Source: Tubulanus polymorphus (Eukaryota > Animalia > Nemertea). From it: a stretch of DNA of 64,000 nt. The notes below the pieces were generated by a model, which saw nothing but the letters and a program-made list of their open reading frames with translations, was not told the DNA's origin and made no database searches. Positions 1 to 64,000 of this stretch are shown one piece after another. Each line of letters begins with the position of its first letter. Within the stretch, counting starts at the first letter, position 1. The stretch spans positions 20,854,210-20,918,209 of the forward strand of contig NC_134030.1 in assembly GCF_964204645.1 (NCBI RefSeq), read 5' to 3'. The translations under genes and the position numbers were made by a program.

Positions 1-1012
1 AATTGATTTGAACCCTTATCCGTGGACTGGTTCACGCTATTTGCCAAACATTCATTCATATCACAAAATGATTGTAATTGCTATTGATACATGTAATGAT
101 GATGATTAAATAATGATAATTTATTGAAGCCTAAAATGCATTGATAGAATGCTCTAAATGGCTTTACAAAAAAATGCTCGCGAATATCACCTAAGTTTTT
201 GGTAATTTGTGAATTTTCCTTTTATCCTAAAATCTCCTTTTGAAACCTATTGAATTAATAATAATTTCGGATATTGTCCGAATGGATTTGATTTCTTGTG
301 TATATTTTTTGTTTTTCGATTTTGATTGCTTTGAACTCGCTCTGTATTTATCGCATACTTCGTTGTTCGTGTGTGAAATTAATGAAAATTGCTGTTCGTA
401 AAGAATTTACGGAACTTTGGGCAGGTTTCGATTCCAGAAATTCTCCAGAATAGAGGCGCTCTACCTATTCCGGAAAAGCATCTGTGAACCTGATAGAAGC
501 GGCCGTTAGAGAGTTTTTTAGCCGGAATTTCTTCTAGTAAACCATTCAATCTATGTACAATCGAAATTTGCCTTACAGCCGAGAGGGGCGGGAATAATTT
601 CCTAAACCAAGCAAAACAAACTGGGGCTGCAAAAGTCGCGCAAAAGTTGGTTAAAGACAACTGACGGATTGATATCCGAGTAACGACGAACTTTTAATAG
701 TCACTATGTCAACTATCCACTGGTTAACTCTCACCAACTTTTCAGCGACTGCAGCCCCTAGCGTAATTTTAAACCCGAAAAAATTTCAAATTCTGTTTCT
801 GTTTTTATATGTATACTTTAATGGCAAGATGCACGATTTATAGCTTTAGTTCATTGGTTCTAGGCGGCAGATACAGCATGTAATTCAATTCTTGATTGTG
901 TAGATAAAATTCTCCATTTGTGTAAGTTATAAAGGCAGCGTTCATTAAGTACATAATAGGCAGAGAATCAAGCACGTTTCGGACATGTCAGCATAGCGTG
1001 CATGGTTGTATC

Positions 1013-1233
1013 TGTACTATAACCGATCCCATTTCAAAATCAAGCTTAATACAAACGCGTGCGCTTAAAAGTCTGAGGGTGTTAAATTCATCAAACGACA
1101 TCGCTTAAAATATAAATGCTTTTAATGCCAGTGTACGGTGACTGATCCTATTTCAAACTCATTAATATCAAGGTTAACGCAAACGCGCGCACAAGGAAGT
1201 CCATAGGTGTTAATTTCTTCAATCGGCATCCTT
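1013..1233. repeat. Diverged 2-copy tandem duplication (~120-130 bp period)
   Basis: tgtac...gatcc.atttcaaa...caaacgcg.gc...ggtgttaa.tt..tcaa.cg.catc occurs at ~1013 and ~1133. Confidence 0.7.
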
Positions 1234-1447
1234 TGCACTGCTATGACGTGTTCTGTATAAATGCTCTTCATCTTCTTGAATTCTTCATTCCACATAGATA
1301 GTTATATGGGGATGTAATGAATTGCCATCAACAGAAGTTTGTATTGACTTCATCAACCTGCAGCATCATGCGGCAGGCATAAATAGAAATGATAAGTAAA
1401 TCGGAATATTCGGTCCGTACTTTTCCCTAAAGACTCACTGCTACGTA

Positions 1448-1720
1448 CAAGCCATGTTAGACATGAATCTGTTGATGTCCTACTCAACAATTGTCTTGAT
1501 ATTATCCGAGTTTTCAGCGTCTTTCCACAAAACCCTCTTGTTATTCACCTTAATTATTATTATTCTTAAATCGCTCCTTCAAGCCCCACTGTTTTGTGCA
1601 AGCCATGTTAGACATGAATCTGTTGATGTCCGATTCAACAATTGTCTTAATACATTGTCGTCAGCTCCTTCCCCCAAAACCCCCTTTGTTTTTCTCTTTG
1701 ATTATTATTATTCTTAAATA
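1448..1720. repeat. 2-copy tandem duplication, 151-bp period
   Basis: caagccatgttagacatgaatctgttgatgtcc at 1448 and 1599; both copies end in attattattattcttaaat. Confidence 0.9.
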
Positions 1721-3468
1721 TTCCGAAATAAGAGAACAAAATTATCTGATAAAAGAAATGAACATGGTAAAAAAAAGTAACCAGATAAAATGAACATGAC
1801 AGCATCGTACACTGACACATTGAGAGCAACAACATAAGAAGGCATTATGGTGTAACAAACATAATTTGGGTCCAAATTTTTAATGGCAATTTGATTTATT
1901 TTCTATATGGATACAACGAACTATCAGTTATTGCGAACAGATCTTCTTGTACGTACATATCATAATCTTGGTTTTCTTGACTCGCCTGGCTAACGGCTTG
2001 CGTAGACGTGTTTTTAATGAACGCTCCTTTATTAACTGATACTGGAACCTCCTAGAAGACCCTGTTCCGTATGAACCATCAGCTGTTCTCCTGGGTCCTT
2101 GGAATTTTACTTAGGCTCTCAAGATGTAATTTTTGAAAAGAAAATTTTTTAAAAAGCGTACAAATACTTGGCTTGGCTTGGTAAGACGTGGTTAGTATCC
2201 CGAATTAGGTATATGGAGAACGATTATGTATTATGCCAATATTAATACACAGACTGTCGTCTTTGAGAAGAGAAGTGTCAATTTTGCTTTATAACTGTGC
2301 TTGGCTCTTTGCCTTAAGTCTTAACACTATGAACCCTGTCCTCGGTGAAAATATATGTGAACTGAATTTGTTGGAAATAAATTATTTGAATGATTGAGAT
2401 TTTTTGTTGTTTGAAGTTGGTACTTTTCATCGCTTCCAACCCGAGACACCGTCCAGACTGCGCACTGAATCGGTATCCAATAGACCGGGTTCGAATCTGG
2501 GACACCCCCTGTTTATCCTGTATTCGTCATCTCTTGGTGCCGCTACTGCTGGTAGTTAGTCTAGTTCGTTTCGCAGGTCGAAACTTCTCGTTAAAATCAT
2601 CACGTTCGTCGCCTTGTTGCTGCTCACCGTGGCGTTGTCGACCATCACGCCTCTTCTACCGCCAATGCTGGTTCACGTCGCCAACCATCAAAATCAACCA
2701 ACGTTTATGAATAACTGGGTCTTAAGATAAGAAATCGCAAAGATGGCTGCCTCTAAATCTTCCAGCTAGGTAGACATTTGGAATTTGTCGGGCCATGTAC
2801 CTAACGTTTGTAGGCCCAAAGTACAAATAACGTAGGGGTCAGTGACTGAATCATTTTTTCTATTCCACTGGTATTTTCTAAAGGCAAAATTGGCTTACGC
2901 ATATTTTCATCATGTTGTTTGCTATTTCGCCACCTGTCTCATTTGGGATTCAAATTACTGGAAAGTGGACGATATGAAAACCTGAACAAACATTCGTTGT
3001 CAGGAGGGATATGATCAATATGATAAACCATTTTACAGTTGCTAGCCGCAATTTTGTTAGAGTACTTTAGTCCTGTATTGTTGGGTCATTTTTTTCTCTT
3101 TTCTAAAAGATATCTGTGATGCGTGTTTTATCATATTTCATCTGTCCCTGGATGGATTTCGACAGGTTTAGCAACAATCAAACCGCGTGAATCTCTTGGT
3201 TTCAGATCCTCCAAAAGTGACACCAACATTTCTATTCGTTCTGATCTCGCTATATTGTTCTCTTCTTGCTTCTAACCATTCTCCCAATTTCTTCACTTCT
3301 TTGAGATCACATGTCTGCGTTTAAAAAAGTTGCTAAAAGCATCCGCCTCTCTTGTCACTTTTGGTGGGTAGACAAGGGTGAGAAACAAGTTATCATCTTA
3401 TAGCCTGAGTTGTGATTTTGATTAGTTCGCAATACGGTCAATATCGTGTGGTTAACGCGAAACCAGTT

Positions 3469-3585
3469 AGGCTAAAAAAATTGCTACCTTGTTTCTCCGC
3501 TCTGCTGAGCTTAAATGTTGACCCGGCCGGCCGCCTATCTACCCTATACGCTGCGGAGAAACAAGGTATCATTTTTGTTTAGCCT
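3469..3585. mobile_element. Short MITE-like element with ~33-bp terminal inverted repeats; a third arm at ~3380-3406
   Basis: aggctaaaaaaattgctaccttgtttctccgc is nearly the reverse complement of gcggagaaacaaggtatcatttttgtttagcct; TSD unclear. Confidence 0.65.
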
Positions 3586-4028
3586 TATTTACAAATAAAA
3601 AAGATTTGACTATCATGTTTAAAAATTGATTCAGTTCTAATTAATAAAGATACATGCATTAAGTTTTAGTCATATTTCTTCTATGCGATAAAACCACCGG
3701 TACGATTAGTAGGTGTATTCTGTTATTTTACCATCATGGAACATAAAAAAATGGGAGTTATTCTAAAGCTCTCCTTCCTCACAAACGAACATTGCTTCTC
3801 ATCTCCGAGTACGCGAAAATTGGGAGACTTTTCTGCCAGCGCTGGTAACACCTATAGGTTGACGATAGCGCGGATACAACTGCTGACATCCACAAAATAC
3901 TAAAGTTGCTCAGGGATAATGGATGCATTAGGGACGTCACTAATGCCCTGTTCGCTATTAGGAACCGAACCTCTGATTTATCGACATCATTCATTAATGG
4001 ACTAGATTTCAATGCAGTGTAAAGAACG

Positions 4029-4273
4029 CAGGGGCGGATCCAAGCTATATTCCACTGTATTCCAGAATATAGTCAGAAAATGTGAATAACATATCTTCTA
4101 GAAGTAGCTAATCTAACAGGTCCAGAATAAGCTTACGTGGAACAAGAAAAAAGAGTCTTCTCAAATTTTTCTTGGGGTGGAACCTCAAACCCCCTTTAAT
4201 GAGCTTTGCCGCCGACATATCACTGAGCAATGATTTTCAGAGAAGTCAAATTCACAGGCTGGATCTGCCCCTT
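4029..4273. mobile_element. MITE-like element with AGGGGCGGATCCA-type terminal inverted repeats
   Basis: caggggcggatcca at 4029 versus tggatctgcccct ending at 4272; no clean TSD. Confidence 0.6.
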
Positions 4274-4417
4274 GAACAACACATGAACATCGAAATAAGA
4301 ACTCATGAGCGACAGCGGCTATTGTTAATAAAAATAATTCACTAGACCTGACTGGTCACCATAGCTATTTGGTCACCACACTGAGCAATCTACCAACTTT
4401 CACCGTTCACCACAACT

Positions 4418-4575
4418 AGCAGTTGGCCTAATGCTAGTGTGCACGTCTGCTGCGCTTGAGGTCGAAGGTTCGAATCCCGCCTGGGTTGTTTTTGGAAATG
4501 CTGTTCGGCGCGTCAGAATGAGGAGTAAAGTTAAAGTCCCTCGCACGATATAATTTTTCGTGCAATATCAACTAA
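4418..4575 (+). mobile_element. tRNA-derived SINE-like element
   Basis: Pol III A-box-like TGGCCTAATGC (~4424) and B-box GGTTCGAATCCC (4467-4478) at tRNA spacing; no intact cloverleaf; 3' boundary approximate. Confidence 0.6.
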
Positions 4576-4664
4576 ATATTTCTTTTCAGTATAGACACAA
4601 AACTATAAATATTAATCATACGATGAATCAAAAGATGATTTTATTACTCTCCGATATCATTTTT

Positions 4665-7600
4665 TCAAACCCGTTTATTTCTGGCCCGAATTGATTTGAT
4701 ATCAATAGTGAGGATGGTGTAAAGAAGTGGATTCAGTGACGAGTTGATCGGTAGGAAAAGTACCGCCAACCAAGCCGCCACTTGGTTCGGTATTTCTACT
4801 CGGAATACAGCGCAAAACTGAACGATAATTATCGGTAACCAGCAAAATAAATTACACAGATTTATCACTAAACTCCTACGTGCCAGAACCAATTCGGTAG
4901 GATCAGCTCTACCCGAGCCGGACCTGCTTCCAGATACGAGTCTATACATCTGTGCATACGTCATCATTATTGTAACAAGTACGACCGAGTTAAACGCGGC
5001 ATAAATTGAGAATGAATATTGCCAGGCGTGGACATTGATGGATAGTAAATTCATAGGTAAACAAACACCAGTTGTGCCGTAAAAATTATTTCCGAAATAA
5101 TAAGATGGCGAAAGTGGTAGCATTGAAATGATGCTTAAAGTGATCCAACATATACAACAAATACTGGACACAGAAATCGTAGATGTAATTGGGTTTCGAG
5201 AAAATGGATCGACGATATTTGAGTATCTCTGACGGGTTAGAATGAGGAGAAAAATCAAGGATCCTTCGCACGAAAGCGTCACTATAATCCCAGCGAGTCG
5301 ACACAATGAACTACCCGTCCAACTTTCAGAATATAGAAAATAAACTCCTTTATAGACGTAATCGGCTCCTGCGATCAGAAACAGATAAATCGACATCAGA
5401 AAATCGCAAGTGGCAATATTAATGATGAGGATATCAGAGGATGTGTTACGTGATTCAGAGGATGAAATGCGTAACGCTTGAACGCGAAGTAAAATTACGA
5501 TGATGTTCGCAAAAAAGCTGAATGAAGCGATCGCCCAAATGATTGCTCTAAGAACAGTGTTACCCATCAGGTCGGAACAAGATGAAAATTGGTCGGCTTC
5601 CGGGAGACACTGGTCAACACTCGAAACCATGCAACAAAATTTGTACGCGTCAGAAGCCAAAGAACTCAATAATGTAACACTGTCAAAAACGTTTCTTTGT
5701 ACGGATATGACTTTTGAATTTTTGGTTAGATCCATAATTCTTAGCTTTGTTAATCCGGCAAATGCGTGTGTTGAAATATGTCTGATTTTGTTATTGCTGA
5801 TATTTAGAGACTCTAAAGCGGATAAACCACTGAACACATTTCCACTGAGTAACGACAAGGAAAGTCCGTGAAGATCGAGATCGCTTAGTGAATTTAAACC
5901 TTGAAAACTGCCTTCTTCCAAATTTGTTAAAGGATTTCCAAAAATGATGAGAATTTCCAAACTAGACAAACCGGTGAATGTATTCGCGGACAATGATATT
6001 AAGCGGTTATATGTAAGATCTAATGTATGTAGATTATGCAGGTTTGAGAACGAGTTTGGAACAATATAAGATAAATTGTTACGTGAAATATTGAGGAGAT
6101 GTAGATAGAGGTAAGAAGAAAACGTGGACTCATTGAATACAAGTCGATTATCTGATAATATCAGAACACGAGTTGATGCCGAGAAAAGATCATTAATTTC
6201 TACTAAACCAGCATCATCGCAATAAATGAAATGACCTTGACATTTACAATATTTTGGACACGAAACGTCACAGTAGGACTCGTCATCAGTGGTATGTTTA
6301 CAATTTACAACACCATCGCAAACTTCAGATTGAGGTATACATCGGTTTTCCTGGCCACATTTGAACATGCCGGGACATGATAAAGTCTCGCAGTTTCGCT
6401 CGTCTTCTGAATTAGGACAATCTGATCGACCATCGCACACCTGTCCCATCGGTATACAGTAAGATGCTGGACATTTCACAGTACCAGCAGGACATATGAA
6501 ATCAGTACAACCTTGTATATGTTCGAGCCTTCTACATACCGGGTAACCAATCGACATCCTTTCTAAAATACATCTATGACGTCTAGAATAACAATGAGGA
6601 GAATCGAAAGAACATCTTTGTTCATCAGATTCTGTACAAAGATTTGTAAAGTTAGTCGTACAGTAGTTATCATTATTACAGTGAACAGTAGGATTCACTG
6701 TAACATTCGATGTTAAAAGTTCATCTTCTTCGAGGCTTCCGCTACAATCTACAACACCATCTCGATACAATAGAGAACTGATACATTCACCGTTGTTACA
6801 CAGAAACCCGTTGCAAAGTTGCGGAGCACATCCCCACTCATCGGAGCCGTCCTTACAGCTAACGATTCCATCACATCGGTACGATCTATCCACACATTGT
6901 CCACTAGTACAACGGTATTTTTGGTGCAAACACAGTGGATGAAAACACAAGTTTTCATCCGAGCCATCGACACAATCCGGTTCAAAGTCGCAGATACCAC
7001 TTATAGATGTAACCCGTCCATCCGAACAGTGGAACTGACTTAGTAAGTTTAAACCCGAACAATCGAGTTCATCTTCACCGTGTTGACAGTCGTTTCTGGT
7101 ATCACATACGCGATGGTCACTGATACATCTTTGATCGTTACATTTAAATTGCCACGATTTACAACCGCTTATAGAAGCCAACTCTTCATCAGTTACATTA
7201 TAGGAACATAGCACGGAATGAACGTTGTTCGTCTGATTATTCCACGGTTTTATCGACCATTTTAATGACTCGATAAAAGTGATTTCATCCCTTGTCAAAA
7301 CTGGTTCGATCACTTTAAACATTTTCCTAGCATCCATAGTCAGTATAGCGCCATATTGATGTTTAAAACAAAAAGCGTCCATTAATGCTTTTATTTCATT
7401 TTCCACATGGAAAGTTACAATACCTATTTCAGCGTGAAGGTCACGACACATTTTCGTAGCGCTTCGAATATCCAAACTTCGATTGTTGTTCCAATCTGTG
7501 AGAATTTGACAACATTTGCCGTCCACATTTTGCCAGCCTCTTTTACAGGTCGAGTTGTTGGATGTATTGGGATTTCGAGCACTTTCATATCCAGTTAGAA

Positions 7601-7952
7601 ATGCGATATCGTTATGAGTATCAGTTATTTCTATGATACTCGTTGTATTTTGATTTCTTATTGTCGAATTATCCATGCGCTCTGAATCGACGTGAATTCT
7701 ATCCGATTCGCAAATAAAAGTTGTTCGAGTCTCCTCGATTTGACACGGGAATCGAACCCAGTTCGCTGATCCTCGTGGATTATTCAGTATCATCGCCGTA
7801 CACGGCATATTGACGTCATTTATCGGCTGTTTTCGTAGAGGAGATATCAACCCTTGAATAACTTCTGGTATGGTTTCGTTTATCATAGCAGGTTTAAACC
7901 ACTCTGCGTAGCTCAATGGTTTCCCATCAGTCCATGAGTGATACCCATCATT
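4665..7952 (-). CDS. Copy 1 exon 3: CTL C-half, CTL-like domain, LDLa repeats, LRRs, 7TM
   Basis: ORF 4665..8015 trimmed to the CAG acceptor; CxxxxFxC...CDGxxDCxDGSDE modules, LxxLxLxxN repeats, NPLLY. Confidence 0.93.
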   Translation of the reverse strand, partial: NDGYHSWTDGKPLSYAEWFKPAMINETIPEVIQGLISPLRKQPINDVNMPCTAMILNNPRGSANWVRFPCQIEETRTTFICESDRIHVDSERMDNSTIRNQNTTSIIEITDTHNDIAFLTGYESARNPNTSNNSTCKRGWQNVDGKCCQILTDWNNNRSLDIRSATKMCRDLHAEIGIVTFHVENEIKALMDAFCFKHQYGAILTMDARKMFKVIEPVLTRDEITFIESLKWSIKPWNNQTNNVHSVLCSYNVTDEELASISGCKSWQFKCNDQRCISDHRVCDTRNDCQHGEDELDCSGLNLLSQFHCSDGRVTSISGICDFEPDCVDGSDENLCFHPLCLHQKYRCTSGQCVDRSYRCDGIVSCKDGSDEWGCAPQLCNGFLCNNGECISSLLYRDGVVDCSGSLEEDELLTSNVTVNPTVHCNNDNYCTTNFTNLCTESDEQRCSFDSPHCYSRRHRCILERMSIGYPVCRRLEHIQGCTDFICPAGTVKCPASYCIPMGQVCDGRSDCPNSEDERNCETLSCPGMFKCGQENRCIPQSEVCDGVVNCKHTTDDESYCDVSCPKYCKCQGHFIYCDDAGLVEINDLFSASTRVLILSDNRLVFNESTFSSYLYLHLLNISRNNLSYIVPNSFSNLHNLHTLDLTYNRLISLSANTFTGLSSLEILIIFGNPLTNLEEGSFQGLNSLSDLDLHGLSLSLLSGNVFSGLSALESLNISNNKIRHISTHAFAGLTKLRIMDLTKNSKVISVQRNVFDSVTLLSSLASDAYKFCCMVSSVDQCLPEADQFSSCSDLMGNTVLRAIIWAIASFSFFANIIVILLRVQALRISSSESRNTSSDILIINIATCDFLMSIYLFLIAGADYVYKGVYFLYSESWTGSSLCRLAGIIVTLSCEGSLIFLLILTRQRYSNIVDPFSRNPITSTISVSSICCICWITLSIISMLPLSPSYYFGNNFYGTTGVCLPMNLLSINVHAWQYSFSIYAAFNSVVLVTIMMTYAQMYRLVSGSRSGSGRADPTELVLARRSLVINLCNLFCWLPIIIVQFCAVFRVEIPNQVAAWLAVLFLPINSSLNPLLYTILTIDIKSIRARNKRV

Positions 7953-10900
7953 CTGTTTAAAATATAAATCATTTTCATTCATCGACAGTAAAAATGGTTT
8001 TACCATTATTTTCATTATTAATTAATTGAAGTTAATCCGTTCATAATTGATTTATTGAGGTTAATCAGTTCAATTTATGACATTTGACTTGTAAGTGTGT
8101 TAAGTGTCTGAATGCCAATTTGATCTTTTTCAATATTTGGCATGAAAAAAAAGAATTCGAGAATTTTCAATTTTCTCACCACTATAAAAATTATCATAAG
8201 TCCTGTATAGAAGTTATATATACATAATATTTTGATGCCATAAAAATGACACATCAATTTGGAGTCTCTTATTTCAAATTCGATGTTGATTTTCTTTTTC
8301 ATTTGTCGAGAGTGGAAGTTACCTTGTATTTTAGCCCGATCATCATTATAAGCGCCTCCTGGGTATATCCCTTTCTAAGCAGTTTCGTGGCGAATAATCT
8401 TTTGACAGAAATCATTTCATCTTGTGAGTTGATACTGAGAAGATGTCCTCCGTATTTCTGTTGACAATACATTTCAGCGTTCTCCCAATTCAGACGTTCA
8501 TCTCTGATGTATTTGACGCAGGAAATTCCCGAATCTATAAATCCTGATTTACAGCCGATTTTATCAAACTGTTTTATTGGTAACGACTTTTCTAAATTGT
8601 ATTGTATTTGAAATGTGGGAACGCGATCCTTTATCTCAAATTGCAAATCATTGTCACTTAAACTATAAAATATATTTCCACGTTTAGCATAAGTTCCACA
8701 TATTGTAATTTGATGTTGGGCTTCGCTTTTTGGAATAGCAAATCCATTATCGTAAAGGTCACGTATCTGTTGCTTGAAAAGAATTGGGTCTTTGTCCAAT
8801 GAAGATAATTTACTGCACGGTAAAGTCTGAATAAATTTGATTATAAATCTGTAATATTGAATTCGATTATTCATTATCGGGTTTTCAAAGATATAATAAG
8901 AAGACTTCGAAGTATATCCCGCCGATCCCGGATAGTTCGGTGATTGTACGATTCCACATTCATCCCTATCCGGGAAAAATGAAACACCAAATTGAGATTG
9001 TGTAGGTTTTTTCTCTCCTTGACATTTACGACGTAGTTTAACTATCAATTCATCATTCCAGAATTGATATTTGTAGAACAATTTCAAAGTGTTTAATACG
9101 AAACTGTTATTGAGAAACTGATTTGATAAACTCATTTCCATGTCACATGATCTACTAGAGTATCGCGCTGGAAAACATGCATCAATTTGATATTCATATT
9201 CTGATAAAATACAAATATTTTCTAAAGGAAGGCGCCGGTTTTCAGGTGTAATCACCAGACAGTGTGACGTCATATTAATCTGATTTTCTCCTTCCCGTAA
9301 AACATACCCGTAACAATCAGTAGGATTGAATCTGAGATACCCAGATTTAGGTACATCATTAAAAGCGTATCCTACTACAGTAACCGTTCCTCCTGATGTA
9401 ATCAGACTGACGACCCTACGACCGTACCACTGACCAGGACAATACGGACCATAGCGTCTAGCTGTAAAACTACCACCATCATATATATAAAATCCAGCTC
9501 TCTCGCACGTCTCTGATAAAACTGTTAGTTTTAATCTATCCTCATAGATATCAACTTTCCGCTTGAATTCTAATGTATTTATACGATACGATAATTTTGT
9601 CTTCTTTGACGCCGGGAGGAGTTTGCTTGGAATCAAACTTGCGCTGGAGCCAGATATCTACAAAATATGAATAACTTACGAATAAAAGAACGATTTACAT
9701 TATTCTGCGTTTACGAAACGGATTATATTTGAAAGATACATTAATGCTTTCGTCTTCGACCACGGGCCAGTACACAAGCTGGCTGTTAAACAGCTACAAA
9801 ATAGTGAAAATAAGACTTTTTCCCTTCTTCTTAAACTAAACAAAAAGCGTTAATGTTTCTTTTTTTCGCATAAGAAATTAGATATCAATTTAGACGATGA
9901 GGTTTCTTTTTAATTGTTTTTTGAGATTTATTGCAACATCTTCATTTGATGCTAAATGAAAATTGATATCTCCTATTTCAATTAAGTTTCATCTTTTTAG
10001 TGTTATCTCGATTACGTTTTGGCTCATATGGCTCATATGATATTTTACATTTAATTTAATCATGTTTACTCACCCTGGGTTTGTGGACTTGTACGTCTTC
10101 TATAGAAATAGATTTCACTTCAAATTCTATCCTTACATTCGATTGTAAAACACCTGGTCTTATTAAAACGCACAGTATGACGAGAAAGCCTTCAGATTTA
10201 ACACTCAGTGATTCCAGGTAGTTGTAACCGAGTAAAATATCAGTTCCTACAACGCGTAACCCTTCTAGTTTATATACACCGATGACGTCACCGGATGTGC
10301 TGAGATCACGTGTCCAGTTGAAGACGACGTACTGTAACACCTGCACTGTGATAGACCAGCAGTGTAAGTGTTTTGATCGAGTTATTACGTGTAAACTGTT
10401 GTCATCGGGAATGAGCACTCCAGACTCGTTATTAGAGATTTGAATTAACGGATTAGAGACGTTCCAATCAGATATTCTATATACCTTAACTGATAGTTGT
10501 GATTTAAAGGATGATGGATGTGTATCATCAATAATGGCTTTGTCAGTTTTAGTATAGAATGATGATGGTGGATGTCCGGTTTGTTCTGGTATAACAGCAA
10601 TAGGTTCACTGATGTTCCATCCGTCGTAAATTTGAACAGTTGTCACTGAATGAGCGCCAGGAGGTAATCTGAAATCTATTTGTGTAAATGTCAAATTCAT
10701 CGCACAACCATTCGGGATCCCGATCCATTCCAAGTACAATTTACATTGACTTAAGATGATTGCGAATTTGTATCCTGCCGAAGTTTGTAATTTGTTTAAC
10801 ATTAAATTGTATTCTCTGCAGTTGTGAATGAATTTCAAATGGCTTCGTTCAAAACGATATATGACATAAACCCAACTACCCCGCGCACCATCGACGTTAC

Positions 10901-11264
10901 TTCTAAACATCAACGAGATCGAATCGTTACGGCGGATTTCATGTTTTCCTTCTCCGCAGAATCTGTTATCGGACTCACCGACGAGAAGGTAGTTATCACT
11001 ACAGAACATCGACGGCTCGATGTCGTAGTATAGTTTGATGTTGAAAGTTCCCGGTAAAGAGCTGTTGACGAACCAACGACATTCAACACCGCGCGTTAAC
11101 GACGGGTAATTCGGTGAAACGATGTAACCGGACGTAGAATCGAGTGGGTACCAAGTGTTGTTACAAGACGAACTGACCGTCACAGAGTCAGACAGATCAG
11201 CGTGTGCGATGTTAACTCGCCAGACGATCAGCGACGCTATAAACAGCGCTCTCAGTCGATCCAT
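4665..11264 (-). CDS. GRL101-like LGR GPCR copy 1 (CUB-CTL-LDLa-LRR-7TM), join complement(4665..7952,8323..9657,10074..11264), ~1937 aa
   Basis: Signal peptide MDRLRALFIASLIVWRVNIAHA. Donors AGG|GTGAGT and AAG|GTAACT; acceptors ttttgtag|ATA and ttaaacag|AAT; all phase 0. Splicing rebuilds the CTL motif MIGLKYK|NDGYHSWTDG. LDLa repeats, LRRs, hinge YKFCC...SSCSDLM, and TM motifs CWLP and NPLLY. An alternative in-frame ATG exists at 11276 in this copy only. Confidence 0.9.
8323..9657 (-). CDS. Copy 1 exon 2: CUB-like modules and CTL N-half
   Basis: CGIVQSPNYPG, IYDGG...GPYC, WENAEMYCQQKYGGHLLSINS; flanked by AG/GT. Confidence 0.88.
10074..11264 (-). CDS. Copy 1 exon 1: signal peptide and CUB domains
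   Basis: SGYIVSPNYP...CRW...FCG CUB signature; GTGAGT donor. Confidence 0.88.
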
Positions 11265-11599
11265 ACCGAACAGCATCAACACGACTGAACCGAATCTTTC
11301 AAACTATTATTCGGATCACTTTGTGTCGAAAAACAACCGAACACAAATTACATTTCGTCCAATCAGAATATTCCCTGAGAATTCTTGGAAATTGATATGT
11401 TTCGTCGATGCTGCAATTTTTTGAAACCGATTCTAATTCTGCGTGCTGAACATTTACGCTGACAGATCAGTTTATCAAGTTATGGATGCAAAGATAAATT
11501 TTAGACTTCCAAAGGCAAATTAGATCAACTAAAGGTTCAAAATTTCTTATTGTTTACATTGTTAAAACAATATTCCAGATGGGAAAAGGGGACGTTCTG

Positions 11600-12242
11600 A
11601 GTATGTCTGGTGTTTGTAGATCATTTTCAATAAAAAAATGTCTCAGGTGAAGTTGTGAACACATGTGAAGTGTTGACGATCAGTTTTTGAAAGTGTGCTG
11701 ATAATATGTCTAATGTCTGGTGTTTGTAAATCATTTTCAGTTAAAAATGTCTCAGGTGAAGCACTGAACACATGTGAAGTGTGGACGATCAGTTTTTGAA
11801 AGTGTGCTGATAAAATGTCTAATGTCTGGTGTTTGTAGTTCATTTTCAATTAGAAATGTCTCAGGTGAAGCACTGAACACATGTGAAGTGTGGACGATCA
11901 GTTTTTGAAAGTGTGCTGATAAAATGTCTAATATCTGGTGTTTGTAGTTCATTTTCAATTAAAAATGTCTCAGGTGAAGCACTGGACACATGTGAAGTGT
12001 GGGCGATCAGTTTTTGAAAGTGTGCTGATAAAATGTCTAATGTCTGGTGTTTGTAGTTCATTTTCAATTAGAAATGTCTCAGGTGAAGCACTGAACACAT
12101 GTGAAGTGTTGACGATCAGTTTTTGAAAGTGTGCTGATAAAATGTCTAATGTCTGGTGTTTGTAGTTCATTTTCAATTAGAAATGTCTCAGGTGAAGCAC
12201 TGAACACATGTGAAGTGTGGACGATCAGTTTTTGAAAGTGCA
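11600..12242. repeat. 109-bp minisatellite (~6 units) upstream of copy 1
   Basis: Unit aaatgtctcaggtgaagcactgaacacatgtgaagtgtggacgatcagtttttgaaagtgtgctgataaaatgtctaatgtctggtgtttgtagttcattttcaatta; spurious ORFs recur every 109 bp. Confidence 0.95.
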
Positions 12243-12804
12243 AATGAAATCTCGTGCATTTCCACAGTATTTGATAATAGTGAAATAACTTATAGAAGAA
12301 CATCTGAACACCCCTTAAACCTGCCAACATACTCATGACGTCACGAGTTTTGGCAATTACACATTCTTAGTACAAAGTATGTATGGATGGCAATAAATGA
12401 AAATAGACCGCCCCAGCCGGAATGGAAGCATCGATATCATTTTCTTGGTCGTTACGTTGAATCTTTTCAAATAACTTGTTAAAACCAGTCGGATTGATTC
12501 CCAACGGGTTTAGCAATAACATGCAAACATTCGGAGACCTTTTCTGCGATGTCGAGTTTGACTGCTGGTAACCGGTCGAGGTCACCCTTCGCGCGGATAA
12601 CTGCTGACGTTCACGAAATAATAACGTGACTTTGAGATAATGGATGCATTAGGAACATACACTAATGCACGGTGGAATTAATCGAGAAATTATCTGTTCA
12701 CTGTTAGTAACTCAGTAATATCATTCATTGATACACGATATTCTAATGCAGTAAAACATTATGTCGAATAATATTCTAACATATTTTGACGAACTTGTAT
12801 TCAC

Positions 12805-12974
12805 CTCATGGGCTCGTATTTGAAGTTTGGGGGTGAATTGTAGCTTAGATCATCATCCCTGGTACAATATATATAAAAAGAATTATAAAAAGAATTCTTT
12901 ATATATATAGTACCAGGCATACTGGATGATCTAAGCTACAGTTCATCCCCAAACTTCAAATACGAGGCCCTGTG
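12805..12974. mobile_element. Non-autonomous DNA transposon (MITE), ~50-bp TIRs, 8-bp TSD GTATTCAC, short TA core
   Basis: ctcgtatttgaagtttgggggtgaattgtagcttagatcatc versus gatgatctaagctacagttcatccccaaacttcaaatacgag; gtattcac at 12797-12804 and 12975-12982. Confidence 0.8.
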
Positions 12975-13840
12975 GTATTCACACGCAGAGAAACGTTATA
13001 GCAAGCACCCTGCGAATTTCTGCTTGAACATGATGTGCGTAACTAGATCAAAAATCCTATAACCAGCAACCAATGACGGGAACGTGTTCTTTAGGTTTTA
13101 AACTTATACATTTCACTGAATTCTTGGTTCTGGACATGCAACACGCTTAGCGGCTAATGTATCCGAATCGCCTACTTTTTGCTCTCAACAGTTTGTTTTA
13201 AACAATTACTAAGTGAGGCATTATTCAGACAGAGAACATGTATAGAATTAGTATGGCATTGAATTAGGTTTTTTTAGTTATCATTTCTATTAGCTCGCAG
13301 TATCCGGATATATCATATTGCTGGTACGAATATCTATGGTCAAAAATGTTACAAGTATAATGCATCATATAAGATGAGGTTATTCATAATCAAAAACGAG
13401 CTGATAGCAAATTCGAAATATTCAACGATCATACTTGAAAACTTTCATTTTTATCTTATAAAATTGAATATAGCGAGTTTTATTATCTTTTGCTAATTTT
13501 TTCTTATCTTATCAAGGATAGAAAGAATATCGTGCGGCTCGAATCGTAAATTACCGTGGTGAACTTTTTGGTGCGAAAACGGTAGGTAACGAATGTAACC
13601 ATATGATATGGCGGCTGATTCGGGCCAAGTTAAGAAAAAAGAATTCCGCGCAATGTATATATCGCTTCGTTTTTTCGCCGCGCAGAACGAACCTGTGTTT
13701 CTCGTTTCTGCGCCCGCCGAAATAAACTTCGTTTAGCTGCGTCCGGTTGACATCCACGCGTTGACATTCGATGATAGAAGATCTATAAACACGTGTACGG
13801 GTATAAACGGGCTGTTGGTGTTCGGTTTTTGAGAATCGCT

Positions 13841-14015
13841 AGCCAGGGCGAAACTCGGTTTTCGTAGCTAGTCGACTAGTGGTCGAAACTAATAACCGAA
13901 TGCGCTTAATTTCCGAACTATATCCGGAATATAGTTCCGACTAACTGAAATTCGGTTAGATTTAGTTCGACTATAGTCGACTAACTCAGATATCAAACCG
14001 AAGTTGGCCCAGGCT
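13841..14015. repeat. ~175-bp imperfect palindrome (foldback, MITE-like); copies at 23287-23454, 33899-34073, 43881-44055, 53968-54142, 63504-63678
   Basis: Centre gaactat.tccggaatatagttc; arms tagtcgacta...aaccgaat / attcggtt...tagtcgacta; ends agccagggcg / ggcccaggct. Confidence 0.8.
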
Positions 14016-14823
14016 GGGGATTTTGTATGTACTAAATTACTGAATGTCTCCGTGAGCTATGTATTGTCTTTATGTGTGGCCTGGACGATTCTACTGTTTT
14101 GATCTTAAAATAGGAAATGACCCTGTTATTGATTTGATTGGTAAATTCCTCGTCCCTTACAGACCCACCACACCTGCCGGGAGCGAAACAGGGGGTTTAA
14201 TATTGAAATTGGAAGTACAGATATAGTTGTGTGATCGGCGGTCGAGTTTACAACAGTTTGTTTAAATCGAAGTACATTATTGGGAAATTTGGTTCCGGGT
14301 TATCCAAACAATATTCCATTGGTTAGCCTACCAGTTAAAGCAGTAAACACGTGCATGTTTTTAATCGATTCTTGTGTATGCAGCCGGGAGGTCGTTCAGA
14401 TATTCGATTTCGGAGGAGTTTGAACGTATGATTGTGGTAAAAAATATAGTTCGTGTTGAACGAATATTCGACATCAAGTAAGCATGTGTATAAGATCGAT
14501 AACGGAATCTGCGACTCAGGAAAGTAGCTGAATTTCAAAAAAAAAATTTCTGTTCGGAGAAGACAGAAAGACCAACCACGCAGAGCGGTAGATTTGAAAC
14601 CTGATTTCCTAAGCCACGAGAGAATGATAAATCTCCGACCTAGGCACAAAACTAAATATTCGTTTGATGCGTCGAAAACACTATCGTAGGTTAAACTTGA
14701 AACTGAAATAAGGTATGATGATTTTATCAGTCTCCAACTGTTTCCAAAAATAGTTTTCCATGAATATAGCGGCTGAAGGCGCTCCTAGCGTGTATCCAAA
14801 GTTTCTATCGACTGATAAATGTT

Positions 14824-17800
14824 TCAGCGAGTTTTTAAAATCCGTTTATTTTTAGCCCGAATTGATTTAACATCGATAGTGAGGATGGTGTAAAGAAGTG
14901 GATTCAGTGACGAGTTGATCGGTAGGAAAAGTACCGCCAACCAAGCCGCCACTTGGTTCGGTATTTCTACTCGCAATACAGCGCAAAACTGAACGATGAT
15001 TATCGGTAACCAGCAAAATAAATTACACAGATTTATCACTAAACTCCTACGTGCCAGAATCAATTCGGTAGGATCAGCTCTACCCGAGCCGGACCTGCTT
15101 CCAGATACGAGTCTATACATCTGTGCATACGTCATCACTATTGTAGCAAGTACGACCGAGTTAAACACGGCAAATATAGCGAATGAATATTGCCAGGCGT
15201 GGACATTGATGGTCAGTAAATTCATAGGTAAACAAACACCGGTTGTGCCGTAAAAGTTATTACCGAAATAAGAAGATGACGATAGTGGTAGCATTGAAAT
15301 GATGCTTAAAATGATCCAACATATGCAACAAATACTGGACACAGAAATCGAAGATATAATTGGGCTTCCAGAAAATGGATCGACGATATTCGAGTATCTT
15401 TGACGGGTAAGCATGAGCAGAAAGGTCAGCGATCCCTCGCAAGATAGAGTCACTATAATCCCAGCGAGTCGACACGATGAACTATCCGTCCAACTTTCAG
15501 AATTTAAGAAGTAAACTCCTTTATAGACGTAATCGGCTCCAGCGATCATAAACAGATAAATCGACATCAGAAAATCGCAAGTGGCAATATTAATAATGAG
15601 GATATCAGAGGATGTATTACGTGATTCAGAGGATGAAATTCGAAACGCTTGAACGCGAAGTAAAATGACAATAATGTTTGCGAAAAAGCTGAATGAAGCG
15701 ATCGCCCAAATGATTGCTCTAAGAACAGTGTTACCCATCAGGTCGGAACAAGATGAAAATTGGTCGGCTTCAGGGAGACACTGGTCAACATTCGGAATCA
15801 TGCAACAAAATTTGTACGCGTCAGAAGCCAAGGTACTTATTAATGTAAGACTGTCAAAAACGTTTTTTTCTACGGATATGACTTTTGAATTTTTGGTTAG
15901 ATCCAGACTTTTAAGTTTTGTTAATCCGGCAAATGCGTTTGGTGAAATATAACTGATTCTGTTATTGCTGACATCTAACGACTCTAAAGCGGATAAACCA
16001 CTGAACACATTTCCAACGAGTAACGACAAGGAAAGTCCGTGAAGATCGAGATCGCTTAATGACTTTAAACCTAGAAAACTGCCTTCTTCTAAATATCTCA
16101 CTGGATTCCCAAAAATCAAGAGAATATTCAAACTGTTCAAACCGGCGAATGTATTCGCGGACAATGACATTAAGCGGTTATATGTAAGATCTAATGTATG
16201 TAGATTATGCAGGTTTGAGAACGAGTTTGGAACAATATAAGACAAATTGTTACGTGAAATATTAAGAAGGTGTAGATAGAGGTAAGAAGAAAACGTGGAC
16301 TCATTGAATACAACTCGGTTTTCTGATAAAATCAGAACTCGAGTTGATGCCGAGAACATATCTGTAATTTCTACCAAACCAGCATCATCGCAATCAATTA
16401 AATGACCTCGACATTTACAATTTTCAAGACACGTGACGTCACAGTAAGACTCGTCATCAGTGTTATGTTTACAATTTACAACATCATCACAAACTTCTGA
16501 TTGAGGTATACATCGGTTTTCCTGGCCACATTTGAACATGCCGGGACACGACAAAGTCTCGCAGTTTCGCTCGTCTTCTGAATTAGGACAATCGGATCGA
16601 CCATCGCACACCTGTCCCATCGGTATACAGTAAGATGCTGGACATTTTACAGTACCAGCTGGACATTTGAAATCAGTACAACCTTGTATATGTTCGAGCC
16701 TTCTACATACCGGGTAACCAATCGGCGTCCTTTCTAAAATACATCTATGACGTCTAGAATAACAATGAGGAGAATCGAAAGAACATCTTTGTTCATCAGA
16801 TTCTGTACAGAGATTTGTGAAATTAGTCGTGCAGTAGTTATCATTATTACAGTGAACTGTAGGATTCACTGTAACATTCGATGTTAAAAGTTCATCTTCT
16901 TCGAGGCTTCCGCTACAATCTACAACACCATCCCGATACAATACAGAACTGATACATTCACCGTTGTTACACAGAAACCCGTTGCATATTTGTGGACCGC
17001 ACTCCCGTTCGTCGGAACCGTCCTTGCAGCTAACGATTCCATCACATCGGTACGATCTATCTACACATTGACCACTAGTACAGCGGAATTGTTGGGGCAA
17101 ACACAGTGGATGAAAACACGATTTCTCATCCGAGCCATCGACACAATCCGCTTCAAAGTCACACAAACCACTTATTGATATAACCTGACCATCTGAACAG
17201 TGGAACTGACTTTGTAAGTTTAAACCAGAACAATCGAGTTCATCTTCACCGTGTTGACAGTCGTTTCTGGTATCACATACGCGATGGTCGCTGATACATC
17301 TTTGATCGTTACATTTAAACTGCCACGATTTACAACCGCTTATAGAATCCCACTCTTCACCAGTCTTATTATAGTAACATAGCACGGAATGAACGTCGTT
17401 TGTCTGATTATTCCATGGTTTTATCGACCATCTCAACGACTCGATAAAAGTGATTCCATTCCTTGTCAAAACTGGTTCGATCACTTGAAACATTTTCCTA
17501 GCATCCATAGTCAGTATAGCGCCATATTGATGTTTAAAACTAAACTCGTCAATTAATGCTTTTATTTCATTTTCCCTGCGCCTAGTAACAATAGCTATTT
17601 CAGCGTGAAGATCACGACACAATTTCGTAGCGCTTAGAATATCCAAACCTCGATTGTTGATCCAATCTGTGAACATTTTACAACATTTACCTTCGACATT
17701 TTGCCAACCTTTTTCACAGGTCGAGTTGTTGGTTGTATTTGGATTTTTAATACTTTCATTTCCAGTGAGAAATACGATATTGTTAAGAGTATCAGTTAGT

Positions 17801-18111
17801 TCTGTGATGCTCGTTGTATTTGTTGAATTATCCACGCGTTCTGAATCGATGTCAATTCTATCCGATTCACAAATAAAAGTTGTTCGAGTCTCCTCGATTT
17901 GACACGGGAATCGAACCCAGTTCGCTGATCCTCGTGGATTATTCAGTATCATCGCCGTACACGGCATATTGACGTCATTTATCGGTTGTTTTCGTAGAGG
18001 AGATATCAATCCTTGAATAACTTCTGGTATCGTTTCGTTTATCATTGCAGGTTTAAACCACTCTGTGTAGCTCAATGGTTTTCCATCAGTCCACGTGTAG
18101 AAACCATCATT
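14824..18111 (-). CDS. Copy 2 exon 3 (CTL-LDLa-LRR-7TM)
   Basis: ORF 14824..18138 trimmed to ttgaacag|AAT. Confidence 0.93.
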   Translation of the reverse strand, partial: NDGFYTWTDGKPLSYTEWFKPAMINETIPEVIQGLISPLRKQPINDVNMPCTAMILNNPRGSANWVRFPCQIEETRTTFICESDRIDIDSERVDNSTNTTSITELTDTLNNIVFLTGNESIKNPNTTNNSTCEKGWQNVEGKCCKMFTDWINNRGLDILSATKLCRDLHAEIAIVTRRRENEIKALIDEFSFKHQYGAILTMDARKMFQVIEPVLTRNGITFIESLRWSIKPWNNQTNDVHSVLCYYNKTGEEWDSISGCKSWQFKCNDQRCISDHRVCDTRNDCQHGEDELDCSGLNLQSQFHCSDGQVISISGLCDFEADCVDGSDEKSCFHPLCLPQQFRCTSGQCVDRSYRCDGIVSCKDGSDERECGPQICNGFLCNNGECISSVLYRDGVVDCSGSLEEDELLTSNVTVNPTVHCNNDNYCTTNFTNLCTESDEQRCSFDSPHCYSRRHRCILERTPIGYPVCRRLEHIQGCTDFKCPAGTVKCPASYCIPMGQVCDGRSDCPNSEDERNCETLSCPGMFKCGQENRCIPQSEVCDDVVNCKHNTDDESYCDVTCLENCKCRGHLIDCDDAGLVEITDMFSASTRVLILSENRVVFNESTFSSYLYLHLLNISRNNLSYIVPNSFSNLHNLHTLDLTYNRLMSLSANTFAGLNSLNILLIFGNPVRYLEEGSFLGLKSLSDLDLHGLSLSLLVGNVFSGLSALESLDVSNNRISYISPNAFAGLTKLKSLDLTKNSKVISVEKNVFDSLTLISTLASDAYKFCCMIPNVDQCLPEADQFSSCSDLMGNTVLRAIIWAIASFSFFANIIVILLRVQAFRISSSESRNTSSDILIINIATCDFLMSIYLFMIAGADYVYKGVYFLNSESWTDSSSCRLAGIIVTLSCEGSLTFLLMLTRQRYSNIVDPFSGSPIISSISVSSICCICWIILSIISMLPLSSSSYFGNNFYGTTGVCLPMNLLTINVHAWQYSFAIFAVFNSVVLATIVMTYAQMYRLVSGSRSGSGRADPTELILARRSLVINLCNLFCWLPIIIVQFCAVLRVEIPNQVAAWLAVLFLPINSSLNPLLYTILTIDVKSIRAKNKRILKTR

Positions 18112-21100
18112 CTGTTCAAAAATAAAATCCAGATTCATCTATCAACTTCAAAAATGGCTGCAAAAACGGTTTTTAAGCATTTTTCTACTTTAATCATTGA
18201 CATTGTGTTTAGACTCGAATATTTTCAGTGCATATTTCACATCTTTTTCAAAATTCAGCTTCAAAATGAAGTTTTATTTATAATTGATATCTAGAATAAA
18301 GAATATTTGCATTCATCAAATTTTATGATTTACATGAATTGAGAGTCTAGTGATTCCAGGATAATCTAACTTTCTTATCCCATTTTGTCGAGTGTAAGTT
18401 ACCTTGAATTTTAGCCCGATCATCATTATAAGCGCCTCCTGGGTATATCCCTTTCTAAGCAGTTTCGTCGCGAATAATCTTTTGACAGAAATCATTTCAT
18501 CTTGTGAGTTGATACTGAGAAGATGTCCTCCGTATTTCTGTTGACAGTACATTTCAGCGTTCTCCCAATTCAGATGTTCATCTCTGATGTATTTGACGCA
18601 GGAAATTCCCGAATCTAGAAATCCTGATTTACAGTGGATTTTATCAAACTGTTTTATTGGTAACGACTTTTCTAAATTGTATTGTATTTGAAATGTGGGA
18701 ACGAGATCCTTTATCTCAAATTGCAAATTATTGTCACTTAAACTATAAAATATATTTCCACGTTCAGCATAAGTTCCACATATTTCAGTTTGATGTTGGG
18801 TTTCACTATGTGGAATCATTAATCCATTATCGTAATAGTCTTTCAACCGTTGTTTGAATAGAATTGGGTCTTTGTCTGAACTAGATAATTTACTGCACGG
18901 TAAAGTCTGAATAAATTTGATTATAAATCTGTAATATTGAATTCGATTATTTTCTATCGGGTTTTCAAAGCTATAATATAAAGATTCCGGAGCATGTCCC
19001 ACCGATCCCGGATAGTTCGGTGATTGTACGATTCCACATTCATCCCTATCCGGGAAATATGAAGAACCGAGAAATGGCGTTGGTTTTTTCGCTCCTTGAC
19101 ATTTACGACGTAGTTTAACTATCAATTCTCTTTGCCAGAATTGATATTTGTAGAACAATTTCAAAGTGTTCAATACAAAACTGTTATTGAGAAACTGATT
19201 TGATAAACTCATTTGCCTGTCACATGTTCTACTCGTGTATCGCGCAGGAAAACATGCGTCAATTTGATATTCATATTCTGATAATATATAAATGTTTTCT
19301 AAAGGAAGGCGCCGGTTTTCAGGTGTAATCACGAGACAGTGTGACGTCATGTTGATCTGATTTTCTCCTGCCTGTAAAACATATCCATCACAGTCAGAAG
19401 GATTGAATCTGAGATACCCAGCCGTGTCTCCTATTAATGATTCTATGCGAGTTCTTAGTTCTGGCACCAAATTATCCCAGTTATAAGCGTATCCTACTAC
19501 AGTAACCGGTCCTCCTGATGTTATCAGACTGACGACGCGACGACCGTATTTATTACCAGGACAATACGGACCATAGCGTCTAGCTATAAAATTACCACCA
19601 TCATATATATAAAATCCAGCTCTCTCGCACGTCTCTGATAGAACTGTTAGTTTTAATCTATCATCCTCATAGATATCAACTTTCTGTTTAAATTGAAATG
19701 TGTTTATGCCATACGTTAATGTTGTCATCTTTGATGTCGGGAATAGTTTGCTCGGAGACAAACTAGCACCGGAGCCAGATACCTACAAAATATGAATATT
19801 GATCATTAATCGAATAATTTAGATTCTTTTGTTAGATTTTACATTATTCTTAAGTCAAACACTTTATGTATTTATCCGACAAAATAATTGACGAATTTCC
19901 TTGTTCTTAATTACACTTTTGAATACATTAAAGGGATGTTCCGTATCTTATATTTTCGCACAAGAAATTTAACGGTTTTACAAAAAAAGTTATTTTTTCA
20001 AAGATTTATTTAAACATCAGTACTTTTACTAATATTCATGTTTAATGAAAATAAATATTTCTCAATTAAACAATTCTACATAATTTTGTTAAGCAATAGC
20101 TGAGAAATGATTTTACTAATTGTGGACTTGCACGTCTTCTGTTGTAAGAAAAATTCAACTTCAAACCCATTTTTATTTCTATGGTTCATTCTTACGTATT
20201 ATTTAGCTGAGGCTGAGTAGTTATTTCACTCACCCTTCGTTTGTGAACTTGTACGTCTCCTGTGGATAAAGATTTCACTTCAAATTCAATGTTTACATTC
20301 GATTGTAAAACACCTGGTCTTATTAAAACGCACAGTATGACGAGAAAGCCGTCAGATTTAACACTCAGTGATTCCAGGTAGTTGTAACCGAGTAAAATAT
20401 CAGTTCCTACAACGCGTAACCCTTCTAGTTTATATACACCGATGACGTCACCGGATGTGCTGAGATCACGTGTCCAGTTGAAGACGACGTACTGTAACAC
20501 CTGCACTGTGATAGACCAGCAGTGTAAGTGTTTTGATCGAGTTATTACGTGTAAACTGTTGTCATCAGGAATGAGCACTCCAGACTCGTTATTAGAGATT
20601 TGAATTAACGGATTAGAGACGTTCCAATCAGATATTCTATACACCTGAACTGATAGTTGTGATTTAAATGACAAACGGCGTTTTTTTGAGAAAATAATGG
20701 CTTTGTCAGTTTTAGTATAAAATGATGACGGTGGATGTCCGGTTTGTTCTGGTATAACAGCTATTGGTTCACTACTGTTCCATCCGTCGTAAATTTGAAC
20801 GGTTGTCGCTGAATCAGCGCCAGGATATAATCTGAAATCTATTTGTCTAAACGTCAAATTCATAGCGAAACCATCCGGGATCTCGATCCATTCCAAATAC
20901 AATTTACATCGCATTAAATATATTACGAATTTGTATCCTATCGATGTTTGTAATTTGTTTATACTGTACATAGCTTTCATGCAGTTGTGAATCAATTTCA
21001 AATTGTTTCGTTCGAAACGATATGTGACATAAACCCGACTACCCCGCGCACCATCGACGTTACTTCTAAACATCAACGAGATCGAATCGTTACGGCGGAT

Positions 21101-21427
21101 TTCATGTTTTCCTTCACCGCAGAATCTGTTATCGGCCGCACCGACGAGAAGGTAATTATCACTACAGAATATCGACGGCTCGATGTCGTAGTATAGTTTG
21201 ATGTTGAAAGTTCCCGGTAAAGAGCTGTTGACGAACCAACGACATTCAACACCGCGCGTAAACGACGGGTTATTCGGTGAAACGATGTAACCGGACGTAG
21301 AATCGACGGGGTACCAAGTGTTGTTACAAGACGAACTGATCGTCACAGAGTCAGACAGATCAGCGTGTGCGATGTTAACTCGCCAGACGATCAGCGACGC
21401 TATAAACAGCGCTCTCAGTCGATCCAT
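14824..21427 (-). CDS. GRL101-like LGR GPCR copy 2, join complement(14824..18111,18403..19782,20234..21427), ~1953 aa
   Basis: Same domain order and same phase-0 GT-AG sites as copy 1; uninterrupted frames; 15-aa insertion in exon 2. Confidence 0.9.
18403..19782 (-). CDS. Copy 2 exon 2 (CUB-like and CTL N-half)
   Basis: ttttgtag|GTA ... AAG|gtaact. Confidence 0.88.
20234..21427 (-). CDS. Copy 2 exon 1 (signal peptide and CUB)
   Basis: ATG of MDRL; AGG|gtgagt. Confidence 0.88.
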
Positions 21428-21709
21428 ACCGAACAACAATCTCTACTGAATAATCAAAACTTGCATAGCTTTACGAAATCGAAACAAATTACAGTTCGTC
21501 CAATTAGAAAATTCGCTGAGAATTCTTTGAAATAGATATTTTTCGTCGTTGCTGCAATTATTTTGAAACCGATTCTAATGAAGCGTTCTGATTTTTTTAA
21601 TGCTCAGCTTCCAATTTATAACAGATATTCATATATCATATATTTCGTGTAGCTAACTACTACAAGTTCACGTGTTTATAGAAGTGAAAGATCATTTTAA
21701 ACATATGCG

Positions 21710-22142
<433 letters not shown>

Positions 22143-22711
22143 GTATTCACCCGCAGAGAAACGTTATAGCAAGCTCCCTGCGAATTTCTGCTTGAACATG
22201 ATGTGCGTAACTAGATCGAAAATCCTATAACCAGTAACCAATGACGGGAACGTGTTCTTTAGGTTTTAAACTTATACATTTCACTGAATTCTTGGTTCTG
22301 GACTCTCAACACCCTCAGCGGCTAAATACAATCCGAATCGCCTACTTTTTGCTCTCAACAGTATTTTTTAAACGATTACTAAGTGATGCATTATTCAGAC
22401 AGAGAACATGTATGGAATGAGTATGAATTATGTTTTTTTAGTTATCATTTCTATTAGCTCGCAGTATCCGGATATATCATATTGCTGGTACGAATATCTA
22501 TGGTCAAAAATGTTACAGGTATAATGCATCATATAAAATGATGTTATTCATAATTAAAAACGAGCTGATAGCAAATTCGAAATATTCAACGATCATACTT
22601 GAAAACTTTCATTTTTATCTTATAAAGTTGAATATAGCGAGTTTTATTATCTTTTGCTAATTTTTTCTTATCTTATGAAGGATAGAAAGAATATCGTGTG
22701 ATAAGTTTGTA

Positions 22712-22967
22712 CAGTGGACTCCACTAGACTCAAATTCTTGGGACCAGAAAACAAAATCAACGAGTTAAGGGGAATTCGAGTTGAGGTTTTTGACGAAATT
22801 GGCCAAAAATTATCAAGAAATTAAACCATTCTGTATCGATCCTACGTGGCTTATTTGACTATTGGATGCTAAATAGAAATAAATCCTGCTAAAATAAAGT
22901 TTGTTTAGTCTCTTATTTTCCTCCATAACTTTACTCGGTGCGAAGAAAAATAAACGATCATAAAATG
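22712..22967 (+). mobile_element. Tc1/mariner (pogo-like) element left-end fragment; second copy at 33336-33592
   Basis: TA|CAGTGGACTCC...gactcaaattc..gggacc...ttcgagttga resembles pogo-like MITE ends; no right TIR found. Confidence 0.45.
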
Positions 22968-24268
22968 CGGCTCGAATCGTAAATTACCGCGGTGAACTTT
23001 TTGGTGCGAAAACAGTAGGTAACGAATGTAACCATATGATATGGCGGCTGATTCGGGCCAAATTAAGAAAAAAGAATTCCGCGCAATGTATTTCGCTGCT
23101 TCGTTTCTGCGTCCGTTTCTTCGCCGCGCAGAAGGACGAACCTTCGTTTCTCGTTTCAGCGCCCGCAGAAATGAACTTCGTTCAGCTGCGTCCGGTTGTA
23201 ACCACGTGTTGACATTCGATGATAGAAGATCTATAAACACGTGTACGGGTATAAACGGGCTGTTGGTGTTCGGTTTGAGGATCGCTAGCCAGGGCGAAAT
23301 TCGGTTTTCTTAGCTAGTCGACTAGTGGTCGAAACCGAATGCGCTTAATTTCCGAGCTATTTCCGGAATATAGTTCCGACTAACTGAAATTCGGTTTCAT
23401 TTAGTTCGACTATAGTCGACTAACTCAGATATCAAACCGAAGTTGGCCCAGGCTGGGGATTTTGTATGTACTAAATTACTGAATGTCTCCGTGAGCTATG
23501 TATTGTCTTTATGTGTGGCCTGGATGATTCTACTGTTTTGATCTTAAAATAGGAATTGACTCTGTTATTTATTTGATTGGTAAATTCCTCGTCCCTTACA
23601 GACCCACCACACAAGCCGGGAGCGACACAGGGGGTTTAATATTGAAATCGGAAATCGAAGTACAGATATAGTTGTGTGATCGGCGGTCGAGTTTACAACA
23701 GTTTGTTTAAATCGAAGTACATTATTGGGAAATTCGGTTCCGGTTCATTCAAACAATGTTCCATTGGTTAGCCTTCCAGTTAAAGCAGTAAACACGTGCA
23801 TGTTTTTAATCGATTCTTGTGTATGCAGCCGGGAGGTCGTTCAGATATTCGAGTTCAGAGGAGTTTGAACGTATGATTGTGGTAAAAAATATAGTTCGTG
23901 TTGAACGAATATTCGAAGTCAAGTAAGCATGTGTATAAGATCGATAACGGAATCTGCGACTCAGGAAAGTAGCTGTATTTCAAAAAAAAACCTCTGTTCG
24001 GAGAAGACAGAAAGACCAACCACGCAGAGCGGTAGATTTGAAACCTGATTTCCTAAGCCACGAGAGAATGATAAATCTCCGACCTAGGCACAAAACTAAA
24101 TATTCGTTTGATTCGTCGAAAAAACTATCGTAAGTTCAGACTTGAAACTGAGATAAGATACGATGATTTTATCAGTCTCCAACTGTTTCCAAAAATAGTT
24201 TTCCATGAATATAGCGGCTGAAGGCGCTCCTAGCGTGTATCCAAAGTTTCTATCGACTGATAAATGGT

Positions 24269-27200
24269 TCAGCGAGTTTTCAAAATCCGTTTACTTTTAG
24301 CCCGAATAGATTTAACATCGATATTGAGGATGGTGTAAAGAAGTGGATTAAGCGACGAGTTGATCGGTAGGAAAAGTACCGCCAACCAAGCCGCCACTTG
24401 GTTCGGTATTTCTACTCGCAATACAGCGCAAAACTGAACGATTATTATCGGTAACCAGCAAAATAGATTACACAGATTTATCACTAAACTCCTACGCGCC
24501 AGAACCAATTCGGTAGGATCAGCTCTACCCGAGCCGGACCTGCTTCCAGATACGAGTTTATACATCTGTGCATACGTCATCATTATTGTAGCAAGTACGA
24601 CCGAGTTAAACACGGCAAAAATAGCGAATGAGTATTGCCAGGCGTGGACATTGATGGTTAGTAAGTTCATAGGTAAACAAACACCAGTTGTGCCGAAAAA
24701 GTTATTTCCGAAATAAGAAGATGACGATAGCGGTAGCATTGAAATGATGCTTAAAATGATCCAACATATGCAACAAATACTGGACACAGAAATCGAAGAT
24801 ATAATTGGGCTTCCAGAAAATGGGTCCACGATATTCGAGTATCTTTGACGGGTAAGCATTAGCAGAAAGGTCAACGATCCCTCGCAAGATAGAGTCACTA
24901 TAATCCCAGCGAGTCGACACGATGAACTATCCGTCCAACTTTCAGAATTTAAGAAGTAAACTCCTTTATAGACGTAATCGGCTCCAGCGATCATAAACAG
25001 ATAAATCGACATCAGAAAATCGCAAGTGGCAATATTAATAATGAGGATATCAGAGGATGTATTACGTGATTCAGAGGATGAAATTCGAAACGCTTGAACG
25101 CGAAGTAAAATGACAATAATGTTTGCGAAAAAGCTGAATGAAGCGATCGCCCAAATGATTGCTCTAAGAACAGTGTTACCCATCAGGTCGGAACAAGATG
25201 AAAATTGGTCGGCTTCAGGGAGACACTGGTCAACATTCGGAATCATGCAACAAAATTTGTACGCGTCAGAAGCCAAGGTACTTATTAATGTAAGACTGTC
25301 AAAAACGTTTTTTTCTACGGATATGACTTTTGAATTTTTGGTTAGATCCAGACTTTTAAGTTTTGTTAATCCGGCAAATGCGTTTGGTGAAATATAACTG
25401 ATTCTGTTATTGCTGACATCTAACGACTCTAAAGCGGATAAACCACTGAACACATTTCCAACGAGTAACGACAAGGAAAGTCCGTGGAGATCGAGATCGC
25501 TTAATGACTTTAAACCTAGAAAACTGCCTTCTTCTAAATATCTCACTGGATTCCCAAAAATCAAGAGAATATTCAAACTGTTCAAACCGGCGAATGTATT
25601 CGCGGACAATGACATTAAGCGGTTATATGTAAGATCTAATGTATGTAGATTATGCAGGTTTGAGAACGAGTTTGGAACAATATAAGACAAATTGTTACGT
25701 GAAATATTAAGAAGGTGTAGATAGAGGTAAGAAGAAAACGTGGACTCATTGAATACAACTCGGTTTTCTGATAAAATCAGAACTCGAGTTGATGCCGAGA
25801 ACATATCTGTAATTTCTACCAAACCAGCATCATCGCAATCAATTAAATGACCTCGACATTTACAATTTTCTGGACACGTGACGTCACAGTAAGACTCGTC
25901 ATCAGTGTTATGTTTACAATTTACAACATCATCACAAACTTCAGATTGAGGTATACATCGGTTTTCCTGGCCACATTTGAACATGCCGGGACATGACAAA
26001 GTCTCGCAGTTTCGCTCGTCTTCTGAATTAGGACAATCTGATCGACCATCGCACACCTGTCCCATCGGTATACAGTAAGATGCTAGACATTTTACAGTAC
26101 CAGCTGGACATTTGAAATCAGTGCAACCTTGTATATGTTCGAGCCTTTTACATACCGGGTAACTAATCGGCATCCTTTCTAAAATACATCTATGACGTCT
26201 AGAATAACAATGAGGAGAATCGAAAGAACATCTTTGTTCATCAGATTCTGTACAGAGATTTGTGAAATTAGTCGTACAGTAGTTATCATTATTACAGTGA
26301 ACTGTAGGATTCACTGTAACATTCGATGTTAAAAGTTCATCTTCTTCGAGGCTTCCGCTACAATCTACAACACCATCCCGATACAATAGAGAACTGATAC
26401 ATTCACCGTTGTTACACAGAAACCCGTTGCATATTTGTGGACCGCACTCCCGTTCGTCGGAACCGTCCTTACAGTCAACGATTCCATTACATCGGTACGA
26501 TCTATCTACACATTGACCACTAGTACAGCGGAATTGTTGCGGCGAACACAGTGGATGAAAACACGATTTCTCATCCGAGCCATCGACACAATCCGCTTCA
26601 AAGTCACACAAACAACTTATTGATATAACCTGACCATCTAAACAGTGGAACTGACTTTGTAAGTTTAAACCAGAACAATCGAGTTCATCTTCACCGTGTT
26701 GACAGTCGTTTCTCGTATCACATACGCGATGGTCGCTGATACATCTTTGATCGTTACATTTAAACTGCCACGATTTACAACCGCTTATAGAAGCCAACTC
26801 TTCACCAGTTACATTATAGTAACATAGCACGGAATGAACGTTGTTTGTCTGATTATTCCATGGTTTTATCGACCATCTCAACGACTCGATAAAAGTGATT
26901 CCATTCCTTGTCAAAACTGGTTCGATCACTTGAAACATTTTCCTAGCATCCATAGTCAGTATAGCGCCATATTGATGTTTAAAACTAAACTCGTCAATTA
27001 ATGCTTTTATTTCATTTTCCCTGTGCCTAGTAACAATAGCTATTTCAGCGTGAAGATCACGACACAATTTCGTAGCCCTTAGAATATCCAAACCTCGATT
27101 ATTGTTCCAATCTGTGAACATTTTACAACATTTACCTTCGACGTTTTGCCAACCTTTTTCACAGGTCGAGTTGTTGGTTGTATTTGGATTTTTAATACTT

Positions 27201-27556
27201 TCATTTCCAGTGAGAAATACGATATTGTTAAGAGTATCAGTTAGTTCTGTGATGCTCGTTGTATTTGTTGAATTATCCACGCGTTCTGAATCGATGTCAA
27301 TTCTATCCGATTCACAAATAAAAGTTGTTCGAGTCTCCTCGATTTGACACGGGAATCGAACCCAGTTCGCTGATCCTCGTGGGTTATTCAGTATCATCGC
27401 CGTACACGGCATATTGACGTCATTTATCGGTTGTTTTCGTAGAGGAGATATCAATCCTTGAATAACTTCTGGTATCGTTTCGTTTATCATTGCAGGTTTA
27501 AACCACTCTGTGTAGCTCAATGGTTTTCCATCAGTCCACGTGTAGAAACCATCATT
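24269..27556 (-). CDS. Copy 3 exon 3 (CTL-LDLa-LRR-7TM)
   Basis: ORF 24269..27583 trimmed to the acceptor. Confidence 0.93.
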   Translation of the reverse strand, partial: NDGFYTWTDGKPLSYTEWFKPAMINETIPEVIQGLISPLRKQPINDVNMPCTAMILNNPRGSANWVRFPCQIEETRTTFICESDRIDIDSERVDNSTNTTSITELTDTLNNIVFLTGNESIKNPNTTNNSTCEKGWQNVEGKCCKMFTDWNNNRGLDILRATKLCRDLHAEIAIVTRHRENEIKALIDEFSFKHQYGAILTMDARKMFQVIEPVLTRNGITFIESLRWSIKPWNNQTNNVHSVLCYYNVTGEELASISGCKSWQFKCNDQRCISDHRVCDTRNDCQHGEDELDCSGLNLQSQFHCLDGQVISISCLCDFEADCVDGSDEKSCFHPLCSPQQFRCTSGQCVDRSYRCNGIVDCKDGSDERECGPQICNGFLCNNGECISSLLYRDGVVDCSGSLEEDELLTSNVTVNPTVHCNNDNYCTTNFTNLCTESDEQRCSFDSPHCYSRRHRCILERMPISYPVCKRLEHIQGCTDFKCPAGTVKCLASYCIPMGQVCDGRSDCPNSEDERNCETLSCPGMFKCGQENRCIPQSEVCDDVVNCKHNTDDESYCDVTCPENCKCRGHLIDCDDAGLVEITDMFSASTRVLILSENRVVFNESTFSSYLYLHLLNISRNNLSYIVPNSFSNLHNLHTLDLTYNRLMSLSANTFAGLNSLNILLIFGNPVRYLEEGSFLGLKSLSDLDLHGLSLSLLVGNVFSGLSALESLDVSNNRISYISPNAFAGLTKLKSLDLTKNSKVISVEKNVFDSLTLISTLASDAYKFCCMIPNVDQCLPEADQFSSCSDLMGNTVLRAIIWAIASFSFFANIIVILLRVQAFRISSSESRNTSSDILIINIATCDFLMSIYLFMIAGADYVYKGVYFLNSESWTDSSSCRLAGIIVTLSCEGSLTFLLMLTRQRYSNIVDPFSGSPIISSISVSSICCICWIILSIISMLPLSSSSYFGNNFFGTTGVCLPMNLLTINVHAWQYSFAIFAVFNSVVLATIMMTYAQMYKLVSGSRSGSGRADPTELVLARRSLVINLCNLFCWLPIIIVQFCAVLRVEIPNQVAAWLAVLFLPINSSLNPLLYTILNIDVKSIRAKSKRILKTR

Positions 27557-30500
27557 CTGTTCAAAAATAAAATCCAGATTCATCTATCAACTTCAAAAAT
27601 AGCTGCAAAAACGGTTTTTAAGCATTTTTCTACTTTAATCATTGACATTGTGTTTAGACTCGAATATTTTCAGTGCATATTTCACATCTTTTTCAAAATT
27701 CAGCTTCAAAATGAAGTTTTATTTATAATTGATATCTAGAATAAAGAATATTTGCATTCATCAAATTTTATGATTTACATGAATTGAGAGTCTAGTGATT
27801 CGAGGATAATCTAACTTTCTTATCCCATTTTGTCGAGTGTAAGTTACCTTGAATTTTAGCCCGATCATCATTACAAGCGCCTCCTGGGTATATCCCTTTC
27901 TAAGAAGTTTCGTGGCGAATAATCTTTTGACAGAAATCATTTCATCTTGTGAGTTGATACTGAGAAGATGTCCTATGTATTTCTGTTGACAGTACATTTC
28001 AGCGTTCTCCCAATTCAGATATTCATCTCTGATGTATTTGACGCAGGAAATTCCCGAATCTAGAAATCCTGATTTACAGTGGATTTTATCAAACTGTTTT
28101 ATTGGTAACGACTTTTCTAAATTGTATTGTATTTGAAATGTGGGAACGCGACCATTTATCTCAAAATACAAATCATTGTCCCTTAAACTATAAAATACAT
28201 TTCCACGTTTAGCAATAGTTCCACATATATTAGTTTGATGTTCGGTTCCGCTTCCTGAAATAGCTAATCCATTATCGTAAAAGTCATGTATTTGTTGTTT
28301 GAATAGAATTGGGTCTTTGTCAAATCTTGATAATTTATTGCACGTTAAAGACTGTATAAACTTGATTATAAATCTGTAATATTGAATTCGATTATTTTCT
28401 ATCGGGTTTTCAAAGCGATAATAAGAAGATTTCAAAAAATATCCCGCCGATCCCGGATAGTTCGGTGATTGTACGATTCCACATTCATCCCTATCCGGGA
28501 AATATGAATGCCCGAATTGGGATTGTGTAGGTTTTTTTACTCCTTGACATTTACGACGTAGTTTAACTATCAATTCATAATTCCAGAATTGATATTTGTG
28601 GAACAATTTCAAAGCGTTAAATACGAAACTGTTATTGAGATACTCATTTGATAAACTCATTTGCCTGTCACACTTTCGTCTCGAGTATCGCGCAGGAAAA
28701 CATGCGTCAATTTGATATTCATATTCTGATAATATATAAATGTTTTCTAAAGGAAGGCGCCGGTTTTCAGGTGTAATCACTAGACAGTGTGACGTCATAT
28801 TGATCTGATTTTCTCCTTCCCGTAAAACATATCCATCACAATCAGCAGGATTGAATCTGAGATACCCAGAGTTAGGTACATCACTATAAGCGTATCCTAC
28901 TACAGTAACCGGTCCTCCTGATGTAATCAGACTGACGACGTTACGACCGTATTTATGGCCAGGACAATACGGACCATAGCGTCTAGCTGTAAAATTACCA
29001 CCATCATATATATAAAATCCAGCTCTCTCGCACATCTCAGATAAAACTGATAGTTTTAATCTATCATCATAGATATCAACTTTCCGTTTAAATTCTAATG
29101 TATTTATACGATACGATAATATTGTCTTCTTTGACGCCGGGAATAGTTTGCTCGGAATCAAACTTGCACCGGAGCCAAATATCTACAAAATATGAATATT
29201 GATCATTAATCTAATAATTTACATTGTTTTGTTAGATAAATTGTTTTACATTTTTCCTTAAATCATACACTTTATGTATTTATCCGACAAAATAATTGAC
29301 GAATTTTCCTTGTTCTTAATTACACTTTTGAATACATTAAAGGGATGTTCCGTATCTTATATTTTCGAACAAGAAATTTAAAGGTTGTACAAAAAAGTTA
29401 TATTTTAAAGAATTATTTAAACATCAGTTCTTGCACCAATATTCATGTTTAACAAAAATTCATATTTCTCATTTTAACAATATCAATTTAATTTTGTAAA
29501 ACAAAAGCTGAGAAATAATTTTACTACATCTGTGGACTTGCACGTCTTCTATTGAAAGAGAAATCTTTAAACTCATTTTTATTTCTATGGTTCATTCTTA
29601 CGTATTATTTAGCTGAAGCTGAGTAGTTATTTTACTCACCCTTCGTTTGTGAACTTGTACGTCTCCTGTGGATAAAGATTTCACTTCAAATTCTATCCTT
29701 ACATTCGATTGTAAAACACCTGGTCTTATTAAAACGCACAGTATGACGAGAAAACCGTCAGATTTAACACTCAGTGATTCCAGGTAGTTGTAACCGAGTA
29801 AAATATCAGTTCCTACAACGCGTAACCCTTCTAGTTTATATACACCGATGACGTCACCGGATGTGCTAAGATCACGTGTCCAGTTGAAGACGACGTACTG
29901 TAACACCTGCACTGTGATAGACCAGCAGTGTAAGTGTTTTGATCGAGTTATTACGTGTAAACTGTTGTCATCAGGAATGAGCACTCCAGACTCGTTATTA
30001 GAGATTTGAATTAACGGATTAGAGACGTTCCAATCAGATATTCTGTACACCTGAACTAATAGTTGTGATTTAAAGGACAATAGATGTGTATCGATAATGG
30101 CTTTGTTAGTTTTAGTATAGAATGATAATGGTGGATGTCCGGTTTGTTCTGGTATAACAGCTATAGGTTCACTGGTGTTCCATTCGTCATGAATTTGAAC
30201 AGTTGTCACTGAACGAGTGCGAGGAGATAATCTGAAATCTATTTGTAAGAACGTCAAATTCATAGCGAAACCATCTGGGATCTCGATCCATTCCAAATAT
30301 AATAAACATCGATATAAATATATTGCGAATTTGTATCCTGTCGAAGTTGGTAATATGTTTATTCTTTGTTTGTATATTATGCAGTTATGAATAAACTTTA
30401 AATTGTTTCGTTCATAACGATATATGATATAAACCCGACTACCCCGCGCACCATCGACGTTACTTCTAAACATCAACGAGATCGAATCGTTACGGCGGAT

Positions 30501-30827
30501 TTCATGTTTTCCTTCACCGCAGAATCTGTTATCGGACTCACCGACGAGAAGGTAGTTATCACTACAGAATATCGACGGCTCGATGTCGTAGTATAGTTTG
30601 ATGTTGAAAGTTCCCGGTAAAGAGCTGTTGACGAACCAACGACATTCAACACCGCGCGTAAACGACGGGTAATTCGGTGAAACGATGTAACCGGACGTAG
30701 AATCGACGGGGTACCAAGTGTTGTTACAAGACGAACTGACCGTCACAGAGTCAGACAGATCAGCGTGTGCGATGTTAACTCGCCAGACGATCAGCGACGA
30801 TATAAACAGCGCTCTCAGTCGATCCAT
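24269..30827 (-). CDS. GRL101-like LGR GPCR copy 3, join complement(24269..27556,27848..29182,29640..30827), ~1936 aa
   Basis: Same architecture and splice sites; uninterrupted frames. Confidence 0.9.
27848..29182 (-). CDS. Copy 3 exon 2 (CUB-like and CTL N-half)
   Basis: Conserved phase-0 splice sites. Confidence 0.88.
29640..30827 (-). CDS. Copy 3 exon 1 (signal peptide and CUB)
   Basis: ATG of MDRL; gtgagt donor. Confidence 0.88.
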
Positions 30828-31149
30828 ACCGAACAACAATCTCTACTGAATAATCAAAACTTGCATAGCTTTACGAAATCGAAACAAATTACAGTTCGTC
30901 CAATTAGAAAATTCGCTGAGAATTCTTTGAAATTGATATTTTTCGTCGTTGCTGCAATTATTTTGAAACCGATTCCAGTTTTGCATATTTGAACTTTTTG
31001 CAGTTCAGTTTCTCATGAAGCGTTCTGATATTTTTATTGCTCAGTTTCCAATTAATAACAAATATTCATATATCATATATTTCGTGTAGCTAACTACTAC
31101 AAGTTCACGTGTTTATAGAAGTGAAAGATCATTTCAAACATATGCGGGG

Positions 31150-31727
31150 TGAAGTGCGGAAGATCTATTTTGAAAGTTCACTGAAAAGATGTCTGATATC
31201 ACATGTTTATGTACATTTTTTGATAAAAAATGTCTCAGTTGAAGACCTGAACACATGTTAAGTGTGGACGATCAATTTTTGAAAGTGTGTGCTGATAATA
31301 TGTCTAATATCTGGTGTTTGTAGTTCATTTTCAAATAGAAATGTCTCAGGTGAAGCACTGAACACATGTGAAGTGTGGACGATCAGTTTTTGAAAGTGTG
31401 CTGATAAAATGTCTAATGTCTGGTGTTTGTAGTTCATTTTCAATTAGAAATATCTCAGATGAAGCACTGAACACATGTGAAGTGTGGACGATCAGTTTTT
31501 GAAAGTGTGCTGATAAAATGTCTAATGTCTGGTGTTTGTAGTTCATTTTCAATTAGAAATGTCTCAGGTGAAGCACTGAGCACATGTGAAGTGTGGACGA
31601 TCAGTTTTTGAAAGTGCGCTGATAAAATGTCTAATGTCTGGTGTTTGTAGTTCATTTTCAATTAGAAATGTCTCAGGTGAAGCACTGAACACATGTGACG
31701 TGTGGACGATCAGTTTTTGAAACTGCA
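31150..31727. repeat. 109-bp minisatellite (~5 units) upstream of copy 3
   Basis: Same unit. Confidence 0.93.
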
Positions 31728-32290
31728 AATAAAATCTCATGCATTTCCTCAGTATTTGATAATAGTGAAATAACTTATAGAAGAACATCTGAACACCCCT
31801 TAAACCTGCCACCATACTCATGACGTCATGAGTTGTGACAATTACAAATTTTTAGTACAAAGTATGTATGGATGGCAATAAATGAAAATAGACCGCCCCA
31901 GCCGGAACGGTAGCATCGATATCATTTACTTGGTCGTTACGTTGAATCTTTTCAAATAACTTCTTAAAACCTAGTCGGATTGATTCCCAACGGGTTTAGC
32001 AATAACATGCAAACATTCGGAGACCTTTTCTGCGAAGTCGAGGTTGACTGCTGGTAACCGATCGAGGTCACCCTTCGCGCGGATAACTGCTGACGTTCAC
32101 GAAATAATAACGTGACTTTGAGATAATGGATGCATTAGGAACATACACTAATGCACGGTGGAATTAATCGAGAAATTATCTGTTCCCTGTTAGTAACTCA
32201 GTAATATCATTCATTGATACACGATATTCTAATGCAGTAAAACATTATGTCGAATAATATTCTAACATATTTTGACGAACTTGTATTCAC

Positions 32291-32768
<478 letters not shown>

Positions 32769-34882
32769 GTATTCACACGCAGAGTAACGTTATAGCAAGC
32801 TCCCTGCGAATTTCTGCTCGAACACGATGTGCGTAACTAGATCGAAAATCCTATAACCAGCAACCAATGACGGGAACGTGTTCTTTAGGTTTTAAACTTA
32901 TACATTTCACTGAATTCTTGGTTCTGGACACTCAACACCCTCAGCGGCTAAATACAATCCGAATCGCCTACTTTTTGCTCTCAACAGTATGTTTTCAACG
33001 ATTACTAAGTGAGGCATTATTCAGACAGAGAACATGTATGGAATGAGTATGAATTATGTTTTTTTAGTTATCATTTCTATTAGCTCGCAGTATCCGGATA
33101 TATCATATTGCTGGTACGAATATCTATGGTCAAAAATGTTACAAGTATAATGCATCATATAAGATGAGGTTAATAATCAAAAACGAGCTGATAGCAAATT
33201 CGAAATATTCAACGATCATAATTGAAAACTTTCATTTTTATCTTATAAAGTTGAATATAGCGAGTTTTATTATCTTTTGCGAGTTTTTTTCTTATCTTAT
33301 GACAGATAGAAAGAATATCGTGTGATAAGTTTGTACAGTGGACTCCACTCGACTCAAATTCATTGGGACCAGAAACAAAAATCGACGAGTTAAGCGGAAT
33401 TCGATTTGAGGTTTTTGACGAAATTGGCCAAAAATTATCAAGAAATTAAACCATTCTGTATCGATCCTACGTGGCTTATTTGACTATTGGATGCTAAATA
33501 GAAATAAATCCCGTTAAAATAAAGTTTGTTTTGTCTCTTATTTACCTCCATAACTTTACTCGGTGCGAAGAAAAGTAAACGATCATAAAATGCGGCTCGA
33601 AACGTAAATTACCGCGGTGAACTTTTTGGTGCGAAAACGATAGGTAACGAATGTAACCATATGATATGGCGGCTGATTCGGGCCAAGTTAAGAAAAAAGA
33701 ATTCCGCGCAATGTATATATCGCTTCGTTTTTTCGCCGCGCAGGAAAACGAACCTGTGTTTCTCGTTTCTGCGCCCGCCGAAATAAACTTCGTTTAGCTG
33801 CGTCCGGTTGTAACCACGTGTTGACATTCGATGATAGAAGATCTATAAACACGTGTACGGGTATAAACGGGCTGTTGGTGTTCGGTTTGAGGATCGCTAG
33901 CCAGGGCGAAACTCGGTTTTCGTAGCTAGTCGACTAGAGGTCGAACTTAATAACCGAATGCGCTTAATTTCCGAACTATTTCCGGAATATAGTTCCGACT
34001 AACTGAAATTCGGTTTCATTTAGTTCGACTATAGTCGACTAACTCAGATATCAAACCGAAGTTGGCCCAGGCTGGGGATTTTGTATGTACTAAATTACTG
34101 AATGTCTCCGTGAGCTAAGTATTGTCTTTATGTGTGGCCTGGACGATTCTACTGTTTTGATCTTAAAATAGGAAATGACCCTGTTATTGATTTGATTGGT
34201 AAATTCCTCGTCCCTTACAGACCCACCACACCTGCCGGGAGCGAAACAGGGGGTTTAATATTGAAATTGGAAGTACAGATATAGTTGTGTGATCGGCGGT
34301 CGAGTTTACAACAGTTTGTTTAAATCGAAGTACATTATTGGGAAATTTGGTTCCGGGTTATCCAAACAATATTCCATTGGTTAGCCTACCAGTTAAAGCA
34401 GTAAACACGTGCATGTTTTTAATCGATTCTTGTGTATGCAGCCGGAAGGTCGTTCAGATATTCGATTTCGGAGGAGTTTGAACGTATGATTGTGGTAAAA
34501 AATATAGTTCGTGTTGAACGAATATTCGACATCAAGTAAGCATGTGTATAAGATCGATAACGGAATCTGCGACTCAGGAAAGTAGCTGAATTTCAAAAAA
34601 AAAATTTCTGTTCGGAGAAGACAGAAAGACCAACCACGCAGAGCGGTAGATTTGAAACCTGATTTCCTTAGCCACGAGAGAATGATAAATCTCCGACCTA
34701 GGCACAAAACTAAATATTCGTTTGATGCGTCGAAAACACTATCGTAGGTTCAAACTTGAAACTGAAATAAGGTATGATGATTTTATCAGTCTCCAACTGT
34801 TTCCAAAAATAGTTTTCCATGAATATAGCGGCTGAAGGCGCTCCTAGCGTGTATCCAAAGTTTCTATCGACTGATAAATGTT

Positions 34883-37800
34883 TCAGCGAGTTTTTAAAAT
34901 CCGTTTATTTTTAGCCCGAATTGATTTAACATCGATAGTGAGGATGGTGTAAAGAAGTGGATTCAGTGACGAGTTGATCGGTAGGAAAAGTACCGCCAAC
35001 CAAGCCGCCACTTGGTTCGGTATTTCTACTCGCAATACAGCGCAAAACTGAACGATAATTATCGGTAACCAGCAACATAAATTACACAGATTTATCACTA
35101 AACTCCTACGTGCCAGAATCAATTCGGTAGGATCAGCTCTACCCGAGCCGGACCTGCTTCCAGATACGAGTCTATACATCTGTGCATACGTCATCACTAT
35201 TGTAGCAAGTACGACCGAGTTAAACACGGCAAATATAGCGAATGAATATTGCCAGGCGTGGACATTGATGGTCAGTAAATTCATAGGTAAACAAACACCG
35301 GTTGTGCCGTAAAAGTTATTACCGAAATAAGAAGATGACGATAGCGGTAGCATTGAAATGGTGCTTAAAATGATCCAACATATGCAACAAATACTGGACA
35401 CAGAAATCGAAGATATAATTGGGCTTCCAGAAAATGGGTCCACGATATTCGAGTATCTTTGACGGGTAAGCATGAGCAGAAAGGTCAACGATCCCTCACA
35501 AGATAGAGTCACTATAATCCCAGCGAGTCGACACAATGAACTATCTGTCCAACTTTCAGAATTTAAGAAGTAAACTCCTTTATAGACGTAATCGGCTCCA
35601 GCGATCAAAAACAAATAAATCGACATCAGAAAATCGCAAGTGGCAATATTAATAATGAGGATATCAGAGGATGTATTACGTGATACAGAGGATGAAATTC
35701 GAAGTGCTTGAACGCGAATTAAAATGACAATTATGTTCGCAACAAAGCTGAATGAAGCGATCGCCCAAATGATTGCTCTAAGAACAGTGTTACCCATCAG
35801 GTCGGAACAAGAAGAAAATTGGTCGGCTTTCGGGAGACACTGGTCAACATTCGGAATCATGCAACAAAATTTGTACGCGTCAGAAGCTAAAGTACTTAAT
35901 AATGTAAGACTGTAAAAAACGTTTTTTTCTACGGATATGACTTTTGAATTTGTGGTTAGATCCAGACTTTTAAGTTTTGTTAATCCGGCAAATGCGTTTG
36001 GTGAAATATAACTGATTCTGTTATTGCTGACATCTAACGACTCTAAAGCGGATAAACCACTGAACACATTTCCACCAAGTAACGACAAGAAAAGTCCGTG
36101 AAGATCGAGATCGCTTAATGACTTTAAACCTAGAAAACTGCCTTCTTCTAAATATCTAACTGGATTCCCAAAAATAAAGAGAATTTCCAAACTGTTCAAA
36201 CCGGCGAATGTATTCGCGGACAATGACATTAAGCGGTTATATGTAAGATCTAATGTGTGTAGATTAACCAGGTTTGAGAACGAGTTTGGAACAATATAAG
36301 ACAAATTGTTACGTGAAATATTAAGGAAATGTAAATAGAGGTAAGAAGAAAATGTGGACTCATTGAATACAACTCGGTTTCCTGATAATATCAGAACACG
36401 AGTTGATGCCGAGAAAAGATCAGTAATTTCTATTAAACCAGCATCATCGCAATCAATTAAATGACCTCGACATTTACAATATTTTGGACACGTGACGTCA
36501 CAGTAGGACTCGTCATCAGTGGTGTGTTTACAATTTACAACACCATCGCAAACCTCAGATTGAGGTATACATCGGTTTTCCTGGCCACATTTGAACATGC
36601 CGGGACACGTCAAAGTCTCGCAGTTTCGCTCATCTTCTGAATTAGGACAATCGGATCGACCATCGCACACTTGTCCCATCGGTATACAGTAAGATGCTGG
36701 ACATTTTACAGTGCCAGCTGGACATATGAAATAAGAGCAACCTTGTATATGTTCGAGCCTTCTACATACCGGGTAACCAATCGGCATCCTTTCTAAAATG
36801 CATCTATGACGTCTAGAATAACAATGAGGAGAATCGAAAGAACATCTTTGTTCATCAGATTCTGTGCAGAGATTTGTAAAGTTAGTCGTACAGTAGTTAT
36901 CATTATTACAGTGAACTGTAGGATTCACTGTAACATTCGGTGTTAAAAGTTCATCTTCTTCGAGGCTTCCGCTACAATCTACAACACCATCCCGATACAA
37001 TAGAGAACTGATACATTCACCGTTGTTACACAGAAACCCATTGCATATTTGTGGACCGCACGCCCGTTCGTCGGAACCGTCCTTACAGTTAACGATTCCA
37101 TTACATCGGTACGATCTATCTACACATTGACCACTAGTACAGCGGAATTGTTGCGGCGAACACAGTGGATGAAAACACGATTTCTCATCCGAGCCATCGA
37201 CACAATCCGCTTCAAAGTCACACAAACCACTTATTGATATAACCTGACCATCTAAACAGTGGAACTGACTTTGTAAGTTTAAACCAGAACAATCGAGTTC
37301 ATCTTCACCGTGTTGACAGTCGTTTCTCGTATCACATACGCGATGGTCGCTGATACATCTTTGATCGTTACATTTAAACTGCCACGATTTACAACCGCTT
37401 ATAGAAGCCAACTCTTCACCAGTTACATTATAGGAACATAGCACGGAATGAACGTCGTTTGTTTGATTATTCCATGGTTTTATCGACCATCTCAACGACT
37501 CGATAAAAGTGATTCCATCCCTTGTCAAAACTGGTTCGATCACTTGAAACATTTTCCTAGCATCCATAGTCAGTATAGCGCCATATTGATGTTTAAAACT
37601 AAACTCGTCAATTAATGCTTTTATTTCATTTTCCCTGTGCCTAGTAACAATAGCTATTTCAGCGTGAAGATCACGACACAATTTCGTAGCCCTTAGAATA
37701 TCCAAACCTCGATTATTGTTCCAATCTGTGAACATTTTACAACATTTACCTTCGACATTTTGCCAACCTTTTTCACAGGTCGAGTTGTTGGTTGTATTTG

Positions 37801-38182
37801 GATTTTTAATACTTTCATTTCCAGTGAGAAATACGATATTGTTAAGAGTATCAGTTAGTTCTGTGATGCTCGTTGTATTTGTTGAATTATCCACGCGTTC
37901 TGAATCGATGTCAATTCTATCCGATTCACAAATAAAAGTTGTTCGAGTCTCCTCGATTTGACACGGGAATCGAACCCAGTTCGCTGATCCTCGTGGATTA
38001 TTCAGTATCATCGCCGTACACGGCATATTGACGTCATTTATCGGTTGTTTTCGTAGAGGAGATATCAATCCTTGAATAACTTCTGGTATCGTTTCGTTTA
38101 TCATAGCAGGTTTAAACCACTCTGTGTAGCTCAATGGTTTCCCATCAGTCCAAGTGTAGAAACCATCATTGTCATTCATTGG
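34883..38182 (-). CDS. Copy 4 exon 3 (CTL-LDLa-LRR-7TM)
   Basis: ORF 34883..38188 trimmed to ttttgcag|CCA. Confidence 0.93.
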   Translation of the reverse strand, partial: PMNDNDGFYTWTDGKPLSYTEWFKPAMINETIPEVIQGLISPLRKQPINDVNMPCTAMILNNPRGSANWVRFPCQIEETRTTFICESDRIDIDSERVDNSTNTTSITELTDTLNNIVFLTGNESIKNPNTTNNSTCEKGWQNVEGKCCKMFTDWNNNRGLDILRATKLCRDLHAEIAIVTRHRENEIKALIDEFSFKHQYGAILTMDARKMFQVIEPVLTRDGITFIESLRWSIKPWNNQTNDVHSVLCSYNVTGEELASISGCKSWQFKCNDQRCISDHRVCDTRNDCQHGEDELDCSGLNLQSQFHCLDGQVISISGLCDFEADCVDGSDEKSCFHPLCSPQQFRCTSGQCVDRSYRCNGIVNCKDGSDERACGPQICNGFLCNNGECISSLLYRDGVVDCSGSLEEDELLTPNVTVNPTVHCNNDNYCTTNFTNLCTESDEQRCSFDSPHCYSRRHRCILERMPIGYPVCRRLEHIQGCSYFICPAGTVKCPASYCIPMGQVCDGRSDCPNSEDERNCETLTCPGMFKCGQENRCIPQSEVCDGVVNCKHTTDDESYCDVTCPKYCKCRGHLIDCDDAGLIEITDLFSASTRVLILSGNRVVFNESTFSSYLYLHFLNISRNNLSYIVPNSFSNLVNLHTLDLTYNRLMSLSANTFAGLNSLEILFIFGNPVRYLEEGSFLGLKSLSDLDLHGLFLSLLGGNVFSGLSALESLDVSNNRISYISPNAFAGLTKLKSLDLTTNSKVISVEKNVFYSLTLLSTLASDAYKFCCMIPNVDQCLPKADQFSSCSDLMGNTVLRAIIWAIASFSFVANIIVILIRVQALRISSSVSRNTSSDILIINIATCDFLMSIYLFLIAGADYVYKGVYFLNSESWTDSSLCRLAGIIVTLSCEGSLTFLLMLTRQRYSNIVDPFSGSPIISSISVSSICCICWIILSTISMLPLSSSSYFGNNFYGTTGVCLPMNLLTINVHAWQYSFAIFAVFNSVVLATIVMTYAQMYRLVSGSRSGSGRADPTELILARRSLVINLCNLCCWLPIIIVQFCAVLRVEIPNQVAAWLAVLFLPINSSLNPLLYTILTIDVKSIRAKNKRILKTR

Positions 38183-41100
38183 CTGCAAAATCGATTTTTA
38201 AGCATTTTTCTACTTTAATCATTGAAATTGTGTTTAGAATCGAATATTTTCAGTGCATATTTTACATCTTTTTCAAAATTCAGCTTAAAGATTAAAATAT
38301 GCTTATAAATAAAAATTGTCAATTTTCGACCATCATTATATTCGTTATACTTTTTATGAATTAAATTTTATTTATAATTGACATGTAGAATAAAGAATAT
38401 TTGCATTCATCAAATTTTACGATTTACATGAATTGGGAGTCTAGTGATTCGAGGATAATCTAACTTTCTTATTCCATTTCGTCGAGTGTAAGTTACCTTG
38501 TATTTTAGCCCGATCATCATTATAAGCGCCTCCTGTGTATATCCCTTTCTAAGCAGTTTCGCGGCGAATAATCTTTTGACAGAAATCATTTCATCTTGTG
38601 AGTTGATACTGAGAAGATGTCCTCCGTATTTCTGTTGACAGTACATTTCAGCGTTCTCCCAATTCAGACGTTCATCTTTGATGTATTTGACGCAGGATAT
38701 TCCCGAATCTAGAAATCCTGATTTACAGCCGATTTCATCAAACTGTTTTATTGGTAACGACTTTTCTAAATTGTATTGTATTTCAAATGTGGGAATGCGT
38801 TCCTTTATCTCAAAATACAAATCATTGTCCCATAAACTATAAAATACACTTCCACGTTTAGCCATAGTTCCACATATTTTAGTTAAATGTTCAGTGTCGC
38901 TTCCTGAAATAACTACTCCATTATCGTAAAGGTCATGTATCTGTTGCTTGAATAGAATTGGGTCTTTGTCTGATCTAGATAATTTACTGCACGGTAAAGT
39001 CTGAATAAATTTGATTATAAATCTGTAATATTGAATTCGATCATTTTCAATCGGATTTTCGAAGTTATAATAAGATGATTTCGAAGTATATCCCGCAAAG
39101 CCCGGATAGTTCGGTGATTGTACGATTCCACATTCATCCCTATCCGGCAAATATGAAGAACCGGGAAATTGTGTAGGGTTTTTTACTCCTTGACATTTAC
39201 GACGTAGTTTAACTATTAATTCATCATTCCAGAATTGATATTTGTAGAACAATTTCAAAGTGTTTAATACAAAACTGTTATTGAGAAACTGATTTGATAA
39301 ACTCATTTGCCTGTCACACTTTCTTCTCGAGTATCGCGCTGGAAAACATGCGTCAATTTGATACTCATGTTCTGATAATATATAAATGTTTTCTAAAGGA
39401 AGGCGCCGGTTTTCAGGTGTAATCACCAGACAGTGTGACGTCATGTTGATCTGATTTTCTCCTTCCCGTAAAACATACCCGTAACAATCAGCAGGACTGA
39501 ATCTAAGATACCCAGAGTTAGGTACATCACTATAAGCGTACCCTACTACAGTAACCGGTCCTCCTGATGTAATCAGACTGACGACGTTACGATCGTATTG
39601 ATAACCAGTACAATACGGACCATAGCGTCTAGCTGTAAAATTACCACCATCATATATATAAAATCCAGCTCTCTCGCACGTCTCTGATAAAACTGTTAGT
39701 TTCAATCCATCCTCATAGATATCAACTTTCCGTTTAAATTCTAATGTATTTATGCCATACGTTAATGCTGTCATCTTTGATGTCGGGAAGAGTTCGCTCG
39801 GAATCAAACTTGCACCGGAGCCAAATATCTACAAAATATGAATATTGATCATTAATCGAATAATTTACATTGTTTTGTTAGATACATTGTTTTACATTAT
39901 TCTTAAATCATACACTTTATGTATTTATCCGACAAAATAATTGACGAATTTTCCTTGTTCTTAATTACACTTTTGTTCCGTATCTTATATTTTCGCACAA
40001 GAAATTTAAAGGTTGTACAAAAAACTTATATTTTAAAGAATTATTTAAACATCAGTACTTGCACCAATATTCATGTTTAACAAAAATTCATATTTCTCAT
40101 TTTAACAATGTCAATTTAATTTTGTAAAACAAAAGCTGAGAAATAATTTTACTACATCTGTGGACTTGCACGCCTTCTATTGAAAGAGAAATCTTTAAAC
40201 TCATTTTTATTTCTATGGTTCATTCTTACGTATTATTTAGCTGAGGCTGAGTAGTTATTTTACTCACCCTTCGTTTGTGAACTTGTACGTCTCCTGTGGA
40301 TAAAGATTTCACTTCAAATTCTATCCTTACATTCGATTGTAAAACACCTGGTCTTATTAAAACGCACAGTATGACGAGAAAGCCGTCAGATTTAACACTC
40401 AGTGATTCCAGGTAGTTGTAACCGAGTAAAATATCAGTTCCTACAACGCGTAACCCTTCTAGTTTATATACACCAATGATGTCATCGGATGTGCTGAGAT
40501 CACGTGTCCAGTTGAAGACGACGTACTGTAACACCTGCACTGTGATAGACCAGCAGTGTAAGTGTTTTGATCGAGTTATTACGTGTAAACTGTTGTCATC
40601 AGGAATGAGCACTCCAGACTCGTTATTAGAGATTTGAATTAACGGATTAGAGACGTTCCAATCAGATATTCTATACACCTGAACTGATAGTTGTGATTTA
40701 AAGGACAGTAGATGTGTATCGATAATGGCTTTGTAAGTTTTTGTGTAAAATGATGATGGTGGATGTCCGGTTTGTTCTGGTATAACAGCTATAGGTTCAC
40801 TGGTGATGTTCCATCCGTCGTAAATTTGAACAGTTGTCGTTGAATGAGCGCCAGGAGATAATCTGAAATCTATTTGTGTAAACGTCAAATTCATAGCGAA
40901 ACCATCCGGGATCTCGATCCATTCCAAATATAATATACATCGTTTTAAATATATTGCGAATTTGTATCCTGTCGAAGTTGGTAATATGTTTATTCTTTGT
41001 TTGTATATTATGCAGTTATGAATAAACTTCAAATTGTTTCGTTCATAACGATATATGATATAAACCCGACTACCCCGCGCACCATCGACGTTACTTCTAA

Positions 41101-41458
41101 ACATCAACGAGATCGAATCGTTACGGCGGATTTCATGTTTTCCTTCACCGCAGAATCTGTTATCGAACTCACCGACGAGAAGGTAGTTATCACTACAGAA
41201 TATCGACGGCTCGATGTCGTAGTATAGTTTGATGTTGAAAGTTCCCGGTAAAGAGCTGTTGACGAACCAACGACATTCAACACCGCGCGTAAACGACGGG
41301 TAATTCGGTGAAACGATGTAACCGGACGTAGAATCGACGGGGTACCAAGTGTTGTTACAAGGCGAACTGACCGTCACGGAGTCAGACAGATCAGCGTGTG
41401 CGATGTTAACTCGCCAGACGATCAGCGACGATATAAACAGCGCTCTCAGTCGATCCAT
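34883..41458 (-). CDS. GRL101-like LGR GPCR copy 4, join complement(34883..38182,38497..39828,40268..41458), ~1940 aa
   Basis: Same architecture; exon 3 acceptor ttttgcag|CCA ATG AAT GAC AAT GAT. Confidence 0.9.
38497..39828 (-). CDS. Copy 4 exon 2 (CUB-like and CTL N-half)
   Basis: Conserved phase-0 splice sites. Confidence 0.88.
40268..41458 (-). CDS. Copy 4 exon 1 (signal peptide and CUB)
   Basis: ATG of MDRL; gtgagt donor. Confidence 0.88.
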
Positions 41459-41729
41459 ACCGAACAACAATCTCTACTGAATAATCAAAACTTGCATAGC
41501 TTTACGAAATCGAAACAAATTACAGTTCGTCCAATTAGAAAATTCGCTGAGAATTCTTTGAAATTGATATTTTTCGTCGTTGCTGCAATTATTTTGAAAC
41601 CGATTCTAATGAAGCGTTCTGATTTTTTCCAATTAATAACAAATATTCATATATCATATATTTCGTGTAGCTAACTACTACAAGTTCACGTGTTTATAGA
41701 AGTGAAAGATCATTTTAAACATATGCGTG

Positions 41730-42200
41730 GTGAAGTGCGGGAGATCTGTTTCGTAAGTTCACTGAAAAGATGTCTGATACCACATGTTTATGTACATTTT
41801 TTAATAAAAAAAAAATGTCTCAGTTGAAGACCTGAACACATGTGAAGTGTGGACGATCAGTTTTTGAAAGTGTGCTGATAAAATGTCTAATGTCTGGTGT
41901 TTGTAGTTCATTTTCAATTAAAAATGTCTCAGGTGAAGCACTGGACACATGTGAAGTGTGGACGATCAGTTTTTGAAAGTGTGCTGATAAAATGTCTAAT
42001 ATCTGGTGTTTGTAGTTCATTTTCAATTAAAAATGTCTCAGGTGAAGCACTGGACACATGTGAAGTGTGGACGATCAGTTTTTGAAAGTGTGCTGATAAA
42101 ATGTCTAATATCTGGTGTTTGTAGTTCATTTTCAATTAAAAATGTTTCAGGTGAAGCACTGAACACATGTTAAGTGTGGATGATCAGTTTTTGAAATTGC
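41730..42200. repeat. 109-bp minisatellite (~4 units) upstream of copy 4
   Basis: Same unit. Confidence 0.93.
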
Positions 42201-42770
42201 AAATAAAATCTCATGCATTTCCACAGTATTCGATAATAGTGAAATCACTTATAGAAGAACATCTGAACACACCTTATACACCAAGGCTCTTACATACTCA
42301 TGACGTCACGAGTTTTGGCAATTACAAATTTCTAGTACAAAATATGTATAGATGGCAATAAATGAAAATAGACCGCCCCAGCCGGAACGGAAGCATCGAT
42401 ATCATTTACTTGGTCGTTACGTTGAATCTTTTCAAATAACTTGTTAAAACCTAGTCGGATTGATTCCCAATCGTTTTAGCAATAACATGCAAACATTCGG
42501 AGACCTTTTCTGCGAAGTCGAGGTTGACTGCTGGTAACCGGTCGAGGTCACCCTTCGCGCGGATAACAGCTGACGTTCACGAAATAATAACGTGACTTTG
42601 AGATAATGGATGCATTAGGAACATACACTAATGCACGGTGGAATTAATCGAGAAATTATCTGTTCCCTGTTAGTAACTCAGTAATATCATTCATTGATAC
42701 ACGATATTCTAATGCAGTAAAACATTATGTCGAATAATATTCTAACATATTTTGACGAACTTGTATTCAC

Positions 42771-43004
<234 letters not shown>

Positions 43005-44864
43005 GTATTCACACGCAGAGTAACGTTATAGCAAGCACCCTGCGAATTTCTGCTTGAACACGATGTGCGTAACTAGATCGAAAATCCTATAACCAGAAAC
43101 CAATGACAGGAACGTGTTCTTTAGGTTTTAAACTTATACATTTCACTGAATTCTTGGTTCTGGACATGCAACACGCTTAGCGGCTAATGTATATACAATC
43201 CGAATCGCCTACTTTTTGCTCTCAACAGTTTGTTTTAAACGATTACTAAGTGAGGCATTATTCAGACAGAGAACATGTATAGAATTAGTATGGCATTGAA
43301 TTAGGTTTTTTTAGTTATCATTTCGATTAGCTCGCAGTATCTGGATATATCATATTGCTGGTACGAATATCTATGGTCAAAAATGTTACAAGTATAATGC
43401 ATCATATAAGATGAGGTTATTCATAATCAAAAACGAGCTGATAGCAAATTCGAAATATTCAACGATCATACTTGAAAACTTTCATTTTTATCTTATAAAA
43501 TTGAATATAGCGAGTTTTATTATCTTTTGCTAATTTTTTCTTATCTTATGAAGGATAGAAAGAATATCGTGCGGCTCGAATCGTAAATTACCGTGGTGAA
43601 CTTTTTGGTGCGAAAACAGTAGGCAATGAATGTAACCATACAATATGGCGGCTGATTCGGGCCAAGTTAAGAAAAAAGAATTCCGCGCAATGTATATATC
43701 GCTTCGTTTTTTCGCCGCGCAGGAAAACGAACCTGTGTTTCTCGTTTCTGCGCCCGCCGAAATAAACTTCGTTTAGCTGCGTCCGGTTGACATCCACGCG
43801 TTGACATTCGATGATAGAAGATCTATAAACACGAGTACGGGTATAAACGGGCTGTTGGTGTTCGGTTTTTGAGAATCGCTAGCCAGGGCGAAACTCGGTT
43901 TTCGTAGCTAGTCGACTAGTGGTCGAAACTAATAACCGAATGCGCTTAATTTCCGAACTATTTCCGGAATATAGTTCCGACTAACTGAAATTCGGTTTCA
44001 TTTAGTTCGACTATAGTCGACTAACTCAGATATCAAACCGAAGTTGGCCCAGGCTGGGGATTTTGTATGTACTAAATTACTGAATGTCTCCGTGAGCTAA
44101 GTATTGTCTTTATGTGTGGCCTGGACGATTCTACTGTTTTGATCTTAAAATAGGAATTGACCCTGTTATCGATTTGATTGGTAAATTCCTCGTCCCTTAC
44201 AGACCCACCACACCTGCCGGGAGCGAAACAGGGGGTTTAATATTGAAATTGGAAGTACAGATATAGTTGTGTGATCGGCGGTCGAGTTTACAACAGTTTG
44301 TTTAAATCGAAGTACATTATTGGGAAATTTGGTTCCGGGTTATCCAAACAATATTCCATTGGTTAGCCTACCAGTTAAAGCAATAAACACGTGCATGTTT
44401 TTAATCGATTCTTGTGTATGCAGCCGGGAGGTCGTTCAGATATTCGAGTTCTGAGGAGTTTGAACGTATGATTGTGGTAAAAAATATAGTTCGTGTTGAA
44501 CGAATATTCGACATCAAGTAAGCATGTGTATAAGATCGATAACGGAATCTGCGACTCAGGAAAGTAGCTGAATTTCAAAAAAAAAATTTCTGTTCGGAGA
44601 AGACAGAAAGACCAACCACGCAGAGCGGTAGATTTGAAACCTGATTTCCTAAGCCACGAGAGAATGATAAATCTCCGACCTAGGCACAAAACTAAATATT
44701 CGTTTGATGCGTCGAAAACACTATCGTAGGTTCAAACTTGAAACTGAAATAAGGTATGATGATTTTATCAGTCTCCAACTGTTTCCAAAAATAGTTTTCC
44801 ATGAATATAGCGGCTGAAGGCGCTCCTAGCGTGTATCCAAAGTTTCTATCGACTGATAAATGTT

Positions 44865-47800
44865 TCAGCGAGTTTTTAAAATCCGTTTATTTTTAGCCCG
44901 AATTGATTTAACATCGATAGTGAGGATGGTGTAAAGAAGTGGATTCAGTGACGAGTTGATCGGTAGGAAAAGTACCGCCAACCAAGCCGCCACTTGGTTC
45001 GGTATTTCTACTCGCAATACAGCGCAAAACTGAACGATAATTATCGGTAACCAGCAAAATAGATTACACAGATTTATCACTAAACTCCTACGCGCCAGAA
45101 TCAGTTCGGTAGGATCAGCTCTACCCGAGCCGGACCTGCTTCCAGATACGAGTCTATACATCTGTGCATACGTCATCATTATTGTAGCAAGTACGACCGA
45201 GTTAAACACGGCAAAAATAGCGAATGAGTATTGCCAGGCGTGGACATTGATGGTTAGTAAATTCATAGGTAAACAAACACCGGTTGTGCCGTAAAAGTTA
45301 TTTCCGAAATAAGAAGATGACGACAGCGGTAGCATTGAAATGATGCTTAAAATGATCCAACATATACAGCAAATACTGGACACAGAAATCGAAGATATAA
45401 TTGGGCTTCCAGAAAATGGGTCCACGATATTCGAGTATCTTTGACGGGTAAGCATGAGCAGAAAGGTCAACGATCCCTCACAAGATAGAGTCACTATAAT
45501 CCCAGCGAGTCGACACGATGAACTATCTGTCCAACTTTCAGAATTTAAGAAATAAACACCTTTATAGACGTAATCGGCTCCTGCGATCAAAAACAGATAA
45601 ATCGACATCAGAAAATCGCAAGTGGCAATATTAATAATGAGGATATCAGAGGATGTATTACGTGATTCAGAGGATGAAATTCGTAACGCTTGAACGCGAA
45701 GTAAAATTACGGTGATGTTTGCGAAAAAGCTGAATGAAGCGATCGCCCAAATGATTGCTCTAAGAACAGTGTTACCCATCAGGTCGGAACAAGATGAAAA
45801 TTGGTCGGCTTCCGGGAGACACTGGTCAACATTCGGAACCATGCAACAAAATTTGTACGCGTCAGAAGCCAAAGTACTTAATGATGAAAGACTGTCAAAA
45901 ACGTTTTTTTCTACGGATATGACTTTTGAATTTTTGGTCAGATCTAGACTTTTAAGTTTTGTTAACCCGGAAAATGCGTTTGGTGAAATATAACTGATTC
46001 TGTTATTGCTGACATCTAACGACTCTAAAGCTGATAAACCACTGAACACATTTCCAACGAGTAACGACAAGGAAAGTCCGTGAAGATCGAGATCGCTTAA
46101 TGACTTTAAACCTAGAAAACTGCCTTCTTCTAAATTTCTCAATGGATTTCCAAGAATCAAGAGTATTTTCAACCTATACAAACCACTAAATGTATTCGCG
46201 GACAATGACATTAAGCGGTTATATGTAAGATCTAATGTATGTAGATTACGCAGGTTTGAGAACGAGTTTGGAACAATATAAGATAAATTGTTACGTGAAA
46301 TATTAAGGAGATGTAGATAGAGGTAGGAAGAAAACGTGGACTCATCGAATACAACTCGGTTTTCTGATAAAATCAGAACTCGAGTTGATGCCGAGAACAT
46401 ATCTGTAATTTCTACTAAACCAGCATCATCGCAATAAATGAAATGACCTTGACATTTACAATTATCTGGACACGTGATGTCACAGTAAGACTCGTCATCA
46501 GTGGCATGTTTACAATTAACAACACCATCACAAACTTCAGATTGAGGTATACATCGGTTTTCCTGGCCACATTTGAACATGCCGGGACACGACAAAGTCT
46601 CGCAGTTTCGCTCGTCTTCTGAATTAGGACAATCTGATCGACCATCGCACACCTGTCCCATCGGTATACAGTAAGATGCTGGACATTTCACAGTACCAGC
46701 AGGACATATGAAATCAGTACAACCTTGTATATGTTCGAGCCTTCTACATACCGGGTAACCAATCGGCATCCTTTCTAAAATACATCTATGACGTCTAGAA
46801 TAACAATGAGGAGAATCGAAAGAACATCTTTGTTCATCAGATTCTGTACAAAGGTTTGTGAAATTAATCGTGCAGTAGTTATCATTATTACAGTGAACTG
46901 TAGGATTCACTGTAACATTCGATGTTAAAAGTTCATCTTCTTCGAGGCTTCCGCTACAATCTACAACACCATCCCGATACAATAGAGAACTGATACATTC
47001 ACCGTTGTTACAGAGAAACCCGTTGCAAAGTTGCGGACCGCACGTCCGTTCGTCGGAGCCGTCTTTACAGTTAGCGATTCCATCACATCGGTACGATCTA
47101 TCCACACATTGACCACTAGTACAGCGGAATTGTTGGGGCAAACACAGTGGATGAAAACACGAGTTTTCATCCGAGCCATCCACACAATCCGATTGAAAGT
47201 CGCAGAAACCACTTATAGATGTAACCCGTCCATCCGAACAGTGGAACTGACTTCGTAAGTTTAAACCCGAACAATCGAATTCATCTTCACCGTGTTGACA
47301 GTCGTTTCTGTTATCACATACGCGATGGTCGCTGATACATCTTTGATCGTTACATTTAAACTGCCACGATTTACAACCGCTTATAGAAGCCAACTCTTCA
47401 CCAGTTACATTATGGGAACATAGCACGGAATGAACGTTGTTTGTCTGATTATTCCACGGTTTTATCGACCATTTCAACGACTCGATTAAAGTGATTTCAT
47501 CCCTTGTCAAAACTGGTTCGATCACTCGAAACATTTTCTTAGCATCCATAGTCAGTACAGCACCATATTGGTGTTTAAAACTAAACTCGTCAATTAATGC
47601 TTTTATTTCATTTTCCCTGTGCCTAGTTACAATAGCTATTTCAGCGTGAAGATCACGACACAATTTCGTAGCGCTTAGAATATCCAAACCTCGATTGTTG
47701 ATCCAATCTGTGAACATCTGACAACATTTACCTTCGACATTTTGCCAACCTTTTTCACAGGTCGAGTTGTTGGTTGTATCGGGATTTTGAATACTTTTAT

Positions 47801-48164
47801 TTCCAGTGAGAAATACGATATTGTTATGAGTATCAGTTGTTTCTGTGATGCTCGTTGTATTTGTCGAATTATCCATGCGTTCTGAATCGACGACAATTCT
47901 ATCCGATTCACAAATGAAAGTTGTTCGAGTCTCCTCGATTTGACACGGGAATCGAACCCAGTTCGCTGATCCTCGTGGATTATTCAGTATCATCGCGGTA
48001 CACGGCATATTGACGTCATTTATCGGTTGTTTTCGTAGAGGAGATATCAATCCTTGAATAACTTCTGGTATGGTTTCGTTTATCATAGCAGGTTTAAACC
48101 ACTCTGTGTAGCTCAATGGTTTTCCATCAGTCCACGTGTAGAAACCATCATTGTCATTCAATGG
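44865..48164 (-). CDS. Copy 5 exon 3 (CTL-LDLa-LRR-7TM)
   Basis: ORF 44865..48170 trimmed to the acceptor. Confidence 0.93.
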   Translation of the reverse strand, partial: PLNDNDGFYTWTDGKPLSYTEWFKPAMINETIPEVIQGLISPLRKQPINDVNMPCTAMILNNPRGSANWVRFPCQIEETRTTFICESDRIVVDSERMDNSTNTTSITETTDTHNNIVFLTGNKSIQNPDTTNNSTCEKGWQNVEGKCCQMFTDWINNRGLDILSATKLCRDLHAEIAIVTRHRENEIKALIDEFSFKHQYGAVLTMDAKKMFRVIEPVLTRDEITLIESLKWSIKPWNNQTNNVHSVLCSHNVTGEELASISGCKSWQFKCNDQRCISDHRVCDNRNDCQHGEDEFDCSGLNLRSQFHCSDGRVTSISGFCDFQSDCVDGSDENSCFHPLCLPQQFRCTSGQCVDRSYRCDGIANCKDGSDERTCGPQLCNGFLCNNGECISSLLYRDGVVDCSGSLEEDELLTSNVTVNPTVHCNNDNYCTINFTNLCTESDEQRCSFDSPHCYSRRHRCILERMPIGYPVCRRLEHIQGCTDFICPAGTVKCPASYCIPMGQVCDGRSDCPNSEDERNCETLSCPGMFKCGQENRCIPQSEVCDGVVNCKHATDDESYCDITCPDNCKCQGHFIYCDDAGLVEITDMFSASTRVLILSENRVVFDESTFSSYLYLHLLNISRNNLSYIVPNSFSNLRNLHTLDLTYNRLMSLSANTFSGLYRLKILLILGNPLRNLEEGSFLGLKSLSDLDLHGLSLSLLVGNVFSGLSALESLDVSNNRISYISPNAFSGLTKLKSLDLTKNSKVISVEKNVFDSLSSLSTLASDAYKFCCMVPNVDQCLPEADQFSSCSDLMGNTVLRAIIWAIASFSFFANITVILLRVQALRISSSESRNTSSDILIINIATCDFLMSIYLFLIAGADYVYKGVYFLNSESWTDSSSCRLAGIIVTLSCEGSLTFLLMLTRQRYSNIVDPFSGSPIISSISVSSICCICWIILSIISMLPLSSSSYFGNNFYGTTGVCLPMNLLTINVHAWQYSFAIFAVFNSVVLATIMMTYAQMYRLVSGSRSGSGRADPTELILARRSLVINLCNLFCWLPIIIVQFCAVLRVEIPNQVAAWLAVLFLPINSSLNPLLYTILTIDVKSIRAKNKRILKTR

Positions 48165-51100
48165 CTGCAAAAACGGGTTTTAAGCATTTTTCTACTTTAA
48201 TTATTGACATTGTGTTTAGACTCGAATATTTTCAGTGCATATTTGACATCTTTTTTCGAAATTCAGCTTAAAGAATGAATATGCTTACAAAAATTGTCAA
48301 TTTTCGACCATCATTATATTTATTGTACTTTTTATGAATGAAGTTTTATTTATAATTTATATCTAGAATAAAGAATATTTGCCTTCATCAAATTTTACGA
48401 TTTACATGAATTGGGAGTCTAGTGATTCGAGGATAATCTAACTTTCTTATCTCATTTTGTCGATTGGAAATTACCTTGAATCTAAGCCCGAGCATCATTA
48501 TAAGCGCCTCCTGGGTATATCCCTTTCTAAGCAGTTTCGTGGCGAATAATCTTTTGACAGAAATCATTTCATCTTGTGAGTTGATACTGAGAAGATGTCC
48601 TCCGTATTTCTGTTGACAATACATTTCAGCGTTCTCCCAATTCAGACGTTCATCTCTGATGTATTTGACGCAGGAAATTCCCGAATCTAGAAATCCTGAT
48701 TTACAGCTGATTTTATCAAACTGTTTTATTGGTAACGCCTTTTCTAAATTGTATTGTATTTGAAATGTGGGAACGCGACCATTTATCTCAATATACAAAT
48801 CATTGTCCCATAAACTATAAAATACATTTCCACGTTTAGCAATAGTTCCACATATATCAGTTTGATGTTCGGTTCCGCTTCCTGAAATAGCTAATCCATT
48901 ATCGTAAAAGTCAAGTATTTGTTGTTTGAATAGAATTAGGTCTTTGTCAAATCTTGATAATTTATTGCACGTTAAAGACTGTATAAACTTGATTATAAAT
49001 CTGTAATATTGAATTCGATTATTTTCTATCGGGTTTTCAAAGCGATAATAAGAAGATTTCGAAAAATATCCCGCCGATCCCGGATAGTTCGGTGATTGTA
49101 CGATTCCACATTCATCCCTATCCGGGAAATATGAATGCCCGAATTGGGATTGTGTAGGTTTTTTTACTCCTTGACATTTACGACGTAGTTTAACTATTAA
49201 TTCATCATTCCAGAATTGATATTTGTGGAACAATTTCAAAGCGTTAAATACGAAACTGATATTGAGAAACTGATTTGATAAACTCATTTGCCTGTCACAC
49301 TTTCTTCTCGTGTATCTCGCAGGAAAACACGCATCAATTTGATATTCATATTCTGATAATATATAAATGTTTTCTAAAGGAAGGCGCCGGTTTTCAGGTG
49401 TAATCACGAGACAGTGTGACGTCATGTTGATCTGATTTTCTCCTTCCCGTAAAACATACCCGTAACAATCAGCAGGACTGAATCTGAGATACCCAGAGTT
49501 AGGCACATCACTATAAGCGTATCCTACTACAGTAACCAGTCCTCCTGATGTAATCAGACTAACGACGTTACGACCATATTTATAACCAGGACAATACGGA
49601 CCATAGCGTCTAGCTGTAAAATTACCACCATCATATATATAAAATCCAGCTCTCTCGCACGTCTCTGATAAAACTGTTAGTTTTAATCCATCCTCATAGA
49701 TATCAACTTTCCGTTTAAATTCTAATGTATTTATACGATACGATAATATTTTCTTCTTTGACGCCGGGAAGAATTCGCTTGGAATCAAACTTGCACTGGA
49801 GCCAAATATCTACAAAATATGAATATTGATCATTAATCGAATAATTTACATTGTTTTGTTAGATAAATTGTTTTACATTTTTCCTTAAATCATACACTTT
49901 ATGTATTTATCCGACAAAATAATTGACGAATTTTCCTTGTTCTTAATTACACTTTTGAATACATTAAAGGGATGTTCCGTATCTTATATTTTCGCACAAG
50001 AAATTTAAAGGTTGTACAAAAAAGTTATATTTTAAAGAATTATTTAAACATCAGTACTTGCACCAATATTCATGTTTAACAAAAATTCATATTTCTCATT
50101 TTAACAATATCAATTTAATTTTGTAAAACAATAGCTGAGAAATAATTTTACTACATCTGTGGACTTGCACGCCTTCTATTGAAAGAGAAATCTTTAAACT
50201 CATTTTTATTTCTATGGTTCATTCTTACGTATTATTTAGCTGAGGCTGAGTAGTTATTTTACTCACCCTTCGTTTGTGAACTTGTACGTCTCCTGTGGAT
50301 AAAGATTTCACTTCAAATTCTATCCTTACATTCGATTGTGAAACACCTGGTCTTATTAAAACGCACAGTATGACGAGAAAGCCGTCAGATTTAACACTCA
50401 GTGATTCCAGGTAGTTGTAACCGAGTAAAATATCAGTTCCTACAACGCGTAACCCTTCTAGTTTATATACACCGATGACGTCACCGGATGTGCTGAGATC
50501 ACGTGTCCAGTTGAAGACGACGTACTGTAACACCTGCACTGTGATAGACCAGCAGTGTAAGTGTTTTGATCGAGTTATTACGTGTAAACTGTTGTCATCG
50601 GGAATGAGCACTCCAGACTCGTTATTAGAGATTTGAATTAACGGATTAGAGACGTTCCAATCAGATATTCTATACACCTGAACTGATAGTTGTGATTTAA
50701 AGGACAGTAGATGTGTATCGATAATGGCTTTGTAAGTTTTTGTGTAAAATGATGATGGTGGATGTCCGGTTTGTTCTGGTATAACAGCTATAGGTTCACT
50801 GGTGATGTTCCATCCGTCGTAAATTTGAACAGTTGTCGTTGAATGAGCGCCAGGAGATAATCTGAAATCTATTTGTGTAAACGTCAAATTCATAGCGAAA
50901 CCATCCGGGATCTCGATCCATTCCAAATATAATATACATCGTTTTAAATATATTGCGAATTTGTATCCTGTCGAAGTTGGTAATATGTTTATTCTTTGTT
51001 TGTATATTATGCAGTTATGAATAAACTTCAAATTGTTTCGTTCATAACGATATATGATATAAACCCGACTACCCCGCGCACCATCGACGTTACTTCTAAA

Positions 51101-51457
51101 CATCAACGAGATCGAATCGTTACGGCGGATTTCATGTTTTCCTTCACCGCAGAATCTGTTATCGGACTCACCGACGAGAAGGTAGTTATCACTACAGAAT
51201 ATCGACGGCTCGATGTCGTAGTATAGTTTGATGTTGAAAGTTCCCGGTAAAGAGCTGTTGACGAACCAACGACATTCAACACCGCGCGTAAACGACGGGT
51301 AATTCAGTGAAACGATGTAACCGGACGTAGAATCGACGGGGTACCAAGTGTTGTTACAAGGCGAACTGACCGTCACAGAGTCAGACAGATCAGCGTGTGC
51401 GATGTTAACTCGCCAGACGATCAGCGACGATATAAACAGCGCTCTCAGTCGATCCAT
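44865..51457 (-). CDS. GRL101-like LGR GPCR copy 5, join complement(44865..48164,48475..49809,50267..51457), ~1941 aa
   Basis: Same architecture; intron 2 donor AAG|GTAATT, acceptor ttttgcag|CCA. Confidence 0.9.
48475..49809 (-). CDS. Copy 5 exon 2 (CUB-like and CTL N-half)
   Basis: Conserved phase-0 splice sites. Confidence 0.88.
50267..51457 (-). CDS. Copy 5 exon 1 (signal peptide and CUB)
   Basis: ATG of MDRL; gtgagt donor. Confidence 0.88.
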
Positions 51458-51721
51458 ACCGAACAACAATCTCTACTGAATAATCAAAACTTGCATAGCT
51501 TTACGAAATCGAAACAAATTACAGTTCGTCCAATTAGAAAATTCGCTGAGAATTCTTTGAAATTGATATTTTTCGTCGTTGCTGCAATTATTTTGAAACC
51601 GATTCTAATGAAGCGTTCTGATTTTTTCCAATTAATAACAAATATTCATATATCATATATTTCTAACTACTACAAGTTCACGTGTTTATAGAAGTGAAAG
51701 ATCATTTTAAACATATGCGTG

Positions 51722-52301
51722 ATGAAGTGCGGAAGATCTGTTTTGAAAGTGCACTGAAAAGATGTCTGATACCACATGTTTATGTACATTTTTTAATAAA
51801 AAAAAAATGTCTCAGTTGAAGACCTGAACACATGTGAAGTGTGGACGATCAGTTTTTGAAAGTGTGCTGATAAAATGTCTAATATCTGGTGTTTGTAGTT
51901 CATTTTCAATTAAAAATGTCTCAGGTGAAGCACTGAACACATGTGAAGTGTGGACGATCAGTTTTTGAAAGTGTGCTGATAAAATGTCTAATGTCTGGTG
52001 TTTGTAGTTCATTTTCAATTAAAAATGTCTCAGGTGAAGCACTGGACACATGTGAAGTGTGGACGATCAGTTTTTGAAAGTGTGCTGATAAAATGTCTAA
52101 TATCTGGTGTTTGTAGTTCATTTTCAATTAAAAATGTCTCAGGTGAAGCACTGGACACATGTGAAGTGTGGACGATCAGTTTTTGAAAGTGTGCTGATAA
52201 AATGTCTAATATCTGGTGTTTGTAGTTCATTTTCAATTAAAAATGTTTCAGGTGAAGCACTGAACACATGTTAAGTGTGGATGATCAGTTTTTGAAATTG
52301 C
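51722..52301. repeat. 109-bp minisatellite (~5 units) upstream of copy 5
   Basis: Same unit. Confidence 0.93.
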
Positions 52302-52871
52302 AAATAAAATCTCATGCATTTCCACAGTATTCGATAATAGTGAAATCACTTATAGAAGAACATCTGAACACACCTTATACACCAAGGCTCTTACATACTC
52401 ATGACGTCACGAGTTTTGGCAATTACAGATTTCTAGTACAAAATATGTATAGATGGCAATAAATGAAAATAGACCGCCCCAGCCGGAACGGAAGCATCGA
52501 TATCATTTACTTGGTCGTTACGTTGAATCTTTTCAAATAACTTCTTAAAACCTAGTCGGATTGATTCCCAATCGTTTTAGCAATAACATGCAAACATTCG
52601 GAGACCTTTTCTGCGAAGTCGAGGTTGACTGCTGGTAACCGGTCGAGGTCACCCTTCGCGCGGATAACAGCTGACGTTCACGAAATAATAACGTGACTTT
52701 GAGATAATGGATGCATTAGGAACATACACTAATGCACGGTGGAATTAATCGAGAAATTATCTGTTCCCTGTTAGTAACTCAGTAATATCATTCATTGATA
52801 CACGATATTCTAATGCAGTAGAACATTATGTCGAATAATATTCTAACATATTTTGACGAACTTGTATTCAC

Positions 52872-53091
<220 letters not shown>

Positions 53092-54949
53092 GTATTCACA
53101 CGCAGAGTAACGTTATAGCAAGCACCCTGCGAATTTCTGCTTGAACACGATGTGCGTAACTAGATCGAAAATCCTATAACCAGAAACCAATGACAGGAAC
53201 GTGTTCTTTAGGTTTTAAACTTATACATTTCACTGAATTCTTGGTTCTGGACATGCAACACGCTTAGCGGCTAATGTATATACAATCCGAATCGCCTACT
53301 TTTTGCTCTCAACAGTTTGTTTTAAACGATTACTAAGTGAGGCATTATTCAGACAGAGAACATGTATAGAATTAGTATGGCATTGAATTAGGTTTTTTTA
53401 GTTATCATTTCGATTAGCTCGCAGTATCTGGATATATCATATTGCTGGTACGAATATCTATGGTCAAAAATGTTACAAGTATAATGCATCATATAAGATG
53501 AGGTTATTCATAATCAAAAACGAGCTGATAGCAAATTCGAAATATTCAACGATCATACTTGAAAACTTTCATTTTTATCTTATAAAATTGAATATAGCGA
53601 GTTTTATTATCTTTTGCTAATTTTTTCTTATCTTATGAAGGATAGAAAGAATATCGTGCGGCTCGAATCGTAAATTACCGCGGTGAACTTTTTGGTGCGA
53701 AAACGGTAGGTAACGAATGTAACCATATGATATGGCGGCTGATTCGGGCCAAGTTAAGAAAAAAGAATTCCGCGCAATGTATATATCGCTTCGTTTTTTC
53801 GCCGCGCAGGAAAACGAACCTGTGTTTCTCGTTTCTGCGCCCGCCGAAATAAACTTCGTTTAGCTGCGTCCGGTTGACATCCACGCGTTGACATTCGATG
53901 ATAGAAGATCTATAAACACGAGTACGGGTATAAACGGGCTGTTGGTGTTCGGTTTTTGAGAATCGCTAGCCAGGGCGAAACTCGGTTTTCGTAGCTAGTC
54001 GACTAGTGGTCGAAACTAATAACCGAATGCGCTTAATTTCCGAACTATTTCCGGAATATAGTTCCGACTAACTGAAATTCGGTTTCATTTAGTTCGACTA
54101 TAGTCGACTAACTCAGATATCAAACCGAAGTTGGCCCAGGCTGGGGATTTTGTATGTACTAAATTACTGAATGTCTCCGTGAGCTAAGTAATGTCTTTAT
54201 GTGTGGCCTGGACGATTCTACTGTTTTGATCTTAAAATAGGAATTGACCCTGTTATTGATTTGATTGGTAAATTCCTCGTCCCTTACAGACCCACCACAC
54301 CTGCCGGGAGCGAAACAGGGGGTTTAATATTGAAATTGGAAGTACAGATATAGTTGTGTGATCGGCGGTCGAGTTTACAACAGTTTGTTTAAATCGAAGT
54401 ACATTATTGGGAAATTCGGTTCCGGTTCATTCAAACAATCTTCCATTGGGTAGCCTACTAGTTAAAGCAGTAAACACGTGCATGTTTTTAATCGATTCTT
54501 GTGTATGCAGCCGGGAGGTCGTTCAGATATTCGAGTTCAGAGGAGTTTGAACGTATGATTGTGGTAAAAAATATAGTTCGTGTTGAACGAATATTCGAAG
54601 TCAAGTAAGCATGTGTATAAGATCGATAACGGAATCTGTGACTCAGGAAAGTAGCTGAATTTTAAAAAAAAACTTCAATCGGAAAAAACAGAAAGACCAA
54701 CCACGCAGTGCGGTAGATTTGAAACCTGATTTCCTAAGCCACGAGAGAATGATAAATCTCCGACCTAGGCACAAAACTAAATATTAGTTTGATTCGTCGA
54801 AAAAACTATCGTAAGTTCATACTTGAAACTGAGATAAGGTATGATGATTTTAACAGTGTCCAACTGTTTCCAAAAATAGTTTTCCATGAATATAGCGGCT
54901 GAAGGCGCTCCTAGCGTGTATCCAAAGTTTCTATCGACTGATAAATGTT

Positions 54950-57900
54950 TCAGCGAGTTTTTAAAATCCGTTTATTTTTAGCCCGAATTGATTTAACATC
55001 GATAGTGAGGATGGTGTAAAGAAGTGGATTCAGTGACGAGTTGATCGGTAGGAAAAGTACCGCCAACCAAGCCGCCACTTGGTTCGGCATTTCTACTCGG
55101 AATACAGCGCAAAACTGAACGATAATTATCGGTAACCAGCAACATAAATTACACAGATTTATCACTAAACTCCTACGTGCAAGAATCAATTCGGTAGGAT
55201 CAGCTCTACCCGAGCCGGACCTGCTTCCAGATACGAGTCTATACATCTGTGCATACGTCATCACTATTGTAGCAAGTACGACCGAGTTAAACACGGCAAA
55301 AATAGCGAATGAGTATTGCCAGGCGTGGACATTGATGGTCAGTAAATTCATAGGTAAACAAACACCGGTTGTGCCGTAAAAGTTATTACCGAAATAAGAA
55401 GATGACGATAGCGGTAGCATTGAAATGATGCTTAAAATGATCCAACATATGCAACAAATACTGGACACAGAAATCGAAGATATAATTGGGCTTCCAGAAA
55501 ATGGGTCCACGATATTCGAGTATCTTTGACGGGTAAGCATTAGCAGAAAGGTCAACGATCCCTCGCAAGAAAGAGTCACTATAATCCCAGCGAGTCGACA
55601 CGATGAACTATCCGTCCAACTTTCAGAATTTAAGAAGTAAACTCCTTTATAGACGTAATCGGCTCCTGCGATCAAAAACAGATAAATCGACATCAGAAAA
55701 TCGCAAGTGGCAATATTAATAATGAGGATATCAGAGGATATGTTACGTGATTCAGAGGATGAAATGCGTAACGCTTGAACGCGAAGTAAAATGACAATAA
55801 TGTTCGCGAAAAAGCTGAATGAAGCGATCGCCCAAATGATTGCTCTAAGAACAGTGTTACCCATCAGGTCGGAACAAGATGAAAATTGGTCGGCTTTCGG
55901 GAGACACTGGTCAACATTCGGAACCATGCAACAAAATTTGTACGCGTCAGAAGCCAAAGTTCTTAATAATGTAAGACTGTAAAAAACGTTTTTTTCTACG
56001 GATATGACTTTTGAATTTTTGGTTAAATCCAGACTTTTAAGTTTTGTTAATCCGGCAAATGCGTTTGGTGAAATATAACTGATTCTGTTATTGCTGATAT
56101 TTAACGACTCTAAAGCGGATAAACCACTGAACACATTTCCACCGAGTATTGACAAGGAAAGTCCGTGGAGATCGAGATCGCTTAATGACTTTAAACCTTG
56201 AAAACTGCCTTCTTCTAAATATCTAACTGGATTCCCAAAAATAAAGAGAATTTCCAAACTGTTCAAACCGGCGAATGTATTCGCGGACAATGATACTAAG
56301 CGGTTATATGTAAGATCTAATGTATGTAGATTATGCAGGTTTGAGAACGAGTTTGGAACAATATAAGACAAATTGTTACGTGAAATATTAAGAAGGTGTA
56401 GATAGAGGTAAGAAGAAAACGTGGACTCATTGAATACAACTCGGTTTTCTGATAAAATCAGAACTCGAGTTGATGCCGAGAAAAGATCAGTCATTTCTAC
56501 TAAACCAGCATCAACGCAATCAATTAAATGACCTCGACATTTACAATATTTTGGACACGTGACGTCACAGTAGGACTCGTCATCAGTGGTGTGTTTACAA
56601 TTTACAACACCATCGCAAACCTCAGATTGAGGTATACATCGGTTTTCCTGGCCACATTTGAACATGCCGGGACACGTCAAAGTCTCGCAGTTTCGCTCAT
56701 CTTCTGAATTAGGACAATCTGATCGACCATCGCACACCCGTCCCATCGGTATACAGTAAGATGCTGGACATTTTACAGTACCAGCTGGACATATGAAATA
56801 GGAGCAACCTTGTATATGTTCGAGCCTTCTACATACCGGGTAACCAATCGGCATCCTTTCTAAAATGCATCTATGACGTCTAGAATAACAATGAGGAGAA
56901 TCGAAAGAACATCTTTGTTCATCAGATTCTGTGCAGAAATTTGTAAAGTTAGTCGTACAGTAGTTATCATTATTACAGTGAACTGTAGGATTCACCGTAA
57001 CATTCGATGTTAAAAGTTCATCTTCTTCGAGGCTTCCGCTACAATCTACAACACCATCCCGATACAATAGAGAACTAATACATTCACCGCTGTTACATAG
57101 AAACCCGTTGCAAAGTTGCGGAGCACATCCCCACTCATCGGAGCCGTCCTTACAGCTAACGATTCCATCACATCGGTACGATCTATCCACACATTGTCCA
57201 CTAGTACAACGGTATTGTTGGTGCGAACATAGTGGATGAAAACACGAGTTTTCATCCGAGCCATCGACACAATCCAGTTCAAAGTCACACAAACCACTTA
57301 TTGATATAACCTTACCATCTAAACAGTGGAACTGACTCTGTAATTTTGAACCCGAACAATCGAGTTCATCTTCACCGCGTTGACAATCGTTTCTCGTATC
57401 ACATACGCGATGGTCGCTGATACATCTTTGATCGTCACATTCAAATTGCCACGATTTACAACCGCTTACAGAAGCAAAATCTTCACCAGTTACATTATAG
57501 GAACATAGCACGGAATGAACGTTGTTTGTCTGATTATTCCACGGTTTTATTGACCATCTCAACGACTCGATAAAAGTGATTTCATCCCGTGTCAAAACTG
57601 GTTCGATCACTCGAAACATTTTCTTAGCATCCATTGTCAGTACAGCACCATATTGGTGTTTAAAACTGAACTCGTCAATTAATGCTTTTATTTCATTTTC
57701 CCTGTGCCTAGTTACAATACCTATTTCAGCGTGAAGGTCACGACACAATTTCGTAGCGCTAAGAATATCTAAATCTCGATTGTTGTTCCAATCTGTGAAC
57801 AATTGACAACATTTGCCTTCGACATTTTGCCAACCTTTTTCACAGGTCGAGTTGTTGGTTGTATTGGGATTTCGAATACTTTCATTACCAGTGAGAAATA

Positions 57901-58249
57901 CGATATTGTTAAGAGTATCGGTTAGTTCTGTGATGCTCGTTGTATTTGTCGAATTATCCGCGCGTTCTGAATCGATGTCAATTCTATCCGATTCACAAAT
58001 AAAAGTTGTTCGAGTCTCCTCGATTTGACACGGGAATCGAACCCAGTTCGCTGATCCTCGTGGATTATTCAGTATCATCGCCGTACACGGCATATTGACG
58101 TCATTTATCGGTTGTTTTCGTAGAGGAGATATCAATCCTTGAATAACTTCTGGTATCGTTTCGTTTAAGATAGCAGGTTTAAACCACTCTGTGTAGCTCA
58201 ATGGTTTCCCATCAGTCCACGTGTAGAGACCATCATTGTCATTCATTGG
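54950..58249 (-). CDS. Copy 6 exon 3 (CTL-LDLa-LRR-7TM)
   Basis: ORF 54950..58255 trimmed to the acceptor. Confidence 0.93.
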   Translation of the reverse strand, partial: PMNDNDGLYTWTDGKPLSYTEWFKPAILNETIPEVIQGLISPLRKQPINDVNMPCTAMILNNPRGSANWVRFPCQIEETRTTFICESDRIDIDSERADNSTNTTSITELTDTLNNIVFLTGNESIRNPNTTNNSTCEKGWQNVEGKCCQLFTDWNNNRDLDILSATKLCRDLHAEIGIVTRHRENEIKALIDEFSFKHQYGAVLTMDAKKMFRVIEPVLTRDEITFIESLRWSIKPWNNQTNNVHSVLCSYNVTGEDFASVSGCKSWQFECDDQRCISDHRVCDTRNDCQRGEDELDCSGSKLQSQFHCLDGKVISISGLCDFELDCVDGSDENSCFHPLCSHQQYRCTSGQCVDRSYRCDGIVSCKDGSDEWGCAPQLCNGFLCNSGECISSLLYRDGVVDCSGSLEEDELLTSNVTVNPTVHCNNDNYCTTNFTNFCTESDEQRCSFDSPHCYSRRHRCILERMPIGYPVCRRLEHIQGCSYFICPAGTVKCPASYCIPMGRVCDGRSDCPNSEDERNCETLTCPGMFKCGQENRCIPQSEVCDGVVNCKHTTDDESYCDVTCPKYCKCRGHLIDCVDAGLVEMTDLFSASTRVLILSENRVVFNESTFSSYLYLHLLNISRNNLSYIVPNSFSNLHNLHTLDLTYNRLVSLSANTFAGLNSLEILFIFGNPVRYLEEGSFQGLKSLSDLDLHGLSLSILGGNVFSGLSALESLNISNNRISYISPNAFAGLTKLKSLDLTKNSKVISVEKNVFYSLTLLRTLASDAYKFCCMVPNVDQCLPKADQFSSCSDLMGNTVLRAIIWAIASFSFFANIIVILLRVQALRISSSESRNISSDILIINIATCDFLMSIYLFLIAGADYVYKGVYFLNSESWTDSSSCRLAGIIVTLSCEGSLTFLLMLTRQRYSNIVDPFSGSPIISSISVSSICCICWIILSIISMLPLSSSSYFGNNFYGTTGVCLPMNLLTINVHAWQYSFAIFAVFNSVVLATIVMTYAQMYRLVSGSRSGSGRADPTELILARRSLVINLCNLCCWLPIIIVQFCAVFRVEMPNQVAAWLAVLFLPINSSLNPLLYTILTIDVKSIRAKNKRILKTR

Positions 58250-61200
58250 CTGCAAAAACGGTTTTTAAGCATTTTCTACTTTAACCATTGTTTAGACTCG
58301 AATATTTTCAGTGCATATTTCACATCTTTTTCAAAATTCTAAACACTATACTTTTTATGAATTAAGTTTTATCTTTAATTGACATCTAGAATAAAGAATA
58401 TTAACCCTTTTAGTGCTGACTAATTAATACCCTATGGTGCTGGAGAAAATTTGCAAATTTTTAAAAATTCCACCTAAGTGCTTTGCATAACGAGAATACC
58501 ACTATAGTGCGTCTACACCGCAGCGCGGTATATCGTTAGTTACTAGTATTTCACTATGTTTAACAGGTGCTGCCATTTTTCAAGAGATAATTACTAATTA
58601 CGTTAATACACTGCACTGCGGTGTAGACGTTATTTTGTCGAGTGAAGGTTACCTTGTATTTTAGCCCGATCATCATTATAAGCGCCTCCTGGGTATATCC
58701 CTTTCTTAGCAGTTTCGTGGCGAATAATCTTTTGACAGAAATCATTTCATCTTGTGAGTTGATACTGAGAAGATGTCCTCCGTATTTCTGTTGACAGTAC
58801 ATTTCAGCGTTCTCCCAATTCAGACGTTCATCTCTGATGTATTTGACGCAGGAAATTCCCGAATCTAGAAATCCTGATTTACAGCCGATTTCATCAAACT
58901 GTTTTATTGGTAACGACTTTTCTAAATTGTATTGTATTTCAAATGTGGGAATGCGTTCCTTTATCTCAAAATACAAATCATTGTCCCATAAACTATAAAA
59001 TACACTTCCACGTTTAGCCATAGTTCCACATATTTTAGTTAAATGTTCAGTGTCGCTTCCTGAAATAACTACTCCATTATCGTAAAGGTCATGTATCTGT
59101 TGCTTGAATAGAATTGGGTCTTTGTCTGATCTAGATAATTTACTGCACGGTAAAGTCTGAATAAATTTGATTATAAATCTGTAATATTGAATTCGATCAT
59201 TTTCAATCGGATTTTCGAAGTTATAATAAGATGATTTCGAAGTATATCCCGCAAAGCCCGGATAGTTCGGTGATTGTACGATTCCACATTCATCCCTATC
59301 CGGCAAATATGAAGAACCGGGAAATTGTGTAGGGTTTTTTACTCCTTGACATTTACGACGTAGTTTAACTATTAATTCATCATTCCAGAATTGATATTTG
59401 TAGAACAATTTCAAAGTGTTTAATACAAAACTGTTATTGAGAAACTGATTTGATAAACTCATTTGCCTGTCACACTTTCTTCTCGAGTATCGCGCTGGAA
59501 AACATGCGTCAATTTGATACTCATGTTCTGATAATATATAAATGTTTTCTAAAGGAAGGCGCCGGTTTTCAGGTGTAATCACCAGACAGTGTGACGTCAT
59601 GTTGATCTGATTTTCTCCTTCCCGTAAAACATACCCGTAACAATCAGCAGGACTGAATCTAAGATACCCAGAGTTAGGTACATCACTATAAGCGTACCCT
59701 ACTACAGTAACCGGTCCTCCTGATGTAATCAGACTGACGACGTTACGACCGTACCACAGACCATCAGGACAATACGGACCATAGCTTCTAGCTGTAAAAT
59801 TACCACCATCATATATATAAAATCCAGCTCTCTCGCACGTCTCTGATAAAACGGTTAGTTTTAATCCATCCTCATAGATATCAACTTTCCGCTTGAATTC
59901 TAATGTATTTATACGATACGATAATATTGTCTTCTTTGACGCCGGGAATAGTTTGCTCGGAATCAAACTTGCACCGGAGCCAAATATCTACAAAATATGA
60001 ATATTGATCATTAATCGAATAATTTACATTGTTTTGTTAGATACATTGTTTTACATTATTCTTAAATCATACACTTTATGTATTTATCCGACAAAATAAT
60101 TGACGAATTTTCCTTGTTCTTAACTACACTTTTAAATGCATTAAAGGGATGTTCCGTATCTTATACTTTCGCACAAGAAATTTAAAGGTTTTACAAAAAA
60201 GTTATTTTTTCAAAGCTTTATTTAAACATCAGTACTTTCACTAGAATTCATGTCTAATGAAAATTAATATTTCTCAATTAAACAATTCTACATAATTTTG
60301 TAAAGCAATAGCTGAGAAATGATTTTACTACATCTGTGGAGCTGCACGTCTTCTATTGAAAGAAAAATTCAAATTTAGCTGAACCTGAGTAGTTATTTTA
60401 CTCACCCTTAGTTTGTGAACTTGTACGTCTCCTGTGGATAAAGATTTCACTTCAAATTCTATCCTTACATTCGATTGTAAAACACCTGGTCTTATTAAAA
60501 CGCACAGTATGACGAGAAAGCCGTCAGATTTAACACTCAGTGATTCCAGGTAGTTGTAACCGAGTAAAATATCAGTTCCTACAACGCGTAACCCTTCTAG
60601 TTTATATACACCAATGACGTCACCGGATGTGGTGAGGTCACGTGTCCAGTTGAAGACGACGTACTGTAACACCTGCACTGTGATAGACCAGCAGTGTAAG
60701 TGTTTTGATCGAGTTGTTACGTGTAAACTGTTGTCATCAGGAATGAGCACTCCAGACTCGTTATTAGAGATTTGAATTGACGGATTAGAGACGTTCCAAT
60801 CAGATATTCTATACACCTGAACTGATAGTTGTGATTTAAAGGACAATTGATGTGTATCAATAATGGCTTTGTTAGTTTTAGTATAAAATGATGAAGGGGG
60901 ATGTCCGGTTTGTTCTGGTATAACAGCTATAGGTTCACTGGTGTTCCATCCGTCGTAAATTTGAACAGTTATCACTGAATCAGCACCAGGAGATGATCTG
61001 AAATCGATCTGTGTAAAAGTCAAATTCATCGCAAAACCGTCCGGGATCCCGATCCATTCCAAACATAATTGACAATGTTTTAAAAATATTGCGAATTTGT
61101 ATCCTGACAATGTTTGTAAGTTGTTAAATATGAAATTGTATTTTCCGCAGTTGTGAATGAATTTCAAATCGTTTCGTTCAAAACGATATATGATATAAAC

Positions 61201-61596
61201 CCGACTACCCCGCGCACCATCGACGTTACTTCTAAGCATCAACGAGATCGAATTTTTACGGCGGATTTCATGTTTTCCTTCACCGCAGAATCTGTTATCG
61301 GACTCACCGACGGAAAGGTAGTTATCACTACAGAATATCGACGGCTCGATGTCGTAGTAAAGTTTGATGTTGAAAGTTCCTGACGGTAAAGAGCTGTTGA
61401 CGAACCAACGACATTCAACACCGCGCGTTAACGACGGGAATTTCGGTGAAACGATGTAACCGGACGTAGAATCGAGTGGGTACCAAGTGTTGTTACAAGA
61501 GGAACTGACCGTCACAGAGTCAGACAGATCAGCGTGTGCGATGTTAACTCGCCAGACGATCAGCGACGCTATAAACAGCGCTCTCAGTCGATCCAT
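54950..61596 (-). CDS. GRL101-like LGR GPCR copy 6, join complement(54950..58249,58653..59987,60406..61596), ~1941 aa
   Basis: Same architecture; intron 2 donor AAG|GTAACC retained despite a nearby insertion. Confidence 0.9.
58405..58631 (+). mobile_element. Truncated piggyBac-like MITE in intron 2 of copy 6
   Basis: Starts TTAA|CCCTTT; absent from the other five copies; internal inverted repeat cgtctacaccgcag.gc / gcactgcggtgtagacg. Confidence 0.65.
58653..59987 (-). CDS. Copy 6 exon 2 (CUB-like and CTL N-half)
   Basis: Conserved phase-0 splice sites. Confidence 0.88.
60406..61596 (-). CDS. Copy 6 exon 1 (signal peptide and CUB)
   Basis: ATG of MDRL; gtgagt donor. Confidence 0.88.
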
Positions 61597-61879
61597 ACCG
61601 AACAACAATCTCTACTGAATAATCAAAACTTGCATAGCTTTACGAAATCGACACAAATTACAGTTCGTCCAATTAGAAAATTCGCTGAGAATTCTTTGAA
61701 ATTGATATATTTCGTCGTTGCTGCAATTATTTTGAAACCGATTCTAATGAAGCGTTCTGATTTTTTTAATGCTCAACTTCCAATTTATAACAGATATTCA
61801 TATATCATATATTTCGTGTAGCTAACTACTACAAGTTCACGTGTTTATAGAAGTGAAAGATCATTTTAAACATATGCGT

Positions 61880-62241
61880 GGTGAAGTGCGGAAGATCTGT
61901 TTTGAAAGTTCACTGAAAAGATTTCTGATATCACATGTTTATGTACATTTTTTAATAAAAAAAATGTCTCAGTTGAAGCACTGAACACATGTGAAGTGTG
62001 GACGATCAATTTTTGAAAGTGTGTGCTGATAATATGTCTAATGTCTGGTGCTTGTAGTTCATTTTAAATTAAAATTGTCTCAGGTGAAGCACTGAACACA
62101 TGTGAAGTGTGGACGATCAGTTTTTGAAAGTGTGCTGATGAAATGTCTAATATCTAATGTTTGTAGTTCATTTTGAATTAAAAATGTCTCAGTTGAAGCA
62201 CTGAACACATTTGAAGTGTGGACGATCAGTTTCTGAAACTG
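61880..62241. repeat. 109-bp minisatellite (~3 units) upstream of copy 6
   Basis: Same unit. Confidence 0.9.
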
Positions 62242-62551
62242 CAAATAAAATCTCGTGCATTTCCACAGTATTTAATAATAGTGATTAACTTATAGAAGAA
62301 CATCTGAACACACCTTATACACCAAGGCTCTTCGTTGAAAAATACAGCAACAGGTGCCACCATACTCATGACGTCATGAGTTGTGACAATTACATATTCT
62401 TAGTACAAAATATGTATAGATGGCAATAACTAAAAATAGACCGCCCCAGCCGGAACGGAAGCATCGATATCATTTTCTTGGTCGTTACGTTGAATCTTTT
62501 CAAATAACTTCTTAAAACCTAGTAATAATACAAAATAATACAGAATAATAC

Positions 62552-62639
62552 AAAGAATTCTTTTTATATATATAGTACCAGGCATACTGGATGATCTAAG
62601 CTACAGTTCACCCCCAAACTTCAAATACGAGGCCCTGTG
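62552..62639. mobile_element. Same MITE, left arm deleted
   Basis: Right TIR and TSD retained; the left junction carries a short aataatac repeat. Confidence 0.7.
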
Positions 62640-64000
62640 GTATTCACACGCAGAGAAACGTTATAGCAAGTACCCTGCGAATTTCTGCTTGAACACGATG
62701 TGCGTAACTAGATCGAAAATCCTATAACCAGCAACCAATGTCGGGAACGTGTTCTTTAGGTTTTAAACTTATACATTTCACTGAATTCTTGGTTCTGGAC
62801 ATGTAACACGCCCAACGGCTACATACAATCCGAATCGCCTACTTTTTGCTCTCAACAGTTGTTTTAAACGATTACTAAGTGATGCATTATTCAGACAGAG
62901 AACATGTATGGAATGAGTATGAATTATGTTTTTTTAGTTATCATTTCTATTAGCTCGCAGTATCCGGATATATCATATTGCTGGTACGAATATCTATGGT
63001 CAAAAATGTTACAAGTATAATGCATCATATAAGATGAGGTTATTCATAATTAAAAACGAGCTGATAGCAAATTAGAAATATTCAACGATCACAATTGAAA
63101 ACTTTCATTTTTATCTTATAAAGTTGAATATAGCGAGTTTTATTATCTTTTGCTAATTTTTTCTTATCTTATGAAGGATAGAAAGAATATCGTGCGGCTC
63201 GAATCGTAAATTACCGCGGTGAACTTTTTGGTGCGAAGACAGTAGGTAACGAATGTAATGATATAATATGGTGGCTGATTCGGGCCAAGTTAAGAAAAAA
63301 GAATTCCGCGCAATGTATATATCGCTTCGTTTTTTCGCCGCGCAGGAAAACGAACCTGTGTTTCTCGTTTCTGCGCCCGCCGAAATAAACTTCGTTTAGC
63401 TGCGTCCGGTTGACATCCACGCGTTGACATTCGATGATAGAAGATCTATAAACACGTGTACGGGTATAAACGGGCTGTTGGTGTTCGGTTTTTGAGAATC
63501 GCTAGCCAGGGCGAAATTCGGTTTTCGTAGCTAGTCGACTAGTGGTCGAAACTAATAACCGAATGCGCTTAATTTCCGAACTATTTCCGGAATATAGTTC
63601 CGACTAACTGAAATTCGGTTTCATTTAGTTCGACTATAGTCGACTAACTCAGATATCAAACCGAAGTTGGCCCAGGCTGGGGATTTTGTATGTACTAAAT
63701 TACTGAATGTCTCCGTGAGCTAAGTATTGTCTTTATGTGTGGCCTGGACGATTCTACTGTTTTGATCTTAAAATAGGAATTGACCCTATTATTGATTTGA
63801 TTGGTAAATTCCTCGTCCCTTACAGACCCACCACACCTGCCGGGAGCGAAACAGGGGGTTTAATATTGAAATTGGAAGTACAGATATAGTTGTGTGATCG
63901 GCGGTCGAGTTTACAACAGTTTGTTTAAATCGAAGTACATTATTGGGAAATTTGGTTCCGGGTTATCCAAACAATATTCCATTGGTTAGCCTACCAGTTA

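Follow-up and report, generated by a model that had tools for sequence, protein, structure and literature searches.

Six tandem gene units in the window

The window, the 64,000-nt stretch of Tubulanus polymorphus DNA analysed here, holds 18 open reading frames (ORFs) of at least 200 aa on the minus strand, which form six groups of three. Each group marks one of six tandem units of ~10 kb, all on the minus strand (Table 1). As the initial annotation had claimed, all six copies are intact: each of the 18 coding exons is free of stop codons and has a length divisible by three, and the predicted products of 1,937–1,953 aa (397+445+1095 = 1,937 aa in unit 1) agree with the ~1,940 aa proposed. A 109-bp minisatellite stands at a similar distance upstream of every start codon and is part of the duplicated unit. 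With three exons in 6.6 kb, the gene is compact. A 104-aa ORF that recurs downstream of the stop codon was considered as a fourth exon and rejected, being found in only three of the six units.

Table 1. Features of the window; domain rows refer to unit 1.
Feature	Coordinates (strand)	Exons or protein position	Basis or remark
Unit 1 gene	4665..11264 (-)	exon 1 11264-10074, exon 2 9657-8323, exon 3 7952-4668	stop 4665-4667; 1,937 aa
Unit 2 gene	14824..21427 (-)	exon 1 21427-20234, exon 2 19782-18403, exon 3 18111-14827	1,953 aa
Unit 3 gene	24269..30827 (-)	exon 1 30827-29640, exon 2 29182-27848, exon 3 27556-24272	
Unit 4 gene	34883..41458 (-)	exon 1 41458-40268, exon 2 39828-38497, exon 3 38182-34886	acceptor 12 nt upstream relative to units 1-3
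Unit 5 gene	44865..51457 (-)	exon 1 51457-50267, exon 2 49809-48475, exon 3 48164-44868	
Unit 6 gene	54950..61596 (-)	exon 1 61596-60406, exon 2 59987-58653, exon 3 58249-54953	
Signal peptide (predicted)	11199..11264 (-)	exon 1 aa 1-22	sequence reading; helix 2-24 in AF2 model
CUB1	10845..11165 (-)	exon 1 aa ~34-140	near-invariant among paralogues; Pfam CUB 21.8 bits, cut-off 21.4
Second CUB-like beta-sandwich (CUB2)	10476..10841 (-)	exon 1 aa ~142-263	AF2 pLDDT 65-87; Foldseek
Conserved ~130-aa module	10074..10475 (-)	exon 1 aa 264-397	column identity up to 0.95
Putative CUB-like modules	8563..9657 (-)	exon 2 aa 1-365	motifs C.RAGFYIYDGG..YGPYC and CGIVQSPNYPGS
Lectin-like domain 1, first half	8323..8562 (-)	exon 2 aa 366-445, ends ...MIGLKYK	Pfam Lectin_C positions 2-28
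Lectin-like domain 1, second half	7704..7952 (-)	exon 3 aa 1-83, NDGYHSWTDG...FICES	profile against PDB
Hypervariable N-glycosylation-rich linker	7551..7703 (-)	exon 3 aa 84-134	paralogue alignment; column identity 0.28-0.37
Second, degenerate lectin-like domain (weak)	7188..7550 (-)	exon 3 aa 135-255	profile against PDB
LDLa / Cys-rich block, ~6 LDLa	6270..7163 (-)	exon 3 aa 264-561	Pfam Ldl_recept_a, 1 + 5 stretches; cysteine pattern
LRRNT, ~7 LRRs, Cys-rich hinge	5568..6260 (-)	exon 3 aa 565-795	Pfam LRR_8, LRR_5, LRRNT; RXFP1 alignment
Rhodopsin-class 7TM	4698..5558 (-)	exon 3 aa 799-1085	Pfam 7tm_1; hydropathy; motif alignment
109-bp minisatellite, unit 1	11603..12240 (.)		320-365 bp upstream of every start codon
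Minisatellite, other copies	21767-22004, 31149-31722, 41811-42196, 51803-52297, 61960-62238		

Conserved splice sites support a three-exon gene model

Comparison of the copies supports a model in which the three ORFs of each unit are exons of a single predicted gene. In each of the six units exon 1 ends at AGG/GTGAGT, exon 2 begins directly after TTTTGTAG and ends at AAG/GTAA, and exon 3 begins after AACAG in units 1–3 or after TTTTGCAG, 12 nt further upstream, in units 4–6. All junctions are canonical GT/AG sites in phase 0 in 6/6 window copies, as had been claimed, and the junctions proposed for unit 1 (10074/9657 and 8323/7952) proved exact. A Met followed by a hydrophobic leader (MDRLRALFIASLIVWRVNIAHA) stands at the start of exon 1 alone, bearing out the restriction of the signal peptide to that exon; exon 2 starts with neither, and the junction between exons 2 and 3 falls inside one C-type lectin-like domain (CTLD). 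Beyond the window, the exon order 1-2-3 is kept in all 11 extra loci, drawn from five contigs, and the GT/AG bounds of intron 2 are present at matched sites in the 11 further paralogues; the donor pattern of locus L011 was unmatched. Paralogues with open frames of 1,460–1,608 aa were considered as precise intron losses, a reading rejected because they have short open introns of 66–75 nt with the GT...AG bounds kept.

A search of sequencing runs found no RNA run carrying the window stretch, and X4 (2015), a possible transcriptome and the only candidate RNA run for this species, yielded no contig there. The contigs derived from reads showed no spliced joint; X2 and X3 resemble low-coverage DNA (a 151-nt contig of depth 3.5, unspliced across the exon 1 donor).

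CUB-like and lectin-like modules precede the receptor core

Pfam, profile and fold searches were run exon by exon. Pfam assigned CUB to exon 1 and six LDLa, LRR_8 and 7tm_1 to exon 3, and it matched the last part of exon 2 to the first 28–35 positions of Lectin_C. A paralogue profile of CUB1 matched cubilin in the PDB (3.4e-9). For CUB2, where exon 1 varies most (column identity 0.39–0.66), the top Foldseek matches were the tandem-CUB proteins C1r/C1s, neuropilin a1a2, PCPE-1 and Neto2. The module at exon 1 aa 264–397 has no Pfam or PDB match, and its AF2 pLDDT is low. Exon 2 aa 1–365 is the most divergent portion of the protein, and AF2 with 15 paralogues gave a pLDDT of 32 for exon 2; its modules may be CUB-like, as hinted at by their nearest ESM-Atlas features (CUB clusters, 0.91) and by an SPNYP motif, the one element that hhalign aligned between the profiles of exons 1 and 2 (probability 1.7%). 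According to the initial annotation, a GRL101 core was preceded by CUB and lectin modules totalling ~1,100 aa; extra CUB and lectin modules do lie there, but sequence searches reveal a single CUB, the remainder of the ~850-aa N-terminal part being CUB-like by fold or features, or without assignment. With own-genome records excluded, the exon 1 profile retrieved generic multi-CUB proteins only from 1.84 billion representative proteins, and a 1,545-aa natural ORF used as query retrieved LRR proteins only.

The proposal that exons 2 and 3 rebuild one lectin domain held. In profile searches of the PDB, the end of exon 2 matched snaclec residues 2–59 and the start of exon 3 matched residues 82–102 of a mannose-receptor CTLD (E 0.055), and the two halves, searched separately, carry the CTLD fold signature (Cys framework, WIGL, WxDG...C...W..C...FxC). 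The second half is conserved even at synonymous sites, with a 42-nt stretch nearly identical in 17 copies. Domain 1 reads ...RKQPINDVNMPC...SANWVRFPC and has neither an EPN/QPD tripeptide nor a WND motif; it is therefore best described as a lectin-like fold for which sugar binding is not predicted and, being also invariant, is not the variable binder. Lectin-like domain 2 gave weak PDB matches to MRC2 CTLD residues 3–62 (E 0.02) and Fc-epsilon-RII (E 0.08).

The receptor core resembles type C LGRs

The core gave strong Pfam matches to Ldl_recept_a (E = 2.5e-33), LRR_8 (1.3e-26) and 7tm_1 (8.3e-21). The closest solved structure was human RXFP1 (7tmw), which aligned continuously over LRR-hinge-7TM (E 9.5e-79, residues 242–689); FSHR (2e-33), LHCGR (1e-31), TSHR (6e-27) and, over the LRR part only, LGR4 (7e-48) also matched. 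In a quick-search tree, a polytomy without bona fide GRL101, RXFP or Lgr3/4 references, the family fell among LDLa-LGRs and apart from LGR5 (nemertean clade 100*, on a long stem of 1.44). Type C2 is defined by multiple LDLa modules (PMC4079206, PMC11863921), of which there are ~6 here. The combination of LDLa, LRR, hinge and rhodopsin-class 7TM supports assignment of the predicted core to the type C (relaxin/GRL101-type) LGRs, closer than to type A or B and in line with the GRL101-like core first annotated. Database relatives are auto-named GRL101-like. In unit 1, QRY replaces D/ERY, with CWLP and NPLLY present; the acidic residue is lost in 16/16 paralogues (Q/H/Y-R-Y/F), so normal G-protein signalling is not to be assumed.

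With RXFP1 as closest solved relative, and with insulin-like peptides suggested as ligands of type C2 LGRs (PMC6267866), these genes might encode conventional hormone receptors for relaxin/insulin-like peptides or lipoproteins rather than a varied sensor set. We consider this improbable: ~300 paralogues with variable ectodomains (see below) misfit a hormone axis, known LGR complements comprise a handful per genome (PMC11863921), and hormone-binding LGRs have nothing that corresponds to the ~1,100-aa CUB and lectin addition.

A family of about 300 mostly intact copies

A 32-nt motif had 303 matches in the genome, against 0 for a control, and 377 candidates genome-wide show exon 1 to have been co-amplified. 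All 127 of the 7TM matches scored were at least 79% identical. The family numbers about 300 copies in the genome of the palaeonemertean T. polymorphus, mostly intact; the earlier "amplified at least 6 times" was right in describing tandem, intact amplification, but its count was ~50-fold too low. Amplification driven by a transposon was rejected, the spacers holding no ORF of 132 aa or more.

Purifying selection acts on each of the three exons, with dN/dS of 0.52, 0.53 and 0.28 in exons 1, 2 and 3 among the six copies and 0.39, 0.39 and 0.23 among 16 paralogues. These ratios, far below 1 throughout, bear on whether the amplification is young and largely functionless, consisting of satellite-like duplicates drifting to pseudogenes or partly of assembly artefact. 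Such a reading would account for the very high copy number, the 89–93% identity of whole units, spacers included, the identical scores of some array segments ~232 kb apart and the lack of any match in X4, yet it conflicts also with exon 3 frames open for at least 1,000 aa in ~86% of scored copies, with introns diverged beyond alignment beside exons that are 90%+ identical, with a layout kept at ~30% identity in other sources and with the many variants among read-derived contigs from two samples. We give it little chance of being correct.

No window of 20 codons had dN/dS above 1 across the 16 paralogues, so diversifying selection is not demonstrated. A candidate signal of positive selection at exon 2 codons 331–390 (six-copy ratios of 3.5–8.4, on very few substitutions) was gone with 16 paralogues and was rejected. 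By column identity, CUB2, the exon 2 modules, the linker with lectin-like domain 2 and partly the LRRs are variable; CUB1, lectin-like domain 1, LDLa and 7TM are constant. The closest pairs of units change by exon (U4–U5 in exon 1, U4–U6 in exon 2, U2–U3 in exon 3), and pS along the gene runs from 0.11 to 0.67. This exon-to-exon mosaicism points to gene conversion.

Homologues in other sources retain the layout

A homologue in ENA assembly ERZ25069853 is ~33% identical and has exons 1 and 2 fused. Its 959-aa ORF, with leader and CUB, ends YIGLHDTLE directly before GTGAGT and lies 2 kb upstream of a receptor ORF that starts HGRYQWTDG... directly after CAG and carries LDLa, LRR and 7TM. The intron between them interrupts the same lectin segment as the window intron, within ~3 codons, and at least seven pairs of N-terminal and receptor ORFs occur on shared contigs. 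A second homologue, P0171, is colinear with exon 3 (2e-67) and has leader, CUB, an unbroken CTLD, LDLa, LRR and hinge on one chain. Two or more other sources thus share the CUB...lectin-LDLa-LRR-7TM layout, at 27–33% identity; this and the lectin-LDLa-LRR GRL101-like clusters published for Biomphalaria (PMC12297450) leave the initial term "lineage-specific" unsupported. That the ORFs are separate, merely co-duplicated genes, one for a secreted CUB protein, one for a protein with CUB and half a lectin domain and one for a GRL101-like receptor, would suit the negative search for RNA runs and the ENA assembly gene callers, which give the N-terminal and receptor ORFs as distinct products, but is extremely improbable given an exon 2 without Met or leader, an exon 2 end and exon 3 start both mid-way in one lectin fold, splice sites and phase conserved in all examined copies, exons 1 and 2 as a single ORF in the other species, and all modules on one chain in P0171.

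Discussion

Our joint reading, which we consider probable, is that of an N-terminally extended, three-exon type C LGR whose ~300-copy family, reshuffled by gene conversion, would form a sensor repertoire. Each unit would encode, in one three-exon gene, a seven-transmembrane receptor of ~1,940 aa comprising, in order, a signal peptide, CUB, a CUB-like domain, the conserved module, CUB-like modules, CTLD 1, a glycosylated hypervariable linker, degenerate lectin domain 2, ~6 LDLa, LRRNT with ~7 LRRs, hinge and 7TM. Whole ~10-kb units would have been copied by tandem and segmental duplication, with gene conversion mixing the copies afterwards. Different extracellular ligands may be bound by the outer modules that vary (CUB2, those of exon 2, the linker with lectin domain 2 and, in part, the LRRs), and the invariant LDLa-hinge-7TM part may pass the signal on to a single G-protein pathway shared by all paralogues, on the analogy of RXFP1, whose tethered LDLa underlies its LDLa-dependent activation (PMC4837482). 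The family would then serve as a diversified set of sensors for chemical cues or non-self. What the data show is the anatomy, the number of copies, the pattern of selection and the conservation of the layout across species; splicing, differences in ligand, coupling to G proteins and the role in the animal are what we infer here, and a recognition-receptor function is no more than plausible.

GRL101 of Lymnaea stagnalis and type C2 LGRs are alike in having multiple LDLa, LRRs, a hinge and a rhodopsin-class 7TM, and are likewise orphan. GRL101 has about 12 LDLa modules; the nemertean family has ~6, numbers ~300 copies, has lost the acidic D/ERY residue and adds ~1,100 N-terminal residues (CUB, CUB-like and two lectin-like domains). 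RXFP1 and RXFP2 (type C1) share the LDLa-LRR-7TM order, 7tmw being the best solved match, but differ in their single LDLa, peptide-hormone ligand, intact E/DRY motif and one or two genes per genome. Vertebrate V2R/OR and sea-urchin TLR/SRCR repertoires comprise hundreds of tandem paralogues with conserved signalling parts, variable binding parts and gene-conversion mosaicism, in protein families unrelated to the nemertean LGRs. A CTL-LDL-LRR GRL101-like cluster in Biomphalaria is linked to schistosome resistance (PMC12297450). Like the nemertean genes, SudRes2 of Biomphalaria sudanica has a C-type lectin-like domain before LDLa + LRR + GPCR, in a dense tandem cluster of proposed recognition receptors poorly annotated by standard pipelines; compared by layout, it differs in having 12 genes in 440 kb as against ~300 genome-wide, no CUB and one LDL repeat described (PMC12297450). 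Lectin-GRL101 clusters being already published in snails (PMC12297450), what is new here is the CUB extension and the scale.

GRL101-like receptors are expressed in sensory tentacles of starfish and triton snail (PMC6267866, PMC13403566). A chemosensory role is a possibility that we hold tentatively, and an immune or non-self role seems rather doubtful; a role other than these two is a serious prospect, if short of probable. That the ~300 paralogues serve GPCR-based non-self recognition (innate immune or allorecognition), with gene conversion keeping hypervariable ectodomain blocks diverse over a constant LDLa-7TM signalling module, we think unlikely; if true, it would constitute a new invertebrate recognition-receptor class with direct G-protein signalling, possibly with expression of one or few receptors per cell.

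A genome normally has only a handful of LGRs, acting as receptors for hormones or in the Wnt pathway, and ~300 intact LGR genes would far exceed any LGR expansion that we found described, the largest of which is 18, in Biomphalaria. Each gene would specify a modular ectodomain of ~1,600 aa, with variable outer modules and a constant signalling core, and homogenisation limited to exons beside hypervariable blocks would offer a natural case for gene conversion in receptor diversification. Such compact genes should be amenable to expression and screening. The orphan GRL101 class would gain a testable role, that of a diversified sensor, and nemerteans a first candidate chemoreceptor or immune-receptor repertoire.

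Each unit is probably a single three-exon receptor gene

The minus strand of the window carries 18 open reading frames (ORFs) of at least 200 aa, which fall into six groups of three (units 1-6) with a group spacing of ~10 kb. All junctions between the ORFs of a unit are in phase 0. The exon 1 donor (AGG/GTGAGT), the exon 2 acceptor (TTTTGTAG/) and the exon 2 donor (AAG/GTAA) are found in six of six units, whereas the exon 3 acceptor reads AACAG/ in units 1-3 and TTTTGCAG/ in units 4-6, the latter lying 12 nt further upstream. The junctions that the initial annotation had placed at 10074/9657 and 8323/7952 were exact to the nucleotide. All 18 exons are free of stop codons and have lengths that are multiples of three (397-398, 444-460 and 1,095-1,099 aa for exons 1, 2 and 3, or 1,937-1,953 aa per gene), and among the three exons only exon 1 begins with a Met and a hydrophobic leader. 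Introns measure 291-457 nt and spacers 2.8-4.1 kb, with no ORF of 132 aa or more in the spacers of the window. Each start codon of the array is preceded, at a distance of 320-365 bp, by a 109-bp minisatellite (2.1-5.8 copies, 90-97% matches) that may serve as a promoter element or a recombination substrate, and four of the spacers also have (TA)n tracts of 56-173 units beyond it, farther from the gene. Other subfamilies (paralogue loci L005 and L006) instead carry a related repeat just downstream of the stop codon.

Five indirect lines of sequence evidence make it highly likely that the three ORFs of a unit are exons of one gene. With regard to selection, dN/dS was 0.52, 0.53 and 0.28 for exons 1, 2 and 3 among the six window copies and 0.39, 0.39 and 0.23 among 16 paralogues; each exon is under purifying selection. 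With regard to structure, the order of exons 1-2-3 was identical in 11 of 11 further paralogues, on contigs C6, C8, C9, C11, C12 and C22 of the same genome, and intron 2 was bounded by GT/AG at every pattern-matched site, the donor pattern being unmatched in one locus (L011). Third, one C-type lectin-like domain is split between two ORFs: the exon 2 profile matches only residues 2-59 of these ~130-aa domains, the start of exon 3 aligns with residues 82-102, and the junction (...MIGLKYK/NDGYHSWTDG...) reads as the canonical WIGL...WxDG segment. Fourth, the ENA assembly ERZ25069853 of a second species contains a homologue (~33% identity) in which exons 1 and 2 are fused: a 959-aa ORF with a leader and a CUB domain ends ...YIGLHDTLE/GTGAGT, and 2 kb downstream on the same strand a receptor ORF is entered at ...TTCCAG/HGRYQWTDG... 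and continues through LDLa, LRR and 7TM regions. The intron lies within the same lectin segment as that of the window, to about three codons, and at least seven such N-terminal ORFs occur on contigs that also bear receptor ORFs. Finally, the Metaclust protein P0171 (1,663 aa, truncated within TM1) combines a leader, a CUB domain, a complete unbroken lectin-like domain, LDLa, LRR and hinge on a single chain that is colinear with exon 3 of the window (27% identity, E 2e-67).

A search of sequencing runs turned up no RNA run containing this stretch, no spliced joint was found among the contigs from four runs that we compared with the window, and nothing in X4, the only candidate transcriptome of the species, matched it. 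In some paralogues on C6 and C9 (L001-L005) intron 2 is very short (66-75 nt) and open in frame, resulting in apparent ORFs of 1,460-1,608 aa; its retention would add ~22-25 aa inside lectin domain 1. On one ERZ25069853 contig (L012), srw-type 7TM GPCR genes at 6810-7823 and 14073-14844 adjoin the receptor homologue.

Domain anatomy and receptor class

Searches and folds were run exon by exon. The order CUB-CTL-LDLa-LRR-7TM given in the initial annotation is right, with the qualification that only one CUB domain is secure by sequence and that ~130 aa have no domain match.

Domains of unit 1 and the minisatellite of the array
Feature	Location	Window position	Strand	Evidence
Signal peptide	exon 1 aa 1-22		-	hydrophobic leader and AF2 model
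CUB1	exon 1 aa ~34-140		-	Pfam at threshold; cubilin 3.4e-9 with paralogue profile
Second CUB-like sandwich	exon 1 aa ~142-263		-	AF2 pLDDT 65-87; Foldseek top matches all tandem-CUB proteins
Strongly conserved module	exon 1 aa 264-397		-	without Pfam or PDB match
CUB-like	exon 2 aa 1-365		-	motifs and ESM features only; AF2 gave no usable model
Lectin-like domain 1, first half	exon 2 aa 366-445		-	Pfam and profile against PDB
Lectin-like domain 1, second half	exon 3 aa 1-83	7704-7952	-	profile against PDB; unbroken in P0171
Hypervariable N-glycosylation-rich linker	exon 3 aa 84-134		-	paralogue alignment, column identity
Degenerate second lectin-like domain	exon 3 aa 135-255		-	weak: MRC2 at E 0.02
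About six LDLa modules	exon 3 aa 264-561		-	Pfam, cysteine pattern
LRRNT, ~7 LRRs, Cys-rich hinge	exon 3 aa 565-795		-	Pfam, RXFP1 alignment
Rhodopsin-class 7TM	exon 3 aa 799-1085	4698-5558	-	Pfam, hydropathy
109-bp minisatellite	one per unit	11603-12240, 21767-22004, 31149-31722, 41811-42196, 51803-52297, 61960-62238

Neither the EPN/QPD nor the WND motif is present in lectin domain 1, and sugar binding is therefore not predicted. The 7TM region retains R3.50, CWLP and NPLLY. At the position of the acidic D/E3.49, all 16 paralogues have Q, H or Y (the end of TM3 in unit 1 reads ...LTRQRYSNIV), and the D/ERY position reads DRV in the ~33%-identical outgroup protein P0002.

The closest solved structure was human RXFP1 (7tmw; E 9.5e-79), in a single alignment through LRR, hinge and 7TM. 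Weaker matches were FSHR (2e-33), LHCGR (1e-31) and TSHR (6e-27), and LGR4 matched at 7e-48 via its LRRs only. Type C2 (GRL101-type) LRR-containing GPCRs (LGRs) are defined by an architecture that includes multiple LDLa modules (PMC4079206, PMC11863921), and because it has such modules the predicted receptor fits this definition. In a 7TM tree built from a quick search, the nemertean sequences formed one clade (100% support) whose stem is long (1.44) and whose internal branches are very short. The clade was placed inside a polytomy of LDLa-bearing LGRs, apart from LGR5, and the tree therefore favours neither C1 nor C2 for the family.

A family of ~300 genes with probable block-wise homogenisation

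Six of the seven copies of a minus-strand array fall within the window, and a plus-strand array lies ~70 kb away. Genome-wide, the 7TM region gave 523 first-look candidates; 127 of the 127 scored were at least 79% identical, and in ~86% of these the exon 3 frame stays open for 1,000 aa or more. Exon 1 gave 377 candidates (104 of them with a scored identity of at least 70%), and a 32-nt motif of lectin domain 1 occurred 303 times at up to two mismatches (0 for the control). On these counts, the family has ~300 members on at least 10 contigs. The NCBI protein LOC141911221 of Tubulanus polymorphus (P0001) is 92% identical to copies on C9. Match scores are identical for family runs ~232 kb apart on C6 (19.82-19.87 and 20.05-20.10 Mb), which points either to a large segmental duplication of very recent date or to a duplicated assembly segment.

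Among 16 paralogues, column identity was high in CUB1, exon 1 aa 300-360, lectin domain 1, the LDLa block and the 7TM (up to 1.00 around TM7), intermediate in the LRRs and low in exon 1 aa 141-260 (the second CUB), exon 2 aa 1-40 and 160-340, and exon 3 aa 81-240. No 20-codon window had a dN/dS above 1 in this set, and pS along the gene lay between 0.11 and 0.67. A 42-nt stretch encoding NNPRGSANWVRFPC (within 7704-7952 and its equivalents) was nearly identical, synonymous sites included, in 17 copies that are otherwise only ~70% identical in protein, and the closest relative of a given window copy differs between exons. The pS range, the synonymous-site identity and the exon-to-exon switch of nearest relative are together consistent with gene conversion of conserved blocks that alternate with variable ones.

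At the nucleotide level, unit 1 is 90-94% identical to units 2-6 in its exons and ~93% in its upstream spacer, yet both of its introns (9658-10073 and 7953-8322) are unalignable with theirs. Intron 1 of unit 1 is unique in the genome except for a 60-nt piece common to a mirror array at C6:20.74-20.77 Mb. Such a contrast suggests either homogenisation confined to the exons or replacement of the introns.

Possible functions of the family

Published work already describes the lectin-GRL101 combination and small clusters of genes that have it. In the literature searched, we found no precedent for the CUB-rich extension, the ~300-gene scale, the loss of the D/ERY acid throughout the family or the block-wise homogenisation. 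We infer that the variable outer modules may bind diverse ligands and that the constant LDLa-hinge-7TM module would transduce binding via one pathway, by analogy with RXFP1, whose activation is LDLa-dependent (PMC4837482). The anatomy, copy number, selective constraint and conserved layout of the family are shown by the sequences; for its role, published leads point two ways. An immune role is suggested by Biomphalaria sudanica, where a region of schistosome resistance contains a cluster of 12 CTL-LDL-LRR GRL101-like genes (PMC12297450), and a chemosensory role by the enrichment of GRL101-like receptors in the sensory tentacles of starfish and triton snail (PMC6267866, PMC13403566); the nemertean receptors may serve either role.
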